A stretch of 64,000 nt of DNA, from sequence record NC_061450.1; one strand, written 5' to 3'. This document shows positions 1 through 64,000 of the stretch, one piece after another. How positions within the stretch are numbered: position 1 is the first letter of the stretch; each line of letters begins with the position of its first letter. A program made the position numbers and the translations under genes. The notes under the pieces were generated by a model, which did no database searches, was not told the origin of the DNA, and saw nothing but the letters and a program-made list of their open reading frames with translations.

Positions 1-1416
1 ATGCTTGGGCGTCTCAACGTCGGACACTTTAGTTCAGAAGTAACCAGAAAGGCGTTTCGGCGCCTTAACAAGCTGGTGGAAGTCAAAGGTGAGATTCTCG
101 ATTGGGAGGACTTGTTAGAAGACCCCAACCTCGCCGAAGACTTCCGTGATGAACTGCGTGCATCGGAAGATGTGCCTGCCAAAACACGCAGCGGCTATGA
201 CCGTATTTATGATGGCCTTGAGAAGTATCGCAAGCGCCGTCACATTGCAGCACTAGGGAGACGTATCGCCAAAGACCTCGACACTGACGAGGAAGATTTT
301 GATGAGGACACGTATCTGCGAGAAGTTGCAGACGAACTCAATCAGGCACAAAAAGGCAGCAACATCACCGAGAAAGTTTGGACGTTCGGTGGTAAGAAAG
401 GCAATGCTGTCAAACTGGCAAAACAAGCCATCAACAACCCACAGGAGTTGATGTACAAAACTGGCTATAAAACGTATGACGACAAAAACGGCGGCTGGCC
501 TACAACTGGTGTAATCCTGCTGGCGGGTTCAACGTCGGGCGGTAAGTCTGTGCTGTCAATGAACATCGCAGACCGTATGTCTCGTATCAACGGCATTCAC
601 ACCCTCAAGATAACTCTTGAAATGACTGCCGAGCAGGAAATGAATCGTATGCTGGCGATGATCGCTGGCGTGCCGTTCTGGAAGATCAAGCAAAAGAAAC
701 TTAGTGATCGTGAGAAGACCAAACTCCTCAAGGCTGCTAAGGACTATGACAAACAGCTACGCAAATCGAAATCGAAAAACAGTTTCGTGAGTCCTGAGCG
801 TGGCATGACGATTGAAGACGTCCTGTACATGACCGTGCCGTACGGCGTGCAGGTAAGTTTCATCGACTACGTTGGTCTGCTTGAAGGTGTTGACAGTGAC
901 AACCAGTGGCGTGAGTTATCGACTATCGTCCGTAAGGCGAAAGTACATGCTCAGAAAACTGGCCAGCTCATTGTTATTCTGTGTCAGCTTGATGACCAGT
1001 CTGGACGTATTCGTTACTCTGGCGGTATGCGTGAGCACGCCGACGTTGTGTGGGCTTGGAACTATTCAGACCCAGAAGTACGTGAGACCAAGATCATTCC
1101 TGTGCAGGTCATGAAAGCGCGTGATGGTGAATTGTTTGAAATGCCGTTGCGTGATATCTTTGAACAGATGCGCGTCGATGATGCCGAAGAAGGTACTGAG
1201 ATTCCGCAGCAAGCTCGTTCGGCTATCGAAGACGATAAAGGCGAGAAGAAGTTCAAAAAAGGTAATTTCAAGAAGAAGAAAGTTGACGAGATTCCACTGA
1301 AAAAGAATCGTCGTTCAGCCTCAGATTTCTTGAAAGGTAATGACCGTGATGGTGACACAGATGACGATGACGACATCCTGCCGAAGAAGAAAAAGAAAAA
1401 GAAATATGTGGTGTAG
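1..1416 (+). CDS. dnaB: DnaB-like replicative helicase (5' end outside window)
   Basis: Walker A ILLAGSTSGGKS, ITLEM, Walker B SFIDYVGLL, IVILCQL, IRYSGGMREHAD; charged C-terminal tail ending PKKKKKKKYVV. Confidence 0.9.
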   Translation: MLGRLNVGHFSSEVTRKAFRRLNKLVEVKGEILDWEDLLEDPNLAEDFRDELRASEDVPAKTRSGYDRIYDGLEKYRKRRHIAALGRRIAKDLDTDEEDFDEDTYLREVADELNQAQKGSNITEKVWTFGGKKGNAVKLAKQAINNPQELMYKTGYKTYDDKNGGWPTTGVILLAGSTSGGKSVLSMNIADRMSRINGIHTLKITLEMTAEQEMNRMLAMIAGVPFWKIKQKKLSDREKTKLLKAAKDYDKQLRKSKSKNSFVSPERGMTIEDVLYMTVPYGVQVSFIDYVGLLEGVDSDNQWRELSTIVRKAKVHAQKTGQLIVILCQLDDQSGRIRYSGGMREHADVVWAWNYSDPEVRETKIIPVQVMKARDGELFEMPLRDIFEQMRVDDAEEGTEIPQQARSAIEDDKGEKKFKKGNFKKKKVDEIPLKKNRRSASDFLKGNDRDGDTDDDDDILPKKKKKKKYVV

Positions 1417-1419
1417 CGG

Positions 1420-2214
1420 ATGACTACTCGTCCGTATGAATCACCGTATGGTGTAATAGAGTCAGCAAACTTGGTCCCTCGTTGGACCAAGTCTGTTGTT
1501 CACGGCTCCGTTCGACGTGTCGAAGAATGGGAGCTGGAGGTGCTGACTAATAGTGTACGCGAAGTTTCTTTCGTAAACGACATTCATGCAATCCATCAAA
1601 ATCAAGTGGTAGAAGCAGATGACGATGACCAGCTTGACCTCGACGCAGAACTCACCGCGCAGGAAAAAACTGCCAGCCGACTTCTTATCAAGCCTAAGCT
1701 CCACAAAATCCGTAATCGTAACAGAAAAGATGAGACTGGTCCAGAAAACGTCTTCGATGTAAGCGACAAGACAATTGATCGCGAAGTCCGACGCATCGAT
1801 ACCAAGTCTCGCAAGATCAGACGCCTGCTGCTGGGTAACGTTGTAAGCACGATGATCGGCTACGACATTGCCGCTGGTGAGACTGAGGCTATTGCGCGGG
1901 ACTGCCTGCAGACTCCTGTTGAAATTGACGATGAGTTGGTTCCATACATGGAGCGCATTGGTCTGGCTAATATCCTGGGTAGCTTTCTCGCCGACTCAGA
2001 ACACATTCCAGAACAGGTAAAATCTGATGTGTTGAAAGACCTGTTGATTAAATGGTTTGACGACATGCGTAATGAGGACAAGGCGAAAAACAAGTCAGGC
2101 TACCTGCGTAGATTGAAGCAAGAATTTGATGGCCTTATTGCACAGCAATCCGGTCCTAGTCTAGGAACAACCCGAGGTTTCTCCGAGTTAAGAAAACGCG
2201 AACAGAATGGCTAA
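1420..2214 (+). CDS. hypothetical protein overlapping the terminase start (small-terminase candidate by position only)
   Basis: 264-aa ORF; stop overlaps terminase ATG by 8 nt; no recognised motif; start uncertain. Confidence 0.6.
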   Translation: MTTRPYESPYGVIESANLVPRWTKSVVHGSVRRVEEWELEVLTNSVREVSFVNDIHAIHQNQVVEADDDDQLDLDAELTAQEKTASRLLIKPKLHKIRNRNRKDETGPENVFDVSDKTIDREVRRIDTKSRKIRRLLLGNVVSTMIGYDIAAGETEAIARDCLQTPVEIDDELVPYMERIGLANILGSFLADSEHIPEQVKSDVLKDLLIKWFDDMRNEDKAKNKSGYLRRLKQEFDGLIAQQSGPSLGTTRGFSELRKREQNG

Positions 2215-5014
2215 ACCGAAGAAGGGACCGGCATTCACCATTAACCCAAAGCGTATCATGGCTTTCGATGCGCTGTTGGGTGATGATGTAGATGCGGTAG
2301 ATACTCAGGTAGATTTCTTATCTGAGAATAGTGGAAGCTCTATAGCGTTTCTTGAAAAAGGCGAAGTCAACATTGTTGATATCGTTGACAAGGCACTGGA
2401 AGACCGTGCGCTTGTACCACGAGATCTCAAGTTCGATGACAGCGCCATGCCTCGTCCTGCAAACTTCCTTGAGTGGACAACAAGTCCTAACTTCCTCAAG
2501 GCAGACCCATACCTAGAACAGGCCCTGATTGGTATCAGACTGTTTGGCGAATGGTGTCCACGCTGCTCTAACAAAGAGTGGATAAACATAGAAAGTCACG
2601 AGCCGCAAGAAGGCATTGCTGGAATCCGCAAGAATTTAACCTTGTTGGAACACGGCAAGTGCCCGAAGTGCGGCGTTCGTCGTTCTGAGCTCCTGAAAAA
2701 GGACGAATTACACTTCTACAACGAGCTGGCCGTAAACGCCGGACAGCGTTGTGTGAGTGGTACCACGCCTGTTGTTACCAATGGTGGCATCAAGCCAATC
2801 AGTCACATGTTTATCGGGCACACAACACCCGGCTTCCATCAGGCACGTTTAGGCTGTAGTGCGCACAATGGAACGCGTGTTAGTCGTGTCAAACAGATTT
2901 ATATCAGCAAAGAAGAACAGACCAAGTGTGTTGTGCTTGAGAACGGTATGTTCATCGAGGCAACTCATGATCATCCTATCCGCACTGAGTCCGGCTTTAA
3001 GCACGTAGGCAACATCAAGCCTGGAGCAATGGTCCAGCTCGTTCTAGGTACTAACTCTTGGGGCAAGCTGACCAAGCCTACAAGCATCTTTGATGCAGGC
3101 AAGAGTACCAGACAGGCAGCTCTGGAGTATCTCAAGAATCACTCCATAAGCAGCGAAGGCACACAGTACGTTTACGCCGCTGATTCGGAGCACGCCCAGA
3201 TGGCTTGGTCCATCCTGTGCAATGCTGGCTACAGTCCTGTGGTGCATCGTAGTGAGGACGAGTTCTTTGTTGTGTTTGACCTCACGCTTGAATGCAAACC
3301 ACGATCGATTCATCTTGCTGTTACTGATGTGTTCGATACAGAGCCTCAGATAACGTATGACCTTTGTATGGACGGCATGCCTCAGTTTGTCAGTGCTGGC
3401 ATGTTGAGCCACAACAGTGGTAAGTCCGTTGTAACAGCAATGATCTCAACGTACCTTACGCAAAAGATTCTGATGAGTCAGAGTCCTACAGGCATCTTGG
3501 GTATCGATCCCACGACAATGCTGCACGGTACGTTCGTCGCACTGACGCAAAAGCAGGCCAGTGATACACTGTGGACTCCATACTTCCAGTATATATCACA
3601 GAGCCCGTGGTTCCAGAGCTATCACGAAATCATCCGTCGCCATGAACGGCGCTATGGCATAGAGGTCATGAAGATTCGTGACACGTTTGTGATGTACGGA
3701 CACAGGAACCTTGTTGTTTATCCAGCAGGTCCTGATGGTCGTATCCTGCGTGGTCGTACTCGTATCTTTGCGGCAATCGATGAGGTGGCATACTTCGACA
3801 ACGATGCAGACTCGAAAAAGGTTAAGGCCAGTGCCAACATGGTGTATGGAGCACTTGACCGAAGTCTTGCAACGGTACGAAGCGCCCAACGTAAACAGAT
3901 TGCTGCTGGCTATGACGATGCGTTTACAGGCTACTTCTTCAATATCTCCAGCCCGGTACACGCACGCGACAAGATCAACGAACTTCTGCGTCTCAGCTAT
4001 GGCTCCAAGACTATCTTGGGCATTCATGCACCCACGTGGAAGATGAACCCAACAATGCCACGCGACAGTGAATTCCTTGTGGAAGCATTTCGTCGTGACC
4101 CTGTCGGAGCAGCGCGTGATTACGGAGCAGAGGCACCACTGTCTGCCAACCCGTTTATCACTCAGCCCATCTTTATCGAACGCGCCATTCGCGAGAAAGG
4201 ACGCAACAAGGTCAAGTACACCCACCAGCTTGTCAAGTACAGGGACGGCAAGCAGCGTTATGGCTCGATACTCAAAGGTGCTACAACGCAGCAACCATCC
4301 ATCATGGCAATCGATGCGGGCTACAGCAACAACAGCTTTGCAATGGTAATCGGTACTCGAACTGATGACGGTGTTATTCACGTTGATGTGCTGGTGGAGA
4401 TTATGCCAAAGCCAGGCATACCTCTCAACTACAGCAAGATATTCGATGAACTGTTGGTTCCACTAAGCAAGCTGCGCAACGTTCGCGTGCTGCTTGCTGA
4501 CCAATGGCAGTCGATTAAACTGTTGCAGGATGCCATGGCTAAAGCTGATATGGACGCCGCTGATCAGTACAGTCTCAAGTACAAAGATATGTGGGGTGTT
4601 AAAACCTTGCTTGAGTCGGACCCAAGTCGTGTCACACTGCCTCGTCTTGAATACGCAGAAACCATTCAGGACACATTGAAGTACGACGGTGATGAATATC
4701 CGTGGTGCTTTGAAGGCAAGCCAACAGAGCACTTGATGATGCAGCTCCAGACCGTTCAGGACACAGGGCACAGCGTTGTCAAGAACACAGGCGCAACAGA
4801 TGACTTGTGGCGTGCTATGGCACTGATGGTCAGAGGCTTTGAGTGTGGCGATTACGATGACTGGCTGAGAAAACGTGAGGAGAAAATCTCTAACCGTGAT
4901 CCGGCTCGTCTTGGTGTTCGTGCAGGTCGTGTCAACATGGGTCAGACTATGACCAAGAATCTTGGCTCGAAAGCGCTGGGAAGTCTGCGTCAGAGGAACA
5001 TTGCACGCAAGTAG
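2207..5014 (+). CDS. terminase large subunit, intein-containing
   Basis: After intein removal Walker A reads AGQR|SGKS; GRILRGRT, Walker B FAAIDEVAY, ISSP, RNase H-like IMAIDAG and TDDLW; two N-terminal CPxC motifs. Confidence 0.9.
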   Translation: MAKPKKGPAFTINPKRIMAFDALLGDDVDAVDTQVDFLSENSGSSIAFLEKGEVNIVDIVDKALEDRALVPRDLKFDDSAMPRPANFLEWTTSPNFLKADPYLEQALIGIRLFGEWCPRCSNKEWINIESHEPQEGIAGIRKNLTLLEHGKCPKCGVRRSELLKKDELHFYNELAVNAGQRCVSGTTPVVTNGGIKPISHMFIGHTTPGFHQARLGCSAHNGTRVSRVKQIYISKEEQTKCVVLENGMFIEATHDHPIRTESGFKHVGNIKPGAMVQLVLGTNSWGKLTKPTSIFDAGKSTRQAALEYLKNHSISSEGTQYVYAADSEHAQMAWSILCNAGYSPVVHRSEDEFFVVFDLTLECKPRSIHLAVTDVFDTEPQITYDLCMDGMPQFVSAGMLSHNSGKSVVTAMISTYLTQKILMSQSPTGILGIDPTTMLHGTFVALTQKQASDTLWTPYFQYISQSPWFQSYHEIIRRHERRYGIEVMKIRDTFVMYGHRNLVVYPAGPDGRILRGRTRIFAAIDEVAYFDNDADSKKVKASANMVYGALDRSLATVRSAQRKQIAAGYDDAFTGYFFNISSPVHARDKINELLRLSYGSKTILGIHAPTWKMNPTMPRDSEFLVEAFRRDPVGAARDYGAEAPLSANPFITQPIFIERAIREKGRNKVKYTHQLVKYRDGKQRYGSILKGATTQQPSIMAIDAGYSNNSFAMVIGTRTDDGVIHVDVLVEIMPKPGIPLNYSKIFDELLVPLSKLRNVRVLLADQWQSIKLLQDAMAKADMDAADQYSLKYKDMWGVKTLLESDPSRVTLPRLEYAETIQDTLKYDGDEYPWCFEGKPTEHLMMQLQTVQDTGHSVVKNTGATDDLWRAMALMVRGFECGDYDDWLRKREEKISNRDPARLGVRAGRVNMGQTMTKNLGSKALGSLRQRNIARK
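2750..3415 (+). mobile_element. intein (222 aa) in terminase Walker A, degenerate endonuclease
   Basis: Begins CVSGTTPV, block B EATHDHPI, ends MLSHN followed by Ser; too short for an intact LAGLIDADG domain. Confidence 0.9.
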
Positions 5015-5055
5015 GCAGGAATTGCTAATTTGAATGCAACACAAGGAGAAACGAC

Positions 5056-5289
5056 ATGACTACCAAACCAAAGTTTTTCAACCCATTACTCCCACAAACG
5101 CAGCCTTCAACTGTAAAGTCACAGAGTGCTGACTCCGACTTTGTATCTGCCTCAGGTGCATTCGCCATTGAAAACCCTAATCAGTGTCCAAAGTGCAATT
5201 CTGCAACTGTGCGCACTGATCTGATGGATGGCGAAAACGTGATGTTCTGCACCAACTGCCGTGTGAGTATGGCTCTTAAACAACAGTGA
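5056..5289 (+). CDS. small zinc-ribbon protein
   Basis: CPKC...CTNC; RBS AAGGAG upstream. Confidence 0.75.
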   Translation: MTTKPKFFNPLLPQTQPSTVKSQSADSDFVSASGAFAIENPNQCPKCNSATVRTDLMDGENVMFCTNCRVSMALKQQ

Positions 5290-5296
5290 GGTTCCG

Positions 5297-7240
5297 ATGG
5301 GTATTCGCGTAGGAAGAGGTGTGCAGTCGACCAGTTCGACAGCTACACCCACAACGCAGAAAGACCTGAAGGCCAAGCGATCAACAGTGGGTACTGCCAG
5401 TCTCAGTCGTGAGATTGGCAATGCTATTCGTCAGGCGAACAACAAGAGTTCGCACGAGTTTATGTCAACTTCACAATCAGGCCAGGCAATGGCTGGTGGG
5501 AACATGCAGACCGGTGCAATCCCACTAGACATTGACCTTGAGCCTATGATGGAAGGCATGGACTATGATGCTGATGATCGACAGCTATTCAACGTCTACC
5601 GTGACATTTATAACTTTGACCCAATCTGCGGCGCCTATGTTGACCTGTTTTCAACCCTGCCGTTTTCTGATGTAAGTTTCAGTGGTGCAAAGGACTCGAT
5701 ACTGGACCCGTTTTATGAGGTGAATGAGCGTCTCGGACTCACGTCTGCAATGCCAAACATCACCACAGACATACAGGTCACAGGCGCTTTCTGCGGCTCA
5801 ATGCTGTACAACAAAGATCGTAAGAAGTTTATCGATCTGATGACGCACCGTTATGACAATCTGGACGTAACGCCCCTGCCGTTCATCAACCAAGACCCAA
5901 TGTTTGAACTGCGTATCCCGCAAGAAGTCAAACAGGCCTTTGCCAAAGACGGCAAACGTATGGATGCCCTGCGCAAAGAGCTGGGTCCAGCATTCGTTGA
6001 GAAGCTGATGGGTGAGCGCATGGAGCTTGACCCGATTGGTACAATCTACATTCCTCGCAAGACGTTTACGTTCGGCGAAGGCGTGTCAGTGTTCCGTCGT
6101 GTGCTTCCCATCTGGCTTATTGAAAAGAACCTGTATCGTGGTACACTGATTGAGTCCGGCCGCAGACAGCGTGGTATTCTTCATGCTCAGCTTGGTGACG
6201 GCGACCAGTGGGAACCATCGGTAGAAGAAATGGACTTTATCACTGACCTGCTGCTTAGTGCAGACAGTGACCCAATCGGCTCAATCATTACAACCCGTTT
6301 GGGCGTAAATATCAGTGAGTTCCGTCAGGGTGGTGACTTCTGGAAAATCAGTGATTTCTGGGACCAGAGTTCACAGTTCAAGATGCGTGCAATGGGAATC
6401 AGTGAGGCATTCCTCAGCGGTGAAGCCAACTATGACAGTGGTGCTGCTGGCCTGACTATCTTTGTTGAATCCATGCGTGCGTTCCGTGATCACCTGACAC
6501 GTAAAGTCTACTATGAGAAGGTCTTCCCACTTATCAGTTTGATGAATGGCCTTGCTGTTCAGAAGAATGGTAAGATCGTTAAGAAGAACAATCTCATGGA
6601 TGGTGGTACTGCTGAGATCATGCACCGTTTGGCTGATGGTTCAAAGCTGTTTATTCCAAACGTTCACTGGTCTAAGCAACTGCGTCCTGACGTTGACCAA
6701 GCAATGATGGAAAACCTGCGTACCATGACTGAGCTGGGTGTTCCTGTTCCGTTGCGTGCTATTGCTGCTGCTGGTGGATTCAACTTTGACCAGTTGCTGA
6801 TGGATCAAGATGAGGACTTGGCGATGCGTCGCAAGCTGGGACGCTATCACAAAGCACAGCAGGAGATTGATCGTGAGTTCGCCTTGCCTGAACCTGGCAT
6901 GGGCGACAGCGAAAGCTCTGCATTCAACAGCGTATCAAGCACCAGTAGTCGTATTGCAGGCTTGGGCAGTCGTGGTAGTTCTTCTATTCTGAATGGCCGT
7001 AAACGCAAGCACATCCTTGATCGTGACTACGGCGAACACTCAGAAATGTTTGAACTGTCCAAGACAGGCAAGAAGAAACACATCTTCCGTCAGGCTGTTG
7101 CTAATCAGAAAGCCAACGACAACATTCTGAAAAGCATCAACAACTTTGAACGCCATCGTAATCTGCCGCTTGATTCAGGACAGGTTAGCCATCGTCCATC
7201 TGCAAACGAGCTGGCAGCACTAAGAAAAGGTATGCGCTGA
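5297..7240 (+). CDS. probable portal protein
   Basis: 647 aa just downstream of terminase; YNFDPICGAYVD and portal-like helical organisation with flexible termini; assigned from position and resemblance. Confidence 0.65.
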   Translation: MGIRVGRGVQSTSSTATPTTQKDLKAKRSTVGTASLSREIGNAIRQANNKSSHEFMSTSQSGQAMAGGNMQTGAIPLDIDLEPMMEGMDYDADDRQLFNVYRDIYNFDPICGAYVDLFSTLPFSDVSFSGAKDSILDPFYEVNERLGLTSAMPNITTDIQVTGAFCGSMLYNKDRKKFIDLMTHRYDNLDVTPLPFINQDPMFELRIPQEVKQAFAKDGKRMDALRKELGPAFVEKLMGERMELDPIGTIYIPRKTFTFGEGVSVFRRVLPIWLIEKNLYRGTLIESGRRQRGILHAQLGDGDQWEPSVEEMDFITDLLLSADSDPIGSIITTRLGVNISEFRQGGDFWKISDFWDQSSQFKMRAMGISEAFLSGEANYDSGAAGLTIFVESMRAFRDHLTRKVYYEKVFPLISLMNGLAVQKNGKIVKKNNLMDGGTAEIMHRLADGSKLFIPNVHWSKQLRPDVDQAMMENLRTMTELGVPVPLRAIAAAGGFNFDQLLMDQDEDLAMRRKLGRYHKAQQEIDREFALPEPGMGDSESSAFNSVSSTSSRIAGLGSRGSSSILNGRKRKHILDRDYGEHSEMFELSKTGKKKHIFRQAVANQKANDNILKSINNFERHRNLPLDSGQVSHRPSANELAALRKGMR

Positions 7241-7701
7241 TGTATCGTTTCCCTGTACGCAATCTCGAAGGCACGGCATTAAACATTGTCTATATCCATC
7301 CAACGTTCACTGACTACGGTGTTGGCTTTCGCGTTGAGCACCAACCGCAGGAGTCCTTTGTTCGTTGTGATGTGGTGACTGGTGATATTCAAAACAAAAA
7401 GCAGCTACGCACTCTGGAGGACTTTAGTGCTCCTCTGGATGTAATGCTGTGGGCTTTGAATGCCATGCGTATTATTCAGAACAATACTGTAAATACAGCA
7501 AGCATTGATATTGATGACTTGTTTGCCAATCACGGCGGCAAAGTTGTCTACGACGCAGCCCCTGCTGCACCAGCAACCTCAGAAACAGAAGCAGACCAGT
7601 CGCAGGCAGATCAGGAGTCCAAAAACACTGAGCAGTCTGAGGCAGACACTGAACAAGTCGAAGAGGATAGTGAAGATACTAATCAGGAGAGTACATCGTG
7701 A
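7240..7701 (+). CDS. hypothetical protein with acidic tail
   Basis: Coupled to previous stop (TGATG); E/D/Q-rich C-terminus. Confidence 0.65.
   Translation: MYRFPVRNLEGTALNIVYIHPTFTDYGVGFRVEHQPQESFVRCDVVTGDIQNKKQLRTLEDFSAPLDVMLWALNAMRIIQNNTVNTASIDIDDLFANHGGKVVYDAAPAAPATSETEADQSQADQESKNTEQSEADTEQVEEDSEDTNQESTS
7487..7495 (+). promoter_or_regulatory. CTGTAAATA motif (intragenic copy, about 200 nt before 7698)
   Basis: Exact match to repeated motif but inside a CDS. Confidence 0.3.
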
Positions 7702-8075
7702 GTGGTCTGTTTACCCATCGCGTTTTAGATTACAAGCCGGGCTTCCACTTTGTCGTTGAACCAGTTGTGTCCGACGATGAAGAATCCGTGTCAATGGCTC
7801 AAGACCTTGAGAATATTCTCAACAAGCATTGGGCCAAGAAAGCACCAAGTCAGCTTACCGTTGCCGAAGTGCAGGACAGTGAAGAAGCCGAGCTGATTTA
7901 TGCAGACGCCTTTACGCTGCTGCAAGACCTGGACAATCCTCTGGCGGACGCTCTTATCGTCGGCTCAGTGACTGTCATTGGTGACATGTGCCTTGTTCAG
8001 TGCATGTTGGGTGACGACGAAGACGACGAAGACGAAGATGATTCCGTTGAAGCCGACGACGAAGACTTCGAGTGA
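7698..8075 (+). CDS. hypothetical acidic protein
   Basis: GTG start overlapping previous stop, RBS CAGGAG; D/E-rich C-terminus. Confidence 0.65.
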   Translation: MSGLFTHRVLDYKPGFHFVVEPVVSDDEESVSMAQDLENILNKHWAKKAPSQLTVAEVQDSEEAELIYADAFTLLQDLDNPLADALIVGSVTVIGDMCLVQCMLGDDEDDEDEDDSVEADDEDFE

Positions 8076-8081
8076 TCACGG

Positions 8082-8108
8082 TGAGGACCTTCGGGTCCTC
8101 ATTAATTT
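8082..8108 (+). terminator. intrinsic terminator-like hairpin
   Basis: TGAGGACC-TTCG-GGTCCTCA followed by TTAATTT. Confidence 0.65.
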
Positions 8109-8231
8109 AAGTCCAGACACTGTTGCCGCGTGCAGCTTTCTGGTCAAACTTGATAGGTCAGTGGCTGCGTCCCTGGTCAAACAACTCGATGACGCTGAGA
8201 TCACTGAACTCTACCAAAAACTGGTGGACGG

Positions 8232-8693
8232 ATGGAACAACAACGCGATAATGTAAAGCACAGAATCTATACTGGCATGCCTACAAAGCTACCGCCATTT
8301 GATTCCGGATTTGTGCATCAGCACAACCGCGCCGCCCTCAAACTGCTTCTCAAAGCTGCTCCTGATGTGTGTCAGATTGTCACACTAACGGACGGTGTCG
8401 GCGCTGCTTACGCCCTGCGACTCCTCTCTAAGCGAAACTTCCAATTACGCTCGATTGCTCTTGAATTTAACCTGCACGATCTAACCTTTAGTGGCCGAAT
8501 TGCGCACCTATTCGTCAGGGGACAGCAGGATTACACACCACTAAGCCGTTATTTCGCTCGTGGTAGCTCTATGCTGCATGAACTGTCACAGGCGCAGGGT
8601 AACGTGATTGATATGTTTTGTTTCGGCCAGGAGTTCCATCAGGCGTTAAAGCAGCGTGAACGTGGAAAGTCTATTGTATTTGTGGAGGAGTAG
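8232..8693 (+). CDS. hypothetical protein
   Basis: ORF abuts exonuclease start; true start may be ATG near 8277. Confidence 0.55.
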   Translation: MEQQRDNVKHRIYTGMPTKLPPFDSGFVHQHNRAALKLLLKAAPDVCQIVTLTDGVGAAYALRLLSKRNFQLRSIALEFNLHDLTFSGRIAHLFVRGQQDYTPLSRYFARGSSMLHELSQAQGNVIDMFCFGQEFHQALKQRERGKSIVFVEE

Positions 8694-9727
8694 TGCCTAG
8701 ATCGTTTGAATCCGTGGGCAAGACCAGCCCCGTAGGTGAAGTATACGCGACCAAGATTAAATTCGGCAAAAAGCCTATGCTGCATGTAGTCGATGCCTCC
8801 AACTGGATGGCTCGCGCTTTCTTCGCAACGCAAAACGCTGAACCCTATGCTCGTGGTCCTGACGGTACACCAACAGGTGGCCTTAATCAGTTCTTGTCGA
8901 TGGCTCAGACATTAATCGACACAATCAGTAAAGACCCAAACGGATGTTTTATTGCATTCTGCTTTGACCCATCCAGCAAAGAAACGTGGCGCCATCGTGC
9001 CATGAGTCAGTTCGCCTCAGAGAATAAAAAGAGTTACATGAAAAAGGTGTTTCGCCTTAGTCATGACTACAAGGGCAATCGTGATCGCACCAAGTCTCTT
9101 GACCTGCCTGTGCAGATGGCACTTGCTCGTGAGATACTGCAACGTGCTGGCTATTGGGTTGGACTCAAAGCACCTTATGAAGCAGATGACTTGGTGGGAA
9201 CCATTGTATATCGTTTCTGCCCAGACTATCTGATCAAGATGTACAGCCGCGATAAAGACTACGTTCAGTTGGTGTTCAATAAAAACGTTGAACTCATCAT
9301 GCAGCGTCAGTCCAACAGCAAGGAACAACGCTATGATCACAAGACTGCCAAAAACTTCTTTGGCGTGCCTGCTGACCGTGTGCGTGATATGCTGGCGCTA
9401 AGTGGTGACGCGGTTGATAACGTGCCTGGCTACAGCGGTATGGGAGAAAAGACGGCGCGTGACCTTATCAATCAATACGGTTCAGCGCTGGAACTCCAGC
9501 AAGCTGTTATCAGTGGTAAGTGCAAGTCGAAAGCAGCATGGGCTAAACAGCTTCGTGGTGAACTGCCTCACATGCCGCTTGACCTACAACTGGAGCTGGT
9601 AACGATCGACCTTAATGTGCCTAAGCTACCCAAAACGATTGAAGGCTTTGCACCACGTAAAAGTGATGACAAGGCATTGAGAAAATTCAAAAAAGAACTT
9701 GGCCTGAGCCGCCTGCTACATCTATAG
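8693..9727 (+). CDS. 5'-3' exonuclease / flap endonuclease (Pol I N-terminal, T5 D15-like)
   Basis: HVVDASN, YKGNR, EADD, SRDKD, GDAVDNVPG, GMGEKTA (H3TH) motifs. Confidence 0.9.
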   Translation: MPRSFESVGKTSPVGEVYATKIKFGKKPMLHVVDASNWMARAFFATQNAEPYARGPDGTPTGGLNQFLSMAQTLIDTISKDPNGCFIAFCFDPSSKETWRHRAMSQFASENKKSYMKKVFRLSHDYKGNRDRTKSLDLPVQMALAREILQRAGYWVGLKAPYEADDLVGTIVYRFCPDYLIKMYSRDKDYVQLVFNKNVELIMQRQSNSKEQRYDHKTAKNFFGVPADRVRDMLALSGDAVDNVPGYSGMGEKTARDLINQYGSALELQQAVISGKCKSKAAWAKQLRGELPHMPLDLQLELVTIDLNVPKLPKTIEGFAPRKSDDKALRKFKKELGLSRLLHL

Positions 9728-9736
9728 GAGAAGACT

Positions 9737-10273
9737 GTGATTCGTGAGCCACAAGAAATTGAACGCATCAGCCAGCAGTATGTTCAGACTCGCATCAAGA
9801 TGTGGATGACCTATGCCACAACCGTCTACACAATGGGCGTCCGACAGCTTCCTATTGAGTACCAGCAGATCATTGCTGCGTATAAGTTTGCAGCAGGACG
9901 CAGACGGCAGGAAGAAATGCATCAAGACCTACTACAGGCTTTTGATGCCTACGCCTTTATCGACAAGCGATTCACCCCACAGCATTACAATGATTTTGTG
10001 TTTGACCCTGAAATCAAAATCTATGCTGCGGCCATGTGTAAAAACTTCTTTGAAGTCAACATGCTGATGACGTTCCTGTACCTAAAGAACTGCCGCACGT
10101 TCAAAGACATGTGCCTCAAACATCTTCCAAACGGCTATCCTGATACCAGCACGCTCCACATGTGTTGGGACCAGCAAAAGTCAGATGAGCCTGAACACCG
10201 GGGTGAGATTAATCTGATCGACAGCATAAATTCTGTAAATAACGTGTATGAATCGCTGTACGGAGTAAAGTAA
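9737..10273 (+). CDS. hypothetical protein
   Basis: GTG start, RBS AGGAG; coupled to next gene. Confidence 0.65.
   Translation: MIREPQEIERISQQYVQTRIKMWMTYATTVYTMGVRQLPIEYQQIIAAYKFAAGRRRQEEMHQDLLQAFDAYAFIDKRFTPQHYNDFVFDPEIKIYAAAMCKNFFEVNMLMTFLYLKNCRTFKDMCLKHLPNGYPDTSTLHMCWDQQKSDEPEHRGEINLIDSINSVNNVYESLYGVK
10233..10241 (+). promoter_or_regulatory. CTGTAAATA putative phage promoter
   Basis: About 30 nt upstream of macrodomain ATG. Confidence 0.55.
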
Positions 10274-10851
10274 TGGATATGTCCGCACTCGGTATTGTTA
10301 AGCAGCATCGCGTGATACCAATAACGGATCGCAATATCACCCGAGACTTCCTGTCTGGTCGCATTAGTGTCATAGGCGTTGAGTGTAATACTCGCGGCGT
10401 GTATGGCAGTCCACTGCAAAAGACACTGGCAGGTCTCTATCCTGCAATGCTGCCACACGTCACACAGCCCTGCCGTGAAAAGCTGGGTACCACTGACATG
10501 TGGCATGTTAAAAGCCGCAACAGTGCTCGTCGTCAGTTTGTTGCCAACATGTATCTGAGCCGTGGCTTTGGTCTTGGGCGCAACAACTTCAACCGCGGTA
10601 CTGAACCGGTGAATCGTTTCAAACGTGAGTTCCTCGAAACAGCCTTTGATAGTCTGATAGAGAATTGCCGTAGAAACAACGTACCACCTGATCGCGCGAT
10701 AGGATTGCAACGCGTGTACGGTGGATTGGGCGGAGTGTCGTGGGCTGAGGTGGTTGAAGTGCTGGATGCCTTGTGTGAAAAACACCAGATCAGCGTATAT
10801 GTCTATCTGCCGAAGAACTACGATACTGCATTTGTCAGAGGTAAGAAATAA
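10273..10851 (+). CDS. macrodomain (ADP-ribose binding/hydrolase, TARG1/DarG-like) protein
   Basis: VECNTRGVYG, FVANMY, AIGLQRVYGGLGGVSWAEV...ISVYVY match macro consensus (IAxPRIGxGLGGLxW). Confidence 0.7.
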   Translation: MDMSALGIVKQHRVIPITDRNITRDFLSGRISVIGVECNTRGVYGSPLQKTLAGLYPAMLPHVTQPCREKLGTTDMWHVKSRNSARRQFVANMYLSRGFGLGRNNFNRGTEPVNRFKREFLETAFDSLIENCRRNNVPPDRAIGLQRVYGGLGGVSWAEVVEVLDALCEKHQISVYVYLPKNYDTAFVRGKK

Positions 10852-10866
10852 AACTGGGGATCTGCG

Positions 10867-11202
10867 ATGAACAACACGATACGCGGATTTGATTGGATAT
10901 TCTTTGGGGACGGCACTGATACTGGACAGCACACGATTAAAACCGTGGAGGTAGACCCGCAGCGTCGTCGAGTAGAGTTGGAAATTTCAAATGGCAGCTT
11001 AGTTCCTGTCATTACCGCTCTACAGGAAAACTCCATAATTTATGCTCAAGCAGATGAAGGGCTTTATCGCATTGAATATCACTGCTCGTTCAAGCACTTG
11101 GATGCCTCGTGCTTTCCACATAACCGCCGTCGTGTGAGTCTAGGGTTGGTAGTCCTAACCTTCCTACCTGGGCAGACTACGCACGACAAGATTATTAATT
11201 AG
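10867..11202 (+). CDS. hypothetical protein
   Basis: 111-aa ORF in gene-dense block. Confidence 0.55.
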   Translation: MNNTIRGFDWIFFGDGTDTGQHTIKTVEVDPQRRRVELEISNGSLVPVITALQENSIIYAQADEGLYRIEYHCSFKHLDASCFPHNRRRVSLGLVVLTFLPGQTTHDKIIN

Positions 11203-11213
11203 GACTATTAATT

Positions 11214-11969
11214 ATGACCACTAACTATGCGCAGCAAGTCCAAAAGATATTGGGTAGCATGAACTTCAACGACTACAAGAAGCCTACAGCGGAGCAAATG
11301 CAAGAACTGTTGACTCAAGGCCGTTCTCGTATTCTCGCAGCATCAGACACAGACCAACTGTGCCCGTTGTCTGTTGAGTTCTTTCCGTTCTGCTGGTCTG
11401 TTGTTGGACGCTTCGGCGCCGCCTCGTACAATGCCGTAGAGATTGCAAGTCTCACCAAGATTCAACCAATCTTTATTGCGTGTGCTATTCATGAGTATGG
11501 ATTAGATTGGGCCTATCGTCTGTTCACCCTCAAAAGACTTGTTGGGCTAGACCGTGGTCCTAATACGATTGTCCAGGGCGCTACATGGCACTGGTCTGTA
11601 TCTGAGATTCGCCGTCGTGTCGAACCCACTTCAATGTCTGCTCGATCCCAGCGTCAAACTGAATTGGTTCGTGTGGTTAATCGCGGCAGCATTGAAGACC
11701 TTGCAGCAGCAGTCAAAAACACAGGCAACCTTATCATCAGTGTTATCGAGCCTAAACGCCGTGATGTTTTTCGTGACCCACGTCCGAAACTCGAAGCGAT
11801 AAAGCGAAAGGGTAATGGCCAGGCCATGACTGTGGTAACTCCCAAGACTGAAAAGCAGCGCTGGCATCAGTTTGCTGTGCATCCCTATCCTGTAGACAAG
11901 ACTAAACCCAGTGTTGGTGCTGTGCGCAGGATTCGTGGTGGGCATTGTGTGTATCAATTGCCAAACTGA
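11214..11969 (+). CDS. hypothetical protein with basic C-terminal half
   Basis: 251-aa ORF, RBS TAGGA. Confidence 0.6.
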   Translation: MTTNYAQQVQKILGSMNFNDYKKPTAEQMQELLTQGRSRILAASDTDQLCPLSVEFFPFCWSVVGRFGAASYNAVEIASLTKIQPIFIACAIHEYGLDWAYRLFTLKRLVGLDRGPNTIVQGATWHWSVSEIRRRVEPTSMSARSQRQTELVRVVNRGSIEDLAAAVKNTGNLIISVIEPKRRDVFRDPRPKLEAIKRKGNGQAMTVVTPKTEKQRWHQFAVHPYPVDKTKPSVGAVRRIRGGHCVYQLPN

Positions 11970-11970
11970 T

Positions 11971-11979
11971 CTGTAAATA
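11971..11979 (+). promoter_or_regulatory. CTGTAAATA putative phage promoter upstream of cmoA
   Basis: Intergenic exact motif. Confidence 0.6.
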
Positions 11980-12042
11980 AATCTGGGAATGGTAATTTCG
12001 GGAGGTCTACTTGATCTCCCTTTTCGTATCTGAGGAACCACA

Positions 12043-12807
12043 ATGAGCAACATTGATAAAACAATGCCACAAGGCAAATGGGAATTTGATGAAAACGTTG
12101 CCTGCGTGTTTGATAACATGCTGCAAAACAGTATTCCAAGCTATGACCGTATGCGTGAGCTTACCCACTTCTTGGGTCGTCGCTTTGTAACTCCAGGCAC
12201 TGCCATAGTTGACCTGGGTGCATCGTTGGGTCGTGCTATCGAGCCGTTTGCTCGTGAGTTTGGTGCGCCTCGTGGTGAGCAGAACGGTGACCATGTTCGT
12301 TCGTGTGGTAACTACTACAGCCTGTATGAAGTAGCTCCTGCCATGCGTGAGCGTCTTGAAAAGAACCCATTGCTCCAAGCAGTGCAGGCCGAACTCAGTG
12401 ACTATAGCCTGACGGATGTTGACTCGTTCAAACTCAACGATGGAAAAATCGATTGTTCGTTGATTCTCAGCGTGTTAACTCTCCAGTTCACGCCCATCGA
12501 ACACCGCCAACACATCCTCGAGACCGTGTATGACTCGCTACAGCCTGGTGGCGCATTCATCTTGGTAGAGAAAGTGTTGGGCGATGACAACTTCCTTGAT
12601 CGTATGCTGGTCGATACCTATTATGGCATGAAAGGCGGCAACGGTTACTCGGCTGAATCTATCGCTGCTAAGCGCAAGTCACTTGAAGGCGTGCTGGTTC
12701 CAGTTAAAGCCGCATGGAATGAAGAACTGTTGCGCAAGACAGGCTTCAAACGTGTTGAGTGTTTCTATCGTGACCTGAATTTCGCAGGCTGGATTGCAGT
12801 CAAATAA
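12043..12807 (+). CDS. cmoA: carboxy-S-adenosylmethionine synthase (CmoA-like)
   Basis: Collinear with E. coli CmoA: WEFDENVACVFDNM, SIPSY, VDLGASLG, LTLQF, LQPGGAFILVEK, NGYS..I..KRxxLE with the conserved Arg, ECFY..LNF. Confidence 0.9.
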   Translation: MSNIDKTMPQGKWEFDENVACVFDNMLQNSIPSYDRMRELTHFLGRRFVTPGTAIVDLGASLGRAIEPFAREFGAPRGEQNGDHVRSCGNYYSLYEVAPAMRERLEKNPLLQAVQAELSDYSLTDVDSFKLNDGKIDCSLILSVLTLQFTPIEHRQHILETVYDSLQPGGAFILVEKVLGDDNFLDRMLVDTYYGMKGGNGYSAESIAAKRKSLEGVLVPVKAAWNEELLRKTGFKRVECFYRDLNFAGWIAVK

Positions 12808-12854
12808 AACCTTCGGTGGCTTATTGCTGCCCCTGTTAGTTTAAGGAAAACCTA

Positions 12855-13736
12855 ATGGCTAACCGTCAACAGCGCTGTGCTCAAATGATACGCGAGTCAC
12901 TAATCAACGAAATCAAAAAGGCTCGCAGCAAACGTCCTTATGTATTCCTCAGCGGTGGAGTTGATTCTAACTGCATCCTGTTTGCAGCACTTGAAGCAGG
13001 CACGCGTCCGATCACGCTTAGCTTCCACATGGAAGGCGTTAACAGCCGTGACTTCCGAGCAGCACAACGCACGGCACAACACTTTGGTCTGGAGTTTATT
13101 GAGGTTGTGTTGCCATCAGATCCAGACCGTCTGAAAAGCGACGTGCTGACAATGGCTGAACGCTATAAGTGCGTGCAGAAAAACGAGTTTGAATGTAGCT
13201 GGCCAATGCTGTACAGCTTCTTCCACGTTAAACGCCATGCAGAAGCCGCAGGTATCAAACGTCCTGTGACGTTCACGGGCCAAGGTGCTGACTTGATGTA
13301 CCTCAGCAGCAAGAAAGCCAGCATTCACTACAAAGATCGTCCTGATGTTTGGCGCAAAGAAGGTCGCGCTAACCCACACCGCACTCAGGGTCGTATCTTA
13401 CCTCTGATGGCTCAAGATGCTGGTGTGCGCAACATCAAGCCTTGGGACAGCGAAGAAATCCTTGATGCGTTTCTTGGCACCAGCTGGGAAGACGTAAACA
13501 AGCCACGCCAGAAAGAACCTTCGCGCATGGCGTTTGAAGATTACTTCCAGCAGATTCGCGTATACAACCATCAAAACTTCCAGCTGGGTGATACCAAGAT
13601 TGCAGAGCACTTTGAGCAACTACTGGATGACCCTAAGTTCAACCCAGATAATCGTTACAAGTCTGTGGTGGGCGTATACAACGAACTCGCACGCCGCTTT
13701 GGCAACGAGATTCCTCAACAAGAAGAAGACGAATAA
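12855..13736 (+). CDS. asparagine-synthetase-like ATP-dependent amide ligase lacking glutaminase domain (CmoY-like candidate)
   Basis: PP-loop FLSGGVDS, DFRAAQRTAQHFG, TFTGQGAD (cf. AsnB SGEGAD); 293 aa with no N-terminal Ntn domain. Confidence 0.8.
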   Translation: MANRQQRCAQMIRESLINEIKKARSKRPYVFLSGGVDSNCILFAALEAGTRPITLSFHMEGVNSRDFRAAQRTAQHFGLEFIEVVLPSDPDRLKSDVLTMAERYKCVQKNEFECSWPMLYSFFHVKRHAEAAGIKRPVTFTGQGADLMYLSSKKASIHYKDRPDVWRKEGRANPHRTQGRILPLMAQDAGVRNIKPWDSEEILDAFLGTSWEDVNKPRQKEPSRMAFEDYFQQIRVYNHQNFQLGDTKIAEHFEQLLDDPKFNPDNRYKSVVGVYNELARRFGNEIPQQEEDE

Positions 13737-14386
13737 TGCTGATTAATATCTTTGACGTCCGCCAGATTGCGGGTCACACAGCAAAACTGCTTGAGCGTGC
13801 AGGCCACACTGTTAACATCCACCAGCCGATGAATCGCATCAGTGATTCAGGGCGTGAGTTTAATCATCCACAGACAATCACCTGCATGGGCGATAGCCTG
13901 AACAGGAAAGATGTGGTTGAACGTGCTTTGACCTACTGTCTGCAAAGCAATCGCGCACTGTGGTTGGTACCCAGCGTTAGCGCCAGTGTTGTGGGTCGTG
14001 ATATGCTTGACCTAGGCGGCAACAGTGAGAACATCATCTTTTGTGAACCGCCTCTGTACAACACGGATAAAATCATTGGCAGCACCTTGACCATTGATTC
14101 TACGCGCCGTGCTCAGCAGATCGCTCGTATTCGCGGCAATGATGTTGGCCATATTTACTCAGAGCTGGTGGCAGATGACGGTCTGATTCACCTGTGTGGA
14201 TTGGCCCTGCAAGACAGCATGTTCCGCGACAATGCACGCATTCGCTTTAAAGAAGCCACAAAAGGTGGAGCGTATCTCGCCAGTAGTGTGCTGGTGGCCT
14301 ATGCCAACTTCTTTGGCTTTACTTCACAACAACGTCCTGACTATGTGCAACTGGTAGCAGACTTTGTGGCCAAAAGGAACGCGTAA
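13736..14386 (+). CDS. hypothetical protein, possible degenerate prephenate-dehydrogenase fold
   Basis: TAATG-coupled to the ligase; QIAGHTAKLLERAGHTVNI, VPSV, CEPPL, GLIH, SS...G...QRP align by eye with TyrA motifs. Confidence 0.45.
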   Translation: MLINIFDVRQIAGHTAKLLERAGHTVNIHQPMNRISDSGREFNHPQTITCMGDSLNRKDVVERALTYCLQSNRALWLVPSVSASVVGRDMLDLGGNSENIIFCEPPLYNTDKIIGSTLTIDSTRRAQQIARIRGNDVGHIYSELVADDGLIHLCGLALQDSMFRDNARIRFKEATKGGAYLASSVLVAYANFFGFTSQQRPDYVQLVADFVAKRNA

Positions 14387-14622
14387 TGCTGGCATTCATC
14401 GCCTGTGTGTTTTATGCAGTGTACTGTATCTGCTTTGTATTGTGTGTTGTGTTCACCTCATTAGTGCTTGACCCACAAAAGATGATGGGCTTTGGTGCTA
14501 TGATGGACCAAGAGCTGGACAAGCACGGTCCAGACTTCTTTCACAAGGTCTTGATTCCAGTCATTGGTGGAGCAACTCTCTTGTTCAAGTTGTTGTATAT
14601 TGTATGCTGGCATTACGCATAA
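14386..14622 (+). CDS. small membrane protein
   Basis: Two hydrophobic segments; coupled start. Confidence 0.6.
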   Translation: MLAFIACVFYAVYCICFVLCVVFTSLVLDPQKMMGFGAMMDQELDKHGPDFFHKVLIPVIGGATLLFKLLYIVCWHYA

Positions 14623-14631
14623 GGAGCAAAG

Positions 14632-14877
14632 GTGAATCCAGTGATAGACGGATTAGTAGCAGCAGTCTTGGGCTATGTGGGCAAAGTTTTTATCGTCTTG
14701 TGTCTGTTTAGTCTCGTGTTGCTGTTGGCTGTTGAATACAAATTGGGTGCAGCACTTATTCCAGTTGATGATAGCATCCACAGACTACGTGTTTTTGCTT
14801 TGGTATGGCTGGGCAAAGGTTGCTTGATGGTAATCGCCTCAGATGTGCTTAGTGGCACATTCAAGTGGAGGAAATAG
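14632..14877 (+). CDS. small membrane protein
   Basis: GTG start, RBS AAGGAG; two hydrophobic segments. Confidence 0.6.
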   Translation: MNPVIDGLVAAVLGYVGKVFIVLCLFSLVLLLAVEYKLGAALIPVDDSIHRLRVFALVWLGKGCLMVIASDVLSGTFKWRK

Positions 14878-15140
14878 TGATTAACATTTTCCGTATGAAG
14901 AAAACTCCGACCATTAAGGCTTGTCAATGGAACGGAGAGAACCACGAAGAAATCGAAGACTTTATCGGCGACGCTGGTCACATTCAAGGTCGCTATGTTA
15001 TGCTTGGTGCAGTTGACCAGTGGGGCAAGCCTACTATTCTCAATGTCAGCGTAGGCAACTATGTTGTGCAGACAGAAGATGGCAAGTTTTGTGGTATGCT
15101 GATCACCGAGCTGTTTGACCTTTACGTGCTGGAGGATTGA
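14877..15140 (+). CDS. conserved phage protein (A.QW.G.N / V..G.Y.V...G.F family)
   Basis: GTG at 14877 with GGAGG RBS; IKACQWNGEN, VGNYVVQTEDGKF. Confidence 0.65.
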   Translation: MINIFRMKKTPTIKACQWNGENHEEIEDFIGDAGHIQGRYVMLGAVDQWGKPTILNVSVGNYVVQTEDGKFCGMLITELFDLYVLED

Positions 15141-15392
15141 ATGACAGAGAAAACTACTCGTTGGGTTCCTGTGCTGGAACTCAAAATTGAAGGTGATGAT
15201 GCCGTAGCTGCAAACGCCTTGTATGCCAAAATCGTAGACGCGCTTGACAGCGTTGGTGTTATTGTTGAACACAAAGACGCGGCCGCATGGCAAGTTCTTG
15301 CTCAGGAAGGTCGTACTGACCCGATGGACGCTGATGACCTTCTGGATGAGATCAGTCCTGTTGTGCAAATCTCCTGCACGGTACAAAGCTGA
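15141..15392 (+). CDS. hypothetical protein
   Basis: RBS GGAGG; abuts neighbours. Confidence 0.6.
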   Translation: MTEKTTRWVPVLELKIEGDDAVAANALYAKIVDALDSVGVIVEHKDAAAWQVLAQEGRTDPMDADDLLDEISPVVQISCTVQS

Positions 15393-15814
15393 TGGAAAAG
15401 GTCAAAGTATCAAGCACGCAGTGTCCTGATTTCGTTGAAGGTGGTATTGCCTATTGGGAGCGCAGCGAAGACCCATTCCACGTCAAAGCATATCCCAAGA
15501 CTATCAAGCATCTTGCACCACGTCAGATAGGCAAACGTAAAGCAGGCTGGATGGCTATCGACGGCAGTGAGAATGCAATTGGCTTTGTTGCTGATGGCGA
15601 AGTTGTCAAGTCAGAAGGCATTCAGTGGATGACGTATCAGGGACCATTTGATCGCCCTGTGTGCATACCTCTCGCTGAAACCAGCATTCGCACAATCGAG
15701 TTCCACTGCAAGATGGCCAAAGAGCGCAAGCGCAAGAACCTTGCAGTTGTCGAACGTCAAACAGGACTTGTCGATCAAGCAGTGGCAATCGTCAAACGCA
15801 TAATCTGTAAATAA
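15392..15814 (+). CDS. hypothetical protein
   Basis: Coupled start; 140 aa. Confidence 0.6.
   Translation: MEKVKVSSTQCPDFVEGGIAYWERSEDPFHVKAYPKTIKHLAPRQIGKRKAGWMAIDGSENAIGFVADGEVVKSEGIQWMTYQGPFDRPVCIPLAETSIRTIEFHCKMAKERKRKNLAVVERQTGLVDQAVAIVKRIICK
15805..15813 (+). promoter_or_regulatory. CTGTAAATA putative phage promoter
   Basis: About 30 nt upstream of 15845 ATG. Confidence 0.55.
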
Positions 15815-15844
15815 CACGTAGGCAAACAAGTTAAAGGCAGAGTC

Positions 15845-16300
15845 ATGAGTCCCTTAGCAATTTTAAAGGCACAGGTTAAACGTTCGTTGGTTGGAGAAGC
15901 CAACTACGATCCCGAAGTACGCGAACTGTTTGATTGGCGATTCGTTGCCAACGTTGGCGGAAAGCAGTATCTGGTTGGCAAGACTGGCGCTAACACCGTG
16001 TACTATCAAACGCCAGACATGGACCAACCCGCTCCGTGTTACCCTTCTGATATTGAAGGTATTATCGATAGTTGGAGCAAGGCCAAATACCTCAGCTTCT
16101 TTATCTGCCATAAAAAGTTTGATAACATCAAGCTGGACAACATCAAGACAATTGAAGATGCTCTCCAGAAGGTTCCAAAGACCTTCCACGACAAGACCTT
16201 CATTGCTGGTGTAACACCAAAAGGCAAGCGTCACAAACTGTATGTGTTGCAGGCGGGCTTGCGTGGCAATACCTGGGTACCGTTGAAGGAGCAGGATTAA
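15845..16300 (+). CDS. hypothetical protein
   Basis: 151-aa ORF. Confidence 0.6.
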   Translation: MSPLAILKAQVKRSLVGEANYDPEVRELFDWRFVANVGGKQYLVGKTGANTVYYQTPDMDQPAPCYPSDIEGIIDSWSKAKYLSFFICHKKFDNIKLDNIKTIEDALQKVPKTFHDKTFIAGVTPKGKRHKLYVLQAGLRGNTWVPLKEQD

Positions 16301-16632
16301 TGGGCAACAAACTCATAGCTCTGGAAAAAGGGCTTGAAACGGCGCACTTAAAATTAAACGGTGAGTTTGACAACGACCAAGCAATCAATCTGGACTTGGT
16401 TGTTTCCGTGCAGCGTACCTCAACAAATTGCTTCCTGAAAGATACAGGCGTCGGACATGGCAGTCCTTATTCCAACGGTTTGGCGAATCAGGTTGATATC
16501 TTTATACTGCACTTTACGTTGGTTGGTAACGTGCATCGTCGCTGGGTGTTCTTTGAGAATACCCGAAGCACTCGCGACGCAATATTCAACCAAATACTCA
16601 GCCAGGCATACAGCGCGAAAAATGGTGTATAA
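16300..16632 (+). CDS. hypothetical protein
   Basis: TAATG-coupled, RBS AAGGAG. Confidence 0.6.
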   Translation: MGNKLIALEKGLETAHLKLNGEFDNDQAINLDLVVSVQRTSTNCFLKDTGVGHGSPYSNGLANQVDIFILHFTLVGNVHRRWVFFENTRSTRDAIFNQILSQAYSAKNGV

Positions 16633-16637
16633 CACAG

Positions 16638-16663
16638 AGGGTGGCCCCAGGGCTGCCCTTTTT
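16638..16663 (+). terminator. intrinsic terminator
   Basis: AGGGTGGCC-CCAG-GGCTGCCCT then T-run; near-identical copy at 34850. Confidence 0.7.
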
Positions 16664-16680
16664 CGATCTTGTGCAGAAAT

Positions 16681-16689
16681 CTGTAAATA
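16681..16689 (+). promoter_or_regulatory. CTGTAAATA putative phage promoter upstream of dam
   Basis: Follows terminator, about 26 nt before ATG 16716. Confidence 0.6.
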
Positions 16690-16715
16690 ATATAAAACGA
16701 GCTATAGAGAATACT

Positions 16716-17552
16716 ATGCAGTATATCAGCCCTATTCGATACCAGGGATCGAAGCGTAGCCTTATTCCTGTTATCAAGCAACTTGCACCACAAGACTGCA
16801 CCAACATGATTGACGCCTTTGGTGGTTCGGCAACTGTGGTACTCAACATGGATCATCGACGCCGCATGTACTGCGAGTCATATCAGCCTGTGTTTGAGAT
16901 TGTTGATACTCTGGCTAGTGTTGAACCCCATCGAACAGTCAACAAAGTAAAGCGATTGGTTAAGCGTTGGAAACTGGATAAGCACAGCCCTGACAATTTC
17001 TTTAAATTTCGTGACCACGCCAACAGCAGACGTGACCCATTGATGTTTTATATCTTGCATCGCCATGCACATAGCAACCTGTTGCGTTTCAATCAGGACG
17101 GTGAGTACAACGTACCGTTCGGTAAACGTGGCATAGCGGACAATATGGAAGATGTAGAACGTGAAATCTATACCTTCTTTTATAACATGCAGGACGTGCA
17201 ACGAGTCAACGCACGTTATGGTCAGGTGTTGTTGGACAGCAGGTCTAAACTCAACCACAAGACATTCATTTATTTTGATCCTCCTTATCTGGCCAGTGGT
17301 GCCAACTGCTACGATAGTTGGTCCGAGAAATACGAGCACCAGTTGTTGCGTAATCTTGAACGATTGACCGTGATGGGCGTCAAGTGGATGTTAAGCAACG
17401 TCACCCAGCACAGGCATTTTCGCAACGATGTGCTGATCAAGTGGTTAAAGAAGAATAAAATTCGTGTTGTGTATCCGAACAAGACCTATGCATTGGCTAA
17501 CCTGCACGGTGATAGCCACAGCACTGTAGAAATCATTGCAATGAACTATTGA
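16716..17552 (+). CDS. dam: Dam-family (D12 class) N6-adenine DNA methyltransferase
   Basis: RYQGSK, IDAFGGSATV, FNVPFG-like YNVPFG, FIYFDPPY, WMLSN; start moved from 16641 to 16716 because 16641 lies in the terminator. Confidence 0.88.
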   Translation: MQYISPIRYQGSKRSLIPVIKQLAPQDCTNMIDAFGGSATVVLNMDHRRRMYCESYQPVFEIVDTLASVEPHRTVNKVKRLVKRWKLDKHSPDNFFKFRDHANSRRDPLMFYILHRHAHSNLLRFNQDGEYNVPFGKRGIADNMEDVEREIYTFFYNMQDVQRVNARYGQVLLDSRSKLNHKTFIYFDPPYLASGANCYDSWSEKYEHQLLRNLERLTVMGVKWMLSNVTQHRHFRNDVLIKWLKKNKIRVVYPNKTYALANLHGDSHSTVEIIAMNY

Positions 17553-17559
17553 GACACTT

Positions 17560-18255
17560 ATGATAACTGCACAAGACGTATTAAAAACGAATCTGTTCGA
17601 ATTGACTGCCTACTCGGGCTTCCAGCAGTATGTTACTCGCGCCGAAAACAAAGCAGCTATCACCGAAGAAGTTGGTCGCCGCATGGCAGACAGCCTCAAA
17701 TTCGATTACGATAATCTCAAGGCTCTGAACCATTTGCATCTTGCCATTTGCCTAGGCATGCCTAGCTGCTATGCTGAGATCAACATTGTGGCTCAGGGCT
17801 TTATGATGAATGATGTGCATGAAGTCCGAGAAATGTTTGATCCTCTGTTGGACAAAGTGACCGTTATTGACCTGTACGAGCACGGTATAAATATGAGACA
17901 GCATCATGAGCAAAGCTGGTCAGCACGGCGCTTTGTTGATATGGCTGTGTATCTGCATAATACACTGAGTGATCATTTGGATGACCGCACAACTACGTGC
18001 ATTGGTTTTCCAGGCATGCCTAATATGGACCCATTGATTGCGCAGGCCATTGATGTTGCTCAACAGCACATGTTTGTCAACGGTGAGTATCTAGGTGAAC
18101 TGGTACCCGTCGGCTATACTCAGTATCTATATCGCTGTGTGCCTGAGACAAGCAGCAACGGCAATGTCATAATGACCACAAGCAGCGGCACCGTGTATCT
18201 GTCAGGCAGGCCTCAACGCGGCGACACTAACTCTAATCATCTGAGGCCTGTATGA
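17560..18255 (+). CDS. hypothetical protein
   Basis: 231-aa ORF. Confidence 0.6.
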   Translation: MITAQDVLKTNLFELTAYSGFQQYVTRAENKAAITEEVGRRMADSLKFDYDNLKALNHLHLAICLGMPSCYAEINIVAQGFMMNDVHEVREMFDPLLDKVTVIDLYEHGINMRQHHEQSWSARRFVDMAVYLHNTLSDHLDDRTTTCIGFPGMPNMDPLIAQAIDVAQQHMFVNGEYLGELVPVGYTQYLYRCVPETSSNGNVIMTTSSGTVYLSGRPQRGDTNSNHLRPV

Positions 18256-18294
18256 AAATCTCAACGGGATTGATTTTTCCTGGAGATAGCCAAC

Positions 18295-18594
18295 GTGTCT
18301 GAATCTATCAGGTCTAAGCTGGGTGAGTTGATTGTTCAGTTTGAACAGGATATTCATCAGGAAGTGCGAAAACACGGCCCGAGTCCTTACGGTGCTTGGG
18401 GGCCGCTTGCAGATTTAAGTGTGGAAGGCTATCGTAAAGTTATTGTACGACGTGTCCGCAACTCCTACCGTATGCTGTGTCGAGTGCTGGGACTACAGCA
18501 AGGTTATTATGCCTTTCGTCAGTTCTTCTATACCAACTCGACTTTAAAACAAATTGATCAGTTACTCAAGGAACACTATCGTGGCAGAACCTAA
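18295..18594 (+). CDS. hypothetical protein
   Basis: GTG start, RBS GGAG. Confidence 0.55.
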   Translation: MSESIRSKLGELIVQFEQDIHQEVRKHGPSPYGAWGPLADLSVEGYRKVIVRRVRNSYRMLCRVLGLQQGYYAFRQFFYTNSTLKQIDQLLKEHYRGRT

Positions 18595-19213
18595 ACCTAT
18601 TGATGAAATCAACGGCCTACAGTTACGCGAACAAGCAACAGAGTTGGTAAGCTACGCCCTAGAGCTAATGAACCTGGGATTCACTTTACCCATTACTTGG
18701 TGGCGTGACCACATTGTCGAAGACCCAAGCGAAAAGCTAACCCGCCGTCTTACTGTAGATGGTCCTGTGGTACATCGTGCGGCTATCAGCATCTTTGATT
18801 CTTACGACAAGTGCTGTGTGCTTTTGATGAATTACACCAATGCGGCATATGAAAGTTTCTGGCTGGTAATGGATCAAGCGGAGCACCTGCTGTGTAACGT
18901 GATGCGTCCAGGCCGCGTGTTCCAGTTTTCAGAACTGCGTACCAAAGGATCCCTCTCTCGCCACGGGATGCGCATTCTTACCTCAATGCACTTCCTTGTG
19001 TGGGTGAAGCACAGCGGAAGTGATGATATCATGCTTGCGCTGTCTAAATTGCCAAGAGATTGGCACTATGATATTCAAACCAAACCTATTCGTACCAGCT
19101 TTGCTCAGTGGCGCGATCACGTAGGGCGTAATCTTCACATGACTATCATACAAGAGCTGGTAAACAACTATCTGGCCCTCAGAGAGCCTGAACGTTTTGG
19201 AGGTGGTGCATGA
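18581..19213 (+). CDS. hypothetical protein
   Basis: GTG at 18581 with AAGGA RBS. Confidence 0.6.
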   Translation: MAEPKPIDEINGLQLREQATELVSYALELMNLGFTLPITWWRDHIVEDPSEKLTRRLTVDGPVVHRAAISIFDSYDKCCVLLMNYTNAAYESFWLVMDQAEHLLCNVMRPGRVFQFSELRTKGSLSRHGMRILTSMHFLVWVKHSGSDDIMLALSKLPRDWHYDIQTKPIRTSFAQWRDHVGRNLHMTIIQELVNNYLALREPERFGGGA

Positions 19214-19593
19214 CCCAGCGCTATGAAACAGAGCAACAAGCCGCTGTGGCAGTTGCGGAAGCTCGGGGCTGGCGTCAGGAAGAACGTTGGTCTGTGTGTT
19301 GGGCAAGTGAATGTCAATTCTGGATGGACGGTGATAGAGAAGTCGTCGAAGTGGATGACTATCTGCCGTTCCTGCCCGAAAGTATCATCGCCTATATGCA
19401 TCAATACAGTCTTAACATCAAGCCTGTGCATCGCCTGATTCAAGGTCGGACAGTTCGTTTATGGCAAGTCATGTCCAACGGCAACTATCAAAAGCGTTTC
19501 GAGTCGCCTTACATGTGGGATGCAGTTGCACAGTGGCTGGTGGGACATTATGAGTTCACTGCAATCCTCAAGCAAAAGGTAGACCTGCTATGA
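19210..19593 (+). CDS. hypothetical protein, paralogue of 19590-20042
   Basis: ARGW, YSLNIKPV, RLWQV, DAVA shared with next gene. Confidence 0.65.
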   Translation: MTQRYETEQQAAVAVAEARGWRQEERWSVCWASECQFWMDGDREVVEVDDYLPFLPESIIAYMHQYSLNIKPVHRLIQGRTVRLWQVMSNGNYQKRFESPYMWDAVAQWLVGHYEFTAILKQKVDLL

Positions 19594-20042
19594 ACAATGA
19601 CCTGCTACCTCTCGACAGCCTGTCGAATATTGTTGACCACGAAATCACAGGCGATAAACTCCAAGCTCTCCACGCTGACTTGCGTGCTCGTTATCTTGCG
19701 GCGCGTGGCTGGACAGAGAAGTTAGAATCTGTTGCCTGGGGCATGGAAGGCGAAGCGTGGATGATAACTCGTCACGACGGAACCAAATTCGAATCCAGAT
19801 TCTTTTCTGTGACAGACAACGGATTTGTCGCGGACGCCATTGTTAAGTACAGCCTGCATGTTAGTCCTGTACTTACGCCTCAGAAGCAAGACAAAACCAA
19901 ACCGGTGCGTAGCTGGCAGGTAAAGTCTACCCACACACGCTACAAGAAGTCAGTAACAGCACGCTTCCTGTTTGAAGCTGTTGCCTTGTTTGTTATCGCT
20001 ATGGTGCAACGGGAGCAAAAGGAAAAAGACAGTGGAAAATGA
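19590..20042 (+). CDS. hypothetical protein, paralogue of 19210-19593
   Basis: ARGW, YSLHVSPV, RSWQV, EAVA. Confidence 0.65.
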   Translation: MNNDLLPLDSLSNIVDHEITGDKLQALHADLRARYLAARGWTEKLESVAWGMEGEAWMITRHDGTKFESRFFSVTDNGFVADAIVKYSLHVSPVLTPQKQDKTKPVRSWQVKSTHTRYKKSVTARFLFEAVALFVIAMVQREQKEKDSGK

Positions 20043-20319
20043 ACAGCTCTTGAAAAAGCTACAGATGGTTGTGAGTTGCCTGGTCAGCCAGATTGAAGCT
20101 CTGGGCATAATGATTGATCACAAAACAGGTGAACTCAATCACGGTGCTTTGGGTCTGACGATAGGCACGCATAGCGTTGAGTATTGCGTTATGCAGATCG
20201 ATGTGCTGCTAGAGATTCGTCAACGTTTCCAGCGTGAACTCGCCGAACTCAACCAAAACTACGAAAGCCACATTAATCTTTGGGCAGATGGTCTACTTAA
20301 CTCTATGGACGTAACATGA
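20032..20319 (+). CDS. hypothetical protein
   Basis: Probable GTG start at 20032. Confidence 0.5.
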   Translation: MENEQLLKKLQMVVSCLVSQIEALGIMIDHKTGELNHGALGLTIGTHSVEYCVMQIDVLLEIRQRFQRELAELNQNYESHINLWADGLLNSMDVT

Positions 20320-20801
20320 ACGAAAAGAAAGCAGTAGCAATCATGGCGGCCCTGTTTGGTCTGGCCACAATCTCCAACAGCCGTCGGCGTAGCTGTGCAG
20401 CCGCAGTAGTGCGTCTTGTTGAAGGCGTGCCTGTGATGATTGCCACAGGCGTTAACGGTACTTCTCCTGGACACGATAATGTGTGTGAGCCAGAAGACCT
20501 CAGCAGTACCTACCCGCACGTCATTCATGCAGAAGATAACTGTCTGCGTCGTTATACGGCGCTGGGTAATATCAGGCCTGACTTGGACATGCTGTTTGTC
20601 ACAGACAGTCCCTGTGCCGCGTGCTTTGACAAGATTATCGCCTCAAATATTCGTCAGGTGTACTATGCGCGTAGTTACCGCATTCAAGACCACTTGCCAC
20701 TGGCTGAACGTCATGGGCTGGAGTTCGTTGAAGTGGACTTGCAGCAGGTGCGCATGAATCTGATTGAAGCCCACCAGCGCATCGATAAAGTGATCAGCTA
20801 A
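20316..20801 (+). CDS. dCMP deaminase (cytidine/deoxycytidylate deaminase family)
   Basis: TGVNG, IHAE, TDSPCAAC zinc motifs. Confidence 0.88.
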   Translation: MNEKKAVAIMAALFGLATISNSRRRSCAAAVVRLVEGVPVMIATGVNGTSPGHDNVCEPEDLSSTYPHVIHAEDNCLRRYTALGNIRPDLDMLFVTDSPCAACFDKIIASNIRQVYYARSYRIQDHLPLAERHGLEFVEVDLQQVRMNLIEAHQRIDKVIS

Positions 20802-20873
20802 TGTGCCGTGGTGAACGGGGTGAACAAGGCCCAATCGGTGAAAAAGACACAAGTAGGCAACAGGAGAGAAAGT

Positions 20874-21920
20874 ATGAACGACAAGTTTTCGAAGATAGTC
20901 GAAAGCAAAGAAAAGATTGGCGCCGCAGAGAACGTGAGAATCATTCCTGAACAGGATAATCCGTTTTACGTTTCACCAGAAATGCAGAAGGTTATCTCTG
21001 ATTGCCGTGATGAAAACTTTGATGCAATGCAGGACAAGCTGGTTGGTCTGTTGCGGGAACACCACGATAAAGAATTTATTCAGTTCCTGACAAGCAAAGG
21101 CAACGGTATGCAGATCAGCTTGGAAGATTGGTCGAAGCATCTACTCACCAAGTTAGGTAAAACTGAATCTTGGTTCTTGCCTGTAGGAAGCACTCCAGCG
21201 GCCTCAATGGACAGTGAAAAGTTTGTGCGTGTTGGGCAAGACAAGTACGTCCTGCGTAACCCCGAAGCTGAAAAGATTGGTCACGTAGACTACGGCCTTG
21301 ATGGCGTGCCTGGACAGAGCGGTCCGGCTGGTAAAGAGATTACGTGCGAGGCAGAACTCTATATCAATGGTGAACGCTACGATCAGCAAGTACCTGATGC
21401 CTCACTTGATGAAGATGGCGAACGCCTGTGGCAGCGTGTGTGTCAGGGTGTGATTGACGATCTGATTCGTGAGTGGGGAGCGCCAAAGATTGAGGCCCTC
21501 GACAACCACGGACGCAGTATTACACTGACTGCCGAAGAAGTCGCAGACACAGCCATGAAACGGCACTATCTGCAAGGTATGAAGGAACTTAACCAGCCGT
21601 TCTCACGTCAGCCCAAAGGCCGGGATGTTGAGACTATCTACGGTAGCCGTGCCCGTGATATGGCAGGACATGTTCGTGTCAATGGCACTTCTATGGCTGC
21701 TCACAAAGGCGTTGTTACTCTGGATGAGTTTGTTAACGGCCAGACGTATCAGATTCAGTACGAAACAGACGCAGGCGCTGACGGACTTGGCCTGAGTCGT
21801 ACATGGCGTCCTGACAATGTGTTTGCCAAACGCAGCAAAACGGTCCACAAGCCTGTGCGCAAAGTATCGCTGCGTGAGAAGGCCCGTGCCCAACGTCGAG
21901 CCAGAAGGAAGTCACGATGA
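20874..21920 (+). CDS. hypothetical protein with basic C-terminal tail
   Basis: ATG 20874 with CAGGAG RBS; ends KARAQRRARRKSR. Confidence 0.6.
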   Translation: MNDKFSKIVESKEKIGAAENVRIIPEQDNPFYVSPEMQKVISDCRDENFDAMQDKLVGLLREHHDKEFIQFLTSKGNGMQISLEDWSKHLLTKLGKTESWFLPVGSTPAASMDSEKFVRVGQDKYVLRNPEAEKIGHVDYGLDGVPGQSGPAGKEITCEAELYINGERYDQQVPDASLDEDGERLWQRVCQGVIDDLIREWGAPKIEALDNHGRSITLTAEEVADTAMKRHYLQGMKELNQPFSRQPKGRDVETIYGSRARDMAGHVRVNGTSMAAHKGVVTLDEFVNGQTYQIQYETDAGADGLGLSRTWRPDNVFAKRSKTVHKPVRKVSLREKARAQRRARRKSR

Positions 21921-22306
21921 GCGAACCCTACTACTGTCGTGGCTGCGGTAGTCCGAGAAAAGATACCACATGCCCGCGCTGCGATGTTCCTACATTTGTG
22001 CCTGCTGATGGCTGGGACCATCCGGTGCTGCCCGACGTGCATGAGATTCGCAAGATTGCACGTCGGTATGGCTATGCAATCACCGAACATGGTAGCCGCG
22101 AACGCGATCTTGACCTAGTTGCCATACCTTGGATAGAAGACGCTATCTTTTATCCTGAGTTTATCCACCAGCTATGTAAAGAACTGGATGCTGAGATAGT
22201 AGGCAAAATGGAAGTCAAACCCCACATGCGTATTGCTGTCTCGATTCAGAAACGTGGCTGGTATCGTGTGATTGATCTCAGTATTATCTCGCCCTTAGTA
22301 GCATAA
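21917..22306 (+). CDS. zinc-ribbon plus minimal nucleotidyltransferase-like protein
   Basis: CRGC/CPRC then HGSRERDLDL (GS..DxD) and KPH. Confidence 0.5.
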   Translation: MSEPYYCRGCGSPRKDTTCPRCDVPTFVPADGWDHPVLPDVHEIRKIARRYGYAITEHGSRERDLDLVAIPWIEDAIFYPEFIHQLCKELDAEIVGKMEVKPHMRIAVSIQKRGWYRVIDLSIISPLVA

Positions 22307-22312
22307 GATAAT

Positions 22313-22321
22313 CTGTAAATA
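22313..22321 (+). promoter_or_regulatory. CTGTAAATA putative phage promoter
   Basis: Intergenic, about 37 nt before 22359. Confidence 0.6.
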
Positions 22322-22358
22322 CTAATCGCTAATCAACCCCCTGAATACAGAGGATAAC

Positions 22359-22985
22359 ATGCCAGACAACAAACAACCAATCGAATACTACGTGGCTGAG
22401 GCCAAGCGCCTGGGCCTGAGTGAAGAACAGCAGTCTGTTATCGGTGACGAAACTGACGGCGATGCATTCCGTGAGCATATTGCCAACGCACACGACCTGA
22501 CCGACGACGAACTGCGTGAACTTCTGACGCAGGAGTGGGACAGATACTCTGCCGATCCAAAAGCTGCCGCAACTTCTTTCGACCGTGACGCCGAGGCCCA
22601 AGACGAAGCCAATGGCCGCCATGCTGACAGCGAGCCAGACGAAGGCTGGGAAGATGAAGACCCAGAAGAAGACGAGCTGGACGACGAAGATGATGACTTC
22701 GGCTCGGATGTAGGTGAAGATGACGACGACTGGGATGAAGACGAAGAAGATTTTGATTCGTCCTCTGACACCGACGGTCTGGAATCTGGCGATGAGCCAA
22801 AAGAAGACGAGAAGTCCGAGCGGGGCCAAACTCAATCTTCTACCACAGTAGATACCGCGCCTGATTTCGATTCAGAATCTCTGGATCATCTGGATATCGA
22901 TGAAGATGCTATCGAGCAGAAACGTAACGGTGGCGGTGAAGCGCTGGACGACGGCGAAGCTGATTGCGAAGGCTGCAAAATCTAA
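22359..22985 (+). CDS. highly acidic protein ending in an NrdA-like CxxCKI tail
   Basis: 79/208 residues D or E by hand count; C-terminus DDGEADCEGCKI. Confidence 0.75.
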   Translation: MPDNKQPIEYYVAEAKRLGLSEEQQSVIGDETDGDAFREHIANAHDLTDDELRELLTQEWDRYSADPKAAATSFDRDAEAQDEANGRHADSEPDEGWEDEDPEEDELDDEDDDFGSDVGEDDDDWDEDEEDFDSSSDTDGLESGDEPKEDEKSERGQTQSSTTVDTAPDFDSESLDHLDIDEDAIEQKRNGGGEALDDGEADCEGCKI

Positions 22986-22993
22986 ACCAAAGT

Positions 22994-23017
22994 GGGTGGC
23001 CTTGTGCCGCCCCTTTT
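22994..23017 (+). terminator. intrinsic terminator
   Basis: GGGTGGC-CTTGT-GCCGCCC then CTTTT. Confidence 0.65.
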
Positions 23018-23030
23018 CAGGAACAAACGT

Positions 23031-23564
23031 ATGCAAATTGGTTATCGTTGTATTCACTGCCGTTATGTCCACAACGACAAAGTTTCAAGCTGTGACTGCG
23101 AGAATAGCAGCACCTTCGAGTACACTGAGGTTGCGATCATCGATCTCGCTCCTATCCGTGATGTTCCTAAGCTGAGTGAACTCAACTATACCAAGGACGA
23201 ATGGCACGTTAATGTTCCTGGAGGTCAGTATGGAAATGGTGTGTATGCTTATACAGGTCGTTGGCAAGATCACAACGCACGCTTCGGACATGAAACGGTA
23301 GCTCACATCATGGGTACTGGCCTTCATCTTGATATGTCCGCCCTGAATGAGCGCAAAGTGCTTCGTGCTAATCAAGTGTTGGTCAGCGGTTCCAACAAGT
23401 TGCTTGAGGCGTGTTACACGGCGCTGGCATACTTTCAAATGCAAGCACAGCGCCAAGGTCCGTCCAAGCGCAACACCATTCGTCAACAAATCTTGATCGA
23501 TGCAATCATCAAGGCAACAGATCAAACTCCCCTCGACATTCAACACAGCAGGAAGGACATATGA
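23031..23564 (+). CDS. hypothetical protein with N-terminal Cys cluster
   Basis: CIHC..CDC; ATG 23031 with CAGGA RBS. Confidence 0.6.
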   Translation: MQIGYRCIHCRYVHNDKVSSCDCENSSTFEYTEVAIIDLAPIRDVPKLSELNYTKDEWHVNVPGGQYGNGVYAYTGRWQDHNARFGHETVAHIMGTGLHLDMSALNERKVLRANQVLVSGSNKLLEACYTALAYFQMQAQRQGPSKRNTIRQQILIDAIIKATDQTPLDIQHSRKDI

Positions 23565-24196
23565 GTATTGTAGACCGAGCAACATCAATAGCTATGGCAA
23601 CCGTACGTGGTATTCAAAGTAAAGCATTAGAGCTTGAGCGTCGCGTTAGCTTTGAAGGTGAAGGTGTTCGTGTTCGCTGTCAGGGTATCTACGGTGACGG
23701 CACCTACAAGTGGCGCGATATATGCCAGATGGCCATGATTGCAGCCGTGCTTGACCGTGAGATTACAATCGAAATGAAGGGAGACACAATTAATCCCATT
23801 ATCACGGGCCAAGAGTTGCGTGCCGAAGATGTGTTTCTCGCGGTCAATACTCAGATTTTCAATTTCCTAAGCCAGCAACCTCCTATTGCGTCGCATGTTG
23901 CTATGTGCCGTCGAGCAAATAACAACATCAACGACCCAGAGAAGATGTTTGCTGAAATTCTGAACCTGTATACTGATGGCACATACCACGGTACAAGCTA
24001 CCCTCGTGACGCGTTCATGTACTTTTATTACTCGGGTCAGATGGTGTTTCAACTCTATGGGGTAATGGACACTTTCCGAGTGGGTATACGCGATGATTAC
24101 GACCGACAGTACGTGGCCGATCGCTATGAGATTCTGGAGCGCGTTTCTCAGGAGTTCTTGCGCGTGCCTGAAACAGCTATTGGGAAAAGCGTATGA
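23561..24196 (+). CDS. hypothetical protein
   Basis: ATG 23561 with AAGGA RBS overlapping previous stop. Confidence 0.6.
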   Translation: MSIVDRATSIAMATVRGIQSKALELERRVSFEGEGVRVRCQGIYGDGTYKWRDICQMAMIAAVLDREITIEMKGDTINPIITGQELRAEDVFLAVNTQIFNFLSQQPPIASHVAMCRRANNNINDPEKMFAEILNLYTDGTYHGTSYPRDAFMYFYYSGQMVFQLYGVMDTFRVGIRDDYDRQYVADRYEILERVSQEFLRVPETAIGKSV

Positions 24197-25041
24197 GACT
24201 CTTAACTAAGTGGCAACGCGAGGCAACTATTGAGTATCTGCTTGTGCATGACAACCTACCTCGTTGTCGCACAGTTGCACGTGAGCTGGTGGATGAAGCC
24301 TATTCCATTATTGAAGAACAGGACTATCGCCGACTGGACACAGCAGAGGCAGTTGAGATTGCCATCTTACGTCTGAATGAAATGTTGGCCGAAGCTGTTG
24401 AGCGTTGGTTGGATCTGCACAAGCTGTATGACCATCGTGACAGTTGTCAATTCACTGTCATTCGTGATCGTGGTACGTTCCGTCCTGTGCCTGGCCAGTT
24501 AATTCGCATGATGCTGGACGGCGAGTCAAAGCTAGACCTATGTGAGTTTCACAAGCTGGATGATGGCGCTCTGAGAAATTTAGCTGCTCCGTATTACATT
24601 GAAGATCTGGATGCGCCACTTGCTCAGATTGATCGAGATCGCATGACGCAGGAAGTCACTGCCTGGTTGCAGCCACTGTATCAGTTTGCTGCATTCCAAC
24701 AAATCGTTGCTGATGTGCAGCGTGAGGCGCATAAGTTTGACTTTGAAATCAGATCAGAAGGTATGTCGCGTAAACTGCAACATCGAGTCAATGAGCAGTT
24801 GGCTAAGTGGCTGGAGCATCATTCTCACCTACGTCAATACAGCCACAATTTCTCAATACACGTAGCGGATGAGCTACAGTATGGGGTGGAATTTTCTCCT
24901 GACTTTCAGCTTCTCGGCCGTGGCGAACATCCTCTGGATTTTGTAAATATCACACGGGACAAGTGGAGTGACCACATGCTCCGCGCAACCCACCACGAAG
25001 AAAAAATCAAAGAACTGAAAGGACAATTCAGAAATGTATAA
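24193..25041 (+). CDS. hypothetical protein
   Basis: 282 aa, ATGA overlap. Confidence 0.6.
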   Translation: MRLLTKWQREATIEYLLVHDNLPRCRTVARELVDEAYSIIEEQDYRRLDTAEAVEIAILRLNEMLAEAVERWLDLHKLYDHRDSCQFTVIRDRGTFRPVPGQLIRMMLDGESKLDLCEFHKLDDGALRNLAAPYYIEDLDAPLAQIDRDRMTQEVTAWLQPLYQFAAFQQIVADVQREAHKFDFEIRSEGMSRKLQHRVNEQLAKWLEHHSHLRQYSHNFSIHVADELQYGVEFSPDFQLLGRGEHPLDFVNITRDKWSDHMLRATHHEEKIKELKGQFRNV

Positions 25042-25357
25042 CGCACTCAAGTATGTGATGTTCATCCGTACAGAAAAGCGCCGTGACGGGATTGAGATTA
25101 AAACTCACCTGCCTGTTATCTTTGCCTCATGCGTGATGCACAGCGATATGGCTGAACGTATGGCTGAGCAGGGTTGGACAGAAGGCCGCCTCGAACGCTA
25201 CGCAGATATTGAAATTCTTCCTGTAAGCGCTGGCTTTATCAGCCTGAGCGACATGCGTTGCTTTGGCGAGTCTGAGTCTCTCGAACTGAAAAGCCGCGTG
25301 GAAGACACAGAGATCATCAAGAACTATCCGATTGATAAAGGAGCCATTGAATGCTAA
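25034..25357 (+). CDS. hypothetical protein
   Basis: 107 aa; SAGF..L....CFGESESL. Confidence 0.6.
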   Translation: MYNALKYVMFIRTEKRRDGIEIKTHLPVIFASCVMHSDMAERMAEQGWTEGRLERYADIEILPVSAGFISLSDMRCFGESESLELKSRVEDTEIIKNYPIDKGAIEC

Positions 25358-25680
25358 CGTGGCTCTACTCCGACGCTGGCTACTGGACAATATACGGCAT
25401 CTTGGTGCTGTTGTGGTTCAGTTATATTCTGCTCGGCGGCCGTGTAAGTAAAAAGACGCGACGCCTAAGCAATGGCCTGTATCTAAACAACATGGTGCCC
25501 AAAGAAGACCGCGAGTACAGGCATCGTTTCCTTCCGTGGAAAAAGTATCAGGTGATTTGCGTTCAGCCTGATACGATGCACGGTCCTGCCTCAGTATTGG
25601 TCCACAAGAAAGGAAAGTACCACTGGTGCAGTGACATTCCTCTGAGTATCTTTAACTCACGCTATAAGGAAGTTAAATAA
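25351..25680 (+). CDS. hypothetical protein with N-terminal TM segment
   Basis: Hydrophobic N-terminus, RBS AAGGAG. Confidence 0.6.
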   Translation: MLTWLYSDAGYWTIYGILVLLWFSYILLGGRVSKKTRRLSNGLYLNNMVPKEDREYRHRFLPWKKYQVICVQPDTMHGPASVLVHKKGKYHWCSDIPLSIFNSRYKEVK

Positions 25681-26336
25681 TGTTTGATAATTGGGATTGG
25701 TCAATTTTCTGGCCTGTATGCTTTTTCGTTTTAGCTATTGCCGGTTACTTCGGTCTGTTGGGATGGTTCGGTGGACGTATGCGTCGCAAACATCAATCAG
25801 AGAGCACTACCAACATCGGTGCCAAGATTCGCACAACGTACAATCTTTGGTACACAAACTCTGTACGTGCAGGTCAAGTATATCGTCACCACAGTGGACG
25901 CGAATACTTGATCGTTAGTATCTTCAATGGCATGTGTGACGATAAAGTCAAATGGCCATTGACTGTTGTATACTGCAATGTCCAAATGACGGCATGGTAT
26001 GCACGCCCACTTTGGCAGTTCCTCGAAGGCTGTCAGCTTAATCGAGAGATCGACAACGATGACTCGATACCACTGATGGACCTTATGGCAATGGCACGCT
26101 TTGATGGCAAAGTCGAAGCAGAGCTACCACAGGCTCAAAGTGTTTGGACACAAGGCGAACCTAGTCAGCCTCACTTGAGAAGGCCAAACGTTGTTGTTAC
26201 ACAGGTCTATAACAAGAATCTGTCTCAACCTATTGTTTCGTATTATGCCATAGGTCGTGAGCACGAGGCACTAGCCTTGCCTCTTTTTGTGTTCCTCAAG
26301 AAATACAGTCCCGTAGCCCAGGAGAAAGCGGCGTGA
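25680..26336 (+). CDS. membrane-anchored DUF1653-like protein
   Basis: TM helix then GQVYRHHSGREY...VVY...WYARP...F. Confidence 0.55.
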   Translation: MFDNWDWSIFWPVCFFVLAIAGYFGLLGWFGGRMRRKHQSESTTNIGAKIRTTYNLWYTNSVRAGQVYRHHSGREYLIVSIFNGMCDDKVKWPLTVVYCNVQMTAWYARPLWQFLEGCQLNREIDNDDSIPLMDLMAMARFDGKVEAELPQAQSVWTQGEPSQPHLRRPNVVVTQVYNKNLSQPIVSYYAIGREHEALALPLFVFLKKYSPVAQEKAA

Positions 26337-27421
26337 GCAAGACATTCGATTTAAAGAACCCACAGCACTTTGCAATGTATCTCATGGAAAGTGTTGATGG
26401 CCAGTACATGCAACTGGTTGAAGCAATTCAGAACTCAGGCACGCTTGAGTTTGACAAGAACCGCACAGAAGATACGTGGCAGACCTTGATTGGTTGTGCC
26501 ATGCAGTTGCACAACACAGCACTGGCGTTCCCTGCGCTGCTCAGCAAGCAAGTAGCATGGAAGCCTGCCGTTGATGAGACGTGCTGGTTCGCTCGTGGTG
26601 AAACCAACATCCGTACTCTCAACAGCAAGATCTGGAATGAGTGGGCAGATGCTGATGGCGAGTGTGGTCCAATCTACGGTGAAATGTGGCGTCGTTGGCC
26701 AGATGTTAAAGTATTGCAACTTCCTAATGCGAACGATGAAAGTCCAGCAGCAGAACGTATCGAGAATGAAGCACAGCGTATGCGCAATGCTGGCTATCGT
26801 GAAACACAACTGCCTGATGGTCGCATGTTGTTTGAAGGTGAGATTGACCAACTGTTGGATGCATTGAATGCCGTGTGTGCGCACTCACGTAGTCGTCGCA
26901 TTAAAGTAGCCACGTATAACCCAGGCTACATTCACATGCAGGCCCTGCCTCCGTGTCACACTAACTTTGAGTTCAACGTGACTCAGGCAACCAACTACGA
27001 ACGCATGGTTGCAGCGGCTGCTGGTCTGCCTGTATATGACAATACTCTGCACCTAACAGCGACCATGAGATCCCAGGACACCCTTTTGGGTAGACCTTTT
27101 AACATCATTGGCTATGCTACGCTGTTGCACTTGTTCGCCAAGTATGCCAAGTTGAACATCGGTGGCTTTACGCTGAACACGACCAACACCCACGTGTATT
27201 CTCATCATTGGGATGCCTTGCGCCAACAGCAGGCACAGTACCAGGAGCTGTTGGAAGAGGTTCGCACTACTGGTCATCCTATGACTTATCCTCAGATGAT
27301 TATCAGTGATGCGATTCACGACATGCAGCCAAAAGAGTTGCTGGACAATCTCAGTCCAGACATGTTTAATCTCGTAGGCTATCAACCCAAGCCTGCCGTT
27401 AAAGGACGCGTAACCAAATGA
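26333..27421 (+). CDS. thyA: thymidylate synthase
   Basis: IWNEW, GPIYGEMWR, SRR, LPPCH, RSQD, GRPFN, HVY. Confidence 0.93.
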   Translation: MSKTFDLKNPQHFAMYLMESVDGQYMQLVEAIQNSGTLEFDKNRTEDTWQTLIGCAMQLHNTALAFPALLSKQVAWKPAVDETCWFARGETNIRTLNSKIWNEWADADGECGPIYGEMWRRWPDVKVLQLPNANDESPAAERIENEAQRMRNAGYRETQLPDGRMLFEGEIDQLLDALNAVCAHSRSRRIKVATYNPGYIHMQALPPCHTNFEFNVTQATNYERMVAAAAGLPVYDNTLHLTATMRSQDTLLGRPFNIIGYATLLHLFAKYAKLNIGGFTLNTTNTHVYSHHWDALRQQQAQYQELLEEVRTTGHPMTYPQMIISDAIHDMQPKELLDNLSPDMFNLVGYQPKPAVKGRVTK

Positions 27422-28062
27422 TGAATCTGCTACTACTTGATGTTTTGCCTGAAGGTTGTGTGATGGTCATGCCTGTCAGTGACACGTCACCTCCTCCGTT
27501 GCATGTTGGCTTTGATGGCGTGTTCTGCGATGGCTACGTTATGCCAAATCTGATCTGTGTTGCCTATGCTGGTATGGGCCGTTTTGTTGCGCGTCAGTCC
27601 ACAGGCAAATTTCATCTGACTCATCTGGCCATTGTTTGCGGTGATGCAGAACATACGCTGAGAACAATCAAGAAAGCCTGTGCGCGTCAGGTTGAAAAAG
27701 ATCGCCGTACGCGCATTGTTCGCCTCAACCGCATGATGGTCGAAGAACTGGACCGCGCCGAAATCAAGCACCCTGAATGGACTTCTGACGCTGTACACGC
27801 TGCGGGTATCCTGGCAGAAGAAAGCGGTGAAGCAATGCAGGCTGCTGTTGATTTTAACGCCACAGGGGATCGTGATAACTTGGTCTGCCTTGAATCCGAA
27901 ACGATTCAAACGGGCGCTATGTGTCTACGCCTGCTGCTTAATCTGCAAGAGTTCCGTCAGCCGATTGATGCGCGTACCGTGTCTCAGATTCTTAGCGACA
28001 GCCTGCTGGACGATGCGGCTAAACTCAAACTGATTCAAAAACTCATTCAGGGGCAACCATGA
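27418..28062 (+). CDS. MazG-like NTP pyrophosphohydrolase domain protein
   Basis: EELDRAEIKHP...LAEESGE...ETIQTGAM. Confidence 0.65.
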   Translation: MMNLLLLDVLPEGCVMVMPVSDTSPPPLHVGFDGVFCDGYVMPNLICVAYAGMGRFVARQSTGKFHLTHLAIVCGDAEHTLRTIKKACARQVEKDRRTRIVRLNRMMVEELDRAEIKHPEWTSDAVHAAGILAEESGEAMQAAVDFNATGDRDNLVCLESETIQTGAMCLRLLLNLQEFRQPIDARTVSQILSDSLLDDAAKLKLIQKLIQGQP

Positions 28063-28931
28063 AAGGTCTGTGCACCAAAATCATCAAGCACCACGCCTTG
28101 CCTGAGCATGGCGTTGAAGGCTATCCGACGTATGAGATCATCGCCGAGCTGAACTATCCAATTGAAGAAGGTGAGCACTCGAATCTGGAACTCAACGACG
28201 TTCTGACTCTGCGTGATGTTCGTGTTGATCTCATCAACCCAGGCACATACAGCCTTGCGTTTGAACTCGATCAGCAGGACGATGCCGAGCAAGGTAACTA
28301 TATCATGGATGCCTTGGCTGCAATGCAGTACGCACAGCACGGCTTCTTGCCTGTGCAGCACGTCATTGATACCATGCGTGAGCGTATCAGAAGCGTTGTG
28401 CCTGACGGCATTCAGATCAGTGTGGAATTGGACCAAGGCATTGTTTCTGTAACGGTGGGCGGTTCTGCTACAAAAATGCCACTGGGCGTTGTGTACACCC
28501 AGCATTTGTTGACAGGCCCGATGGTGTACTCATGGGCTAACAACGAATTGCGTTTGAACCACAACATGCCGCCAGTTCACATGGTGGAACAGTGGTTTGT
28601 TATGCACAATCAGATGCTGCGTGATAACATTGAAGACCTGCCTGATGTTGCTGCTTGCTGCCTTGTGTGTTTAGGTAATGGTGCTGATGGACGCTTGCAT
28701 TATGCCTATGCAGTTGCGATGATGGACGGTAGCTTTACAACAACACCGATGAACATCGGACAGATCATCTGCATGGTCAATACAGGCAAATGTCCCGAAG
28801 TTGAGATTGTGCCTGCTGAGGGCGGTAACGGTATCAATCTCAGCCTTCTCAATGATGAACTCCTGCCAGAAGCCTTAACCCACCTCGACGCAATTACTGA
28901 TTACCAGCTTGGCCTGACAGCCCGCCTTTAG
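28059..28931 (+). CDS. hypothetical protein
   Basis: 290-aa ORF. Confidence 0.6.
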   Translation: MKGLCTKIIKHHALPEHGVEGYPTYEIIAELNYPIEEGEHSNLELNDVLTLRDVRVDLINPGTYSLAFELDQQDDAEQGNYIMDALAAMQYAQHGFLPVQHVIDTMRERIRSVVPDGIQISVELDQGIVSVTVGGSATKMPLGVVYTQHLLTGPMVYSWANNELRLNHNMPPVHMVEQWFVMHNQMLRDNIEDLPDVAACCLVCLGNGADGRLHYAYAVAMMDGSFTTTPMNIGQIICMVNTGKCPEVEIVPAEGGNGINLSLLNDELLPEALTHLDAITDYQLGLTARL

Positions 28932-28970
28932 TCAGTAATTTCCTGAACATGGTAATTTCAGGAGGCAACT

Positions 28971-29303
28971 ATGTCGCAGGATAAAGGTATCCCGTTCATT
29001 CCGTTCAAATCGTTCGAACCAATCGAGCGTCCTTACGGAGCACGATTCTCAAAGACAAGTCACATGCGGGAACTGTTGGTTACCATTGGACAAACAGAAC
29101 AGGTGTTTGAGTTTTCCACTATCGAAATGCAGAGACTGGACGCACCCAGCCTGTTCTACTCTGCATACGATCAACAGGGCCCCATTTTGATCAAGCGCAT
29201 CGCCGTGTTGGGTCTCAAACATCGTGTGTACTTCGAACGTCAGGCTGGCGCGTTTGCGAAAGTCAGAGCTTATTGGGATGTGGTGGACGTGTACTATAAC
29301 TAA
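28971..29303 (+). CDS. hypothetical protein
   Basis: RBS CAGGAGG. Confidence 0.6.
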   Translation: MSQDKGIPFIPFKSFEPIERPYGARFSKTSHMRELLVTIGQTEQVFEFSTIEMQRLDAPSLFYSAYDQQGPILIKRIAVLGLKHRVYFERQAGAFAKVRAYWDVVDVYYN

Positions 29304-29305
29304 AA

Positions 29306-29314
29306 CTGTAAATC
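29306..29314 (+). promoter_or_regulatory. CTGTAAATC putative phage promoter upstream of ParB-methyltransferase pair
   Basis: 8/9 match to motif, intergenic. Confidence 0.5.
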
Positions 29315-29349
29315 TAGATCAGAGATTGGTCTAGCAAAGAGAGTAAGGT

Positions 29350-30042
29350 ATGGCACTGAGTAAGGTCAAAAAAGTAAAAGCTAAAAGCAAAGATCGTGGC
29401 GAACTGGCGGTGTCGTTAAAAGATCTGAAACACGTTAAGCAGTTGCGCAGCGCTGGCTACAACCCACGTATGATTACAGACCGTCGTCTGGCAGACCTTG
29501 AAAAGTCTATCGCATCGTTTGGTGACCTGAGTGGCGTTGTGTTTAACAACAGCGTGAAAAGTGGTGTGCTTGTATCAGGCCACCAGCGTCTTAGCTCTAT
29601 CAAGGGTTGGAAGACGCGTGTTCAGGTTGATGCAGCAACTGATGACCACGGCACTGTGGGTGTAGGCTACATCTTTGCTGAAAGCCCTAAAGGCAAGCAG
29701 GTGCAGATTCCACTGCGTGTGGTAAACTGGTCAGATCGTCGTGCTGAGTATGCAGCAAACATTGCAGCCAACGCACACGGCGGTGAGTTCGATAACAAAA
29801 AGCTGGCTCAGTTGGTTGAGAAGTTGGACATGACCAAGATCCCAGCAGAGATTGTTGGTCTGGACCCTTTGATGCTGCGTGGTCTTAAACAGCGTCTCGC
29901 CAAACAGGGTGAAGATCTTGGCAAGCCGACGCGTACTAACGGCACACAAAACGGCGCCAGTGGTCAGTTCAATGAGGCAACGGTTGATGACATTGAATCA
30001 GATACCGTACACAAATGCCCGCGCTGTAACTTTAAGTTCTAA
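29350..30042 (+). CDS. ParB/Srx-like N-terminal domain protein with C-terminal zinc ribbon
   Basis: YNPRMI, LEKSIASFG, VLVSGHQRL, C-terminal HKCPRCNFKF. Confidence 0.8.
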   Translation: MALSKVKKVKAKSKDRGELAVSLKDLKHVKQLRSAGYNPRMITDRRLADLEKSIASFGDLSGVVFNNSVKSGVLVSGHQRLSSIKGWKTRVQVDAATDDHGTVGVGYIFAESPKGKQVQIPLRVVNWSDRRAEYAANIAANAHGGEFDNKKLAQLVEKLDMTKIPAEIVGLDPLMLRGLKQRLAKQGEDLGKPTRTNGTQNGASGQFNEATVDDIESDTVHKCPRCNFKF

Positions 30043-30051
30043 GGAACAGAT

Positions 30052-32157
30052 ATGCTGATCAAACCACCAAAGATGAAAGAGATTAATGACCTGCCGAAGT
30101 TGTGGTCAGGCATGAGTTTCTTTGCAGGCTGCGGTGGTTCCAGCACGGGTCACAAAATGAGTGGTGTCGATATTCTCGTTTCGAATGAGTTTATCGACAT
30201 TGCTCGTGAGACTTACGCTGCGAACCATCCGACGACCAAAGTTCTTGGGCAGGACATTCGTCGTCTTAGTCCAGATAAAATTCTGAAATACTGCGGGCTG
30301 GCAAAAGGTGAGTTGGACTTGCTTGATGGCAGCCCTCCGTGTTTCCTGCGCGATACCCTGATTCATACTCAGCACGGTATGCGCTACATTGATTCGATTG
30401 AAACAGGCGACATGGTAATGACCCACGAAGGTCGTTATCGTCCTGTTGTTCAACCCATGCGCCGCCCATACAGCGGTCCTCTGCATCGTATTCAGTCCAC
30501 AATCGGACAGAACCACGCAACGCCTGAGCATCCTTTCTATGTCAGACGTTTGGTAAACGGTGTATTGAGTGAAGCACAGTGGGTTGACGCTCGTGAGGTT
30601 CGTGCTGGCGACAAAGTTGCTACGCCTATTGCCACGCCGCGTTGTAGCTATGAGCCTGACATTGCTGCCTTGCGCAAGTGGGGAGAAATCCCAGAGTTCT
30701 GGTGGCTGTGCGGTCATTGGGTGTCTAACGGTTTCATCGAAGCTGTTGGCGGCTATGAGGGCATTCGCTTTATCACGCCAAGCAACGGACGTGTTAACCA
30801 GCTCATGGAACAGGCTCTTGAAACTCTGGGCTTCAACACAATTCAGGTTGCCAAGCAAAACACCAGATACATCGAACGCTTTATGCTGGACGATGACCTG
30901 TGTCAGTTCCTCAAGTTGTTCCTGACTGATAACGAAATGGCGCGTCAGATTCAAGGCTGTGTGTTCCACCTTGATATGTACCTCAAGCGTGAGTTTATCT
31001 ACGGCTTTATGTCGCGTTGCTCAGCCACAAGCTACGGCAAAGCGCTGGTGGTTCAAACTCGCACTGAACGCTTTATGACAGGCATGAAATACCTTATTGC
31101 CTCTGCGTTCGGCAGTCCCCTGTTCGACTTGAGTCCCAACGTTACAACGGAAGAGATTCCAGAGAACTGCTTTACGTTCCGCCGCGATCATCCGTTCTAT
31201 CCAAAAGTTCGTTACACTGCGGTGTTCTATCTGGATGACACTCATCGCGGTTATATCGATGATGAGTCTGCCCACGTGTGGGTTGACGTGTTGGCCAACG
31301 AAGTGTCCGAAGTTGATACAGAGGTGTTTAACTTCTCAGTTGATACGGACGAGACGTACATTGCCAACAACACTGTGGTGCACAACTGCAAAGGCTTTTC
31401 TACTGCAGGTGTGAAGGAAGATGGCTGGGGCAAAGAGGTCAAGTACAGCGACAACGTTTATCAGCAGGTTGATGACCTGTTTGATGAGTTCTGCCGTATG
31501 CTGGGTGGCATGATGCCCAAGGTGTTCACAGCGGAGAATGTTAGCGGTCTGACTAAAGGCATGTCGAAAGGGTACTTCCTGGAAATCATGGCAACGTTTG
31601 ATGCGCTTGGCTATCATGTTCGTGCACCAATGTTGAACAGTAGCTGGCTGGGTGTTCCGCAATCGCGTGAGCGTATCATCTTTATGGGTGTGCGCAAAGA
31701 CATTGCCAAGAAACTCAAACTGCCGGCAAACAGCACCTGTGTGCCAAGTGTTATTCCGCACAAAACACAGACCATGCTGGCAGATGCACTGCCTCACATT
31801 GCAGCCTACAAGTCCACGCAACAGGATTTGATCAAGTACAAGCCTGCAATGAACGGACCCATGCCGACCATCACAGCGGCTGATGCTATTGCCTATGAAA
31901 CAGCGCGGTTCTCATCTGCTGGGTTTATTGAACTGCTTGATGGTACCCGACGCAAGCTGACCATCAATGAACTGCTGGTGGTTAGTGGCATGCCAAGTGA
32001 TTACAAGCTGCTTGGCAAGTTTGAAGAACAATGGGAACGTCTTGGTCGTGTGTGCGTGCCAGCAATGACGCACAACGCATCAAAGGTTTTGATTGAGCAC
32101 ATCTTGATCCCTTACTGCAATGCGATGAAGAAGCGGCCTGGAGAGATTTTCCGATAG
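30052..32157 (+). CDS. C5-cytosine DNA methyltransferase homologue, predicted carboxymethyltransferase (CmoX-like), intein-containing
   Basis: Motifs FAGCGG, GSPP|C, ENV, PQSRER, RKLTINE; motif X reads ERLGRVCVP instead of Q.GNSV.P; spliced length 352 aa. Confidence 0.85.
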   Translation: MLIKPPKMKEINDLPKLWSGMSFFAGCGGSSTGHKMSGVDILVSNEFIDIARETYAANHPTTKVLGQDIRRLSPDKILKYCGLAKGELDLLDGSPPCFLRDTLIHTQHGMRYIDSIETGDMVMTHEGRYRPVVQPMRRPYSGPLHRIQSTIGQNHATPEHPFYVRRLVNGVLSEAQWVDAREVRAGDKVATPIATPRCSYEPDIAALRKWGEIPEFWWLCGHWVSNGFIEAVGGYEGIRFITPSNGRVNQLMEQALETLGFNTIQVAKQNTRYIERFMLDDDLCQFLKLFLTDNEMARQIQGCVFHLDMYLKREFIYGFMSRCSATSYGKALVVQTRTERFMTGMKYLIASAFGSPLFDLSPNVTTEEIPENCFTFRRDHPFYPKVRYTAVFYLDDTHRGYIDDESAHVWVDVLANEVSEVDTEVFNFSVDTDETYIANNTVVHNCKGFSTAGVKEDGWGKEVKYSDNVYQQVDDLFDEFCRMLGGMMPKVFTAENVSGLTKGMSKGYFLEIMATFDALGYHVRAPMLNSSWLGVPQSRERIIFMGVRKDIAKKLKLPANSTCVPSVIPHKTQTMLADALPHIAAYKSTQQDLIKYKPAMNGPMPTITAADAIAYETARFSSAGFIELLDGTRRKLTINELLVVSGMPSDYKLLGKFEEQWERLGRVCVPAMTHNASKVLIEHILIPYCNAMKKRPGEIFR
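30340..31386 (+). mobile_element. intein (349 aa) with LAGLIDADG-type endonuclease remnant
   Basis: Begins CFLRDT, block B ATPEHPFY, WLCGHWVSNG and FIYGFMSRCS remnants, ends VVHN before Cys. Confidence 0.92.
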
Positions 32158-32167
32158 GAGAACAGCA

Positions 32168-32335
32168 ATGGCAGAGATTCAAACGTTCTTTTTCAACAAC
32201 CCACTAGCTTTGTTGTTGGTGGGTGTGATTGCTGGTTTCCTTGCGGGATGTTGGTATGGACATACTCGTACCTTGAAACTTTTTCTCGAACGCTTTGATG
32301 AGAGCATTCGTAAGGGTGAGATTCAAGTCAAATAA
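32168..32335 (+). CDS. small membrane protein (55 aa, not in ORF track)
   Basis: Hand-translated MAEIQTFFFNNPLALLLVGVIAGFLAG...; RBS AGGAG. Confidence 0.6.
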   Translation: MAEIQTFFFNNPLALLLVGVIAGFLAGCWYGHTRTLKLFLERFDESIRKGEIQVK

Positions 32336-32344
32336 GGAATGTGT

Positions 32345-32446
32345 ATGCAATGGCTTTGGTTCATTGCCGGAATAGGAGTGGGCGTCGTTGTGACGCTCCT
32401 CTTTCTCTGGTTTAGTTTCTTCCGTAAGTTAAAAGTATTTCGCTAA
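32345..32446 (+). CDS. small membrane protein (33 aa, not in ORF track)
   Basis: MQWLWFIAGIGVGVVVTLLFLWFSFFRKLKVFR; RBS AAGGA. Confidence 0.55.
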   Translation: MQWLWFIAGIGVGVVVTLLFLWFSFFRKLKVFR

Positions 32447-32455
32447 GGAGACACG

Positions 32456-33010
32456 GTGGCTCAATATAAAATAACGCGTGAAGTCAACCTGATTTATGTT
32501 GCTCAGGGACGTTTGCAGGTAGGACAGTTTCGCTTTATTCTTGCAGGCGATTCAGACCGTGCCTTGTATAACGCATGGCAGGGCATTGCACACGAAGTTG
32601 TGGGCAGCATCCTGTGTTGCTCTGACAACATGCGTGACGCACCTGCTGGTGTAAGCAATCCGTCTGTTGTGCTCGACAACTACAAGCACATCGCACAGGG
32701 CATAGAGAAATACTATGAAAAACCTGATCGTGAACTGAGTGTGCATCCCATCAATGTCAAGTCCGATCAAGCCAGCCTGCTGTGGTTTGTTAACGGTCGT
32801 GTCAACGGCAGCATTCTGTCAACTGACCGTCGCGCTCTCTTTGGCAAAAGCCTGTATGTCTCTGCCACGCAGGTAGAAACCACCAGCGAAGATGTGGTTC
32901 ATGTTCCTATGGACCCAGAGAATGACGTTGATGATCGTCACTTCGGCGATGACTGGTACTCGCTGCATGAAGGCCCAGGCGCTTCGATTGTGGTAATGCA
33001 GGAGAAGTAA
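32456..33010 (+). CDS. hypothetical protein
   Basis: GTG start, RBS AAGGAG. Confidence 0.6.
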   Translation: MAQYKITREVNLIYVAQGRLQVGQFRFILAGDSDRALYNAWQGIAHEVVGSILCCSDNMRDAPAGVSNPSVVLDNYKHIAQGIEKYYEKPDRELSVHPINVKSDQASLLWFVNGRVNGSILSTDRRALFGKSLYVSATQVETTSEDVVHVPMDPENDVDDRHFGDDWYSLHEGPGASIVVMQEK

Positions 33011-33012
33011 CC

Positions 33013-33369
33013 ATGCTGGAACAGGTTGCGGTCAATACCCACATTGAAACAGTTGAGCGGTGTGCGTTGCTGTATACTGACGGATATATCCGCTGCATAC
33101 GTGCAAACAACACTGTGGACCAATGGCTGTTTCATGTGTCAGAAATACGCCGACTTGAAATTCAACGCAATCCTGTAGGTCATCTGCGCATTCGCCTTAT
33201 ACTCATGGGTGGATGTGAGGAGTTTTTCACGCCTACAGTAGACAAGTCGGAACATGAGAATATTGTGCTGATAGCGATATCTCTCCTTGCGCTGCGGGAC
33301 TATGAGCTGGCTTTAGACGAGCAGACATATTCTGAACGCACGTTTGACGTAATTGAACGCGAGTTTTAA
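33013..33369 (+). CDS. hypothetical protein
   Basis: RBS CAGGAG. Confidence 0.55.
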   Translation: MLEQVAVNTHIETVERCALLYTDGYIRCIRANNTVDQWLFHVSEIRRLEIQRNPVGHLRIRLILMGGCEEFFTPTVDKSEHENIVLIAISLLALRDYELALDEQTYSERTFDVIEREF

Positions 33370-33370
33370 T

Positions 33371-33379
33371 CTGTAAATA
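33371..33379 (+). promoter_or_regulatory. CTGTAAATA putative phage promoter
   Basis: Intergenic, about 24 nt before ATG 33404. Confidence 0.6.
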
Positions 33380-33403
33380 GTGGTTATACTCAGGGAGAAT
33401 GCT

Positions 33404-33751
33404 ATGACCACTATCATCCACGACTGTCGTACTCCGGAAGTCCAGACATACGAAATAGACTTCAAGCATCTTGACCAGCTTGGCCACAAGCAAGCCACCA
33501 GATTGGAAGCACTGCTGACCTCAGGCGGTGTTGAAGCCTTGATTATGCGAGGTATACACAGGGACTATGTGGCTTATGTGTATGCTGATGTTACGGCAAT
33601 GAGAAAGGCCACAAAGAAGGAGCCGTTCATTGAATCGGCCCTCGAACAAAACCATGAGAACTTTTCACGGTATTTAAACGTAGTATTGACAGGCACAAAA
33701 GAAGTCCATCTGGTCATTGACCGGTTCGGCGGAAAATTCTATGCAACCTGA
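33404..33751 (+). CDS. hypothetical protein
   Basis: ATG 33404 with GGAG RBS. Confidence 0.6.
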   Translation: MTTIIHDCRTPEVQTYEIDFKHLDQLGHKQATRLEALLTSGGVEALIMRGIHRDYVAYVYADVTAMRKATKKEPFIESALEQNHENFSRYLNVVLTGTKEVHLVIDRFGGKFYAT

Positions 33752-33950
33752 CGTGCTTCACATTAACCTTATTGGATTTCTCTCGTTGTTTGGACTAGAG
33801 CAATCCATTGCTGTTTGTCTCTTGTACTATCTTATCACAGGTATATTGATTGGCACCGTTGTTGGTTTGGTTGCCTATGCCTGCATACTACTGTACGCAG
33901 TTTATTTCAAGCTGCCTACCAAGATTAAACGTGGTAAGTTTGGGGAATAG
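33741..33950 (+). CDS. small membrane protein
   Basis: Hydrophobic core, basic C-terminus. Confidence 0.5.
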   Translation: MQPDVLHINLIGFLSLFGLEQSIAVCLLYYLITGILIGTVVGLVAYACILLYAVYFKLPTKIKRGKFGE

Positions 33951-33954
33951 TAAG

Positions 33955-34089
33955 ATGTTTGATTGGGTACTTGCCGCGAAGATACTTCTGGCGTTGTCTG
34001 CTTTCTTGTCTATCGGCTCTGTTGGAGTTTGGTATTGTCTGGGAAGCAACTCGTTGGTAGAAAAGCTACTCGAACGCAACACCGAGTAG
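33955..34089 (+). CDS. small membrane protein (44 aa)
   Basis: MFDWVLAAKILLALSAFLSIGSVGVWY... Confidence 0.45.
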   Translation: MFDWVLAAKILLALSAFLSIGSVGVWYCLGSNSLVEKLLERNTE

Positions 34090-34141
34090 TCCCTTGAATA
34101 GTGTGAGGCACAGACGTGACCCCACCTAATGGAGAATAACC

Positions 34142-34840
34142 ATGACTAAGCAACATTCGAATTTTAGTTCCGCATTTGCACTCAATGAGCACGCAGAGAT
34201 TCGCCTTGATCGTTTTGGTCAAGACAAGTTTCCTGTCGCCCGTGTTGATGGTATCATGCTGTACGGTGACCTGACAATGTATCGTCTGTCGCTGTTTGTT
34301 AACGATGGTCCTACGCATGACCCACATCCGTTCCTGCATCAGGGTCGTCCAATTGATGGCTTTCGTGAAGATGACCTCCTGCCTTTCGAGGGTGTCATGT
34401 ATCACGGCCAGGAGTACAGCAGCCGTCCTGATGTGAATCAGAACATTGCTGGCGCCAAGTATCAAATGGGTGACTTGGTTCAGATTGCAATCCACACGCA
34501 GCCTGAACAGACTGACTTCCACAACATCCCCGTGCTTATCACCAGCGTGGGCTACGAACCCGGCAAAGTTGTTTACGGTGTAAGCATTGACCGTGCAGAG
34601 TATCGCAACACCAAAGCGTGGGATGACGTGTATGAAGGCCGTTATATGCGGGATGACCTTCAGGGCATTGACAGTGTGCTTGTTCAGCCTGTTGGTGGTT
34701 GGTCTACATACTATCAGCTCGAAAGCACCACCAGTGGACGCGTCGATGTATATGGTGAGGATGAAATCGGTCAGGCAAATGTGTCAAACACGCCAAAGTC
34801 AGATTCAGATAAAGACGACGGCGTTGGCTATATGTGCTAG
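34142..34840 (+). CDS. hypothetical protein with two similar beta-rich segments
   Basis: RBS GGAG; internal similarity by eye. Confidence 0.6.
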   Translation: MTKQHSNFSSAFALNEHAEIRLDRFGQDKFPVARVDGIMLYGDLTMYRLSLFVNDGPTHDPHPFLHQGRPIDGFREDDLLPFEGVMYHGQEYSSRPDVNQNIAGAKYQMGDLVQIAIHTQPEQTDFHNIPVLITSVGYEPGKVVYGVSIDRAEYRNTKAWDDVYEGRYMRDDLQGIDSVLVQPVGGWSTYYQLESTTSGRVDVYGEDEIGQANVSNTPKSDSDKDDGVGYMC

Positions 34841-34849
34841 TTAATTTTA

Positions 34850-34880
34850 AGGGTGGCCTCAGGGCTGCCCTTTTCTTTTT
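34850..34880 (+). terminator. intrinsic terminator
   Basis: AGGGTGGCC-TCAG-GGCTGCCCT then long T-run. Confidence 0.75.
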
Positions 34881-34894
34881 CCTCTGCGGAAAAA

Positions 34895-34903
34895 CTGTAA
34901 ATA
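34895..34903 (+). promoter_or_regulatory. CTGTAAATA putative phage promoter
   Basis: Follows terminator, about 28 nt before ATG 34932. Confidence 0.6.
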
Positions 34904-34931
34904 TATGATGTAGCACAAAGAGGAATTAATC

Positions 34932-35111
34932 ATGAACAAGTTTATCATGTCCATTGCTATAGCCGTAATCGCAGTTGCTGTAGGCTTTGTTATAGCATCC
35001 CTGACCAAGAACGTTAATTGGGGTATGCTTACCACTGCCTTTGTATTTGTTGGTTACATCATGTTTGCCATAATTCACGGCAGACGCACAAAACGCCTGA
35101 AGGTGAAATAA
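34932..35111 (+). CDS. small two-TM membrane protein (59 aa, not in ORF track)
   Basis: Hand-translated MNKFIMSIAIAVIAVAVGFVIA...RRTKRLKVK; RBS AGAGG. Confidence 0.6.
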   Translation: MNKFIMSIAIAVIAVAVGFVIASLTKNVNWGMLTTAFVFVGYIMFAIIHGRRTKRLKVK

Positions 35112-35116
35112 ATAAG

Positions 35117-35335
35117 ATGGGACGAATAGCCATTACGTGGTTATGCTTTGCAGTGTATGTTGCCCTCGCCTATAGCTTTAGCTTTTGGTTTGGTTACTTT
35201 GTATTTGATGCGTCCCAGAACGTCTGGAAGGCAGTTGGGTGGAATGCTGGACTGTTTTCTGCATTCCTCTGTCTCTGGTTTATCGTGCGTGCATTGCGCA
35301 AGAGGAAAAATAATGTCAGAACAAACCAAGCGTGA
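35117..35335 (+). CDS. small two-TM membrane protein
   Basis: MGRIAITWLCFAVYVALAY...RALRKRK. Confidence 0.55.
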   Translation: MGRIAITWLCFAVYVALAYSFSFWFGYFVFDASQNVWKAVGWNAGLFSAFLCLWFIVRALRKRKNNVRTNQA

Positions 35336-35468
35336 CGCAGAACGCGCAAGAGAAATGCAGGAAGAACTTGAAGAAAGTTGTGAAATGCCCGAAGACTGTC
35401 CCGTGTGCGATGAGGAACTTGAGGGCGATAACTGGTGTGAAACCTGTGGAGAGTTCCGCTCAGAATGA
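35313..35468 (+). CDS. small acidic zinc-ribbon protein
   Basis: CPVC...CETC; RBS GAGG. Confidence 0.6.
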   Translation: MSEQTKRDAERAREMQEELEESCEMPEDCPVCDEELEGDNWCETCGEFRSE

Positions 35469-36004
35469 AACGCACTCAAAACATCCAGCTTGATCGCTTT
35501 CGCAAAGTCCGTCGCGTAACTTTGTGCCTTGCCGTGCCTCTTGTGTTGTCTGCCTGTGATGGACGTCGAGAAGAACCTTTCTCAACTATCTCGCAGTGTC
35601 AGCAACAATACAACTACACGGCACAGCACTGTCGCCAGATCTATGGTCAGGCAATTGACAGTGCGAAGATCAACGGGCGTGCTTACATGACACGCGAAGA
35701 ATGTATTCGCGATAATCGTGACGACCCAAGAGCACAACAGCAGTGTCAGTACACGACACACGGCAGTTCGGCTCATTTCTTTTACGTGCCACGCTATTAC
35801 TCTTATTCTCCAGGTGGCTACGCACAGCCTTTTTATCGTAGTGGTAGCAGCTCCAGTTCAAACTTCCGTTCGGCGCAGGGTAAATCCTATGAAGCTAAGT
35901 TTGGTGGGCGTACCTACACAAAAACAACAACCCGTGGTGGATTTGGTTCAACTCCAACAGCCCACGTCTCTCGCACAAGCTCCGCTCGTAGCTTTGGAGG
36001 TTAA
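35465..36004 (+). CDS. ygiB: DUF1190 / YgiB-like lipoprotein
   Basis: MKRT start, lipobox LSAC, spaced Cys pairs, Y.TREEC, C-terminal TTRGGFG...RSFGG as in E. coli YgiB. Confidence 0.8.
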   Translation: MKRTQNIQLDRFRKVRRVTLCLAVPLVLSACDGRREEPFSTISQCQQQYNYTAQHCRQIYGQAIDSAKINGRAYMTREECIRDNRDDPRAQQQCQYTTHGSSAHFFYVPRYYSYSPGGYAQPFYRSGSSSSSNFRSAQGKSYEAKFGGRTYTKTTTRGGFGSTPTAHVSRTSSARSFGG

Positions 36005-36517
36005 ATGGATTTCAACGATGATGTACGACAGGTTGCTATCGACAGCGACCTGTATAATGCCTTGCGCGTGCTTGCATTCCAAGGCGCCGAGACAGAAGAA
36101 CAAAAACAGTGTCTTGCACAGATTGATCGTCATGCCATAAAGTTCAATGCCCGACTGCGCATCGAGCGTGACGCCGTACGCCATGAGCTTGCACAATCCA
36201 CCAGCAAGATCATTGCCATGGAACGTCGTGCTCACACCATGTCCAGCAATCGTGAAAAGCATACGCTGTACGTCAAGACATTCTCAGGCCGTTGGATTCC
36301 ATGTCGTGTTGTGGGCATGGACGGCCTCAATCCATACATGCTGGATGTGGAACTACTTACAACTGTGGGCGACCACAAAGAACATTGGCGTCTTCCCTCA
36401 GACAAGATCTTTTACGCAGATGAAATGCTGGACGTAGTTGCGCAGGAAGAGCCTGCCAATGAAATCCGCCGCTATCAGAATATGGTGAGGGAATACAGTG
36501 TCAAAAGTAACGTATAA
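36005..36517 (+). CDS. hypothetical protein
   Basis: RBS GGAGG. Confidence 0.6.
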   Translation: MDFNDDVRQVAIDSDLYNALRVLAFQGAETEEQKQCLAQIDRHAIKFNARLRIERDAVRHELAQSTSKIIAMERRAHTMSSNREKHTLYVKTFSGRWIPCRVVGMDGLNPYMLDVELLTTVGDHKEHWRLPSDKIFYADEMLDVVAQEEPANEIRRYQNMVREYSVKSNV

Positions 36518-36818
36518 GTACGAACTGCGTGATACCTTGTGGCAGGCTGTGCAGATCAAAGTACGCAGCCGCACGGTTAGTGCTATGTGCGCACGCATGG
36601 TTGAAGTTGGTCGGCGTGATGTTGAAGCGATTGGACATGATGGTGGCGTTGTTTGGCAGTACGCAGACACCCGCGAACTGGTAGATGCCGAAGGTACAGC
36701 CGAACTAAATCGACTGATACGAGAACTCCACAAGAGACCGCAAGATGAAAGCGATATCGATAAAGCAGCCATGGGCGTACCTGCTGGCGAATGGCATAAA
36801 GACGGTAGAAAATCGTAG
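36498..36818 (+). CDS. hypothetical protein
   Basis: GTG start, RBS GAGG. Confidence 0.5.
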   Translation: MSKVTYKYELRDTLWQAVQIKVRSRTVSAMCARMVEVGRRDVEAIGHDGGVVWQYADTRELVDAEGTAELNRLIRELHKRPQDESDIDKAAMGVPAGEWHKDGRKS

Positions 36819-37146
36819 CTGGAACACAAAGTTTCGCGGTCAAGTATTTATTCATGCTGGCCAAAGCGTTGATAAAGAAGGCTATGTTGTTGCCAAGAAG
36901 ATCTGCGACAAGCTGGGCGTCCATCTGCCTCACTACATCGAAATGCCTACAGGCGGGCTGGTGGGTGTGATGACAATTGTTGATGTAGTGGACAAGCGTC
37001 CGCGTGACCCATTCTTCTTTGGCCCAAAAGGCTTTGTTGTTGAAGATGCCCATCCAATTGACTTTGTGCAGATGCCTGGGCGTCTCAGCTTGTTTGAATC
37101 AGGCTACAAGTTAACGCCGAAAGGCAAAGTTCGACCAATCAAATAA
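36745..37146 (+). CDS. ASCH domain protein
   Basis: ISIKQPWA, GIKTVENRSW, RGQVFIHA. Confidence 0.85.
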   Translation: MKAISIKQPWAYLLANGIKTVENRSWNTKFRGQVFIHAGQSVDKEGYVVAKKICDKLGVHLPHYIEMPTGGLVGVMTIVDVVDKRPRDPFFFGPKGFVVEDAHPIDFVQMPGRLSLFESGYKLTPKGKVRPIK

Positions 37147-37163
37147 AACCCACTGAGGTAGAT

Positions 37164-37559
37164 ATGTCACTTATCCGTAGAGATTTAATCCTGTTTGAAC
37201 GCACCGACCTAAAAGTTGTGCGGAAGAAGATTCGTAGAGGCACAGTTCGTGTGTTGCTATCCGCAACACCTAACAGTGTGGCTGTTGTGGAAGGACGTGC
37301 TATATCCCCGCACATCTACCGCATTAAAAACACCCATTCGTTTATTGTCACACGTAGTGGTGCCTTGCACGATCTGGTAGACTATTTAAATCTCAAGCTG
37401 GAGGAAGTTCACCACTTCAAACGCGATGGTGACAACGTTGTTGAGTTGCTCAACGGCGAGACTGTTATTCCTAATGAAATACTGGAGATTCGAGCGATAA
37501 AAGGCCGAATGGCTTACGCACGTAAACACCCACCAGTATACGAACAAGAAGAAGATTAA
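37164..37559 (+). CDS. hypothetical protein
   Basis: RBS GAGGT. Confidence 0.6.
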   Translation: MSLIRRDLILFERTDLKVVRKKIRRGTVRVLLSATPNSVAVVEGRAISPHIYRIKNTHSFIVTRSGALHDLVDYLNLKLEEVHHFKRDGDNVVELLNGETVIPNEILEIRAIKGRMAYARKHPPVYEQEED

Positions 37560-37561
37560 TT

Positions 37562-37933
37562 ATGTTACGTTCAATTTTAAAGTCTGTTGGCCTGTTGTTG
37601 ATTGGCCGTGAAGGTCGTGCTGCTATTCGCCGTGAGTTTCAGTACAGCCAAAAAATTCGTGAGACGCGTCACTGGATGAGTGGCAGCTTTCCAGAGGTGC
37701 ATGACGCCATGCTGCATGTTCAGGTGTGCATCAACGGCAACCCTGGTGTAGAACACAACGACAATCCACGCTATATGTCAGGCAGTGATTGCTTTACATC
37801 AATCGATCAGTTCCGTGAGCGTATGCGCAACAAGTACCAGCGAGACAGCGTAGGCAACACGCGTGCGCCTCTGCCGGAACTCACGTTTGACATGGAACAA
37901 GGCTTTGATGTAGCCCACAAGGAGAGTGTGTAA
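37562..37933 (+). CDS. hypothetical protein
   Basis: 123-aa ORF. Confidence 0.55.
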   Translation: MLRSILKSVGLLLIGREGRAAIRREFQYSQKIRETRHWMSGSFPEVHDAMLHVQVCINGNPGVEHNDNPRYMSGSDCFTSIDQFRERMRNKYQRDSVGNTRAPLPELTFDMEQGFDVAHKESV

Positions 37934-37934
37934 C

Positions 37935-38408
37935 ATGCGTCAGGTTCGTTTCTACAGCACAGAAGAACAGGCGGCCAGCGTTGAAAAGACTTTGGCACGG
38001 GCCGCAGGTGTACGTGAAGTTTTCATCTACAAGTGTCGTGACCATGATATGTTTATGGCCAGTGACGAGGATAGTGGTAGCTTCCTGAGGCACAAACAGG
38101 CCGGTACCATGTTTAATGCTGTGTATTGGGCAACGCTTGAGATTGAGCGTCCTGAGCCTCGTGTCTACTACAACACAACCAAGATGTACAGCACGGAGCA
38201 GCAACTGTTGCAGTCACGTTTGGCATTGGGTGCGTTGAATGCAGTCCAGACACATATCTATCGTCTGACTGACGATGAAGGCCCTGTGCTGTTTGTTGTT
38301 GACCAGTACCAAGGTCAGTTTATGCCGGTCACTCACGGATGTGAATTAGACCTAGCAGAATACTATTCAACCTATGGCCAATCTAAACTTCCTGGCCCAA
38401 TGAGCTGA
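37935..38408 (+). CDS. hypothetical protein with internal duplication
   Basis: Two YSTE.Q...L.....V...IY segments. Confidence 0.6.
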   Translation: MRQVRFYSTEEQAASVEKTLARAAGVREVFIYKCRDHDMFMASDEDSGSFLRHKQAGTMFNAVYWATLEIERPEPRVYYNTTKMYSTEQQLLQSRLALGALNAVQTHIYRLTDDEGPVLFVVDQYQGQFMPVTHGCELDLAEYYSTYGQSKLPGPMS

Positions 38409-38415
38409 GGTAAAC

Positions 38416-38667
38416 ATGAACGGTAATCGCTACTATGCCTCGTTGGATATTGCTGAACAGGAGGAGAGTGAACTCCTGCGTGAGCGCATCCACGAACATA
38501 ACCTGACAAAGGCAATGTCTTTCCTTTATGTCAATAAACAGACAGACAGAGCGCTTGCAAAAGATCATGCAGACGGTCGTATGATTACTGTGGCAGGTAA
38601 TGGTAAAGATAGTGGCAACTATCATCTTATCAAAGGTGTTACAGTTCAATCAACACGCCGAAGTTAG
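38416..38667 (+). CDS. hypothetical protein
   Basis: RBS GAGGT. Confidence 0.55.
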   Translation: MNGNRYYASLDIAEQEESELLRERIHEHNLTKAMSFLYVNKQTDRALAKDHADGRMITVAGNGKDSGNYHLIKGVTVQSTRRS

Positions 38668-38676
38668 AACGATCTC

Positions 38677-38707
38677 TGGAGTGGCTTAGGCTGCTCCATT
38701 TCTATTT
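38677..38707 (+). terminator. intrinsic terminator
   Basis: TGGAGTGGC-TTAG-GCTGCTCCA then TTTCTATTT. Confidence 0.65.
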
Positions 38708-38718
38708 CTGGAGCAATT

Positions 38719-39171
38719 ATGTTGCCAATGGCTGAAAAGACCCGCGTGGTGTCAATGCGTGGTGGAAACAAAGAGTACGACGTGCGAATAGACAGAGGCA
38801 CCATGTGGGGTAATCGTCACCACATGCGCAATGAATCCAAACAAGAGCGTGATCGTGTTATCTTTGAATATGGCGTGGACCTGTGGAATGCAATCTATGC
38901 AGGTGAGATAACCTTGAGTCAGCTTGATGCCTTGTATGGCAAGCGACTTGGATGTTGGTGCTGTCCTAAAGCCTGCCACGGCGATGAGTTGGTCAAAGCA
39001 GTTATCTGGGCACATAATACGCTTGAGAAATGGCGTAAAATCGAAGCTACCTATGCGCGTCGTAAAAAGCGTGCAAAAACAGCTAAAAAGAAAACTGTAA
39101 ATAAACAGTATAAACCCGATCCTGTTAAGATGAGGTCTGTCATAGATGATTTACGTTGCGGAAGGTATTAA
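38719..39171 (+). CDS. DUF4326 domain protein
   Basis: IDRGTMWGN, LYGKRLGCWC.PKACHGD. Confidence 0.8.
   Translation: MLPMAEKTRVVSMRGGNKEYDVRIDRGTMWGNRHHMRNESKQERDRVIFEYGVDLWNAIYAGEITLSQLDALYGKRLGCWCCPKACHGDELVKAVIWAHNTLEKWRKIEATYARRKKRAKTAKKKTVNKQYKPDPVKMRSVIDDLRCGRY
39095..39103 (+). promoter_or_regulatory. CTGTAAATA putative phage promoter
   Basis: About 42 nt upstream of 39146, inside the 3' tail of the previous CDS. Confidence 0.5.
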
Positions 39172-39487
39172 CTTAAAACGCATGGCCGATGACCAGGAGT
39201 TCACGCACTATCGCCTGGCGCATATCATTGACGTGCTGGAAAATGGTAGTGACTTCCTTCGTGCTAAGCAAGTTGGTCAAATGCTGGCCGAGATTCAAAC
39301 TGCGTACCACGAAGAACACCACTTCAAAGATTGGATGCACGATCAGCTACGCGCCAAGTTTGTGTCATTCAGTGAGGCGGACAAAGAGCTGGTGCTTGAT
39401 GTTAAAGACCAGTTGTGTAAGAGTCGCGCTAGTGCTGCGGATCTTGTTTGGTTTCAATGTAAATCAAAGGCTGCTAAGGAAAGTTAA
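39146..39487 (+). CDS. hypothetical protein
   Basis: RBS GAGGT. Confidence 0.55.
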   Translation: MIYVAEGINLKRMADDQEFTHYRLAHIIDVLENGSDFLRAKQVGQMLAEIQTAYHEEHHFKDWMHDQLRAKFVSFSEADKELVLDVKDQLCKSRASAADLVWFQCKSKAAKES

Positions 39488-39489
39488 TC

Positions 39490-39951
39490 GTGGCATACTA
39501 TTCAGCTTTCGAATACAACATCCAGCTCAGCGTAGCAACGCCGCTTGAAGTTGTTCAGTCTATCGCGGAACGTAAAAACTATCGTGGCATTGACATTGAT
39601 CGCTTGTTTGGCGCATACCTGCACCAGTTGGATCATGTTACGCCTGCCGTAAGTCTCGTGCCTAATGATAGTGGTCTCTTGATTCGTAGCAAGGCAATCA
39701 GCAAGGCAACATCGTCCGACGTCCGTGAACTGCTGGAACTGCTTGCGCCTCACATCCTCAACCGAGATGAAGTGCTGGTAATACATCGTGGTGAAGATTG
39801 CGATGATGTTCCAAACGCACACGAAAATCCTTGGGGGCCTGTGCCGGACAGGGGACGCATCAGCTACTTTGAATGGAAAGTAGTTCGTGGTCAGCCTGTG
39901 TCTTTGCAGCAGCAAGGCGAGCCTAGCGACAAATTTGATTGGGTAAGCTAA
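39490..39951 (+). CDS. hypothetical protein
   Basis: GTG start, RBS AAGGA. Confidence 0.6.
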   Translation: MAYYSAFEYNIQLSVATPLEVVQSIAERKNYRGIDIDRLFGAYLHQLDHVTPAVSLVPNDSGLLIRSKAISKATSSDVRELLELLAPHILNRDEVLVIHRGEDCDDVPNAHENPWGPVPDRGRISYFEWKVVRGQPVSLQQQGEPSDKFDWVS

Positions 39952-40178
39952 TGGATAATCTAGCTATCGGTCTCAGTATCTTGTACGCGGTTATGCTTGT
40001 GATTCAGACAGGTCTTTGGGTGTATGCCGGACGTAGTCGCAACAAAAGTTTTGCCAGCGGCTTCCAAAGCCCGACACTGCGTCAGGTAGAATTTCTGGAT
40101 GACCTGTGTCGTTGGTCGTTGTGTGTCTTCTGGGTAGTTTTTATCAGCACGTTAGTGTACGCGCATTACATTAGATAA
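39939..40178 (+). CDS. small two-TM membrane protein
   Basis: Two hydrophobic segments; start may be 39951. Confidence 0.55.
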   Translation: MGKLMDNLAIGLSILYAVMLVIQTGLWVYAGRSRNKSFASGFQSPTLRQVEFLDDLCRWSLCVFWVVFISTLVYAHYIR

Positions 40179-40189
40179 GGAGCCTGTGT

Positions 40190-40897
40190 ATGTCAGATTG
40201 GATGAGTAAGTTGCAAGACAAAAAGCAAGAGTGCGAACAGCACCCACAGTGGACGCCTTACTGGCAGGCGATTCAAATGATCGAATGTGCTAAACAGGCA
40301 GATCATCAATCCACAGAAGACCCTTTCTCAAAGTCAGCACTGGAAAAGTATACGCCTCATGCTTTGGCCGTTGTTGAGCAGCAACAGTTTGAGACGATTG
40401 AACGTCTGACTGAAAGCGGTGAGAAGTGGTTCGCGCCAGATGAGATTCAGATTGGCGAAGGGCCCAATGAAACATTGCCTTTGTCTATGGCCATGATGTT
40501 GCCTTATGCTCAGGCTGTGCGCATTGCAGATGGACCAAAGAGCGTGCGTAAAACGCTTGTACTGATCGATAGCAACGGGTCATTGAGCGAAAAGAATCGT
40601 GAACAACTGCGCCGCTGTTTGTACAAGCTGTACGAGATCGAGGTGCTGGATGATGTGCCTCTGATGCCTGATGTTGAGGCACTACGTTTGCTGGAAGTCG
40701 TTGAGAAACAGCGACTGGAAACATTGCGTGCTTTTGACCGTTGTGAACAGCCTGATGAGGTGCACTTGCCCAAGTCGCAGCGTCGTGACTTTGCACAGAC
40801 TCGTGGGCCACGTCCTCAACACAATGCGCATTTCTCTAAACGTGGTAACCATGTGAACCGCAATGTTCCACGAAGAGGTGGAGGACGAGGCCGATGA
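40190..40897 (+). CDS. hypothetical protein with Arg/Gly-rich tail
   Basis: RBS AAGGAG; ends PRRGGGRGR. Confidence 0.6.
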   Translation: MSDWMSKLQDKKQECEQHPQWTPYWQAIQMIECAKQADHQSTEDPFSKSALEKYTPHALAVVEQQQFETIERLTESGEKWFAPDEIQIGEGPNETLPLSMAMMLPYAQAVRIADGPKSVRKTLVLIDSNGSLSEKNREQLRRCLYKLYEIEVLDDVPLMPDVEALRLLEVVEKQRLETLRAFDRCEQPDEVHLPKSQRRDFAQTRGPRPQHNAHFSKRGNHVNRNVPRRGGGRGR

Positions 40898-41241
40898 AAG
40901 GCATACAGATACTCGCAGTCGAACGCGTTAATAACAAGCCTGTGGCCTATCATCATTTCCCTACTGCGGCCAAAGGTAAAAATGCGTACACAGGCGTAAT
41001 CAGTTTCAACGCATTAAATTCTGTCATGTGTGATGTTTGCGCACAGGACTACAATGCACGCCGCTTTAGCCTGTACACGCCTCACGATATGCCAGGCTTT
41101 GAACTCATGGAAAAATCCATGAAACAGCTCGGCATTATTGGCGATGACTTGCCCCAACACCATCATACCGACATTTGGGCGTTCTATAAGGCTGTTGGCT
41201 ATGACTACAAAGCAAAAAAGCTGGCCCCAGCTGAAAACTAA
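40894..41241 (+). CDS. hypothetical protein
   Basis: C-terminal HTDIWAFYKAVGYDYK. Confidence 0.6.
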   Translation: MKGIQILAVERVNNKPVAYHHFPTAAKGKNAYTGVISFNALNSVMCDVCAQDYNARRFSLYTPHDMPGFELMEKSMKQLGIIGDDLPQHHHTDIWAFYKAVGYDYKAKKLAPAEN

Positions 41242-41602
41242 TGGCGTAACCCGCACGGTATTCCTCGTAGGCAAATATGCTGTAAAGATACCGTGTGTCC
41301 ACCACAACTATGCGATGTTCATTGAAGGCATTCGCAGCAATCTAGCAGAGGGTAGATTCGTGGGATATGATCCCAGAGCACCCATAGCCAGAACTCTGTA
41401 CTCAAACCGTTTCGGCCTGCTGAATATTCAAGAGAGGGTACGTCCAGTATCACGCAAGAATAAATTGTTCAGACTTTCGTTACAGGAACTTTGTCTTGGT
41501 TCTGATTTCTTTAACAGGGACTTTATTCTCGATGACCCCAAGCCGGATAACTTTGGCTACACGGCAGAGAATAAACTTGTAAAGATAGACTACGGCAACT
41601 AA
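41201..41602 (+). CDS. minimal protein-kinase-like fold protein
   Basis: GVTRTVF, YAVKIP, NLAE, DDPKPDNFG, VKIDYG; start uncertain (41138 or 41201). Confidence 0.65.
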   Translation: MTTKQKSWPQLKTNGVTRTVFLVGKYAVKIPCVHHNYAMFIEGIRSNLAEGRFVGYDPRAPIARTLYSNRFGLLNIQERVRPVSRKNKLFRLSLQELCLGSDFFNRDFILDDPKPDNFGYTAENKLVKIDYGN

Positions 41603-41638
41603 CTATTATTAATTCCGCACACAGCAGGAACACTATTA

Positions 41639-41962
41639 ATGAAGCATGACAATAAAATGCTGGCTCAGATCGGCAGTGAAGTAGAAGCAATCATTGACCC
41701 ACAGCAGGCGGTTGCAGCAGCAGATTCCGCACGCTATTGGACAGACTACCGCGCAGAAATCATGAAGCAGTTGCTTGACGGCCACATTGATGTGCCAGAA
41801 GGTTCAACAGCAGACCGTGTGGTCGATGCGCACGTTGCCAAAGTTCGCAGCATGTGTGAAATGTTTGGCACAGGGCTTCCACTTGAACGCAAACTCATTG
41901 AACCTTCTGGAGAATCCGATGGCTTTCTCAGTAGTCCCTTATCGCCGCGTACTCGCCATTGA
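41639..41962 (+). CDS. hypothetical protein
   Basis: RBS CAGGA. Confidence 0.55.
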   Translation: MKHDNKMLAQIGSEVEAIIDPQQAVAAADSARYWTDYRAEIMKQLLDGHIDVPEGSTADRVVDAHVAKVRSMCEMFGTGLPLERKLIEPSGESDGFLSSPLSPRTRH

Positions 41963-42272
41963 TGACATTACGATTCATCGTGATCGCAGCGCAGTGATAT
42001 CAGTAACTGACAGGCGTTATGTGTTTGGGCGTACCATTGTGCGTCCTGATATCTTACTGTGGTGTCCGCACGTAGATGCCCGCACACGCAGCATCCGCGA
42101 CTTTGGTCAAACAAACAAAAAGTTTATGCGTCTTGTGCATGAAACTTTGGATGAAATGCGGCAGCGTAAGTACACGCAGTACATCCAGATCATCAGCCTG
42201 CGTCTGCGTAAACACATCCAACGAACTCGCGAGGAAGACAATGCTAGACAATACAGCCAAGAGCATAGCTGA
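41919..42272 (+). CDS. hypothetical protein
   Basis: ATG 41919 with GGAG RBS. Confidence 0.5.
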   Translation: MAFSVVPYRRVLAIDDITIHRDRSAVISVTDRRYVFGRTIVRPDILLWCPHVDARTRSIRDFGQTNKKFMRLVHETLDEMRQRKYTQYIQIISLRLRKHIQRTREEDNARQYSQEHS

Positions 42273-42960
42273 ACGTGCTTGGGCAGGTGAGATATTGCTG
42301 CCTGATACAGCCCGAGAGTTTTATGCTGCATTGACCTGTGATGTGCGCATGCCTCCAGAATTGAGCTTCGCGTCCACAGTTGTAACTTATATACCAACAG
42401 CAAACAGTAGCCGTCGTGTGACAGTAAGCACTGCGTATACATTTGGCCACGCTCATGACAGCACGGTGTTGGATGTTCCGGAGCGCATAGGCAAAAGCGT
42501 TGAAGCTGCTTATACCCAAGCGCTGCAACAGTTTTATCTCCAACCAAAGATTGAACTGTTGAACATTGCAGGTAAGTTCATTGGCCGCATTCGAGCGCCG
42601 ATTGAAGGCGAACGCATGGTGATCAGAGCAGAGAGTCAGGCACATCTGTTTGCATTGTGTAACAGACTGCATATATCTGCCGCGACTCTGGAACGTGTGA
42701 GTCTCATGCGGTTGCTGGAAGGTGTGTTGATGCAAATCAATCAACAAAGCACACAGACTGAACCAGTTGCTGTGCTGCTATTTGCTGGCTTCCAAAATTT
42801 TACCATCATCGGCAGCAGCGGTATGGAAAAACGTTTGGCAGATGTATTAGACATTACGCCTTTACTGTCAATGATGACTATTAAAGGGCATCCAAATATC
42901 GATTCTGACGTGCGTAAGTGTATCAAAAACATTGAAGCACACAACAATAAAGAGGGTTAA
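42241..42960 (+). CDS. hypothetical protein
   Basis: ATG 42241 with GAGGA RBS. Confidence 0.6.
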   Translation: MLDNTAKSIAERAWAGEILLPDTAREFYAALTCDVRMPPELSFASTVVTYIPTANSSRRVTVSTAYTFGHAHDSTVLDVPERIGKSVEAAYTQALQQFYLQPKIELLNIAGKFIGRIRAPIEGERMVIRAESQAHLFALCNRLHISAATLERVSLMRLLEGVLMQINQQSTQTEPVAVLLFAGFQNFTIIGSSGMEKRLADVLDITPLLSMMTIKGHPNIDSDVRKCIKNIEAHNNKEG

Positions 42961-42965
42961 TAGAA

Positions 42966-43607
42966 ATGGCCGGTAAGAAAAACGAAACTCGTAGAACGCT
43001 GGGATTAAGTGATTTACCTCGCTCAAGTCTGACCGAGGAACAAGCACTCAGCAAGGCACAACAACTTCGCGAACGTGGCCGTATGCTGATTGAAGGTACG
43101 GGCGTGCTGCAACAAACAATGATCGAAATTGGTGTGGTAACTGAAACGCACCTGACTGGTCAGAGTATCGAAAAAGATAGCTCCGCACCGTTTTCTACAA
43201 TGGACGGGCTGTTTGATCTGCTGTCGCGTGTGCAAAGCGTCAACAACTGCGTCGAAATCTTTGTCGCAGGGGAAGAGTCTGACCAACACGAATGCGGTTC
43301 AGACTGCGATAGTAAAGCAGATCCTGATCGCAGCGAGCCTGCCGCAGTCGGCACTGAGTTCGGTCGTCGCGTGTTGGTCAAAAGCAATGAAATTCAGCGC
43401 CTGCTCGGAAATATCAAGCTCAATCTGGGCCGTATCGAAAAATCATTGCTGCCTCAGGAGGGTCCTACAGGCCCTAAAGGCGAGAAAGGTTCATCAGGCT
43501 CTGTTGATTATTCAACTTTCGAGCTGATCCTCAATCTGGAAGAGAATGCGCACGAAGTTGAAATGTGTATCGCCTCTCTGAATGCGCGTCTGCGTAACAC
43601 CTACTAA
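42966..43607 (+). CDS. helical protein with short collagen-like insert
   Basis: GPTGPKGEKGSSG. Confidence 0.6.
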   Translation: MAGKKNETRRTLGLSDLPRSSLTEEQALSKAQQLRERGRMLIEGTGVLQQTMIEIGVVTETHLTGQSIEKDSSAPFSTMDGLFDLLSRVQSVNNCVEIFVAGEESDQHECGSDCDSKADPDRSEPAAVGTEFGRRVLVKSNEIQRLLGNIKLNLGRIEKSLLPQEGPTGPKGEKGSSGSVDYSTFELILNLEENAHEVEMCIASLNARLRNTY

Positions 43608-43621
43608 GAGAATAGTATAAC

Positions 43622-44359
43622 ATGGCAAAGCAAGCAAAACAGGTAGTACGTGGTGCTGGTGGTCGTTTCGAAGCGAAAGTTGGTGACCAGCTTCAAGTGC
43701 GCGACGATATTGATCAGGAGCACTCCACAGAGGCAAACAGTGACTTGCCTAAACAGGGTATCGTCGGCCAGGTAGTAGAAAACAGTACGCGCTTGTATCA
43801 TGCGGCACTGAGCCTACAAGAAGTTCTCAACGCTATCGGTGTGCTGGATGGTAACCGCATCAGTCCTGCCTTGGGCGGTGAAGATGCGCCTGCTCTGGAC
43901 GATACTGACGATGATACTGATTTTGAGCCGCATTCAGAACAACAACTGATCATGCTGATCTCTCGCGCAATTGGATATCGCAATGAAGACCCTATCTACG
44001 CATCGGCGGGTCGCGTGTTGGGCTTCCATGCTTTGCCTGCACTGGCGCTGGCAGCATACGTTACCACTCAGTTGACCGAGCTGGATCGTACTCCTATCTT
44101 CGAATACCTCGATCGTGCGCGTGACGAAACCAACGAAATGCGTTACCAGTTCATGGTAGATCTGCGTAACCTTGCAATTGAAGGTCGCGATGTGCAGGAT
44201 CATATCCTGATGGAAGAAGACCAGAGTCAAGCCAATCCAATGATGGCTCTTTCCACAAGCCCGCTGTTGACCTATCTCAATCAGGCAAACAGCTTGCTGA
44301 CCGAAGTACACGAAGCTGTGGAAGAAATTCGTCACAACATCAAAGTTACACTGTTTTAA
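43622..44359 (+). CDS. acidic helical hypothetical protein
   Basis: 245 aa; N-terminal RGAGGRF. Confidence 0.6.
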   Translation: MAKQAKQVVRGAGGRFEAKVGDQLQVRDDIDQEHSTEANSDLPKQGIVGQVVENSTRLYHAALSLQEVLNAIGVLDGNRISPALGGEDAPALDDTDDDTDFEPHSEQQLIMLISRAIGYRNEDPIYASAGRVLGFHALPALALAAYVTTQLTELDRTPIFEYLDRARDETNEMRYQFMVDLRNLAIEGRDVQDHILMEEDQSQANPMMALSTSPLLTYLNQANSLLTEVHEAVEEIRHNIKVTLF

Positions 44360-44361
44360 CC

Positions 44362-44399
44362 AAAAAAAAGGGAGACTCCTCACGGGGCCTCCCTTTCTT
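44362..44399. terminator. bidirectional terminator at the strand switch
   Basis: A-run, GGGAGACTCC-TCAC-GGGGCCTCCC, T-run between convergent genes. Confidence 0.75.
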
Positions 44400-44401
44400 G
44401 A

Positions 44402-44875
44402 TCAGAACACTAATCCAACGCCAAGCAATACGCCCGCGCCTATTCGAGTAAACCACAGTTCTCTGTTAGCCTGCTCTTGGTCTCGTATTCTATTTTCGCG
44501 CTCAGTTTGTAAGTCCTTAGCCAGACCGTTAGAGCGCAATTCCTCAGACTGTGCAAGCTCCAAGAGTTTGTTGCGCTCATCCACTGTGGCGTTAAGAACG
44601 TCAATCAACTTGTTCCTTTCACCAACCGTTTCCTTGTCTGACTTATACAAGGTATACAGGTCGCTCATGCCCTGCCGCTTTAACACGGCAACACGCTCTC
44701 CATCAACATCCTGTAAGGTCACCTCTGGCTTGGCAGGCACTTCGCGCTTCTCCCACACCAAACGATTAACCACAGGTATGTCTTGGATAGTTGTCTTGGG
44801 CTGTGCTTTGATCTGGCTCAGGTCAGACGAACATCCAGCTAGAAACAGACACAGCACAACGATCACAATTCTCAT
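44402..44875 (-). CDS. spanin-like lipoprotein with additional C-terminal TM segment
   Basis: Lipobox FLAG-CSS, coiled-coil middle, C-terminal LWFTRIGAGVLLGVGLVF. Confidence 0.65.
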   Translation of the reverse strand: MRIVIVVLCLFLAGCSSDLSQIKAQPKTTIQDIPVVNRLVWEKREVPAKPEVTLQDVDGERVAVLKRQGMSDLYTLYKSDKETVGERNKLIDVLNATVDERNKLLELAQSEELRSNGLAKDLQTERENRIRDQEQANRELWFTRIGAGVLLGVGLVF

Positions 44876-45180
44876 AGTTTGTCATAGTCCTGTTTTATTT
44901 CATCAATGGACTTGTTCTGACGTTGCTTAACAACATCGGAACTTTCAGGCTTGGGAGGATTTTTATTCATATCATCAATCGTTGTATTGAGTTCGGTTGC
45001 CTGTTTGGCTTGTTCCTCAATACGTCGATCTCTGATCTTGTCCTCCGCTTCCTTCAAACCAGTCAGTGGATCGTCTTTGCTTTTGGCACGAGGACGCAGC
45101 ATAAATGCTCCGAACACGATGCCCAGCACGGCCAGGAACATCTTCCAATACTTAACTGTGAACTGCCATGCCTGTTTCAT
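44872..45180 (-). CDS. i-spanin-like protein
   Basis: N-terminal TM then charged coiled coil; overlaps lipoprotein start. Confidence 0.6.
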   Translation of the reverse strand: MKQAWQFTVKYWKMFLAVLGIVFGAFMLRPRAKSKDDPLTGLKEAEDKIRDRRIEEQAKQATELNTTIDDMNKNPPKPESSDVVKQRQNKSIDEIKQDYDKL

Positions 45181-45198
45181 ATCTACCTCTGTTGTGTG

Positions 45199-45615
45199 TT
45201 ATGACTTGGCCTGTGGTGCAGTTTCTGGCGGGCTATCCGGCTCAGAGTCGCGACGAGTTCGTTTAGAAGATGTTGCCTCATCTTCGTCACCATCGCTGTC
45301 TGATTTGCCTTTGCCATCACCTGTTCCACGACTGTTAATCAAGTTCTCTGCCATAAAGGCGACAGAGAAATAGGTCAAGTGGTTAGTCTCCTCACTAATC
45401 AGGAGACTAAGGCACAAGCCGAACGATACAACCAGACTCGCAATGGTGGTGACTGGATTACGTGACCAGTACTCTTTCCAGTTCAGTTTTTCTCGTACCG
45501 TCTTGTTGACGTAGTTCACCATTACGCCGCCTGCCCACGTACACAGGAAGGCGACAATCTCAAACACAGTTAGGTGACCTGAGGCTTGACTCGTTACCGC
45601 GATTGTTTCGTTCAT
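45199..45615 (-). CDS. holin-like membrane protein
   Basis: Two to three hydrophobic segments and charged tail, next to spanin-like pair; ATG 45615 with GGAG RBS. Confidence 0.45.
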   Translation of the reverse strand: MNETIAVTSQASGHLTVFEIVAFLCTWAGGVMVNYVNKTVREKLNWKEYWSRNPVTTIASLVVSFGLCLSLLISEETNHLTYFSVAFMAENLINSRGTGDGKGKSDSDGDEDEATSSKRTRRDSEPDSPPETAPQAKS

Positions 45616-45671
45616 TACTATCTCCACTCACTTAGAAAACCAAGCAAGCGGCTAGGCCACCTGCTTGGATA

Positions 45672-45908
45672 TTACAGTTGCTCTTTGGTAATCTCACCGT
45701 CTTTGTACATAGCACGCTTTTGTGCCGCCCACTCAGTAGAGATCTCGTTAAAGAACTTACTGAGCTGGTCGTCTTCCAATTGTGCCGGACTTGTAACTCC
45801 GTACTGTTCTAACTTACCACGAAAGAAATCCTGGTAAGCCTCTTGCAGGCCACTAGCGCTGACGCTACCGACATACTCCTTTGCTTGTAATGCTAAGCTA
45901 ATCTTCAT
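45672..45908 (-). CDS. small phage protein (YQ.FF..KL..YGV.SP..L motif)
   Basis: 78 aa, RBS GAGG. Confidence 0.6.
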   Translation of the reverse strand: MKISLALQAKEYVGSVSASGLQEAYQDFFRGKLEQYGVTSPAQLEDDQLSKFFNEISTEWAAQKRAMYKDGEITKEQL

Positions 45909-45942
45909 TGTGATGCCCTCTTGTTTTGGTACTACAAATTAT

Positions 45943-45969
45943 AAAGGGACAGCCGAAGCCATCCCTTTT
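45943..45969 (-). terminator. intrinsic terminator ending the virion paralogue array
   Basis: Minus strand AAGGGATGGC-TTCG-GCTGTCCCTTT. Confidence 0.7.
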
Positions 45970-45971
45970 GA

Positions 45972-46595
45972 TTAGTTGAACGTCAGAATCAAGTTACTGA
46001 TATTCAATGCTTTACTCTGATCATTTGTATTTGCAGCGTTCGAGAACACTTTACCGCCCAAAATACGCAAGTCAGCACTGGAAGTTTCATCCCCTACAGT
46101 ACCCAAACAACCAAACACGATGTTTGAGGCATTACCAACCATGGGACTTGAAGTGCCCTGAGCGATAACAGACGATGCGGCGATAACAAGAGCAAACCAC
46201 GTTGGAGTTCCATCTTGGTTGATAACGGTTAGGCGACTTGTCTGTCCGCTGACGATTGCGATGTTTCCTGCCGAGGCGTTGTTGAGCAACAGTTCAATCT
46301 TGCCCACACCTTGCATCATTCCTTGAGGCGGAGTTCGTCCACTAACACCTCCAAGATAGTCGCTGTCTCGTGCTACCAAAAGGTCTTGGTAGTTTTGATA
46401 AGGCTCTCTGTTGGTAGTGGTAGTGTTGAGGAAGTTAGGGCTGTTCATTGCTGTGTTGAACTCAGTAAACGTAGGCACAGCACCTTTATACAGCAGCACA
46501 GACCAACTGACTGGTGTGGGTCCACCAGCAGTACCCGCAGCGTCGCCTAGACTAGACAACTGTAAGGCAGCTACAACGCCTTTAGTAAACTTCAT
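45972..46595 (-). CDS. virion structural protein, paralogue family
   Basis: LLYKGAVP, GTPTWFALV, GTVG..SSADLRILGG. Confidence 0.65.
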   Translation of the reverse strand: MKFTKGVVAALQLSSLGDAAGTAGGPTPVSWSVLLYKGAVPTFTEFNTAMNSPNFLNTTTTNREPYQNYQDLLVARDSDYLGGVSGRTPPQGMMQGVGKIELLLNNASAGNIAIVSGQTSRLTVINQDGTPTWFALVIAASSVIAQGTSSPMVGNASNIVFGCLGTVGDETSSADLRILGGKVFSNAANTNDQSKALNISNLILTFN

Positions 46596-46596
46596 G

Positions 46597-47487
46597 TTAG
46601 GCTCCTTGCTTAGACGGAGACTTGATTGGAATCAACCAATCTTGGACATTGACGTGTCCGAACTTGCCTGTCTGCGCCACGTCGAGCTTGATATCCTGAC
46701 CTACATCAAGCACAAGTCCCAGATAGTCCATCTTTGATGTATCCATGATGGTGCTGTACGAGGCTGATGTGATGTTGGGAACCAATACGCCGTGTGTAAT
46801 AGGACGAGCGGCAAACTCTGTACCGCGTTCTGCCCAGAACTGCATAACGCAATAGCTGTTGAACGCAGCGCCTGTAGCACGGAATTGCACACGAACATAA
46901 CGACCAGTGAAATCGAACTGATACTCACCGTTGTTAAGTCCTGTCTGAGCCACAGTCCAAGTAACTCCATCCGAACTATAACTGATGGTGCCGTCTGCAC
47001 CCAGCTGGCTACCAGCATAAACAGTCAGGCCACGGAAGCGCAGTGTACGCCCAAAGTCCAACACAGTATAAGTGTTCGGCACGATGGTAGGCATAAAGCT
47101 CGTCTGGTGATCACCAAACATCCCGGCGCGTAATGCCCACTGTTCTGGAGTATAGGCCACAGTGCCCATATCGGCATTAACCTTTTCAGGCACAACCTGC
47201 TGCGTCTGAATCTGTTGGCCATTCACCGTATACGTGCGACGTTGAGCATAACCACCAAGAGGCTGATAGCTACGTCCGCGATAAAACTGACGACGTAAAA
47301 AGTTATCGCTGCCAGTAGTCTGACCTTTGTACAGCATCTGGATGGAGGCAACGCTGGACGCGGCTAGTTCCCGCAACGTCTGAGGCACATCGTCGCTGGA
47401 TCCCGTTCTCAAAAACAACACGGCATTGTTGCTGCCCACATAGTTGTTTAAGAAACGGTACAGAGCAAATTTGTCTGAGATAAACAT
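46597..47487 (-). CDS. virion protein, paralogue family with discoidin (F5/8C)-like insert
   Basis: VLDFGRT, YSSDGVTWT, GRYVRVQF. Confidence 0.65.
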   Translation of the reverse strand: MFISDKFALYRFLNNYVGSNNAVLFLRTGSSDDVPQTLRELAASSVASIQMLYKGQTTGSDNFLRRQFYRGRSYQPLGGYAQRRTYTVNGQQIQTQQVVPEKVNADMGTVAYTPEQWALRAGMFGDHQTSFMPTIVPNTYTVLDFGRTLRFRGLTVYAGSQLGADGTISYSSDGVTWTVAQTGLNNGEYQFDFTGRYVRVQFRATGAAFNSYCVMQFWAERGTEFAARPITHGVLVPNITSASYSTIMDTSKMDYLGLVLDVGQDIKLDVAQTGKFGHVNVQDWLIPIKSPSKQGA

Positions 47488-47496
47488 TGTTGCTCC

Positions 47497-48018
47497 TTAC
47501 AGGCTGATCTGTAGATCAGTCATGCGATAGCTTTGGCCACTAACAATCTGTCCGCCCAAGATGCGAAGTTCAGCATCGGATGTGTCCGCGCCCGCAGTAA
47601 CCAACAACAGATTGTTTACGTTGACGCCGTTAGCAAAGCCCGCCGCATAGTTATCAGCAGTGGCTGCAACAGTTGACTGACGAACGAGGGCGTAGGTAGG
47701 AGTACCTGTTGCAAGTCCCAGCATATTAGCTGTTAGTGAACTAAGACCAACACGCCACACATTTGTCTGTGGGTCATACACAGGCGTTAACTGAGGCAGG
47801 CGCAACACAGCCAGACAGTTGTCCGAAGTCGCACCAATCGCAGGAAACATACTGCTTGCTGTAAACGTGTTGTTGGTACTCAGCAGAGGAACGCTTGCAT
47901 CCAGATCAGGAATAGTACCTTTGAAAATAGCAATGCTGGTGGCGTTTGTGGTGTTGTTAAACATAGCCTGTAGAGTAGCCAAGGCTAAGCAACTGTTTGC
48001 GCCTCTGTTGTTATTCAT
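47497..48018 (-). CDS. virion structural protein, paralogue family (no insert)
   Basis: IAIFKGTIP, GTPTYALV, TAG.DTSDAELRILGG. Confidence 0.65.
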   Translation of the reverse strand: MNNNRGANSCLALATLQAMFNNTTNATSIAIFKGTIPDLDASVPLLSTNNTFTASSMFPAIGATSDNCLAVLRLPQLTPVYDPQTNVWRVGLSSLTANMLGLATGTPTYALVRQSTVAATADNYAAGFANGVNVNNLLLVTAGADTSDAELRILGGQIVSGQSYRMTDLQISL

Positions 48019-49076
48019 ACAGCACTCCCGATAACTGATTTGAACGAAAGGAAGATTGTCGGCGGATTGACTTCAATGCCTGGTGTGAACGACAACACTG
48101 GCATGAACACGTCTTGAGTACCCGCTTGCGCCAAGTCTTTGGTCACACTGAATCCGTACTGAGCACTTGTCGCACTGTAGTTAACAGAAGACATTCCCTC
48201 TGAGGTAGAGAAGGCTGCGCCAGCATTTGTACCACCGCCAACAAGAACCATGTGACCAATCTCAGGAACTGCACGGAAGTCTGTGCCTGATGCATACTGA
48301 CCATAGAAGTTGAGACTGAACTGAACCCAACCAAAAGCAGGACTTGCTTGGTTGCCTGGGCCTTTCTTGTTTACGATACGGAACTTCTGAGCAGTTACAG
48401 CAGCAGGCAGAATATAGACTTTCTCTGCGGTGCTTGACACTGTTGTCAGATTGTCCGTACACGAGGCTACGTCAGTCCAGACACTGCCGATAAGAGCCTG
48501 TACCCAGTTATCGTTATTGGATTTGACGGACGGGAACACGTTGTAGTTGTTGCTGTTAAGCTGAGTAAGGGCAGCCAAAGAAGTAACTGTAACGGCCGCA
48601 CCGAAGTCATACTGAGCGACAATACCCCAGCCTTCGTCTGACACATAGGTATCAGCAGGCTTCATGTACAGCGAAGCCGAGGGATAGTAACCAACGTCAG
48701 CCCTGTGCCACATGATAGTATTGTGCAGCCAATCTCCGTAGTCTTTCAGCAACGGGAGGTTAGCAGGAATACGAGGAATACGTCCACTAAAACGCACATC
48801 AGGAAACAGGCGACGACGCCCATCTGACAACACATAACTTGTCTGAGCAGGATAAGTTGCACCACACACGTTTGCTGTAGTGCGGTCCTGAGGCAAGTAT
48901 ACAAAGCTGCCGGCAGGCTGTGCGGCAATGGTACGATAATACCATTTGGTGGTCAGCGCTTTGTTGAAGAGATCTTGCATTGTGTACGCAAGAGGATTGG
49001 GCAGAGGTCCATCAACAAACATGGCTTGATAGTAACGTGCTGTGGCCTGCGCAATATTGAGCGGAAGAATCTTCAT
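48015..49076 (-). CDS. virion protein, paralogue family with discoidin-like insert
   Basis: QYDFGAAVTVTSL, SVWTDV, AQKFRIV. Confidence 0.6.
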   Translation of the reverse strand: MKILPLNIAQATARYYQAMFVDGPLPNPLAYTMQDLFNKALTTKWYYRTIAAQPAGSFVYLPQDRTTANVCGATYPAQTSYVLSDGRRRLFPDVRFSGRIPRIPANLPLLKDYGDWLHNTIMWHRADVGYYPSASLYMKPADTYVSDEGWGIVAQYDFGAAVTVTSLAALTQLNSNNYNVFPSVKSNNDNWVQALIGSVWTDVASCTDNLTTVSSTAEKVYILPAAVTAQKFRIVNKKGPGNQASPAFGWVQFSLNFYGQYASGTDFRAVPEIGHMVLVGGGTNAGAAFSTSEGMSSVNYSATSAQYGFSVTKDLAQAGTQDVFMPVLSFTPGIEVNPPTIFLSFKSVIGSAV

Positions 49077-49087
49077 GATTACCCCAG

Positions 49088-49660
49088 TTATTTCAAAATG
49101 ATGCTGTTAAGAATCAGAGGACTATTCAACGTTCCGTTACCTGACCCATCGATGGTAATATCTGCGCCCATGGCTTTCAGATCAGCTGGCGTAAGTTCCA
49201 GCCAACTCTGCACTGCCGACGATGCAGCTAACGTACCTGATGCGTTGGTCAGTGCAATATACATGCGGTTAAACGCCGATGCATAAGTGAAGTAACCAAG
49301 GAAGTTATCAGGGAAATCAAGAACGCGCTGTCCTTCTTGGAACAAGATGCGAATCTGTCCAACAGATGCATAGGTTGAGGCCAGTACAACGTCAGTACGT
49401 CCATTGCTAGACAGCCAAGAACGTACAGCAGTTAGACTAATAGCACTCGACTGAATAGCCATCCAGTTGTCGTCGCTGATAATACCGCCAGACGAAAACA
49501 CAACACCACCAGCACGGTCAAACGATGTTGGGCCCTGCATAGGATAGTTGCCGTCAAGAGCGCCAAGCTGAGGACTCCACAAGGCATCAGATGCCAGATT
49601 CGGATACCGACCATTAGGGCGTTGACGGATATTTTGTAATGCTTTGCTGATATACATCAC
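49088..49660 (-). CDS. putative virion protein
   Basis: 190 aa inside structural array, coupled starts. Confidence 0.55.
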   Translation of the reverse strand: MMYISKALQNIRQRPNGRYPNLASDALWSPQLGALDGNYPMQGPTSFDRAGGVVFSSGGIISDDNWMAIQSSAISLTAVRSWLSSNGRTDVVLASTYASVGQIRILFQEGQRVLDFPDNFLGYFTYASAFNRMYIALTNASGTLAASSAVQSWLELTPADLKAMGADITIDGSGNGTLNSPLILNSIILK

Positions 49661-50553
49661 ACGCTCCTTGGCAAGAATCGAATTTTAGGACAGTAGATGA
49701 TGTTTGCCTTGTTGCCTGCAAATGGACCAACTACTTGGAAAGGACCCATGTCACCAACAGTATCTGCAATAAACATCAGGTCGTCTGTGGCTTCAAAGCT
49801 ACCATGAACAAACGTGTTAACATGAGCAAACACGGCCCACGTAGGCAGAGTAAGTTCAGTTGCTGTTGGTTGCTCTGTATCACTCAGCATCGCGAAAGGC
49901 GCGTGTGCTGTGTTGGCCAGATACTTGAGCTTGAACACCTTACTGGTCTGTGGGTTTGAGAAGGCAAATACGGAGGTGTCAGCAGCCAGAGCTGTGGCAG
50001 TACCCAGAGAAGTCTCAGTACCATTATCAGCCACAGCAACCCACGTACCGTTTACCGTATCAGTGCCATATCTCTTGTAGTGGCTGAAACGAACCGCTGT
50101 GTCAAACTCAATAACAAAGTCCTCAGCGCCTACCGTAGTCATGTAATCCCCGCCAGCACTTGGCGTACACATCAAACGACTAATGGCTCGGTCTGTTGAT
50201 GCAGTACGACGAATCCTGTTGGGAAGAATCTGGCTAAGACTGACGCTGCCTACTGTTCCCCAAAGACTCACACCTTTCGGCACATAGGGCGCTCTTGGTC
50301 TGAGGTTGAGAATCGTGCCGTTAGACACACTCAGCAAAGGCTGTCGCACAATGCCCAGACTCTTGTTGAACAGGTCAGCAATCGACTTCTGGTTAAATGC
50401 CGCAGCCATCTGACTGTCTGTTGTAGGCACTGTGCCACTCATTAAGAACAAGGCCCAACCACCAGCATGGGCAGGGTCATCCCAGCCTGTAGTTCCTTGA
50501 ATGCTTGTGCCATACACCGCTTGCGCCATGATTGCGCTATTGATAAGTTTCAT
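49657..50553 (-). CDS. virion protein, paralogue family with beta-sandwich insert
   Basis: LFLMSGTVP, IEFDTAVRF, PTWAVF, DTVG. Confidence 0.6.
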   Translation of the reverse strand: MKLINSAIMAQAVYGTSIQGTTGWDDPAHAGGWALFLMSGTVPTTDSQMAAAFNQKSIADLFNKSLGIVRQPLLSVSNGTILNLRPRAPYVPKGVSLWGTVGSVSLSQILPNRIRRTASTDRAISRLMCTPSAGGDYMTTVGAEDFVIEFDTAVRFSHYKRYGTDTVNGTWVAVADNGTETSLGTATALAADTSVFAFSNPQTSKVFKLKYLANTAHAPFAMLSDTEQPTATELTLPTWAVFAHVNTFVHGSFEATDDLMFIADTVGDMGPFQVVGPFAGNKANIIYCPKIRFLPRSV

Positions 50554-50954
50554 CAGCCCACCACTGGAGTTGTTGAGTTGTTAGTGGCGTTCGTATCATT
50601 CAGGTCGAACGTGGTGATGTTGATGCGAACAACAGGGTTGTCCTGTGCTGGGTACTGTGCAAGACTTGTTGTAGCCACACCGTAGTTACCAGCAATCCTT
50701 CCTGCCCACTGTTCAGCAGCGCCAATTGCAGCCGCATCAAATGCACGAGGCATGAAGCCAGTCTTGATTTCATTTGGATAAGCAACAGCAAGAGCTTTTG
50801 TCGTGTTGTTGGTCGCCAGAGTCATAACAAACTGAGTCTGGGTACCTGGCACGGCAGTAAACGCAGCACCCTGTGAACGTGTTTCAAAATCACTGAATAC
50901 AAAGGTATTATCTTTGAAGTAATCAGGATCGTAGGTGGCGACTATTACGATCAT
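50553..50954 (-). CDS. putative virion protein
   Basis: 133 aa, coupled to neighbours. Confidence 0.55.
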   Translation of the reverse strand: MIVIVATYDPDYFKDNTFVFSDFETRSQGAAFTAVPGTQTQFVMTLATNNTTKALAVAYPNEIKTGFMPRAFDAAAIGAAEQWAGRIAGNYGVATTSLAQYPAQDNPVVRINITTFDLNDTNATNNSTTPVVG

Positions 50955-52012
50955 AAGAACACCCCCTGACGCACACGAATGTTGTCCATGTAAGGTTTGA
51001 CTGTGGCATCATAGGCACCGCTTGTGCCGATATAGGCAGTAGTGATACCAGGCTTGATGTTGACATAGGTAAAACTGTCCACAAGACTGCCATTGATGAA
51101 TACACGGTGCAAGTTGGTAGTTGCATCGTACACATACTTGACAGCGACAAACGTTGTGGATTTCAAGGCATTGAACGTTGCAATAGGACGTGATACTTTT
51201 GCATTCGCTGCCTGATTCCAGATTGCCAACTGATTCTGCGCTGGCTCCAAGCCAATCGCCCAGCGTACCGTATTGCTTGAGTAAAGCTGGAAGAAGGCAA
51301 TGTCAGCAAACTTGGTAGTCGCTTCTTGGCGGTACTTAAAGTCCAGAGTGAATGACTGTGCTACATCAACAGGAACAATCAGTGACACAGGAGTGCCGTT
51401 TTGTACCATGCCAATGCCGTTTGTTGTATCGTTGGTAACACTGGCATTCACGGTCACAGTATTGTAGGCATAGTCAATGAAACTTGCTGCGCGGAATACA
51501 GTGCTATCGATTGCCGCAAGTTCATTACCGACCAACCAAGGAGCAAACGCGCCTAGTGTAGGCAAGGCTATATCAAACGCCGGACAGTATACAATGCTGC
51601 CTACAGAGGTAACATCGATAACTGTGTTTGAGTTTGGATATAACAGGTTAATGTCCACGCCAATCTCAAGCGCCAGAGGAATGATGCCTCCGAGAATGAT
51701 GTGTGTAGGCTTGCCCTGTGCTGTTGCTGTGATATTGAGTTCCGAAATACTCAACACGTTGTTCGCAATAGTGCGCGTACAGTCAGTGCTTGAACCCAAC
51801 AACGTACCAATGCCCAGCGAGTTCATACGGCTCAAATCAAAGGTATATCCGGCTGCCGTTGCTGTGTGGAAGTTCAGACATTGGTTCAAATCTTTTGTTG
51901 TCTTGCCGCTTGCTAAGGCGATAAGCGATACTGTTTTGGTATCGTATTTGGTTGCACCAAACAGTCGCGTTAGTTGGCTGGCTACGGGTGAAGAAAACAG
52001 TTTCAATTGCAT
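50951..52012 (-). CDS. virion protein with C-terminal LamG/concanavalin A-like domain
   Basis: SFTLDFKY, HRVFINGSLV, YIG, YMDNIRV. Confidence 0.7.
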   Translation of the reverse strand: MQLKLFSSPVASQLTRLFGATKYDTKTVSLIALASGKTTKDLNQCLNFHTATAAGYTFDLSRMNSLGIGTLLGSSTDCTRTIANNVLSISELNITATAQGKPTHIILGGIIPLALEIGVDINLLYPNSNTVIDVTSVGSIVYCPAFDIALPTLGAFAPWLVGNELAAIDSTVFRAASFIDYAYNTVTVNASVTNDTTNGIGMVQNGTPVSLIVPVDVAQSFTLDFKYRQEATTKFADIAFFQLYSSNTVRWAIGLEPAQNQLAIWNQAANAKVSRPIATFNALKSTTFVAVKYVYDATTNLHRVFINGSLVDSFTYVNIKPGITTAYIGTSGAYDATVKPYMDNIRVRQGVFL

Positions 52013-52980
52013 TACGCGATCTCCGTAGCTGTTCTGACTTGGCTTACTGTTGGATACTCACCCACGCCTAAAGTCAGCTTTTGCAATTCGATAATATTAC
52101 CACTGCCTGTAGCGCCCACCAGCGTAGCAAAGAACTGCACATCACCTGAGCCTGCTGCCAGCGAACCGAAGTCAGTATCGGTAATAGCGACTAATGCCCA
52201 TTTGAGGGTAACGCTCTTTGTAGCTGGGTTGGTGTTGCCTTGTGTAGCAGGCAAGCCACGGCGTGCTGTACCAACAGCTTGGCTGACTCTGAATCGAGTG
52301 GCTGCTGGTGGAGGACTTGCAATAACATTACCCTCTTGGTTAGCTGCGATAGACCAAGCAACAGCGGTACCCAGAGTGGTTGTCATGCCACTAGCGTCTT
52401 GGGCTGTCACAGGCTGAACGTTGCCGCTAACGGCTGCACTCAGGTCAGAGCCAGGAGCAACAAAAGCATTGATGGTGACGGCTGCATCAAACTCAACGTC
52501 GGCAGCACTAACACTCATCAGAGGTTGCTGCTGGGTGTCAAGCGGAAAGCCTGGGTATTGCTGTGGACGACGTGTTGTGTTACCCAACAGACGACGATTG
52601 CCAGTAGGCGCATTAGTAGCATAGCCAGTTGGAATATCAGTGCCTGTTGCAGTATATCCGATGGGTTGGATATCACGCGGGTAATGCAAAGTCACACCCA
52701 TCTGAGGTTTATACACGCTGCCACTGATAGCTTTAAACCCAACCGACTGGTCAAGCAACAGCGTTAAGCCTTCTGTTTCAGGACGCAAACGAATCTCACA
52801 GGCACCGGCGGAACGACGCAGCAACTGACGCATGTCCAGCACATAGTTAGCCCAGTTTGCAGGCATGTCTTCTGAGAAAAAGAAGCACTGCGCTATGATG
52901 CCGTTAGACGCACCAGCAGCCCAACCAGAGGCAAGCTGTGCAACACTGAACGGCAGTAAGTTGTGACCTAGAATGCGCAT
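52012..52980 (-). CDS. virion protein, paralogue family with beta-sandwich insert
   Basis: CFFFSEDMP, VEFDAAVTI, LKWALV, LVGATGSG. Confidence 0.6.
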   Translation of the reverse strand: MRILGHNLLPFSVAQLASGWAAGASNGIIAQCFFFSEDMPANWANYVLDMRQLLRRSAGACEIRLRPETEGLTLLLDQSVGFKAISGSVYKPQMGVTLHYPRDIQPIGYTATGTDIPTGYATNAPTGNRRLLGNTTRRPQQYPGFPLDTQQQPLMSVSAADVEFDAAVTINAFVAPGSDLSAAVSGNVQPVTAQDASGMTTTLGTAVAWSIAANQEGNVIASPPPAATRFRVSQAVGTARRGLPATQGNTNPATKSVTLKWALVAITDTDFGSLAAGSGDVQFFATLVGATGSGNIIELQKLTLGVGEYPTVSQVRTATEIA

Positions 52981-53474
52981 TAGAACTCCTTGCTGTCACG
53001 TACAACGGAAGCCAAGAAGCGTCCGTTCTTAAGGTTGGCAGCAGTCAGGATCAAGTCAGCACCTGAACCAGCAGCACCGATGGTCAGCACAAGAAAGCCA
53101 CCGTACGGCGTTGATGAAATGCTTTTGTTGAACACGATTACGTTGTATGCAGCCAAGAGGTCTGAGATAGAGCCTGCCCATGTACCACGCAACGTAGCCA
53201 TCAGTTTAAACTTCAACTTGTTGCCTGATGCATGAATCCATCTGACAGGGCTTGAGGTGTTTGATACAAGATCAAGACTTGCTGTAGCACCGATAGCTGC
53301 AAGCTCTGTGCCTGCACTAACAACAATGTTGGCCGGGTCTGGTACCTTAGCGAGACACACAGTAAGCTGCATGTTGTCCAGTCCGTATTTTAATGGCGGA
53401 TCTGTTGCATCACGTTTACCCTCATCAGGAATGGTAATCCCATTCTGCACAAGGGGAAAAGAAATGATTTCCAT
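52980..53474 (-). CDS. virion structural protein, paralogue family
   Basis: ATG 53474 with CAGGAG RBS; TIGAAGSGADLIL. Confidence 0.6.
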   Translation of the reverse strand: MEIISFPLVQNGITIPDEGKRDATDPPLKYGLDNMQLTVCLAKVPDPANIVVSAGTELAAIGATASLDLVSNTSSPVRWIHASGNKLKFKLMATLRGTWAGSISDLLAAYNVIVFNKSISSTPYGGFLVLTIGAAGSGADLILTAANLKNGRFLASVVRDSKEF

Positions 53475-53514
53475 TGTTCTTCTCCTGGTTGAATCTTGCG
53501 TAAAAATTACTGTG

Positions 53515-54579
53515 TTACACAGATACGATAGGGTTGACAGGCACGTACTGAGGTATACTGGACTGGACTTGTGGAATCTGCGTAGGTCCAACAGTACCGG
53601 TCTGAGTCAAGTCCGTACCAAAGCTCATCAGTTGAAGCACAACGATATTGTCAGGTCGCGTAACCGGCATCAATGCCCAGGAGAATGCATAGTTTGCCGT
53701 GTCTGCCTGAGTGCCTTTGCCGTAGAAGCTGCCATCGTTTGATGTGGCAAAATCACTCGTCAATGGAGTTTGAGTGTAGTTATAAACCCAACCACCGCCT
53801 GAGAAGTATCGTGTGCCAGCACTGGACCATCTAAGACCAAACACAACACGGGGACCTGCAATGCCACCAGCAGATACAACACTCTGCTCAGCACCTGAGG
53901 CCGCATTGGTCAGCGTTGATGTGTTCGACGAGTACACTCTAGAGAAGTCTGAGGCACTCTGCGAATTGACAAAGAAGTTATTGAAGTACGTGTTGGTTCT
54001 GTTTTCGTAGTTACCAATAGTGCCTATGTTACCACTTGACGCCGTTGATGCTGTGTATGCTTCGCTGCCTGTGTTGAACACGGCGCTGGTGGTCAAGGTA
54101 CCTTCAAAAGCTGGCAGTAACATTACGGGAGTGCCTAGCTGAGGACTGTTTGGTGTTTCATAGGCTGTCTTGAAGTCAAACACGCTGCCTGTATCCGTGC
54201 TAAAAATGTTAGAGATACGAGGAGCACCTGCACTATAGAACTTTTTAAACACGTCTATCTGGCTTAAAGTAAATCCAGAAGTACCGAGATAGGAGCTGTC
54301 ACCGCCTGAAACACCTTTGTCCCAATCGTAACGCAAACGGCCTATGATGGTGTGGTAATACTTGTTGGACTTCCATCCAGCAGCACGCGTACACAGCAGG
54401 TTGTTGTTCGAGTCCTTTGAATGACTGTAGCTTCGCGCACGGTCAATCTTGTCCATAAGATCTTTTAACGAAGTAGAGGCTGTTGGTTTTGTTACGTCAG
54501 AACTGAACAAAAACATGTGACTACGCGCCTTATCGTAGGCATCATTCAGACCAACAGCACCTTGTGAAATGAATTGCAT
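53515..54579 (-). CDS. putative virion protein (Ser/Thr/Gly-rich)
   Basis: ATG 54579 with AGGAG RBS; MFLFSSD, FSWALMP. Confidence 0.6.
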   Translation of the reverse strand: MQFISQGAVGLNDAYDKARSHMFLFSSDVTKPTASTSLKDLMDKIDRARSYSHSKDSNNNLLCTRAAGWKSNKYYHTIIGRLRYDWDKGVSGGDSSYLGTSGFTLSQIDVFKKFYSAGAPRISNIFSTDTGSVFDFKTAYETPNSPQLGTPVMLLPAFEGTLTTSAVFNTGSEAYTASTASSGNIGTIGNYENRTNTYFNNFFVNSQSASDFSRVYSSNTSTLTNAASGAEQSVVSAGGIAGPRVVFGLRWSSAGTRYFSGGGWVYNYTQTPLTSDFATSNDGSFYGKGTQADTANYAFSWALMPVTRPDNIVVLQLMSFGTDLTQTGTVGPTQIPQVQSSIPQYVPVNPIVSV

Positions 54580-54587
54580 AGAATCTC

Positions 54588-55526
54588 CTACAGCGTGAAC
54601 GTTCTTTGTGCCGAAACGATCTGAGGCAGTGCTGCGATTGTTCCGCTGCAAGGCTGTCCAGGAGTTGTCGCGGGAAAAGAGAAGTCCGCAGATGCCAGTT
54701 TCACCACAAGCAAGTTACTGCCGTTAGCAATCAATATCAGGCCTTTAGCCAAGACGATATCTGATTCAGGCGTCAGCGTTGCTTGATAGTAAGGCACGTT
54801 TGGGTCTGATGCAGTAACTTTTATCGCAGGTCCCGCCCGGGTATCGCCAGACAGATACGCAGACCAGTTGAAGCCAACCTGATCAGCAGCCAATGCTTGG
54901 GTCATTACTAAGTAAAGGCCAACACGGGACGTGCTTGAATCCCACGAGATCAGCGTGCGGCTCGTCAGGGCTGTAGCTGTGGACGTGCGGATATCTTGCC
55001 TTGTTTGTCCGATGCTGCCACTACGTTGGGTACCAGCACTGGCTATATAGCTAGTCGTATCGGCAAACGTGTAGCTTACTTGTCCAACTGTGTTCTGCCC
55101 TACTTTGGTAGGACTCAAACAGGACATACCCTGCACATAGTTACCGCCAGGACTTGGAAACACCTCTTGACTGACAGGACCTGCAACAGGAGGGTCAATA
55201 CTTGCCGCGTTGGCAGTACGCCGTCCCGTGCCTAGAGAAGTAGGCAGAAATGTATCAACAAACTTTTGAGTAGAACTGAAATCAAAAGGACCGCCAGAGC
55301 ATCCAATGCGAGTAAGGTACAAACGCTGGGATGAACCAACAGTGGTCACTCCCATCATTTCGTGCATGGTAGCCTGATCGCCACTGAGAGATCGTGGTGT
55401 GGTACGCACATTTCTCAACACCTGAATCAATCCATCAACTGTTGTGAAATCAGTGTTGGCCGCAGCGTCAAAGAAATAGCTGTACTTTCTGAACTCGGTT
55501 TCGCCTGGTGGGATAATGAGTTGCAT
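54588..55526 (-). CDS. putative virion protein
   Basis: RBS CAGGAG; Thr/Ser/Gly-rich. Confidence 0.6.
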   Translation of the reverse strand: MQLIIPPGETEFRKYSYFFDAAANTDFTTVDGLIQVLRNVRTTPRSLSGDQATMHEMMGVTTVGSSQRLYLTRIGCSGGPFDFSSTQKFVDTFLPTSLGTGRRTANAASIDPPVAGPVSQEVFPSPGGNYVQGMSCLSPTKVGQNTVGQVSYTFADTTSYIASAGTQRSGSIGQTRQDIRTSTATALTSRTLISWDSSTSRVGLYLVMTQALAADQVGFNWSAYLSGDTRAGPAIKVTASDPNVPYYQATLTPESDIVLAKGLILIANGSNLLVVKLASADFSFPATTPGQPCSGTIAALPQIVSAQRTFTL

Positions 55527-55579
55527 ATGTGCTCCTGAAAACGGAATTGGGCGGACACCTTGCGATGCCCACCCACAAA

Positions 55580-56161
55580 CTATACCAGCAAACGTCCAGC
55601 AATTGTTGCAGCAATACCTGCGATAGTTGAATCCACTGTGGAAGGTGCGGTGATTTTTAACTTATCACCAGCCACAAGGATAATCTCTTTATCGACATAG
55701 GCAGGCTCAGCAGCAAATGTTGCCACCTTACCATTAGCAGCAAAGGTGAACGTGCCGATCTTAACAGTAGTTCCGGAGGCGGCATCAACAACACGAATAT
55801 CAAATACAGTCGCAGCGGTTGCAGCAACATCTGCAATGGCCATCGAGCCTGTAAAATTCTTGGCAATAGCAGTTGAACGCACGCTGAGATAAGCGGCCAC
55901 TTCGGCGCTCGCAGCATAACGCTTCAACAGGCTTACGCCAACGTCATAAGGGTTCACAGACTGTAGCTGGGATACCCACTTGGCACGGCTGGTGGAGTAG
56001 ACATACAGACCAGGCAAGTTAGTATTGAACAACTTGGTCAGATACCACACCTGTCCGTTAGTAGGACTTGCTGGGAACTGCTCACCGCTTGTAGTAGGGT
56101 CGCCGGGAGCACGTAAGATTTGTGCTTTTGGGCCAACGAGTTCGATACCAAAAGAATACAT
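55580..56161 (-). CDS. tail-fibre-associated beta protein
   Basis: FPASPTNGQVWY..GLYVY..W segment plus GDKLKITAP domain. Confidence 0.55.
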   Translation of the reverse strand: MYSFGIELVGPKAQILRAPGDPTTSGEQFPASPTNGQVWYLTKLFNTNLPGLYVYSTSRAKWVSQLQSVNPYDVGVSLLKRYAASAEVAAYLSVRSTAIAKNFTGSMAIADVAATAATVFDIRVVDAASGTTVKIGTFTFAANGKVATFAAEPAYVDKEIILVAGDKLKITAPSTVDSTIAGIAATIAGRLLV

Positions 56162-56173
56162 AACGGGCTCCTA

Positions 56174-56395
56174 TTAGGCCACACGCGCTTCGCCAGTTAC
56201 TGCGTACGGGAATTTAACTTGAAGGTTGTTGCTGTCAACGATAACAACATCACCAGGCAGTACCTGATGCAGCTTACCGTCTGGCATATTCACGCACACA
56301 GTCACACCTACAGGGCGTCCGCAGTTGTGATTGATATTCCACGTATCAGAAGCCACGCTTTGTTTAAACGTTCTTCCACTTGTCATGTTAAGCAT
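56174..56395 (-). CDS. single HNxG-repeat structural module
   Basis: FKQSVASDTWNINHNCG...DSNNLQVKF...TGEA. Confidence 0.65.
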   Translation of the reverse strand: MLNMTSGRTFKQSVASDTWNINHNCGRPVGVTVCVNMPDGKLHQVLPGDVVIVDSNNLQVKFPYAVTGEARVA

Positions 56396-56405
56396 GGGTC
56401 ACCTC

Positions 56406-57002
56406 TTAGTAGAGAATTACTGTGCCTGATTCAGGCTCAGCAAAGGTGATCGTCAACTGGTTAACACTGTCATGCACGATTGAGTTCGGCTGCACTTCAT
56501 TGCTGCCTTGATATACGCGAACAGCCGGACGATAGCCCAGGTTATGCACCACAACCCACTGAGCAGAGTTGGTGTAGTTCGCGGTGAACGCAACGCTTGG
56601 TGCAGGCAGACCAGATTCGACACCTGCAAGGAATACGGCGGTACCAGCAACAGGCTCAGAGAACAGGATAACCATGTTATTCTCATCTACCAGACTGATC
56701 TCGCTTGGCTGAATAACGCCACCAGCTTCATCGTAACACTGCACGATAGGAGTGGACACGTTAAGACCGTGCTTAACTTCCCAGCGGCTGGATGCCGATG
56801 CTTGCTTGAAGCGGTACATGTTAAGCTGTTGAGTTAGCGGTACCCAGATAGGTAGTTCTTCAATCGAGACACACAGCAGCAGGCGTTTGTCTTTGAAGAT
56901 GGCCATACCGGGCTTGGGATTTAAGGGGAAATCTTCCTGGACGGTGAATCGGAAGTTTTTAATTCCACCTTGTGCAAAGTCTAACATAGACCAAACTTTC
57001 AT
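56406..57002 (-). CDS. structural protein with two HNLG-type modules
   Basis: ATG 57002 with GAGGA RBS; two ~60-aa repeats. Confidence 0.65.
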   Translation of the reverse strand: MKVWSMLDFAQGGIKNFRFTVQEDFPLNPKPGMAIFKDKRLLLCVSIEELPIWVPLTQQLNMYRFKQASASSRWEVKHGLNVSTPIVQCYDEAGGVIQPSEISLVDENNMVILFSEPVAGTAVFLAGVESGLPAPSVAFTANYTNSAQWVVVHNLGYRPAVRVYQGSNEVQPNSIVHDSVNQLTITFAEPESGTVILY

Positions 57003-57069
57003 AAATTCCTCACACGAAGGTAAAAAGGGTGAGCTGAGGCCCACCCTTAGGTTGTATCACACAGCGCGG

Positions 57070-58653
57070 TTACGCAGCAACTACAGGCAGAGTAACAAAC
57101 GCGATAGCCAGCTTTTTAGCTTCGGTGATTTCGACGCGCAGGGTGTTTGCATCAACGAAAATGACTTCATCAGGGATGATCTGATAGCCAGTTTCATCGG
57201 TAACTGTGACAACGCCCAGCTTGGTGCCTGCGTTGTGGGTAAACGTGTGAACAGCAGCAGCAGTATCTTCCGCAGCAGTTTTGTTGTACACGTACAGTTT
57301 AGCAGCACCAGCAGCGCCACCAGCAGTGATAGCATCATCAACATATTTCTTGCTGACAACACTTGCGTCGGTCAGGGCAGCAGTACCGGTCAGGGTCAGT
57401 GCTTTAACACTGCCGCCTTCTTCGTCAATGAAGCCCAGAGTTTTCAATGCAGCTTCATCGATAACGATGGTCTTGGCTGTGGTGTCCTGTTTCAGACCTG
57501 TGCCGAATGCAGCAGCAGCAAGCTGAGCATAACCCACGCCACCGTCAGCAACTTTCAGACCATCAGCACCGCTAGCCAGAGAATTACCATCGCGTTTAAC
57601 TGCCAGCTCGTTGGTACCGTTAACAAACACACCACCAGCAGCAGCAACGTTAATACCAACGTTGTTACCAACGATAGTCAGAGCACGGTCAACCTGCACA
57701 TTGAGTGCGTTGCCATCGAGTTCCAGACCATCACCCGGAGCGATGCTGGACATACCGCCAAACACAGCCCACGCAGTACCGTCGAAACGAACATACTGAG
57801 TAGTAGCATGGTTCCATGCGATAGCACCATCAGCACGGGCAGCAGTCGGGTCAAACACAACGTGGTATTCGCCATCCGCGTCTGCTTCAACGATTGCGTT
57901 GTTCTGAACATCAGCAATGGTACCAAAGTCAGCGTGCAGCGCAGCAGCATTGGTGATTACATAACGGCTGCCTTCTGCTTTGGTTGGCTGCAGGGTAGCA
58001 TCAGTCTGAATGCCGTTGATATCTTCCTGCCAGTTCATACCACTCAGGGCGTTATCGATATCAATCTTACGAGCGGCATCGTTGTTGTTTGTAGGAGCCG
58101 CCAGGTTAGAGATTTTGTTACCGTTGGCATCCAGCGCAGAACTCAACTGAGCATTGTCTTTCGACAGTTTGCTGTCTAACTGAGTCTGAATCAGGGAGGT
58201 AACGCCATCCAGATAACCCAGCTCTGCGCCAGTAATGTTGCTGGTCACCAGAGTGTTGTTCGGACCTGCGATAACAACATCGTTTTCAGTCAGACCGGTG
58301 AACTTGTCTTGCTTGCCGCCAACCGCTGTAGCGACAACTGTTGCAACGTGCTTTTTAGACACGGCAGCTTTGTCATCAGAACCGGACTGGTCATCAGAAG
58401 ACAGTTCAAGGTCATCGGTCATGGCTACGGTACCGTCAGCCAGCACAATGCCTTGAGGCAGTTCAGCGTCGCCACCCAGCTTTTCGATAGTGGTACCGTT
58501 GAAGTATTTATACTTGCCTTCGGTAGAGTTAAACCAGATAACGGCCGTCTGACCAGCTACCAGACTTGCAACATCTGGATCGGCAGTCAATACTTCGGGA
58601 CGGAAGTTTTTAATCTGTGCGCCGATTAAAAGCTGTTGATTACCAGTACGCAT
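57070..58653 (-). CDS. fibre-like virion protein
   Basis: ANGNKISNLAAPT..DAA.K stalk motif, GDGL repeats, C-terminal HNAG module. Confidence 0.65.
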   Translation of the reverse strand: MRTGNQQLLIGAQIKNFRPEVLTADPDVASLVAGQTAVIWFNSTEGKYKYFNGTTIEKLGGDAELPQGIVLADGTVAMTDDLELSSDDQSGSDDKAAVSKKHVATVVATAVGGKQDKFTGLTENDVVIAGPNNTLVTSNITGAELGYLDGVTSLIQTQLDSKLSKDNAQLSSALDANGNKISNLAAPTNNNDAARKIDIDNALSGMNWQEDINGIQTDATLQPTKAEGSRYVITNAAALHADFGTIADVQNNAIVEADADGEYHVVFDPTAARADGAIAWNHATTQYVRFDGTAWAVFGGMSSIAPGDGLELDGNALNVQVDRALTIVGNNVGINVAAAGGVFVNGTNELAVKRDGNSLASGADGLKVADGGVGYAQLAAAAFGTGLKQDTTAKTIVIDEAALKTLGFIDEEGGSVKALTLTGTAALTDASVVSKKYVDDAITAGGAAGAAKLYVYNKTAAEDTAAAVHTFTHNAGTKLGVVTVTDETGYQIIPDEVIFVDANTLRVEITEAKKLAIAFVTLPVVAA

Positions 58654-58670
58654 CTTATATCTCCTGAGTG

Positions 58671-59420
58671 TTAAAAGTACCGTATGTCACACTGACTGAG
58701 ACTAGCACGTAGATCTCGGTAAGCGCTGATTCGGCTCTCTGTACCGTTAATGAACTTGTCATCAATGGTTAATTTTGCACGAAGATGAACATCTTCACCG
58801 TAAGGCTCTAGCAGGCGATGCTGGCCATATACGGAGAGACGCAAGGTAGGCATGGACTTACCACACACTTCCATTGCTGCCAGATCGATTTTATCGGCGT
58901 AGATAAAAGGACTACTACGCCTAACGATCAGATAATCAACTTCATGCAGATTGAACAGTGTGGAGTTCATATAGCCTATGGTAAAATCCACAATGTTTTG
59001 AAACGATTCAAACATGTCATCGCTGAGCTGGTGGTTTAGCAACATGCTCATGCTAGGCATTGTTTGTTCGCGCATATCAATCCATGTCGAACTAAACTCA
59101 GGGCTGAAATCCTCCGGGTTGTTCAACAATATTTCATGAACCGTACGCTCCATTGCTGCAAAGGTTTCGATCACCTGTTCGATCTCAGCTCTGGTACTAA
59201 CGCCATGACCCGCACGAATATACACCCTTTCGATCAGCATCAACCAATCAGTGGCTGACGACAGATACTGCAACAAGGTCTCACGCGCCTGAGGCGTAAA
59301 CTCATGTTTGTTGGAATCCAAAATCTCACCAAGCATGAACGCTTTAGCCTTGTACATATCGGCAAAGCGTTCAGCGGTGAAACGTCTGAACCCGATGTTA
59401 TTCTTCAGGTAACCCTTCAT
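58671..59420 (-). CDS. hypothetical protein
   Basis: 249 aa, overlaps previous gene stop. Confidence 0.55.
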   Translation of the reverse strand: MKGYLKNNIGFRRFTAERFADMYKAKAFMLGEILDSNKHEFTPQARETLLQYLSSATDWLMLIERVYIRAGHGVSTRAEIEQVIETFAAMERTVHEILLNNPEDFSPEFSSTWIDMREQTMPSMSMLLNHQLSDDMFESFQNIVDFTIGYMNSTLFNLHEVDYLIVRRSSPFIYADKIDLAAMEVCGKSMPTLRLSVYGQHRLLEPYGEDVHLRAKLTIDDKFINGTESRISAYRDLRASLSQCDIRYF

Positions 59421-59905
59421 TGCAACTCCCTCAAGTCGCCAAGGGCACCACCGGTGGTGCCTGTTGTTTGATACAGTGCGCTAGAAATACTCTGGACACG
59501 CTGACGCAACACAGTAACTTCCATACGCAGTTCGTGCAGGTTGCGCAGAATCTCGTTCTGTACTTCGTTGCCGTCGCGAGTATCTTTCGACATTGTAGAT
59601 AATTGCCGTTCAAACCGCTGCATCGCTTTATAGATACTGTCAATGCCTTCTTTAAAATCCAGGTTATCAACAGGACCAGATTCAGCCAAGAGTGTAACGG
59701 CTTCCTGTATTGATTTGAGGCTGTCAACAACCCCAGTTGATTCAAACGCGCCTTCCTTTTCTTTTGTTTCTAGTTCCTTGAGCCGGTCTAAGCGAGGAAG
59801 AACATAGAAATAGAAAAAGGCGGAGCCAGCCGTCAGCGCCGCCACAGAAAGAAAGGTAGGAAAGTTAGAACCAAGCAATAGACCTAAAACATCTGACCAC
59901 GACAT
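59417..59905 (-). CDS. single-TM coiled-coil membrane protein
   Basis: N-terminal hydrophobic helix then long coiled coil. Confidence 0.6.
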   Translation of the reverse strand: MSWSDVLGLLLGSNFPTFLSVAALTAGSAFFYFYVLPRLDRLKELETKEKEGAFESTGVVDSLKSIQEAVTLLAESGPVDNLDFKEGIDSIYKAMQRFERQLSTMSKDTRDGNEVQNEILRNLHELRMEVTVLRQRVQSISSALYQTTGTTGGALGDLRELQ

Positions 59906-59910
59906 CTTTA

Positions 59911-60198
59911 TTATCCTTTGCAGGAGTTATCGTTAAGGTTGATCACCAACCGATGCGCACCTGGCTCATTCACATCAGTTGTCTGATAGATGTGTGCAAT
60001 CTTAGGCTTGAATTCCGAACATGACTGCCCGTATGTACCCGAGTTGGTGCAAATAGCACTTATACACTGCACGTCTTCGCTATCGACTTGGTTAACGGGC
60101 TTCCGGTCGTCGCGGACGGAGGTAAATATAAAAGTCACAAGGACAAATGCAACAAACAACGCGATGGTAATACGGAGTGTTTTGGTGTTAATGACCAC
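59911..60198 (-). CDS. small signal-anchored periplasmic protein with four Cys
   Basis: GTG 60198 with GGAGG RBS; TM then CISAIC, SCSEF, SCKG. Confidence 0.55.
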   Translation of the reverse strand: MVINTKTLRITIALFVAFVLVTFIFTSVRDDRKPVNQVDSEDVQCISAICTNSGTYGQSCSEFKPKIAHIYQTTDVNEPGAHRLVINLNDNSCKG

Positions 60199-60256
60199 GT
60201 TTACCTCCAGCTCCAAATTTTCAATAGAAATTAGTGAAAACCAGAGCCAGAGGGTT

Positions 60257-61246
60257 TTATTGTCGGATAACTCCAGCAATGTCGTCGAACATGTTTTTGT
60301 AAACTAGGCTACCGCCCAATTCCTGCAACCGTTTAGGGTCTACAAAAATCTGTGGGATAACTTGGTCTATTACAACGCTGCCACTATAGATCTTAACTCC
60401 TGTGATACGAGGTATGAGAACCACGCTGAGGTTTTTATTACCTCTTACCAGAGTTATATCAATGTGACGTTTGTTGGAGTCTAGTATCATCTGGTTGATT
60501 CGGTCTTGGTCCAAGAACTGATTGAACTCTGAATCAAAAATGGTGCCCATGTAGCTTATCAGGAAACCCTTGGGCTTAGACTGGAGTCCTAGCAAGATGC
60601 GCTTGAGGTCACTAAGACTTCCCACACGGTCAAACTCAACCTCATGGTTCCTATCACGCAAACACTGCACCAGTGTACGGGCTGCCTCTGCGTGAAAGGA
60701 GTTCTCATCGCGCACAACATAGATTGGACTGTCCAACATATAGCTGCGTTGCATGATGCGTTCAATGATAGCGCAGGTGGGATTGTTATCCACAGTCTCA
60801 GCCTTGTACAGCATAACAAAACGTTTGCCGTACTCCGCCTTAACTTTATCTCCCATATACTTGAGGTAGTCATCGTCCATGCTGACAATGTATCGTGGCT
60901 GCATCGCCATGATAACACGCTCAACGCTGGCTATTGCTGTTTTGTATTCCGTATCACTCAAGATTCTGTTGATTGGAACGTACTGCACAGCAATTGCGGG
61001 ATTAGGTAAACTATCCACCAGCCCTCGTATAACACTGCTACCCAAATAGGGCCCAGCATTATACTGAGCAACAACAAGTATGGTATCTTGCGGTGCTGTG
61101 AATACGCCAGGAACCCTTGTTAAGTTGTCTTCTGCTCTTGCATTGGAATGTAGCAGAGCTGCGCAACACCAGAGACAGGCTCCAAGAACGTGAGCAATAC
61201 CACGTTGTTTGGATCGTCTTCTGACGGGTTGATTGTTTCTGGCCAT
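60257..61246 (-). CDS. type I periplasmic-binding-protein-like (ABC substrate-binding/sensor) protein
   Basis: Signal peptide ending ARA-ED; ILVVAQYN..GLVDSL, QPRYIVSMDD, C-terminal FVDPKRLQELG. Confidence 0.55.
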   Translation of the reverse strand: MARNNQPVRRRSKQRGIAHVLGACLWCCAALLHSNARAEDNLTRVPGVFTAPQDTILVVAQYNAGPYLGSSVIRGLVDSLPNPAIAVQYVPINRILSDTEYKTAIASVERVIMAMQPRYIVSMDDDYLKYMGDKVKAEYGKRFVMLYKAETVDNNPTCAIIERIMQRSYMLDSPIYVVRDENSFHAEAARTLVQCLRDRNHEVEFDRVGSLSDLKRILLGLQSKPKGFLISYMGTIFDSEFNQFLDQDRINQMILDSNKRHIDITLVRGNKNLSVVLIPRITGVKIYSGSVVIDQVIPQIFVDPKRLQELGGSLVYKNMFDDIAGVIRQ

Positions 61247-61938
61247 ATGATTTCGCCTTCCTCAGACAATACGAATGCAAAGCCAGAACCCTGTCCTAGT
61301 TCGTGACGCAGAGACCAAACACTGTCCAGGTCAGTCTGTAGGAATGTCTTGCCTACAATTGTAGATTTAGCCATCTCCAGTGCATCGATACGACTGCCCA
61401 TCAAGTTCTGGGCGGTCTTTAACACACGGATATCGCTGGTATTAATGTTCACGCGCTGGTTAAGGTTGTTGAACATGGTAAAGAACGAGTTGTTCATTGC
61501 CGTACGCACGCTGTCTGTGTACGACTTTGGTACGATCTCGTTTGCATCAAACACGGTAACGCCGTCACGAATCAACAACTTGCCCAACAGCTTGCCACCT
61601 TTACCGCTGACGATAACAGGCTGAGGCAGATCTTCGTCCGCATAAGCCTGTGGAGTATTCATCATATCGTCAAAGTCTGTGACTTCGGTCCAGGTAAACG
61701 TGTAAGGGCTGGTGGCTGTTTTGGACTTGCGACGCAGCATCTTTTTGTAACTGGCATTAGCTGGATCGCTGATAACCCACAGACCATTCAGTGGAAAGAT
61801 TCGGTCTGTTGGTTCTGCATAGCTCATGATCACAAACAGCCCACTCTTGGGCTGCATCATAACACTGTTGGAGCTTGACAGCCCTTGTGCAATCGACATG
61901 TTGATCAAAAGATCAACGTAGTCTGTGAGCTTACTCAT
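61120..61938 (-). CDS. putative baseplate/tail-associated protein with C-terminal HxLG module
   Basis: RBS GAGGT; central coiled coil; FLQT..SVWSLRHELG...TFLEPVSGVA. Confidence 0.6.
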   Translation of the reverse strand: MSKLTDYVDLLINMSIAQGLSSSNSVMMQPKSGLFVIMSYAEPTDRIFPLNGLWVISDPANASYKKMLRRKSKTATSPYTFTWTEVTDFDDMMNTPQAYADEDLPQPVIVSGKGGKLLGKLLIRDGVTVFDANEIVPKSYTDSVRTAMNNSFFTMFNNLNQRVNINTSDIRVLKTAQNLMGSRIDALEMAKSTIVGKTFLQTDLDSVWSLRHELGQGSGFAFVLSEEGEIIWPETINPSEDDPNNVVLLTFLEPVSGVAQLCYIPMQEQKTT

Positions 61939-62404
61939 CTTCTACCTCTCCTGTATTTAAAAGTTTGTCGCTGTGTCTAGCAAATGCGCCTGCGATAAGT
62001 TCCGAGGCTTTCTTATCAATTTCGACAACAACCATCTTCCCAGAGAGGTCACTACACATAATGCGCTGAGGACAATGCTGAGCTAAGGCTAGTGCTGCAA
62101 GCAACACACGGCCCCACACTCCTCCGAGAGTTACCTGAATGTTTAACTCAGGAACTGCAATCAGTTCTTGCATGGCAGTAAGATACTGCTCGGTGTCCTT
62201 AATGCCAATGTCTTGCTCAGGTGCCTGTTTGTACGTTGCCTTGAGTTCGATAGATTTAGTTTCTAAAACGTACTCAAAGGCATTCGGGTCGGCTGCAATA
62301 CGGCCCCACAGATCATCAGAAACTTCGATGCAGTCGGGACCATTGTGGTCCCTGCTGCGTCCGATGATTTGCCCCGTCTTTTCATTCACGCGGACAATTG
62401 CCAT
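61931..62404 (-). CDS. possible fibre assembly chaperone
   Basis: Directly downstream of collagen fibre gene; Tfa-like N-terminus by eye. Confidence 0.4.
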   Translation of the reverse strand: MAIVRVNEKTGQIIGRSRDHNGPDCIEVSDDLWGRIAADPNAFEYVLETKSIELKATYKQAPEQDIGIKDTEQYLTAMQELIAVPELNIQVTLGGVWGRVLLAALALAQHCPQRIMCSDLSGKMVVVEIDKKASELIAGAFARHSDKLLNTGEVEDE

Positions 62405-63259
62405 TTAATCCCCCGTTGCCTGGTAAAAGAAGTCCCAATCCGCAACGTTCTGTCCAGTGGATTTAAGGATGAATCCACCAAGCAGGAAGTTCTCGTTGGA
62501 TGCGCTGGTACCATCCAGATTGTAGATGGCATACGTCTTGGCTTGATTTACAGAAGCATTCAAGAACGTGATGTTTAAACTGGCGCAACGGTTGATAAAT
62601 GGTGTGTTGAAGATTACGTGAACAGTGTCTTGGTTGCGTGAGAAAATCTGACGACCCATGTTCTGAGTAAAGCCGGTATTCAGATCGCGGTTAGAGGCAA
62701 TGTATGCGTTTGGAATAGGCTGACCTGTAAGTGGGTCAAGCACCTGTGCTGCTGCATAATCGTCAATCGCGCTGTCACGTCCTGGGTTACCCGTAGGTCC
62801 GGTAGGGCCCGTAGGTCCAACAGGGCCTGTGTCACCAGTAGCACCGATAGGACCCGTGTCACCAGTAGGTCCAATACGCCCCCGCTCACCTTTAACACCA
62901 GGACAACCAGGAGCACCGTCGCGTCCATCACGACCATCAGCGCCTGGAGTACCCGGAATACCTTGCTTGCCCTGTGTACCTTCACGACCGCTTTTAAGCT
63001 GATCTGCTGTAGGCAGTCCTGAAACAGTGGCTTGAGTACCGTCTGGAAACACGATGGTAAACAGACCACTTTGAGTATCAAACTGAGCGGTACCCGCACG
63101 TTGAATCTTTTCAAGCTCGCTGGGCGGCGCAAAGGCTACTACTTTATCCGTTGTCTTCATCAGTACGTTACCGACGGGGCTGTTGCCACCGTCGAGCATA
63201 CTGGACTTAACTCTTGCTAAACTCATTTCAAAGTCCTCTAGCCAGTAAGCGACGTCCAT
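62405..63259 (-). CDS. collagen-like (Gly-X-Y) fibre protein
   Basis: 24 uninterrupted GXY triplets and C-terminal beta domain ending FYQATGD. Confidence 0.8.
   Translation of the reverse strand: MDVAYWLEDFEMSLARVKSSMLDGGNSPVGNVLMKTTDKVVAFAPPSELEKIQRAGTAQFDTQSGLFTIVFPDGTQATVSGLPTADQLKSGREGTQGKQGIPGTPGADGRDGRDGAPGCPGVKGERGRIGPTGDTGPIGATGDTGPVGPTGPTGPTGNPGRDSAIDDYAAAQVLDPLTGQPIPNAYIASNRDLNTGFTQNMGRQIFSRNQDTVHVIFNTPFINRCASLNITFLNASVNQAKTYAIYNLDGTSASNENFLLGGFILKSTGQNVADWDFFYQATGD
62774..62989 (-). repeat. Gly-X-Y collagen repeat (24 triplets)
   Basis: GRE GTQ GKQ ... GNP GRD counted directly. Confidence 0.9.
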
Positions 63260-63444
63260 TCAGGCTGACCGTTAGAGCCGTTGTACTCTGGGTTTTTGAC
63301 CATCGTGTTATTGATTGTCATACGTGCCCATCGCACACTGCCGTCCGCAGCCTGGTATCGAACTTTTGTTCCACCTGTAGCTAAATTAGCTACCCACTTG
63401 TCTGTACTCGGATCTTTGAAAGCTAATCTTGCATAAGCAGGCAT
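63238..63444 (-). CDS. small virion-associated protein
   Basis: RBS AAGGAG; 68 aa. Confidence 0.6.
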   Translation of the reverse strand: MPAYARLAFKDPSTDKWVANLATGGTKVRYQAADGSVRWARMTINNTMVKNPEYNGSNGQPEWTSLTG

Positions 63445-63453
63445 GATTGCTCC

Positions 63454-63999
63454 TTAACTGATTTCACTTGGCTCAAAGCACATGATTGGACGACGATATA
63501 CCTGATACACACCAACAGGAGCAGACTGACTGCCAAGATATTCTTTGGCGTTTGTACTCAGTGATTTCTCTGCTGTGAGTAACTTGGTACGGTCATGCGA
63601 CCACTGGCAACGTCCACAGGATTCTGCTTCGATTGATGCATCGCTGTCCCAGCCCGCAGTCTCAAACGTTTTGTGCCAGCCGTTGAAGTGGTGCGTAGAG
63701 AAGCCGCCGTTACCCGTCGAGCACAATACCATGTACTGATAGTCATTCTCCAACGTGATACCGTAGTTACTGCCTTTAGGCAATGCTGTACCTTGGTCGT
63801 TGTAGATAAGCTGCCAGCCTGTACGGTCACTCGGTCCAATAGACATATACAGAGGACGGCGGATGATCATCATGATACCGTTCTCTGCACCGTTGTTGCT
63901 TGTCTTGGTGCATCGTGCGTTGGCCGCAAGACTGCGACTTACTTCAAACAGGGTTGAGTTTGAGAAGTCTGTGTTATACAGGTTGGAGCTCCACTTAGG
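63454..63999 (-). CDS. putative virion protein (5' end outside window)
   Basis: Frame of track ORF 63454-63873 stays open to the window edge (PKWSSNLYNTDF...ENGIMMIIRR). Confidence 0.6.
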   Translation of the reverse strand, partial: PKWSSNLYNTDFSNSTLFEVSRSLAANARCTKTSNNGAENGIMMIIRRPLYMSIGPSDRTGWQLIYNDQGTALPKGSNYGITLENDYQYMVLCSTGNGGFSTHHFNGWHKTFETAGWDSDASIEAESCGRCQWSHDRTKLLTAEKSLSTNAKEYLGSQSAPVGVYQVYRRPIMCFEPSEIS

Positions 64000-64000
64000 C

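Follow-up and report, generated by a model that had tools for sequence, protein, structure and literature searches.

The closest described system is the CmoA-CmoX-CmoY pathway of the Synechococcus phage S-B43, which leads to 5cxmC and from there to 5-glycylcarboxymethylcytosine (PMC12783734, PDB 8YF3; Yang et al., Nat Commun 2025). Wild-type SpCmoX takes Cx-SAM only, with R350 touching the carboxymethyl group, and the association with ParB is already published, with 1660 ParBc proteins in CmoX contigs (PMC12783734). A basic residue at the Asn position of motif X also permits Cx-SAM use in M.MpeI N374K, but there the residue is an engineered Lys in an enzyme of CG specificity. Cx-SAM is likewise the donor in the bacterial CmoA/CmoB pathway to tRNA cmo5U34, which shares the CmoA chemistry. 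The first-pass annotation of the DNA studied here had pointed to this phage pathway; the paper exists, and its content agrees with that account, including M.MpeI N374K (PMC12783734).

The DNA analysed here (the window, 64,000 nucleotides) is identical to positions 1-64000 of NC_061450.1, with unchanged coordinates, and stems from Erwinia phage pEa_SNUABM_5, a PaBG-like jumbo phage of 267 kb that infects an enterobacterial plant pathogen, whereas S-B43 is a cyanomyovirus. The window shares with S-B43 the three enzyme families, the SPPC motif, an Arg where motif X usually has Asn, the lack of CmoB, a glutaminase-less ligase adjoining cmoA and a putative ParBc-type partner. In contrast, identity to the S-B43 proteins reaches only 30-38%, an intein interrupts the pEa_SNUABM_5 CmoX at the catalytic Cys, ~16 kb separates the two loci that contain the genes (Table 1), the ligase belongs to another clade and an extra racemase-fold gene is present. 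We consider it likely that the two loci jointly encode a CmoA/CmoX/CmoY-type cytosine hypermodification pathway. There is good support for the predicted core route, in which CmoA forms Cx-SAM, a CmoX-like MTase carboxymethylates C5 and an Asn-synthetase-like ligase then amidates the product. Thus, the initial proposal that 5cxmC is made and then amidated is upheld by homology to the S-B43 enzymes and by their defining residues. A literature search for restriction or modification data on pEa_SNUABM_5 or close relatives found none.

Table 1. Features of the two loci, in window coordinates.
Feature	Position	Strand	Basis
CTGTAAAT promoter-like motif, 5' of cmoA	11971..11978	+	
ATGGTAATTTCGGGAGG leader box of cmoA	11989..12005	+	
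Terminator-like hairpin followed by TTTTCG, between promoter-like motif and cmoA start	12000..12020	+	
gp014, CmoA homologue (putative carboxy-SAM synthase)	12043..12807	+	homology
gp015, CmoY-like ATP-dependent amide ligase (predicted), 293 aa	12855..13736	+	Asn_synthase/PP-loop
gp016, accessory protein with Asp/Glu-racemase-like fold, 216 aa	13736..14386	+	AF2 model, Foldseek
ATGGTAATTTCAGGAGG, cmoA leader box (copy 2), 22 nt 5' of the gp044 start codon	28949..28965	+	
gp044, 110 aa, heads the gp044/ParB-like/CmoX block	28971..29303	+	
CTGTAAAT promoter-like motif, 5' of the ParB-like gene	29306..29313	+	
gp045, ParB/Srx-like N-domain protein, putative CmoX partner	29350..30042	+	phrog_620
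gp046, C5-MTase with Hint/intein insert	30052..32157	+	domain search
CmoX N-extein, aa 1-96, motif I, C-terminal ...DGSPP	30052..30339	+	
Intein, aa 97-445, 349 aa; Cys1, TPEH 157-160, terminal HN	30340..31386	+	
CmoX C-extein, aa 446-701 and stop codon; ENV and QSRER present	31387..32157	+	

The best sequence match of gp014, extending over its full length, is characterised CmoA: residues 11-254 align with both E. coli CmoA 4GEK (E 1.2e-30) and 1IM8 (E 7e-28), and identity to the characterised SpCmoA is 30%. The KRxxLE Arg described initially is indeed retained, as R211 (codon 12673-12675) within KRKSLE aligns with KRSMLE of 4GEK and corresponds to EcCmoA R199, the Arg that binds the Cx-SAM carboxylate; the R199 numbering of the aligned 4GEK residue was derived by counting a 14-residue tag offset. 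The top NCBIfam family is TIGR00740 (E 5e-42), the score of 144.2 bits being below the equivalog cut-off of 193.3, and gp014 has an insertion near residues 70-95. With E. coli CmoB as the tblastn query against a phage collection that includes the complete genome, no pEa_SNUABM_5 match was obtained at E <= 0.01, which extends to the whole phage the absence of cmoB first noted for the window. The assignment of gp014 as the predicted carboxy-SAM synthase of the proposed pathway is well supported. In contrast to the bacterial cmo5U34 pathway, there is no CmoB here, and the acceptor would be a DNA cytosine, reached via a C5-MTase homologue.

The closest solved relative of that homologue, gp046, is by far SpCmoX 8YF3 (E 1.6e-52), with the next C5-MTase at 1e-14. 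As proposed at the outset, the GN of motif X has become GR: R666 (codon 32047-32049), within ERLGR, replaces the Asn, aligns with ERVGR of 8YF3 and occupies the position of SpCmoX R350 and HhaI N304, where the HhaI alignment stops (query 666, HhaI 304). Unlike the Lys of M.MpeI N374K, this Arg is a natural variant. SPPC, ENV, QxRxR and GR are invariant in all four sequences compared (gp046, Yoloswag, AD1 and SpCmoX), as are E495-N496-V497 and R539-E540-R541 of gp046, which include the cytosine-contacting E and R. One could instead read gp046 as an ordinary SAM-dependent C5-MTase making 5mC, with CmoA serving elsewhere, for example to deplete host SAM or prephenate or in tRNA modification. Pfam and NCBIfam indeed detect only a generic C5-MTase in gp046, cmoA and cmoX lie 17 kb apart in the genome, and SAM depletion by CmoA has been raised as a possible side effect (PMC12783734). 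We regard this as improbable, however, given the Arg at the motif X Asn position, the far closer relationship to SpCmoX than to any 5mC methyltransferase, the exclusive use of Cx-SAM by SpCmoX, the lack of CmoB in the genome and the single gene cluster that holds both genes in PaBG. That gp046 is a CmoX-type enzyme, predicted to act as a Cx-SAM-using C5-carboxymethyltransferase, is well supported.

In gp046 the intein, which starts with C97, is inserted precisely at the catalytic Cys (DGSPP|C), and domain searches of the insert detect Hint_2, PT-HINT and Intein_splicing. All residues of a class 1 intein are present, namely C97, T157-PE-H160, H444-N445 and the +1 C446, which is itself the catalytic Cys of motif IV, such that splicing would restore SPPC-KGFS. 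Neither Pfam nor PDB searches with the central ~200 aa matched a homing endonuclease domain. Some LAGLIDADG-like strings were spotted in the intein by eye, with the acidic residues missing. A catalytic motif split by 349 aa and an intein with no recognisable endonuclease might be taken as signs of a decaying, non-functional remnant, but the 701-aa reading frame is intact, the splicing residues are complete, and gp046 is 78% identical to the Yoloswag protein and 59% to that of AD1, with near-identical exteins, which makes such decay very unlikely. The intein occupies the identical site in the Yoloswag and AD1 CmoX. The "intein gate" suggested previously is real as an intein that interrupts the catalytic motif, whereas a regulated gate finds no support.

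Directly upstream, the ParB-like gene reported in the first-pass annotation is confirmed by the match of gp045 to phrog_620 (1.1e-29). The protein also matches ParB-MTase fusions in their N-terminal region, gave no Pfam match at E <= 0.01 and shows only a weak match to Spo0J (E 0.17). Its pairing with CmoX had been viewed as an addition beyond the core pathway, which does not hold, as it already appears in PMC12783734. Yoloswag and AD1 have homologues of gp044 ahead of their ParB-like genes, but none is found in the PaBG cluster; gp044 is a possible member of the modification system.

The start of gp015 lies 48 nt past the end of cmoA. In agreement with the initial description, the protein is an Asn-synthetase-like ligase with no glutaminase domain: it matches PF00733, the Asn-synthetase C-domain (1.8e-10), has a PP-loop (LSGGVDS, residues 32-38) and is homologous over its full length to SpCmoY (34% identity over 264 aa, E 1e-38). 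Its assignment as a predicted CmoY-like ligase of the 5cxmC carboxylate is well supported. In a 12-sequence tree, gp015 falls into ligase clade A, apart from the clade of SpCmoY (33% identity), which clusters with AD1-type ligases. Because the ligase clades are separate, the amine used by gp015 is probably not simply glycine.

The third gene is coupled to the ligase as originally stated, the gp016 start overlapping the gp015 stop codon by 1 nt, but the protein does not resemble a prephenate dehydrogenase (PDH), as had been thought. In the AF2 model (pLDDT 87.6), gp016 has a diverged Asp/Glu-racemase fold: the top Foldseek matches in the PDB are mostly glutamate, aspartate and allantoin racemases (best E 2.2e-4, probability 1.0, TM 0.54-0.60). 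The link to racemases rests on this fold and on a paralogue that lies in tandem with the gp016 gene in Yen9-02, L006 and L007, carries VFDSGAGG, ACNTMS and GSTH and matches TIGR00067 (1.7e-6). Compared with MurI and the Asp/Glu/hydantoin racemase superfamily (PF01177), gp016 has two domains folded in the same way, retains the Asp that follows strand 1 and has its two active-site loops at corresponding positions. It differs in being shorter, phage-confined and unmatched in Pfam, NCBIfam (including PF01177 and TIGR00067) and PDB sequence searches, and hhalign against MurI is not significant (probability 4%). The catalytic Cys pair of the ACNT and GCTH motifs is absent, with Ser80 (13973-13975) and Ser183 (14282-14284) at the two MurI positions in a joint alignment; a local alignment by hhalign places S80 likewise. 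Racemase activity is therefore doubtful. The idea of a degenerate PDH-like protein that handles prephenate for CmoA draws on nothing beyond an N-terminal strand-helix-strand pattern resembling a Rossmann start. We reject it as exceedingly improbable: gp016 has no GxGxxG (the segment reads FDVRQIAGH), the sequence searches returned no match, racemases dominate the best 50 structural matches, with no PDH among them, and the paralogue bears glutamate racemase motifs.

The family of gp016 is restricted to these phages and always closes the cassette as its last gene. In viral contigs, its relatives have cmoA upstream and the ligase directly upstream in 15/15 loci. No relative is found in Yoloswag, PaBG or S-B43, and gp016 is therefore dispensable for the core pathway. 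This absence, together with the full-length homology of gp015 to SpCmoY, would fit a pathway that ends at 5cxmC or at the glycine amide of S-B43 (5gcxmC), with gp016 an unrelated neighbour. Such an outcome deserves some weight but appears rather unlikely, in view of the distinct ligase clade, the constant position of gp016 relatives 3' of the ligase with a start/stop overlap here, and the DgcN-like, Ala_racemase_N-like and glutamate-racemase-like genes of amino-acid metabolism in the cassettes of relatives. In our preferred reading, the most likely task of gp016 is to bind or process the adduct at its amino-acid or carboxylate portion.

What follows cmoA varies strongly among close relatives, with three ligase clades and, in addition, racemase-like, DgcN-like and 2OG-oxygenase genes. 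The split into two loci had also been taken for an addition to the core, yet it is clade-wide, being found in Yoloswag and AD1; in PaBG the same four genes are unsplit. In this distant relative, gp310-gp305 encode the ParB-like protein, CmoX, CmoA, a 150-aa protein, the ligase and a 203-aa protein. Identity to the pEa_SNUABM_5 counterparts is 40-52% for the four core proteins (ParB-like 42%, CmoX 44-52%, CmoA 40%, ligase 42%), the ligase is of the same clade and CTGTAAAT lies 5' of cmoA. By contrast, PaBG has a single cluster, a CmoX of 335 aa with no intein, no gp016 relative and other small genes, among them the extra 150-aa gene between CmoA and ligase. The four-gene cluster thus ties the two pEa_SNUABM_5 loci together.

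Co-regulation of the two loci had been proposed from CTGTAAAT, which does precede both. The motif is, however, enriched across the window (11 copies versus 2.35 expected). The + strand carries ten of the 11: eight about 25-65 nt upstream of gene starts, a ninth just inside the preceding gene, at its end, and the tenth within a coding region. Number and placement therefore mark a general class of transcription unit and not these two loci in particular, and since the motif is generic, co-regulation through it is weak. In Yoloswag it is also found 5' of cmoA, and both Yoloswag and AD1 keep it 5' of the ParB-like gene. More specific than CTGTAAAT is the 17-mer common to the cmoA and gp044 leaders, which speaks for a link between the two loci; the GGTAATT core of the ATGGTAATTTCGGGAGG box is invariant 5' of cmoA in seven relatives. 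All genes named in the first-pass annotation are present; the PDH resemblance and the use of CTGTAAAT as a mark of these two loci fall away.

What the analysis shows is the homology, the retained residues, the build of the intein, the fold and the linkage of the genes, whereas every chemical step, the choice of amine and the function of gp016 are inferred. In the first step, gp014 would convert SAM and host prephenate to carboxy-SAM. The 701-aa gp046 precursor would lose its 349-aa intein, joining ...DGSPP to CKGFS... and rebuilding motif IV, whereupon the +1 Cys of the C-extein would serve as the catalytic nucleophile. Acting on double-stranded phage DNA once it has been replicated, the spliced 352-aa enzyme would then place the carboxymethyl group on cytosine C5, with R666 holding the extra carboxylate and gp045 probably assisting on the DNA. 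Subsequently, gp015 may adenylate the 5cxmC carboxylate and form an amide, with gp016 as a likely accessory at the adduct. While this type of system was already described in a cyanophage in 2025, the intein in the MTase, the other ligase type and the racemase-like extra gene set the version found here apart. We suggest that the resulting modification would shield the phage DNA from host nucleases.

The two loci of the Erwinia jumbo phage pEa_SNUABM_5 most likely encode a pathway of the CmoA/CmoX/CmoY type, experimental proof of which has so far come from one cyanophage only, Synechococcus phage S-B43. The natural pathway named in the first-pass annotation does exist, and its engineered forerunner, M.MpeI N374K, is discussed in the same paper (Yang et al., Nat Commun 2025, PMC12783734). 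There, SpCmoA converts SAM and prephenate to carboxy-SAM (Cx-SAM), SpCmoX, a C5-methyltransferase (C5-MTase) homologue of known crystal structure (8YF3), produces 5-carboxymethylcytosine (5cxmC) at GC sites, and SpCmoY, an asparagine synthetase homologue, joins glycine to yield 5gcxmC, which was detected in virion DNA. R350 of SpCmoX substitutes for N304 of HhaI and touches the carboxymethyl group, and Cx-SAM is the sole donor accepted by the wild-type enzyme. With 'SPPC plus R350' as the CmoX signature, the survey in PMC12783734 counted 5,615 CmoX and, within those contigs, 4,257 CmoA, 2,251 ligases and 1,660 ParBc-domain proteins, the ligases forming several clusters with differing pockets. 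Because both are described there, the core CmoA/CmoX/CmoY idea and the ParB association are already published, and the ParB partner is not the addition beyond the core for which it had been taken. The text of PMC12783734 and those of its supplements that were consulted make no mention of Erwinia phages, inteins, racemases or oxygenases, and a literature search on pEa_SNUABM_5, AD1, Y3 and PaBG turned up no data on restriction or modification.

Every gene previously listed was recovered at unchanged coordinates, and both loci are 100% identical, with equal coordinates, to the 267,169-bp genome (NC_061450.1, genus Rivsvirus), which makes the window the initial 64 kb of this phage. The nearest sequenced relative is Yoloswag, with ~75% nucleotide identity at the MTase locus. 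The genes discussed are also present in Alexandravirus and Sasquatchvirus phages (AD1, Alexandra, Y3 and many pEa_SNUABM phages), with homologues in Yersinia phage fHe-Yen9-02 (Yen9-02) and, more distantly, Pseudomonas phage PaBG. Between the loci lie genes for a D12-class adenine methylase, a dCMP deaminase and a thymidylate synthase. The last is long (362 aa) and carries an insertion, and the idea that it is a dCMP hydroxymethylase competing for C5 was dropped, as it still scores above the ThyA cut-off (TIGR03284, 128.7 bits versus 108.35). GC skew is positive over the first 44 kb and falls to -0.11 at 44000-46000, where the change of sign probably reflects a switch of coding strand.

Features of the two loci and of other parts of the window
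Feature	Position	Strand	Basis or remark
gp014, CmoA homologue	12043-12807		4GEK E 1.2e-30; TIGR00740 E 5e-42
gp015, ligase	12855-13736		293 residues; Asn_synthase domain, PP-loop LSGGVDS
gp016	13736-14386		first base is the final base of the gp015 stop codon
gp045, ParB-like	29350-30042		phrog_620, 1.1e-29
gp046, C5-MTase homologue	30052-32157		701 aa; Hint domains mid-protein
Intein of gp046	30340-31386		349 aa; no endonuclease family matched in the middle
D12-class adenine methylase	16716-17552		
dCMP deaminase	20316-20801		
Thymidylate synthase	26333-27421		
CTGTAAAT(A)	7487, 10233, 11971, 15805, 16681, 22313, 29306, 33371, 34895, 39095	+	motif scan
CTGTAAAT(A)	62546	-	motif scan
ATGGTAATTTC(G/A)GGAGG, before cmoA	11989-12005		
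ATGGTAATTTC(G/A)GGAGG, before gp044	28949-28965		
Terminator-like hairpin with TTTTCG	12000-12020		

The product of gp014 matches E. coli CmoA (4GEK) and H. influenzae YecO (7e-28) over its full length, and its KRKSLE motif aligns opposite KRSMLE, with R211 as the counterpart of the carboxylate-binding Arg of CmoA. TIGR00740 (CmoA) is the top NCBIfam family, the score of 144 bits lying below the equivalog cut-off of 193. The lack of cmoB reported for the window holds genome-wide, since an E. coli CmoB query returned no match at E <= 0.01 in the complete pEa_SNUABM_5 genome.

Among proteins of solved structure, SpCmoX (8YF3) is by far the closest to gp046 (E 1.6e-52), with HaeIII (1e-14) and HhaI (1e-7) well behind. 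An alignment of gp046, Yoloswag gp43, AD1 gp048 and SpCmoX leaves FAGxGGSSTG, DGSPPC, ENV, QxRER and ERxGR invariant. R666 of gp046 lies opposite R350 of SpCmoX, and the HhaI alignment stops at this same residue (query 666, HhaI 304); with SPPC and an Arg at the R350 position, gp046 therefore carries both features of the CmoX signature. The protein is interrupted by an insert that runs from C97 (CFLRDTLIH...) to N445 (...TVVHN), is followed by C446 and displays the intein features Cys1, a TPEH block B and a terminal His-Asn. Removal of the intein fuses DGSPP to CKGFSTAG, the counterpart of which in SpCmoX is DGSPPCSAFSVAG, so that the insertion point coincides precisely with the catalytic Cys. 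As judged from this junction, the +1 residue of the C-extein would serve as nucleophile once the 352-aa enzyme has been spliced, and splicing should thus be needed for activity. The intein proposed as a gate on the enzyme is real and located at the catalytic Cys, but there is no sign that its splicing is regulated. Its central ~200 residues matched no endonuclease family, and two LAGLIDADG-like strings (LCGHWVSNGF and FIYGFMSRCS) are, by eye, devoid of acidic residues, as might be expected if the homing endonuclease has decayed and the intein is now vertically inherited. The same site is occupied in Yoloswag and AD1, whereas the CmoX of PaBG (335 aa) is intein-free. A search of the literature by titles found no paper describing an intein within a C5-MTase.

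That the two loci may form one system is best supported by gene order in PaBG, where a single cluster comprises a ParB-like gene, CmoX, CmoA, a 150-aa gene, the ligase and a 203-aa gene, and four of the encoded proteins are homologous to window proteins (40-52% identity). Two genes upstream of the ParB-like/CmoX/CmoA/ligase genes of PaBG, a Vsr/MutH-family endonuclease gene is found (2649-3152 of L009, the PaBG locus); Vsr-type enzymes are usual companions of cytosine C5 methylases. The ~16-kb split layout, regarded in the first-pass annotation as a special addition, is common to Yoloswag and AD1 and is thus a feature of the clade. The argument for co-regulation through CTGTAAAT stands in part: the motif precedes both loci, but it is generic, with 11 copies in the window against 2.35 expected (0 of 100 shuffles reached 11). 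Eight of the ten plus-strand copies lie ~25-65 nt upstream of a gene start, one just within the end of the preceding gene and one within a coding region; some come after a terminator hairpin, and an A/T-rich stretch is usually found upstream. The motif is also present upstream of cmoA in Yoloswag and PaBG and of the ParB-like gene in Yoloswag and AD1. CTGTAAAT is a general promoter-like element, probably representing a promoter class of PaBG-like jumbo phages, and its presence at both loci shows only that they belong to one transcription class.

A more specific link than CTGTAAAT exists in the 17-nt leader box ATGGTAATTTC(G/A)GGAGG, which occurs before cmoA and before gp044, the 110-aa gene heading the gp044/ParB-like/CmoX block, and nowhere else in the window, a uniqueness that is partly circular since the pattern was built from those same two sites. 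The GGTAATT core is invariant before cmoA in seven relatives and also precedes the Yoloswag gp044 homologue, while a half-copy, GTAATTTC, lies ~15 nt upstream of the box at the gp044 site. The box may represent a shared operator or leader. Between CTGTAAAT and the cmoA start, a terminator-like hairpin is kept in Yoloswag and in the metagenomic contig L007; elsewhere the order is reversed and the hairpin precedes the motif. This hairpin may be an attenuator, or just the terminator of gp013; Rfam searches matched no family in the window, including the cmoA leader with its hairpin.

The ligase gp015 shares 34% identity with SpCmoY across 264 residues (E 1e-38), and Asn_synthase is the sole domain matched, with no glutaminase domain. 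Within the phage clade, identity to the window proteins is 70-78% for CmoA and ranges from 25% to 85% for the ligase. A small tree resolves three ligase clades: clade A (pEa_SNUABM_5, pEa_SNUABM_2, Yen9-02, two metagenomic contigs and PaBG), clade B (Yoloswag, Y3 and Salmonella phage Sen-NF), always followed by a 2OG-Fe(II) oxygenase, and clade C (AD1 and pEa_SNUABM_1), with which SpCmoY groups. Since gp015 falls in clade A and SpCmoY with clade C, gp015 would not be of the characterised glycine-ligase type. In the 108-kb phage Sen-NF (L010), the clade-B ligase and oxygenase form a pair at 4869-6392, with neither cmoA nor cmoX within the 10.8 kb examined.

Gene order downstream of cmoA in pEa_SNUABM_5 and its relatives
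Cassette	Phages
cmoA, ligase A, gp016	pEa_SNUABM_5, pEa_SNUABM_2 type
cmoA, DgcN-like, ligase C, gp016	AD1, Alexandra
cmoA, 420-aa gene, DgcN-like, Ala_racemase_N-like, ligase C, gp016	pEa_SNUABM_1 type
cmoA, ligase B, oxygenase, gp016	Y3
cmoA, ligase B, oxygenase	Yoloswag
cmoA, ligase A, racemase-like paralogue, gp016	Yen9-02

The third gene, gp016, had been described as PDH-like, a description that is not borne out. Searches of Pfam, PHROGs, NCBIfam, PADLOC and PDB sequences returned nothing significant (halohydrin dehalogenases at E 0.5-1.5 only). A word-based protein search found eight close relatives, and an exhaustive profile search among 1.84 billion proteins found five representatives, a tiny family. 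The AF2 model had a pLDDT of 55 when built from nine close sequences, and a pLDDT of 87.6 and pTM of 0.85 with four distant members added. Eight of its nine PDB matches at E <= 0.001 are glutamate racemases, with aspartate and allantoin racemases next; the superfamily fills most of the top 50 (best E 2.2e-4, probability 1.0, TM 0.54-0.60), among which there is no prephenate dehydrogenase. In the viral library, the first match outside its own family is an 'Asp/Glu/Hydantoin racemase'. Independent support for this putative relationship comes from Yen9-02 and two metagenomic contigs, where the ligase and the gp016 homologue are separated by an additional gene of ~190 aa, whose product has VFDSGAGG, ACNTMS and GSTH motifs and matches both glutamate racemase (TIGR00067, 1.7e-6) and the gp016 profile (90% probability, 175 columns). 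When the three groups are aligned jointly, D7 of gp016 falls opposite the Asp of the DSG motif, and S80 and S183, both invariant in the family, fall opposite the two catalytic Cys of MurI. An hhalign comparison of the gp016 profile with five MurI sequences was not significant (probability 4%), its local alignment placing S80 opposite the first Cys; an E. coli MurI query for a racemase profile returned just enterobacterial sequences of 85-93% identity. PaBG gp305 (203 aa) showed no relationship to the gp016 profile. With a racemase fold in the model but no catalytic thiol pair in the alignment, gp016 would not be a conventional racemase.

At all 15 viral-contig loci with gp016 relatives, cmoA lies upstream and the ligase directly upstream, gp016 being the final cassette gene regardless of ligase type. 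Cassette variation is evident in L003-L007, L011-L013 and L015-L029, where the helpers comprise DgcN-like DUF1611 proteins (NF041892, 6e-84), Ala_racemase_N-like proteins, 2OG-Fe(II) oxygenases, a 420-aa protein and one or two racemase-fold proteins. A pathway for the conversion of D-glutamate (acidic D-amino acid) has DgcN as its key enzyme (PMC12363236). The recurrence of enzymes of amino-acid stereochemistry suggests that the adducts may be amino acids other than glycine, with configuration mattering.

From what was observed here, namely sequence homology, conserved residues, the anatomy of the intein, the fold and the gene linkage, we infer that gp014 would produce Cx-SAM and that the gp046 precursor would undergo splicing, whereupon the spliced CmoX, aided by the ParB-like gp045, would carboxymethylate cytosine in phage DNA after replication. 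The gp015 ligase would then amidate the carboxymethylated product with an amine, and gp016 may act as an accessory, binding or processing the amine or carboxylate. As a tentative joint reading, possible rather than probable when taken as a whole, the stretch from cmoA to the next conserved gene would be a fast-changing 'adduct cassette' with which close jumbo phages build different amides on one 5cxmC handle, using differing ligase clades and racemase-fold, DgcN-like, alanine-racemase-like and 2OG-Fe(II) oxygenase helpers; the pEa_SNUABM_5 adduct would be a non-glycine amino acid, possibly acidic or D-, gp016 a racemase-fold recruit to DNA hypermodification, and CmoX activity dependent on splicing at the catalytic Cys.

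Four leads are new: an intein placed at the catalytic Cys, a ligase from a clade other than that of SpCmoY, a racemase-fold helper, and a cassette that varies strongly among cultivable relatives. The locus brings the pathway into jumbo phages that infect Erwinia, Dickeya and Yersinia and can be cultivated, and a modification enzyme active only once its intein is spliced would be new for this pathway, as would a racemase-fold helper protein. Near-relative genomes that differ mainly in their ligase and helper genes provide a natural series for identifying the amines on 5cxmC and for learning what these adducts do to restriction, to other defence systems and to the chemistry of sequencing.

Follow-up and report, generated by a model that had tools for sequence, protein, structure and literature searches.

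A probable CmoY-type ligase gene in a swappable cassette of the Erwinia jumbo phage pEa_SNUABM_5 and candidate amines for a proposed cytosine hypermodification

The stand-alone synthetase domain of gp015

The window, i.e., the whole stretch of 64,000 nucleotides that was analysed, corresponds to bases 1-64000 of the Erwinia jumbo phage pEa_SNUABM_5. Its open reading frame gp015 (12855..13736, 293 aa; on the + strand, as are all features described below) carries the GenBank label 'putative asparagine synthetase' and is a cmoY homologue, which makes it a candidate ATP-dependent amide ligase with a PP-loop synthetase domain and no glutaminase. The open reading frame is real, as it starts with an ATG that is preceded by an AAGGA Shine-Dalgarno sequence (9 nt 5′), and its TAA stop shares bases with the ATG of the next gene (TAATG). 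Profile searches matched gp015, far above chance, to Pfam Asn_synthase (E 1.8e-10) and to PHROG 26038 (E 3.9e-64). The profile of the CmoY family was matched by 346 clusters at 50% identity (E<1e-30).

The ATP pyrophosphatase motif of the PP-loop, SGGVDS (residues 33-38; 12951..12968), aligns to the SGG(L/I)DS of AsnB and beta-lactam synthetase (BLS), and its residues S33, G35, D37 and S38 are invariant across 174 members of the CmoY family. A second motif, TGQGAD (residues 141-146; 13275..13292), contains the family-invariant G142 and D146, and in the HMM alignment to 1CT9 and 1JGT its Q143 occupies the position of AsnB E348 and BLS Y348. gp015 keeps every family-invariant residue (S33, G35, D37, S38, S64, D66, K109, E113, G142, D146, R167, N215, P217, K220, Q243).

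As a search of solved structures with the single gp015 sequence returned marginal matches only (E 0.16), a profile was required. The AlphaFold2 model of gp015 (mean pLDDT 94.2, pTM 0.91) matched best, among solved structures in Foldseek, the C-terminal synthetase domains of BLS, E. coli AsnB, human ASNS and CarA, and it also resembled a 271-aa viral protein in BFVD (TM 0.83/0.90). BLS (1JGT, 1MBZ, 1MC1) and CarA (1Q15) ranked first by structure (Foldseek E 1.6e-9) as well as by profile (alignment to BLS 224-469). Both are derived from AsnB but have lost the synthesis of asparagine, which is a further likeness to gp015. They differ from it in closing an intramolecular lactam and in retaining a dead N-terminal domain, and gp015 does not keep the catalytic BLS residues Y348, E382 and K443. 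AsnB and ASNS (1CT9, 6GQ3, 8SUE; Foldseek E 7e-9 to 4e-8, TM ~0.6-0.7 on the query) share the PP-loop, the GxGxD Mg/ribose motif and, by homology, acyl-adenylate chemistry with gp015. However, identity amounts to 17-21%, gp015 has no N-terminal Ntn glutaminase, and in the HMM alignment, on which these two assignments depend, Q143 replaces AsnB E348 and H239 replaces AsnB K449, the latter via BLS K443, which we take to correspond to AsnB K449. Whereas AsnB and ASNS act on free aspartate, the acyl substrate of gp015 would, by homology to the characterised ligase SpCmoY, be a DNA base.

The initial annotation had described gp015 as a synthetase domain standing alone, without a glutaminase, and this description holds. 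SGGVDS, TGQGAD and the other quoted motifs (IKKARSKR, residues 20-27; KASIHYK, 154-160; WRK, 166-168) are all present, and the alignment reaches just AsnB ~207-413 and BLS 224-469, i.e., the synthetase part of both. gp015 itself gave no GATase match in Pfam, no glutamine amidotransferase is annotated in record bases 1-90000, and a crude scan of the window found no Ntn-type 'MCG...' open reading frame. The accompanying idea that two basic segments could contact DNA is not supported. The patch IKKARSKR is not conserved even inside the clade of gp015 and matches the helix preceding the PP-loop in AsnB and BLS. KASIHYK..WRK is a family-wide motif, common to SpCmoY, and aligns just after the SGEGSDE of AsnB, so that this segment more likely belongs to the active-site architecture than to a special DNA-binding add-on.

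Relation to the CmoA/CmoX/CmoY pathway

The CmoA/CmoX/CmoY pathway was published in December 2025, and the only ligase assayed so far adds glycine (PMC12783734). This enzyme, SpCmoY (A0A514ABJ0) from Synechococcus phage S-B43, is an ATP-dependent ligase that joins glycine to 5-carboxymethylcytosine (5cxmC) in DNA; it acts on DNA in vitro and forms an intermolecular amide (Yang et al., Nat Commun 2025, PMC12783734). The published [M+H]+ values are m/z 286.1 for the nucleoside 5cxmdC and m/z 343.1 for its glycine amide. gp015 aligns to SpCmoY over nearly its full length (residues 30-287 vs 21-270) with 33-34% identity (BLASTP E 1e-38; tblastn E 7e-30), at a tree distance of 3.9 substitutions/site. 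Judged by its sequence, gp015 is a further member of the known CmoY family. Both proteins are stand-alone synthetase domains (~270-290 aa) that contain a PP-loop and a GxGAD motif, gp015 shares the equivalents of K109, E113, R167, K220 and H239, and its gene likewise neighbours cmoA, with a CmoX that has the Cx-SAM Arg encoded elsewhere in the genome. In contrast to SpCmoY, gp015 has a 9-residue insertion at 127-135, a longer N-terminal helix and Gln instead of Ile at residue 143, and the cmoX of pEa_SNUABM_5 is non-adjacent, 16 kb off.

The cmoA homologue gp014 (12043..12807) ends 47 bp upstream of gp015 and is predicted to supply the carboxymethyl donor as a carboxy-SAM (Cx-SAM) synthase. 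It matched the NCBIfam CmoA model TIGR00740 with E 5e-42 and 144 bits, which is below the curated cutoff of 193 bits. A full-length alignment to E. coli CmoA (4GEK; E 1.2e-30) includes the ...NGYS...KR segment, which gp014 retains, and identity to the SpCmoA that was assayed amounts to 30% (E 7e-29). Across the jumbo-phage group infecting Erwinia, Dickeya and Yersinia, cmoA is 70-79% identical. Scans for promoters and terminators gave counts at the level expected by chance; the sole notable site, located at 12000-12020 in the gap from gp013 to cmoA, was a hairpin followed by T's.

About 16 kb downstream of cmoA and cmoY lies the cmoX homologue gp046 (30052..32157), a candidate C5-cytosine carboxymethyltransferase that is split by an intein. 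It aligned with SpCmoX in two blocks (BLASTP E 2e-24 and 6e-34) and matched DNA_methylase in Pfam (1.4e-34) as well as Hint and Intein_splicing. Its 'ERLGRVCVP' aligns with the 'ERVGRMVPP' of SpCmoX, by which R666 corresponds to R350, the Cx-SAM-binding Arg that stands in place of the motif-X Asn; this diagnostic residue is kept. The intein (residues 97-445; 30340..31386; Pfam Hint_2, PT-HINT, Intein_splicing) sits between ..GSPP and the catalytic Cys of SPPC. It begins with CFLRDTLI, ends with VVHN and is followed by C446, so the catalytic Cys is the +1 residue, and removal of the intein by the predicted splicing would restore the SPPC motif from GSPP and C446. By this arrangement, CmoX activity of gp046 would need protein splicing, which counts against the pathway reading, as do the distance of 16 kb and the sub-cutoff CmoA score of gp014. 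Yoloswag (702 aa) and SNU2 (709 aa) have the long intein form as well; the CmoX of PaBG (335 aa) has no intein.

Directly 5′ of cmoX, gp045 (29350..30042) encodes a ParB-like protein (PHROG 620 ParB-like, E 1.1e-29), homologues of which (42-48% identical) precede cmoX in PaBG and in the contigs L011, L022 and L024. An association with ParBc was noted before (PMC12783734), and ParB-like activators of phage DNA dioxygenases have been described (PMC13229309). A possible fifth component is the small protein gp022 (phrog_23597; 15845..16300), which recurs beside cmoA in unrelated contigs: in L011, L022 and L024 its homologue lies directly 3′ of cmoA, whereas in PaBG it stands between cmoA and cmoY. 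Searches with gp022 returned close homologues only and no family or fold match; its AF2 model (pLDDT 62) was too poor to search with, and an Atlas search gave no lead.

The association of this ligase type with DNA modification extends beyond pEa_SNUABM_5. In nine independent metagenomic contexts the ligase adjoins a C5 DNA methylase and/or cmoA, and one context also includes a chorismate mutase, which makes prephenate. Moreover, two natural metagenomic fusions (P0036 and P0043) join a CmoX part (PPC + ER.GR) to a ligase of this family. As gp015 is a homologue of SpCmoY, as homologues for the rest of the pathway are encoded in the same genome and as CmoX-CmoY fusions exist, the reading of gp015 as a DNA ligase is well supported by sequence comparison. 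The proposal of the initial annotation that its substrate for adenylation is the carboxymethyl group of DNA-borne 5cxmC remains the best reading, given the homology to SpCmoY, the adjoining cmoA and the CmoX-type transferase with its diagnostic Arg. We infer the activity of gp015 and its use of DNA as substrate in pEa_SNUABM_5 from these comparisons, and gp015 is probably a CmoY-type ATP-dependent amide ligase that acts on phage DNA after replication. In the literature, no report on DNA modification was found for pEa_SNUABM_5, Yoloswag, Y3, AD1, Alexandra, PaBG or fHe-Yen9-02, and in the PaBG paper the ligase gene appears merely as an enzyme of amino-acid metabolism. The 24 public runs in which the sequence occurs are all stored as assembled contigs.

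In the proposed sequence of reactions, gp014 (CmoA) would convert SAM and prephenate to carboxy-SAM, and gp046 (CmoX), after splicing of its intein, would move the carboxymethyl group onto C5 of cytosine to give 5cxmC, probably helped by the ParB-like gp045. The PP-loop of gp015 would then bind ATP, the carboxylate of 5cxmC would be adenylated with release of PPi, and a free amine would attack the acyl-adenylate to yield the amide and AMP. As proposed for gp015, this chemistry resembles the hypermodification of thymidine in that, after replication of the phage DNA, an amino acid is placed on a pyrimidine at its C5 substituent, and in its variable tailoring enzymes. N-alpha-glycinylthymidine, for example, is reportedly made by aGPT-Pplase/gp46-gp47 systems. 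The thymidine systems differ in using a (pyro)phosphorylated hydroxymethyl handle and a C-N amine bond, compared with an adenylated carboxylate and an amide bond for gp015, and the enzymes are unrelated.

The ligase cassette and the two ligase types

The stretch between the stop of cmoA and the start of gp016 (12808..13735) is a variable slot, which in pEa_SNUABM_5 holds only cmoY. In the jumbo phages of Erwinia, Dickeya and Yersinia the ligases in this slot are swapped for unrelated types (24-35% identity) between flanks that are 75-97% identical. The DNA of SNU2 and Alexandra, for instance, is 85-89% identical up to the stop of cmoA and again from ~12 nt inside the gp016-like gene, whereas the slot DNA of the two phages (920 bp vs 1940 bp) is unrelated. 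No meaningful repeats flanking the cassette were found. Gene content of the slot varies as well, with some versions adding racemase-, DgcN- or oxygenase-like genes. The forms seen comprise a type II ligase alone (pEa_SNUABM_5, with whose ligase type pEa_SNUABM_2 agrees), type II with a MurI-like gene (fHe-Yen9-02), type II with a 2OG oxygenase (Y3, Yoloswag), type I with a DgcN-like gene (Alexandra, AD1), and type I with both DgcN-like and Alr-like genes (pEa_SNUABM_1); PLP enzymes, too, occur among the cassettes. The MurI-like genes 3′ of type II ligases matched TIGR00067 in Yen9-02 (E 1.7e-6), L019 (1.5e-5) and L021 (2.9e-18).

The 3′ flank of the slot, gp016 (13736..14386), is translationally coupled to cmoY. 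Homologues (24-34% identity) were found in 40 phage records, and in all of them they border the slot on its 3′ side. It matched no Pfam, NCBIfam or PHROG family and no solved relative, its ESM Atlas model was poor with unreliable matches, and hhalign gave only weak collinear matches to the MurI-like accessory proteins. A role as dedicated partner of the ligase was considered for gp016 and rejected, since the gene 3′ of cmoY in PaBG is unlike it and since gp016 is kept whatever the type of cassette; because of this conservation, it is treated as flank.

The terms type I and type II refer to signature residues of the ligase. In 119 sequences of the SpCmoY clade (type I), R251, R253, M255, D256, Y56, G127 and G130 are at least 93% conserved, and the R-x-R...M-D motif is invariant. 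gp015 replaces these residues by Y268, S270, V272, G273, R65, L147 and L150, respectively, and by its lack of R-x-R...M-D it is, at the level of sequence, a member of the type II half of the family. The corresponding type II signature, Y268-K-S270-V-V-G273-V-Y275-N276 (13656..13682), stands where the SpCmoY clade has the invariant R251-K-R253-x-M-D256. A second signature is found in the lid loop H239-Q-N-F-Q-L-G-D246-T-K-I (13569..13601), in which H239 aligns with BLS K443 and G245-D246 is characteristic of type II; the Asp is missing from the loop of SpCmoY. Among the 27 sequences of clade A, to which gp015 belongs, 16 carry His and 6 carry Gln at residue 143, which is mostly Leu or Ile outside this clade (Ile in SpCmoY); His/Gln143 and Arg65 are particular to the clade of gp015. 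Basic residues common to gp015 and SpCmoY are K153, K154, H158, K160, R167, K216, K220 and R224. A difference at Q178, which is Gly in SpCmoY, vanished in a larger alignment. From the HMM alignment to the loops of AsnB and BLS, together with clade-wise conservation, we infer that the signature residues of both types line the amine pocket.

Candidate amines and consequences for the phage group

As gp015 has no glutaminase domain and its cassette no accessory gene, its amine must be an ordinary host metabolite. The initial annotation had suggested a group other than glycine. This part stands as plausible and is favoured by the absence from gp015 of R-x-R...M-D; it draws on the amine-pocket role that the alignments suggest for these residues. 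If gp015 is taken to be a 5cxmC ligase, our tentative first choice is an alpha-amino acid other than glycine, while glycine itself appears possible but on the unlikely side, ammonia is clearly unlikely, another amine slightly more so, and a reaction without any external amine (lactam) is highly improbable. Within the group of non-glycine amino acids, an acidic one (Glu or Asp) is the leading guess, because Arg65 and Arg280 are the clade's own and because genes resembling glutamate racemase follow the closest relatives. Those relatives are 52-56% identical to gp015 and differ from it at residues 143-144 and 176-180; the lean towards Glu or Asp depends on them, since neither a racemase nor any other accessory gene is present in the cassette of gp015 itself.

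The alternative that survives best is that gp015 ligates glycine as in S-B43, so that the virion base would be 5-glycylcarboxymethylcytosine (5gcxmC) and nothing chemically new. Glycine is used by the only characterised member of the family, and several ligase clusters besides that of SpCmoY keep the carboxylate-binding residues (PMC12783734). It is abundant and requires no accessory gene, which fits the minimal cassette of gp015, and if the family-wide basic residues that gp015 shares with SpCmoY bind the carboxylate of glycine, this amine is fully possible for gp015. However, gp015 is distant from SpCmoY in identity and tree distance, lacks seven residues of the SpCmoY clade including R251 and R253, and carries an additional lid-loop Asp. 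In addition, if every ligase type gave one and the same base, it would be difficult to account for their exchange between near-identical phages. Overall, we regard glycine as rather unlikely.

Free ammonia, which would yield 5-carbamoylmethylcytosine as an ammonia-dependent Asn-synthetase domain would, appears less probable still. The synthetase domains of AsnB accept free NH3, the type II lid loop keeps an AsnB-like acidic residue (QLGD(S/T)G vs FSDGVG in AsnB), clade A has a polar His/Gln at the position of AsnB E348, and the cassette of gp015 contains no accessory gene. Ammonia derived from glutamine has also been predicted for a CmoX-associated cluster of glutaminase-fused ligases (A0A7T0Q3R0; PMC12783734), which like gp015 has an AsnB-type synthetase domain tied to CmoA/CmoX systems. 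Unlike that cluster, gp015 lacks an Ntn glutaminase domain, and the annotation of nearby genes contains no such partner. The MurI-like, PLP-enzyme and DgcN-like genes near close type II relatives would moreover be pointless with ammonia, and Arg65 and Arg280, which are specific to the clade, suggest that the substrate bears an anionic group.

Slightly less probable than ammonia is an amine that lacks an alpha-carboxylate, for example ethanolamine or a polyamine like putrescine, by which the anionic handle would become a neutral or cationic side chain. Pyrimidines bearing polyamines are known in phage DNA, e.g., diaminopropane-thymine, and the change from two invariant Arg in type I to an invariant lid-loop Asp in type II is a charge reversal that suits a cationic substrate. 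However, the accessory genes near type II relatives indicate amino acids, Arg65 is specific to the clade, and in the annotation of record bases 1-90000 no polyamine-pathway gene lies nearby.

It is very unlikely that gp015 does not act on DNA at all and is instead an auxiliary asparagine synthetase on free aspartate or part of another PP-loop pathway (QueC-like, tRNA modification). The GenBank label and weak N-terminal matches to QueC, LarE and NadE models point in this direction. However, gp015 scores 34.2 bits against NCBIfam asn_synth_AEB (TIGR01536; cutoff 267.1), 22.4 bits against Pfam QueC, where the match is confined to the PP-loop region (model positions 4-61 of 210), and 21 bits against TIGR00364 (cutoff 150). 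It also has no glutaminase domain and a Gln at the position of AsnB E348, its family is constantly linked, and sometimes fused, to the C5 DNA methylase and linked to cmoA, and its homologue SpCmoY acts on DNA in vitro. An intramolecular attack of cytosine N4 on the adenylate, giving a five-membered lactam and a bicyclic pyrrolo-pyrimidinone base, would fit the lactam-forming best structural matches BLS and CarA, a cassette in which no amine supply is necessary and, by chemical reasoning, the N4-C4-C5-CH2-C(=O) geometry that favours a 5-ring, but it is extremely improbable, as the amide formed by SpCmoY, the one member assayed, is intermolecular, N4 is a poor nucleophile, the catalytic Y348 and K443 of BLS are Gln and His in gp015, and BLS, AsnB and ASNS score alike, which makes fold rank uninformative on the chemistry.

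Returning to the preferred reading of gp015 as a type II CmoY, we see about even chances that it attaches a group other than glycine and thereby creates an undescribed DNA base, with relatives carrying different cytosine hypermodifications through the swappable slot. As the ligase slot is such a cassette, near-identical phages would carry a series of these hypermodifications, and some in the Erwinia, Dickeya and Yersinia relatives may possibly be built from D-amino acids via the racemase-like genes of the phages. If, on the other hand, the product of gp015 is 5gcxmC, the gene is simply one more CmoY. Together with pEa_SNUABM_5, its ~40 relatives on Erwinia amylovora, Dickeya and Yersinia, which are sequenced and can be cultivated, make up a natural panel with nearly the same backbone and a differing cassette, which bears on the number of distinct 5cxmC amides and on the residues that set the choice of amine. 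This is of relevance for the arms race of phages with host restriction and modification-dependent defence, for picking fire-blight biocontrol phages that are able to escape host defences, and for enzymes that place chosen groups on DNA.

gp015 and the putative Cmo pathway genes of pEa_SNUABM_5

In the Synechococcus phage S-B43, studied by Yang et al. (Nat Commun, December 2025), carboxy-SAM (Cx-SAM) is made by the phage CmoA, CmoX, a C5-methyltransferase homologue, carboxymethylates cytosine in GC sites of DNA to 5-carboxymethylcytosine (5cxmC), and CmoY, a homologue of asparagine synthetases, joins glycine to 5cxmC with ATP, which yields 5gcxmC (PMC12783734). An active-site arginine of CmoX (R350) binds the carboxylate of Cx-SAM and defines, together with an SPPC motif, candidate CmoX proteins. 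The survey in the same study found 2,251 associated ligases, which fall by similarity into several clusters: that of the S-B43 enzyme SpCmoY, one with a fused glutaminase, and further ones with "distinct active site residues". Many contigs with CmoX also carry a ParB-like protein (PMC12783734). A literature search for CmoX, CmoY or 5cxmC in phages found no paper besides this one, and a search for DNA modification in the phage group of pEa_SNUABM_5 found nothing.

The window is 100% identical to bases 1-64000 of pEa_SNUABM_5, a 267 kb jumbo phage (Rivsvirus) of Erwinia amylovora. The reading frame which the initial annotation had described as a stand-alone ligase of the asparagine synthetase type is gp015 (12855-13736, + strand, 293 aa), annotated as "putative asparagine synthetase". 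Its ATG is preceded by the Shine-Dalgarno sequence AAGGA and its stop overlaps the start of gp016 (TAATG). All motifs claimed for it were found (SGGVDS at residues 33-38, TGQGAD at 141-146, IKKARSKR at 20-27, KASIHYK at 154-160 and WRK at 166-168). Pfam Asn_synthase matches residues 23-160 (E 1.8e-10), QueC matches more weakly and only the PP-loop part, and PHROG 26038 matches with E 3.9e-64. A profile built from 20 relatives retrieved 346 clusters (50% identity) at E<1e-30 among 1.8 billion representatives. The AlphaFold2 model of gp015 (pLDDT 94.2, pTM 0.91) has as its closest solved structures the C-terminal synthetase domains of beta-lactam synthetase (BLS), E. coli AsnB, human ASNS, carbapenam synthetase (CarA) and TsnB9 (E 1.6e-9 to 1e-5; TM on query 0.52-0.71), and as its single strong match among predicted viral structures a 271-aa viral protein of SpCmoY length (E 7.8e-18, TM 0.83/0.90). 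The proposed lack of a glutaminase domain is borne out by the family profile, which covers only AsnB 207-413 and BLS 224-469; the annotation of the pEa_SNUABM_5 record contains no amidotransferase within its first 90 kb. An acidic C-terminal tail (..PQQEEDE, residues 287-293, window 13713-13733), predicted to be disordered, is missing in all relatives.

Two basic segments had also been proposed to contact DNA, an idea which the comparison with relatives does not favor. The N-terminal helix is the counterpart of the one that precedes the PP-loop of AsnB and BLS, and its basic residues 20-27 are unconserved even within the clade of gp015 itself (clade A). The segment KASIHYK..WRK, which aligns to the AsnB stretch after SGEGSDE, belongs to a motif found throughout the family, SpCmoY included (consensus LSKKxxxHYKDR...R). 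Judged by these alignments, neither segment speaks for a special feature for DNA binding.

gp015 shares 34% identity with SpCmoY across virtually the full length of the protein (E 1e-38). Upstream of it lies gp014 (12043-12807), a CmoA homologue with 30% identity to SpCmoA (E 7e-29) which aligns full-length with E. coli CmoA 4GEK (E 1.2e-30) and matches NCBIfam CmoA with E 5e-42, under the curated cutoff. The CmoX candidate gp046 (30052-32157) is encoded 16 kb downstream and aligns with SpCmoX in two blocks about 350 residues apart. The intervening 349 residues (30340-31386) are an intein (Pfam Hint_2, PT-HINT, Intein_splicing) which interrupts the SPPC motif after ..DGSPP, directly before its catalytic Cys, beginning with Cys97 (CFLRDTLI...) and ending with ..VVHN445 (His-Asn), followed by Cys446. 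According to this arrangement the catalytic Cys446 doubles as the +1 splice residue and removal of the intein would restore the SPPC motif, so that DNA modification is predicted to depend on protein splicing. As "ERLGRVCVP" of gp046 aligns with "ERVGRMVPP" of SpCmoX, the diagnostic Arg is kept as R666. Yoloswag (702 aa) and pEa_SNUABM_2 (709 aa) share the long intein-bearing form, and the CmoX of PaBG (335 aa) has no intein. Directly upstream of cmoX lies the ParB-like gp045 (29350-30042); PaBG and three metagenomic operons have a homologue (42-48% identity) at this position as well. As ParB-like proteins were reported in 2026 to activate other phage DNA-modifying enzymes, DNA dioxygenases, on double-stranded DNA (PMC13229309), gp045 may by analogy activate CmoX on duplex DNA.

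Several other genes lie around the module. Homologues of gp022 (15845-16300, 151 aa, phrog_23597) are found directly 3' of cmoA in three unrelated metagenomic operons and, in PaBG, between cmoA and cmoY; fold and family searches gave no assignment for gp022, which may belong to the module as an additional component. Also nearby are genes for a D12-class N6-adenine DNA methylase (16641-17552; Pfam E 4.5e-23), an annotated dCMP deaminase (20316-20801), a thymidylate synthase with insertions (26333-27421, 362 aa; TIGR03284 129 bits, above cutoff) and a macro-domain-like protein annotated as Appr-1-p processing (10273-10851). Between gp013 and cmoA, a G+C-rich hairpin followed by TTTT (12000-12020) may end the upstream transcript, in which case cmoA-cmoY-gp016 would form a new unit; terminator-like sites overall are at chance level.

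Beyond this phage, the ligase adjoins a C5 DNA methylase and/or cmoA in nine metagenomic contexts of relatives, with ParB-CmoX-CmoY-CmoA as the commonest gene order. Three metagenomic proteins (P0036, P0043, P0074) are fusions of a C5 methylase and the ligase, and in two of them (P0036, P0043) the methylase part has PPC as well as the motif-X Arg that marks CmoX (ER.GR). In P0141 and P0106 the ligase is joined to a domain weakly resembling uracil-DNA glycosylase (22 and 20 bits, below cutoff). In one phage contig cmoX-cmoY-cmoA is preceded at a short distance by a chorismate mutase gene (CM_2; L012:4670-4939), the product of which would supply prephenate, the co-substrate of CmoA. That gp015 is an asparagine synthetase acting on free aspartate is very unlikely because its family is linked to C5 methylases and cmoA and in some proteins fused to the methylase; with TIGR01536, gp015 reaches only 34 bits (cutoff 267). 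Homology, gene context and fusion proteins give good support to the role predicted in the initial annotation, and gp015 is quite probably a ligase acting on 5cxmC.

Two residue signatures in the CmoY family

A tree of 174 stand-alone ligases places gp015 in clade A (27 sequences, support 0.95), to which the ligases of the Yersinia phage fHe-Yen9-02 (52% identical to gp015) and the Pseudomonas phage PaBG (44%) also belong, and separates it from SpCmoY by 3.9 substitutions per site (33% identity). As all family-invariant residues are kept (S33, G35, D37, S38, S64, D66, A70, K109, E113, C114, P117, G142, D146, R167, P196, N215, P217, K220, Q243), gp015 looks active. The nearly invariant H239, which aligns with the catalytic Lys443 of BLS, is also present.

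Realignment of 292 sequences, after addition of 118 close SpCmoY relatives, divides the family into two almost exclusive signatures. Type I (~132 sequences) includes SpCmoY and the ligases of Alexandra, AD1 and pEa_SNUABM_1, and is marked by the C-terminal motif R251-K-R253-x-M255-D256...D260, by Y56, G127 and G130 (SpCmoY numbering) and by a lid loop without acidic residue. Type II (~133 sequences), which includes gp015, the ligases of fHe-Yen9-02, PaBG and Yoloswag/Y3, several metagenomic operons and the CmoX-CmoY fusions, has the C-terminal motif (Y/F)268-K-(S/A)270, G273, Y275-N276 (gp015 numbering) and a lid loop with inserted G245-D246 ("QLGD(S/T)G"), the Asp of which lies seven residues past H239. 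The sole assayed enzyme of the family, SpCmoY, is thus of type I, whereas gp015 is of type II. Within clade A, Arg65 is found in 24 of the 27 sequences, where SpCmoY has Tyr, and residue 143 is His (16 sequences) or Gln (six, gp015 among them), compared to Leu or Ile in the rest of the family (Ile in SpCmoY). Residue 143 aligns with AsnB Glu348 and BLS Tyr348, both of which adjoin the attacking amine. Alignment and conservation lead us to infer that the signature residues of the two types line the amine site.

An exchangeable ligase cassette

The ligase is located at the same place in all 48 related Erwinia phage records and in the Dickeya and Yersinia relatives, and the set of genes that separates cmoA from the conserved gp016 homologue varies. 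pEa_SNUABM_5, pEa_SNUABM_2 (SNU2, others of this series likewise), SNU30, SNU35, SNU36, SNU39 and phB78 contain the ligase only (84% identity to gp015). In a 265-kb metagenomic phage and in fHe-Yen9-02, a ligase with 52-56% identity is accompanied by a glutamate-racemase-like gene. Yoloswag and Y3 have another type II ligase (31-34%) with a 2OG-Fe(II) oxygenase, and Alexandra and AD1 have a type I ligase (24-27%) with a DgcN-like gene (DUF1611; E 6e-84 for the DgcN model). SNU1 and relatives encode a 420-aa protein, a DgcN-like DUF1611 protein, an alanine-racemase-like protein and a type I ligase.

The backbone genes do not track the ligase. SNU2 and Alexandra share 75-97% identity in flanking genes and 26% in the ligase, whereas the respective values are 26-79% and 84% for pEa_SNUABM_5 and SNU2, and 37-70% and 89% for Y3 and Yoloswag. 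Group-wide identity is 68-97% for CmoA and 68-87% for the C-extein of CmoX. The DNA of SNU2 and Alexandra matches at 85-89% identity until the cmoA stop codon is reached; the match resumes ~12 nt into the gp016-like gene, and the sequence between these points is unrelated. In the window this slot is 12808-13735. Because ligase content swaps between conserved flanks, the ligase and its accessory genes form a cassette that occupies a fixed slot and is exchanged horizontally. Such exchange is expected if cassettes give different modifications under selection and is hard to reconcile with one shared base.

gp016 (13736-14386) is translationally coupled to cmoY and conserved in ~40 phages (24-34% identity), where it borders the cassette on the 3' side. 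A family search gave no match for it. Its profile matches the MurI-like accessory proteins weakly in two collinear stretches (N-terminal, 36% probability; C-terminal, 68%), and Ser stands at the racemase Cys position, which hints at a degenerate racemase fold.

Accessory genes and the choice of amine

Because the accessory genes beside both ligase types encode amino-acid enzymes, several of them tied to D-amino acids, they favor amino acids as the general substrate class. Short MurI-like proteins (182-201 aa) are encoded directly downstream of type II ligases in fHe-Yen9-02 (L004:6858-7427) and two further loci (L019:4852-5454, L021:4183-4728), with TIGR00067 matches of E 1.7e-6, 1.5e-5 and 2.9e-18, all under cutoff. 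The L021 protein retains the two catalytic Cys motifs, ACNTAS and GCTH; the other two proteins retain only the first and have Ser at the second. These neighbors suggest a D-amino-acid supply for the ligase in those three phages; no MurI-like gene was found in the window. DgcN-like proteins accompany both ligase types, with two DUF1611 proteins matching NCBIfam DgcN, the D-glutamate N-acetyltransferase model (L007:2486-3538, E 6e-84; L022:2949-4001, E 8e-106), and a third assigned to DUF1611 by Pfam only (L009:1530-3502, E 7e-49). Cassettes of relatives further contain an alanine/serine-racemase-like (Alr/VanT-like) N-terminal domain, a 2OG-Fe(II) oxygenase (L006:4529-5164), a PLP enzyme of the D-cysteine-desulfhydrase/ACC-deaminase family (L011:6872-7996) and some other PLP enzymes which are only weakly typed.

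The cassette of gp015 has no accessory gene, as is the case in most type II contexts, so that its amine must be a common host metabolite. As gp015 departs from the racemase-linked sister group at residues 36, 143-144, 150-151 and 176-180, it need not share the amine of that group. The amine may be glycine, as for SpCmoY, since conserved basic residues are common to both enzymes (K153, K154, H158, K160, R167, K216, K220, R224).

The CmoY family has been described very recently, and its discoverers raised the question of other amines. New are the assignment of gp015, from its residues, to a signature type (type II) outside the assayed one, the conserved intein within the catalytic loop of CmoX, and the ligase as a precisely bounded, exchangeable cassette across a large set of cultivable phages.

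Follow-up and report, generated by a model that had tools for sequence, protein, structure and literature searches.

CmoX proteins, a family described in 2025, transfer a carboxymethyl rather than a methyl group to cytosine in DNA (Yang et al., Nat Commun 2025, PMC12783734). The family member SpCmoX, encoded by Synechococcus phage S-B43 (PDB 8YF3), is a proven DNA cytosine C5-carboxymethyltransferase that accepts carboxy-SAM (Cx-SAM) as its sole cofactor and refuses SAM; its R350N mutant is dead, and in the 1.9 Å crystal structure Arg350 touches the carboxymethyl group/carboxylate of carboxy-SAM (PMC12783734). This arginine stands in the place of M.HhaI Asn304 and mirrors the engineered N374K variant of M.MpeI, in which a basic residue lets a C5-methyltransferase scaffold use carboxy-SAM (reference 21 in PMC12783734). 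The activities of SpCmoA and SpCmoY have also been demonstrated, the amine used by the S-B43 ligase being glycine, and the ligase clusters differ in their pocket residues and presumably in their amines as well (PMC12783734). Neither the CmoX paper nor its supplements mention Erwinia, SNUABM, Dickeya, inteins or jumbo phages.

The window analysed here, a stretch of 64,000 nucleotides from NC_061450.1, comes from the Erwinia jumbo phage pEa_SNUABM_5, and contains a putative homologue of SpCmoX together with candidates for its pathway partners (Table 1). The homologue is annotated as a cytosine methylase, as are its relatives in all records. In-silico removal of the intein leaves a protein of 352 amino acids, which matches PF00145 over residues 21-320 (E 5e-41, above the gathering score).

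Table 1. Features of the putative carboxymethylcytosine pathway in the window from phage pEa_SNUABM_5.
Feature	Position	Strand	Remarks
CmoA homologue, 254 aa	12043..12807	+	Predicted carboxy-SAM synthase (SAM + prephenate); matches to TIGR00740, 4gek and SpCmoA
CmoY-type ATP-dependent amide ligase, 293 aa	12855..13736	+	Asn-synthetase PP-loop domain only, without glutaminase domain
Small protein, 151 aa	15845..16300	+	Possible accessory component (weak); PaBG_00179 homologue, E 8e-23
ParB-like protein, 230 aa	29350..30042	+	10 bp upstream of cmoX; phrog_620, E 1e-29
Putative CmoX precursor, 701 aa	30052..32157	+	Intact ORF
N-extein of CmoX, 96 aa	30052..30339	+	Motif I FFAGCGG, cofactor-binding E46/F47 and D68; last residues GSPP of motif IV
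Intein, 349 aa	30340..31386	+	Hint splicing domain and LAGLIDADG-type central domain; directly before the catalytic Cys
C-extein of CmoX, 256 aa plus stop	31387..32157	+	First residue is the catalytic Cys; motifs VI ENV, VIII QSRER, IX and X
Motif X, LGRVCVP	32041..32061	+	Arg codon 666, CGT, at 32047-32049; predicted Cx-SAM carboxylate binder; equivalent to SpCmoX R350 and M.HhaI N304

The closest solved structure to the spliced protein is SpCmoX (8yf3, E 1.8e-58), followed by M.HaeIII (E 1.4e-17), and a profile of the family recovers 8yf3 with an E value of 4e-154 in a profile search of the PDB. The two proteins can be aligned over their full lengths at 36% identity (E 2e-67), and the Cx-SAM-binding and catalytic residues named for SpCmoX, F25, E47, F48, D69, C98 and R350 (PMC12783734), correspond to F24, E46, F47, D68, C97 and R317. 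The SPPC motif (S95, P96, P97 and C98 in SpCmoX) is likewise shared, as are all of the other named cofactor and catalytic residues. The initial annotation had described motifs I, IV, VI, VIII and IX as intact, which the spliced protein bears out: they read FFAGCGG, GSPP/C-KGFS (restored on splicing, with GSPPC at spliced residues 93-97), ENV, QSRER and RKLTINEL..GMPSDY. Because the first residue of the intein is also a cysteine, the string GSPPC is literally present in the unspliced precursor too. The predicted cytosine-contacting residues, E146 of ENV and R190 and R192 of the QxRxR motif, are invariant in an alignment of five sequences (A1). The putative window enzyme differs from SpCmoX in having a much shorter variable (target-recognition) region, in being split at the catalytic cysteine by an intein, and in the host of its phage, which is a plant-pathogenic enterobacterium and not a cyanobacterium. 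M.HhaI and M.HaeIII belong to the same fold family (PF00145) and share the ten-motif architecture, and the family profile aligns with them end to end, but their resemblance to the window protein is much weaker (E 1e-10 to 1e-17, where SpCmoX reaches 1e-58).

A further correspondence with SpCmoX is found in motif X, where M.HhaI and M.HaeIII have G-N-[SA]-V and the window protein has G-R-V-C. The arginine, residue 666 of the precursor and residue 317 of the spliced protein, lies opposite SpCmoX Arg350 in an ungapped stretch, and is invariant in the five-sequence alignment. In the family-profile search of the PDB, the family string 'erlGRvvpP' falls over 'kqfGNsvvi' of M.HhaI, the comparison originally drawn from the sequence, and over 'kmiGNavpv' of M.HaeIII; a single-sequence alignment to M.HhaI stops exactly at query residue 317, which is paired with residue 304 of the chain. 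Both phmmer and profile alignments to M.MpeI (4dkj) end short of motif X, and the putative equivalence of Arg317 to M.MpeI N374 is drawn by way of M.HhaI N304 and from the statement in PMC12783734. The likeness to M.MpeI N374K lies in the substitution of a basic residue for asparagine at this position; the difference is that N374K is an engineered lysine variant of a CpG methyltransferase, whereas the arginine of the window enzyme is natural and has become fixed across a large family of phages.

The cmoX gene is intact and full-length in about 50 related phages of several genera, at 53-78% identity, and the exteins are 76-87% identical among related jumbo phages. Among 80 uncultivated viral relatives from IMG/VR, in which the residue type was read by alignment column, 73 have the motif X arginine and the other seven are of an Asn/Leu type. 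Linkage could be assessed at 67 of the Arg-type loci, and 65 of these have a cmoA gene in their flanks, as against none of the seven Asn/Leu-type loci (p = 2e-8). Given its invariance in the five-sequence alignment, its frequency in these viral relatives and the way in which it tracks with cmoA linkage, the arginine is more than chance.

A ParB homologue flanks 64 of the 80 IMG/VR loci, and a ParB-domain neighbour is also found beside CmoX in many contigs of PMC12783734, as in the window. A Pfam search of the window's ParB-like protein returned nothing, even at E <= 5, and its identity was settled by PHROGs and by its homologue in phage PaBG, the ParB-like nuclease preceding PaBG cmoX (43% identity, E 5e-51). 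A ParB-like gene, a methyltransferase, an asparagine synthase and a CmoA-like gene are all present in phages AD1 and Y3, and all are missing from the related JA11 (PMC6143709). These four genes form one cluster in PaBG, the sister lineage (97/98 support).

A predicted source of Cx-SAM is encoded in the same genome. The CmoA homologue matches the structure of Escherichia coli CmoA (4gek) over its residues 11-254, that is, full length, with an E value of 1e-30, and SpCmoA at 30% identity (E 7e-29). The E. coli motif 'SQKRSMLE' corresponds to 'AAKRKSLE' in the window protein, with conservation of the arginine, which we take to be R199, the residue binding the Cx-SAM carboxylate. The match to the NCBIfam equivalog TIGR00740 (E 5e-42, 144.2 bits) is below the curated cut-off of 193.3 bits; the proven SpCmoA scores 115.6 bits and PaBG CmoA 130.5 bits, so this cut-off excludes true phage CmoA enzymes. 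The ligase matches PF00733 (E 2e-10, above the cut-off), and is 34% identical to SpCmoY over its full length (264 aa, E 1e-38) and 42% identical to the PaBG 'asparagine synthase' (E 1e-62). Like S-B43, the window phage carries its own CmoA and a glutaminase-less ligase of the Asn-synthetase type. The two genes are adjacent to cmoX in S-B43; in the window they are 17 kb upstream and non-adjacent, so that the linkage is by genome and not by operon.

The product of the ORF is very probably the precursor of a DNA cytosine C5-carboxymethyltransferase of the CmoX type. As judged from its conserved splice residues, the intein would excise itself and join GSPP to CKGFS, rebuilding motif IV. The +1 nucleophile of the intein is also the catalytic Cys97 of the enzyme, and the unspliced precursor therefore could not be active. 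The phage CmoA, judged by its proven homologues, would convert SAM and prephenate to carboxy-SAM. In the spliced enzyme, by analogy with SpCmoX and its crystal structure, Cys97 would attack C6 of cytosine, and the carboxymethyl group of carboxy-SAM would be transferred to C5, yielding 5-carboxymethylcytosine in phage DNA. Arg317 would grip the carboxylate of the cofactor, at the position where ordinary C5-methyltransferases use asparagine. The CmoY-type ligase may then adenylate the carboxyl group and couple an amine to it. The product would then be a hypermodified base, probably a 5-carboxymethylcytosine amide, that may shield phage DNA against host nucleases. Homology to SpCmoX, the conserved residues, the CmoA- and CmoY-type genes in the window and the co-occurrence of the arginine with cmoA all support the use of carboxy-SAM that the initial annotation had predicted from the change of asparagine to arginine. 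That prediction seems to have been right; the arginine would place this enzyme of an Erwinia jumbo phage in the CmoX family, and the biology concerned was already known. Counted against this reading are the identity to SpCmoX of only 36%, the shorter target-recognition region, the 17 kb separating cmoA and cmoY from cmoX, the score of the window CmoA below the NCBIfam cut-off, where SpCmoA also falls, and the fact that literature searches brought up no modified DNA in this phage or its close relatives.

It is quite possible, if somewhat less than probable, that the enzyme is a carboxymethyltransferase whose pathway ends in a product unlike that of S-B43, with an amine other than glycine or with 5-carboxymethylcytosine left largely unamidated, and with a target motif other than GC. 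The modest identity of the ligase to SpCmoY fits such a divergence, as do the differing pockets, and presumably amines, that PMC12783734 itself reports for ligase clusters, and SpCmoX has a far longer variable region than the CmoX of the jumbo phage. On the other side, the window ligase, like SpCmoY, has no glutaminase domain and can be aligned with it from end to end, and is therefore more like the glycine type than the glutamine-dependent type of phage TurkishDelight. A different product would refine the assignment as a CmoX-type carboxymethyltransferase and would not replace it.

It is improbable that the protein is an ordinary SAM-dependent 5-methylcytosine methyltransferase that tolerates an arginine in motif X, with the CmoA and Asn-synthetase homologues serving some other purpose, for example tRNA modification or metabolism. 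All of the canonical C5-methyltransferase motifs and the PF00145 match would be expected of such an enzyme, the records call it a cytosine methylase throughout, and cmoA is not adjacent to cmoX in this phage. The homologue SpCmoX refuses SAM entirely, however (PMC12783734), and among close relatives it is the Arg-type enzymes that occur with cmoA and the Asn-type enzymes that occur without it. The phage CmoA also lacks the CmoB partner that would be needed for tRNA, with no CmoB-like match among the neighboring genes scanned, and PaBG holds the genes in question as a single cluster.

The intein, which is absent from the CmoX paper (PMC12783734), is the part of this system without prior description there; searches of the literature on this phage group likewise turned up neither DNA modification nor the methyltransferase intein. 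It begins with CFLRD and ends with VVHN, followed by the +1 cysteine, and contains Hint-domain matches to PF13403 (35.5 bits, cut-off 28.4) and PF07591 (31.6 bits, cut-off 27.7). The features of a class 1 intein (C1, a block B TxxH, a C-terminal His-Asn and a Cys, Ser or Thr at +1) are all present, and in seven homologues C1, T61-x-x-H64, H348-N349 and the +1 cysteine are invariant. The top matches in a fold search are PI-SceI and VMA inteins (E 4e-11), from a model with a mean pLDDT of only 58; I-DmoI is also matched, and the second half of the model is of low confidence. A Pfam search of the central domain gave no match. Both acidic residues of the LAGLIDADG motifs are replaced, the window intein reading ..HWVSNG and ..GFMSRCS where that of Lactobacillus phage Nyseid reads ..YVSDG and ..YLSGDG.

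Homologous inteins are inserted at the identical site, immediately before the motif IV catalytic cysteine, in the C5-methyltransferases of phage Nyseid (E 4e-14) and Pseudomonas phage Lana (E 1.5e-24). The enzyme that hosts the Nyseid intein keeps the usual motif X asparagine ('KQAGNSV'), unlike the window enzyme, and the catalytic acids are retained in both LAGLIDADG motifs in Nyseid, in the second only in Lana, and in neither in the window. The 935-aa terminase was also scanned with Pfam, and no intein was found in it.

Every one of the roughly 50 related jumbo phages of Erwinia, Dickeya and Yersinia has the intein, whose interior falls to 40% identity while the splice-critical residues stay invariant, a pattern of selection for splicing. 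Fixed inteins usually lose endonuclease activity yet keep splicing. It is improbable, too, that the gene is a disabled relic in which the intein splices poorly or no longer and the arginine is a frozen ancestral state without present function, since the loss of both LAGLIDADG acids, which does indicate some decay in the element, is the usual end of a fixed intein, and the ORF is intact across several genera with closely similar exteins and invariant splice residues despite the diverged interior.

An active CmoX-type enzyme spliced from this precursor would extend the carboxymethylcytosine pathway from a cyanophage to jumbo phages of Erwinia, Dickeya and Yersinia, several of which are under development against fire blight and soft rot. 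If the DNA of these phages does contain 5-carboxymethylcytosine amides, restriction mapping, some sequencing chemistries and predictions of host range must allow for the modification. CmoX variants with short target-recognition regions might, in that case, bring new sequence specificity that is useful in carboxymethyl-based DNA labelling, and the lineage would provide a natural setting in which to ask if an intein at a catalytic cysteine regulates a DNA-modifying enzyme. The agreement between the motif X arginine and the later comparisons also suggests that cofactor specificity can be called correctly from a one-residue motif reading of raw sequence.

A more speculative, and rather unlikely, proposal is that an intein placed on the PC motif, with a dead endonuclease and kept throughout the lineage, could be a post-translational switch, for example by redox- or temperature-dependent splicing, that times DNA carboxymethylation in infection and, separately, that the CmoY-type ligase may attach a non-glycine amine to give an undescribed DNA base.

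The 151-aa protein downstream of the ligase gene matches a single PHROGs family (phrog_23597), to which no function is assigned. In PaBG, its homologue PaBG_00179 has cmoA on one side and the ligase gene on the other, an arrangement also seen in one of the IMG/VR loci (L016).

The window corresponds base for base to positions 1-64000 of the 267-kb jumbo phage pEa_SNUABM_5 (on Erwinia amylovora), and its cmoX ORF encodes a PF00145 C5-cytosine methyltransferase with an inserted Hint-domain intein. Bases 32041-32061 translate as LGRVCVP, and the CGT at 32047-32049 is codon 666 of the ORF; given an intein of 349 amino acids, R666 of the precursor corresponds to R317 in the spliced protein of 352 amino acids. 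Translation and in silico splicing thus bear out the arginine codon and both residue numbers put forward in the initial annotation, and motifs I, IV (once spliced), VI, VIII and IX, which it had described as whole, were all found intact.

In a search of all solved structures, the spliced sequence has one standout match, 8yf3 (E 1.8e-58), with M.HaeIII (E 1.4e-17) and M.HhaI (~5e-10) as runners-up. This structure is SpCmoX from Synechococcus phage S-B43 (Nat Commun 2025, PMC12783734), which converts cytosine to 5-carboxymethylcytosine with carboxy-SAM (Cx-SAM) and refuses SAM as a donor. In the crystal structure, the carboxymethyl group is touched by Arg350, which takes the place of M.HhaI Asn304; the R350N variant is inactive, and the engineered M.MpeI N374K provides a parallel to this arrangement (PMC12783734). 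R317 falls on R350 within a gapless C-terminal stretch (query 284-329, chain 317-362). The single-sequence alignment to M.HhaI pairs query 317 with chain 304 at its very last position, and that to the M.MpeI structure 4dkj ends short of N374. A five-sequence CmoX-family profile spans M.HhaI and M.HaeIII end to end, placing the family G-R over the G-N of 'KQFGNSV' and 'KMIGNAV', respectively, so the proposed replacement of the canonical motif X Asn by Arg holds in both alignments. The prediction of carboxy-SAM use is likewise supported, with R317 aligned to a residue proven to contact Cx-SAM (PMC12783734); since the chemistry of SpCmoX is in print, that hypothesis was a correct, independent restatement of published biology.

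Scanning IMG/VR with a CmoX family alignment yielded the 80 closest loci. The motif X column contains Arg in 73, Asn in six (L030, L043, L048, L054, L064 and L068) and Leu in one (L076), and the non-Arg sequences, which are close relatives at about 40% identity, carry a canonical CGNAVPP or LGNSVPP, or in one case LGLSVPP. A cmoA homologue is present in the flanks of 65 of 67 Arg-type loci versus none of the seven Asn/Leu-type loci (Fisher p = 2e-8), a count that leaves out six jumbo-phage Arg-type loci because their cmoA lies outside the 10-kb flank. Maximum-likelihood phylogeny places the Asn-type sequences in two small, well-supported clades and a singleton inside the Arg-type sequences. 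The window CmoX and that of Yoloswag belong to a jumbo-phage clade (100/100) with PaBG as its sister (97/98). Because the Asn/Leu relatives nest in small clades among Arg-type CmoX and all lack a flanking cmoA, this pattern suggests that the lineage has changed more than once between transferring methyl and carboxymethyl groups.

For SpCmoX, the cofactor is made by a phage CmoA, and CmoY, an Asn-synthetase-like ligase, attaches glycine to the new carboxyl group; the same study lists 5,615 candidate CmoX sequences with SPPC and Arg, often near cmoA, ligase and ParB-domain genes (PMC12783734). Counterparts of all three partners are found in the window, the first two annotated side by side. The window CmoA matches TIGR00740 at E 5e-42 and 144 bits, below the NCBIfam cut-off of 193, which does not discriminate here because the proven SpCmoA scores just 116 bits. 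Its full length also aligns with 4gek, the structure of E. coli CmoA (E 1e-30), and it is 30% identical to SpCmoA. The neighboring ligase lacks a glutaminase domain and aligns over its full length with SpCmoY (34% identity, E 1e-38). The ParB-like protein is 43% identical to the one preceding cmoX in Pseudomonas phage PaBG, where the system takes a compact form: ParB-like gene, intein-less CmoX, CmoA, small ORF and ligase, in that order. The small ORF has a homologue in the window. This 151-aa window protein has no Pfam match and may be a further pathway component, as its counterpart separates cmoA from the ligase gene in PaBG and one IMG/VR contig (compared loci L003, 5857-6309, and L016, near 4375).

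Features of the window discussed in the text or lying near the cmo genes
Feature	Position	Strand	Remarks
Terminase large subunit (annotated)	2207..5014	+	935 aa
CmoA homologue	12043..12807	+	Annotated 'putative methyltransferase'; TIGR00740, 4gek and SpCmoA matches
CmoY-type ligase	12855..13736	+	Annotated 'putative asparagine synthetase'; PP-loop Asn-synthetase domain; SpCmoY match
Small protein	15845..16300	+	151 aa; phrog_23597; homologue of PaBG small ORF
Dam-family adenine methyltransferase	16716..17552	+	
dCMP-deaminase-like protein	20316..20801	+	
Thymidylate synthase homologue	26333..27421	+	362 aa; exceeds profile by about 100 aa
ParB-like protein	29350..30042	+	Immediately upstream of cmoX; phrog_620, E 1e-29
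cmoX ORF	30052..32157	+	701 aa
Intein	30340..31386	+	349 aa; precursor C97 (CFLRD...) to N445 (...VVHN), then Cys
CmoX variable region	about 31990..32010 and motif VIII-IX interval, about 31690..31960		

Together, these comparisons support assignment of the gene as an added member of the known CmoX family, with CmoA, CmoY and ParB-like partners; its carboxymethyl chemistry, amine, target motif and splicing are inferred rather than demonstrated. The CmoX paper (PMC12783734) does not describe an intein, a dispersed gene layout or the system in this set of plant-pathogen jumbo phages, and a literature search on the Erwinia/Dickeya/Yersinia jumbo-phage group found no report of DNA modification. 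Compared with SpCmoX and most IMG/VR relatives, CmoX of the jumbo phages and of PaBG has a variable (target-recognition) region that is tens of residues shorter, and the DNA target of these proteins may therefore differ from the GC motif reported for SpCmoX.

Every one of the group's ~50 phages (from Erwinia, Dickeya and Yersinia) has a full-length, intein-bearing cmoX gene (53-78% identity); the remaining 74 IMG/VR loci lack the intein, as does the CmoX of PaBG and of S-B43. In two unrelated phages, a homologous intein is inserted at exactly this position, ahead of the catalytic Cys of motif IV: in an Asn-type C5-methyltransferase of Lactobacillus phage Nyseid (L090, 1492-3612) and in a C5-methyltransferase of Pseudomonas phage Lana (L091, 1501-4332). 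Phage cytosine methyltransferases thus host inteins repeatedly at this point. The extein junction falls on the catalytic Cys itself, so the unspliced precursor cannot act as a transferase. Among seven homologues compared, no substitution is seen at C1, at the T-x-x-H of block B, at the C-terminal His-Asn or at the +1 Cys, with the interior down to 40% identity. In a fold search, an AlphaFold model of the intein (mean pLDDT 58, weak second half) resembles the PI-SceI and VMA inteins most closely (E 4e-11) and also hits I-DmoI, a LAGLIDADG enzyme (E 2e-4). Both LAGLIDADG motifs, WWLCGHWVSNG (about residues 120-131) and FIYGFMSRCSA (about 219-229), have lost the acidic residues that the Nyseid intein retains, and the homing endonuclease is probably inactive. 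From invariant splice residues alongside the loss of both acids, we infer an intein that is splicing-competent, homing-dead and inherited vertically. Inteins in the terminases of related phages are noted in the PaBG paper; in the window terminase, no Pfam family was found at E <= 0.01 and no Hint domain was detected.

Genes for a ParB-like protein, a cytosine methyltransferase, an Asn synthase and a CmoA-like methyltransferase are common to phages AD1 and Y3 and all absent from the related JA11 (PMC6143709). According to a table in the AD1 paper, a radical SAM protein (AD1_267/Y3_272, outside the window) shares the distribution of these four cmo-related genes. In Streptomyces phage TurkishDelight (L008, 5191-6591), an Arg-type CmoX adjoins two ParB-like genes, CmoA and an Asn synthase; the latter is a full-length, glutamine-amidotransferase protein and belongs to the ammonia-dependent type of ligase, for which expression failed in the CmoX study.
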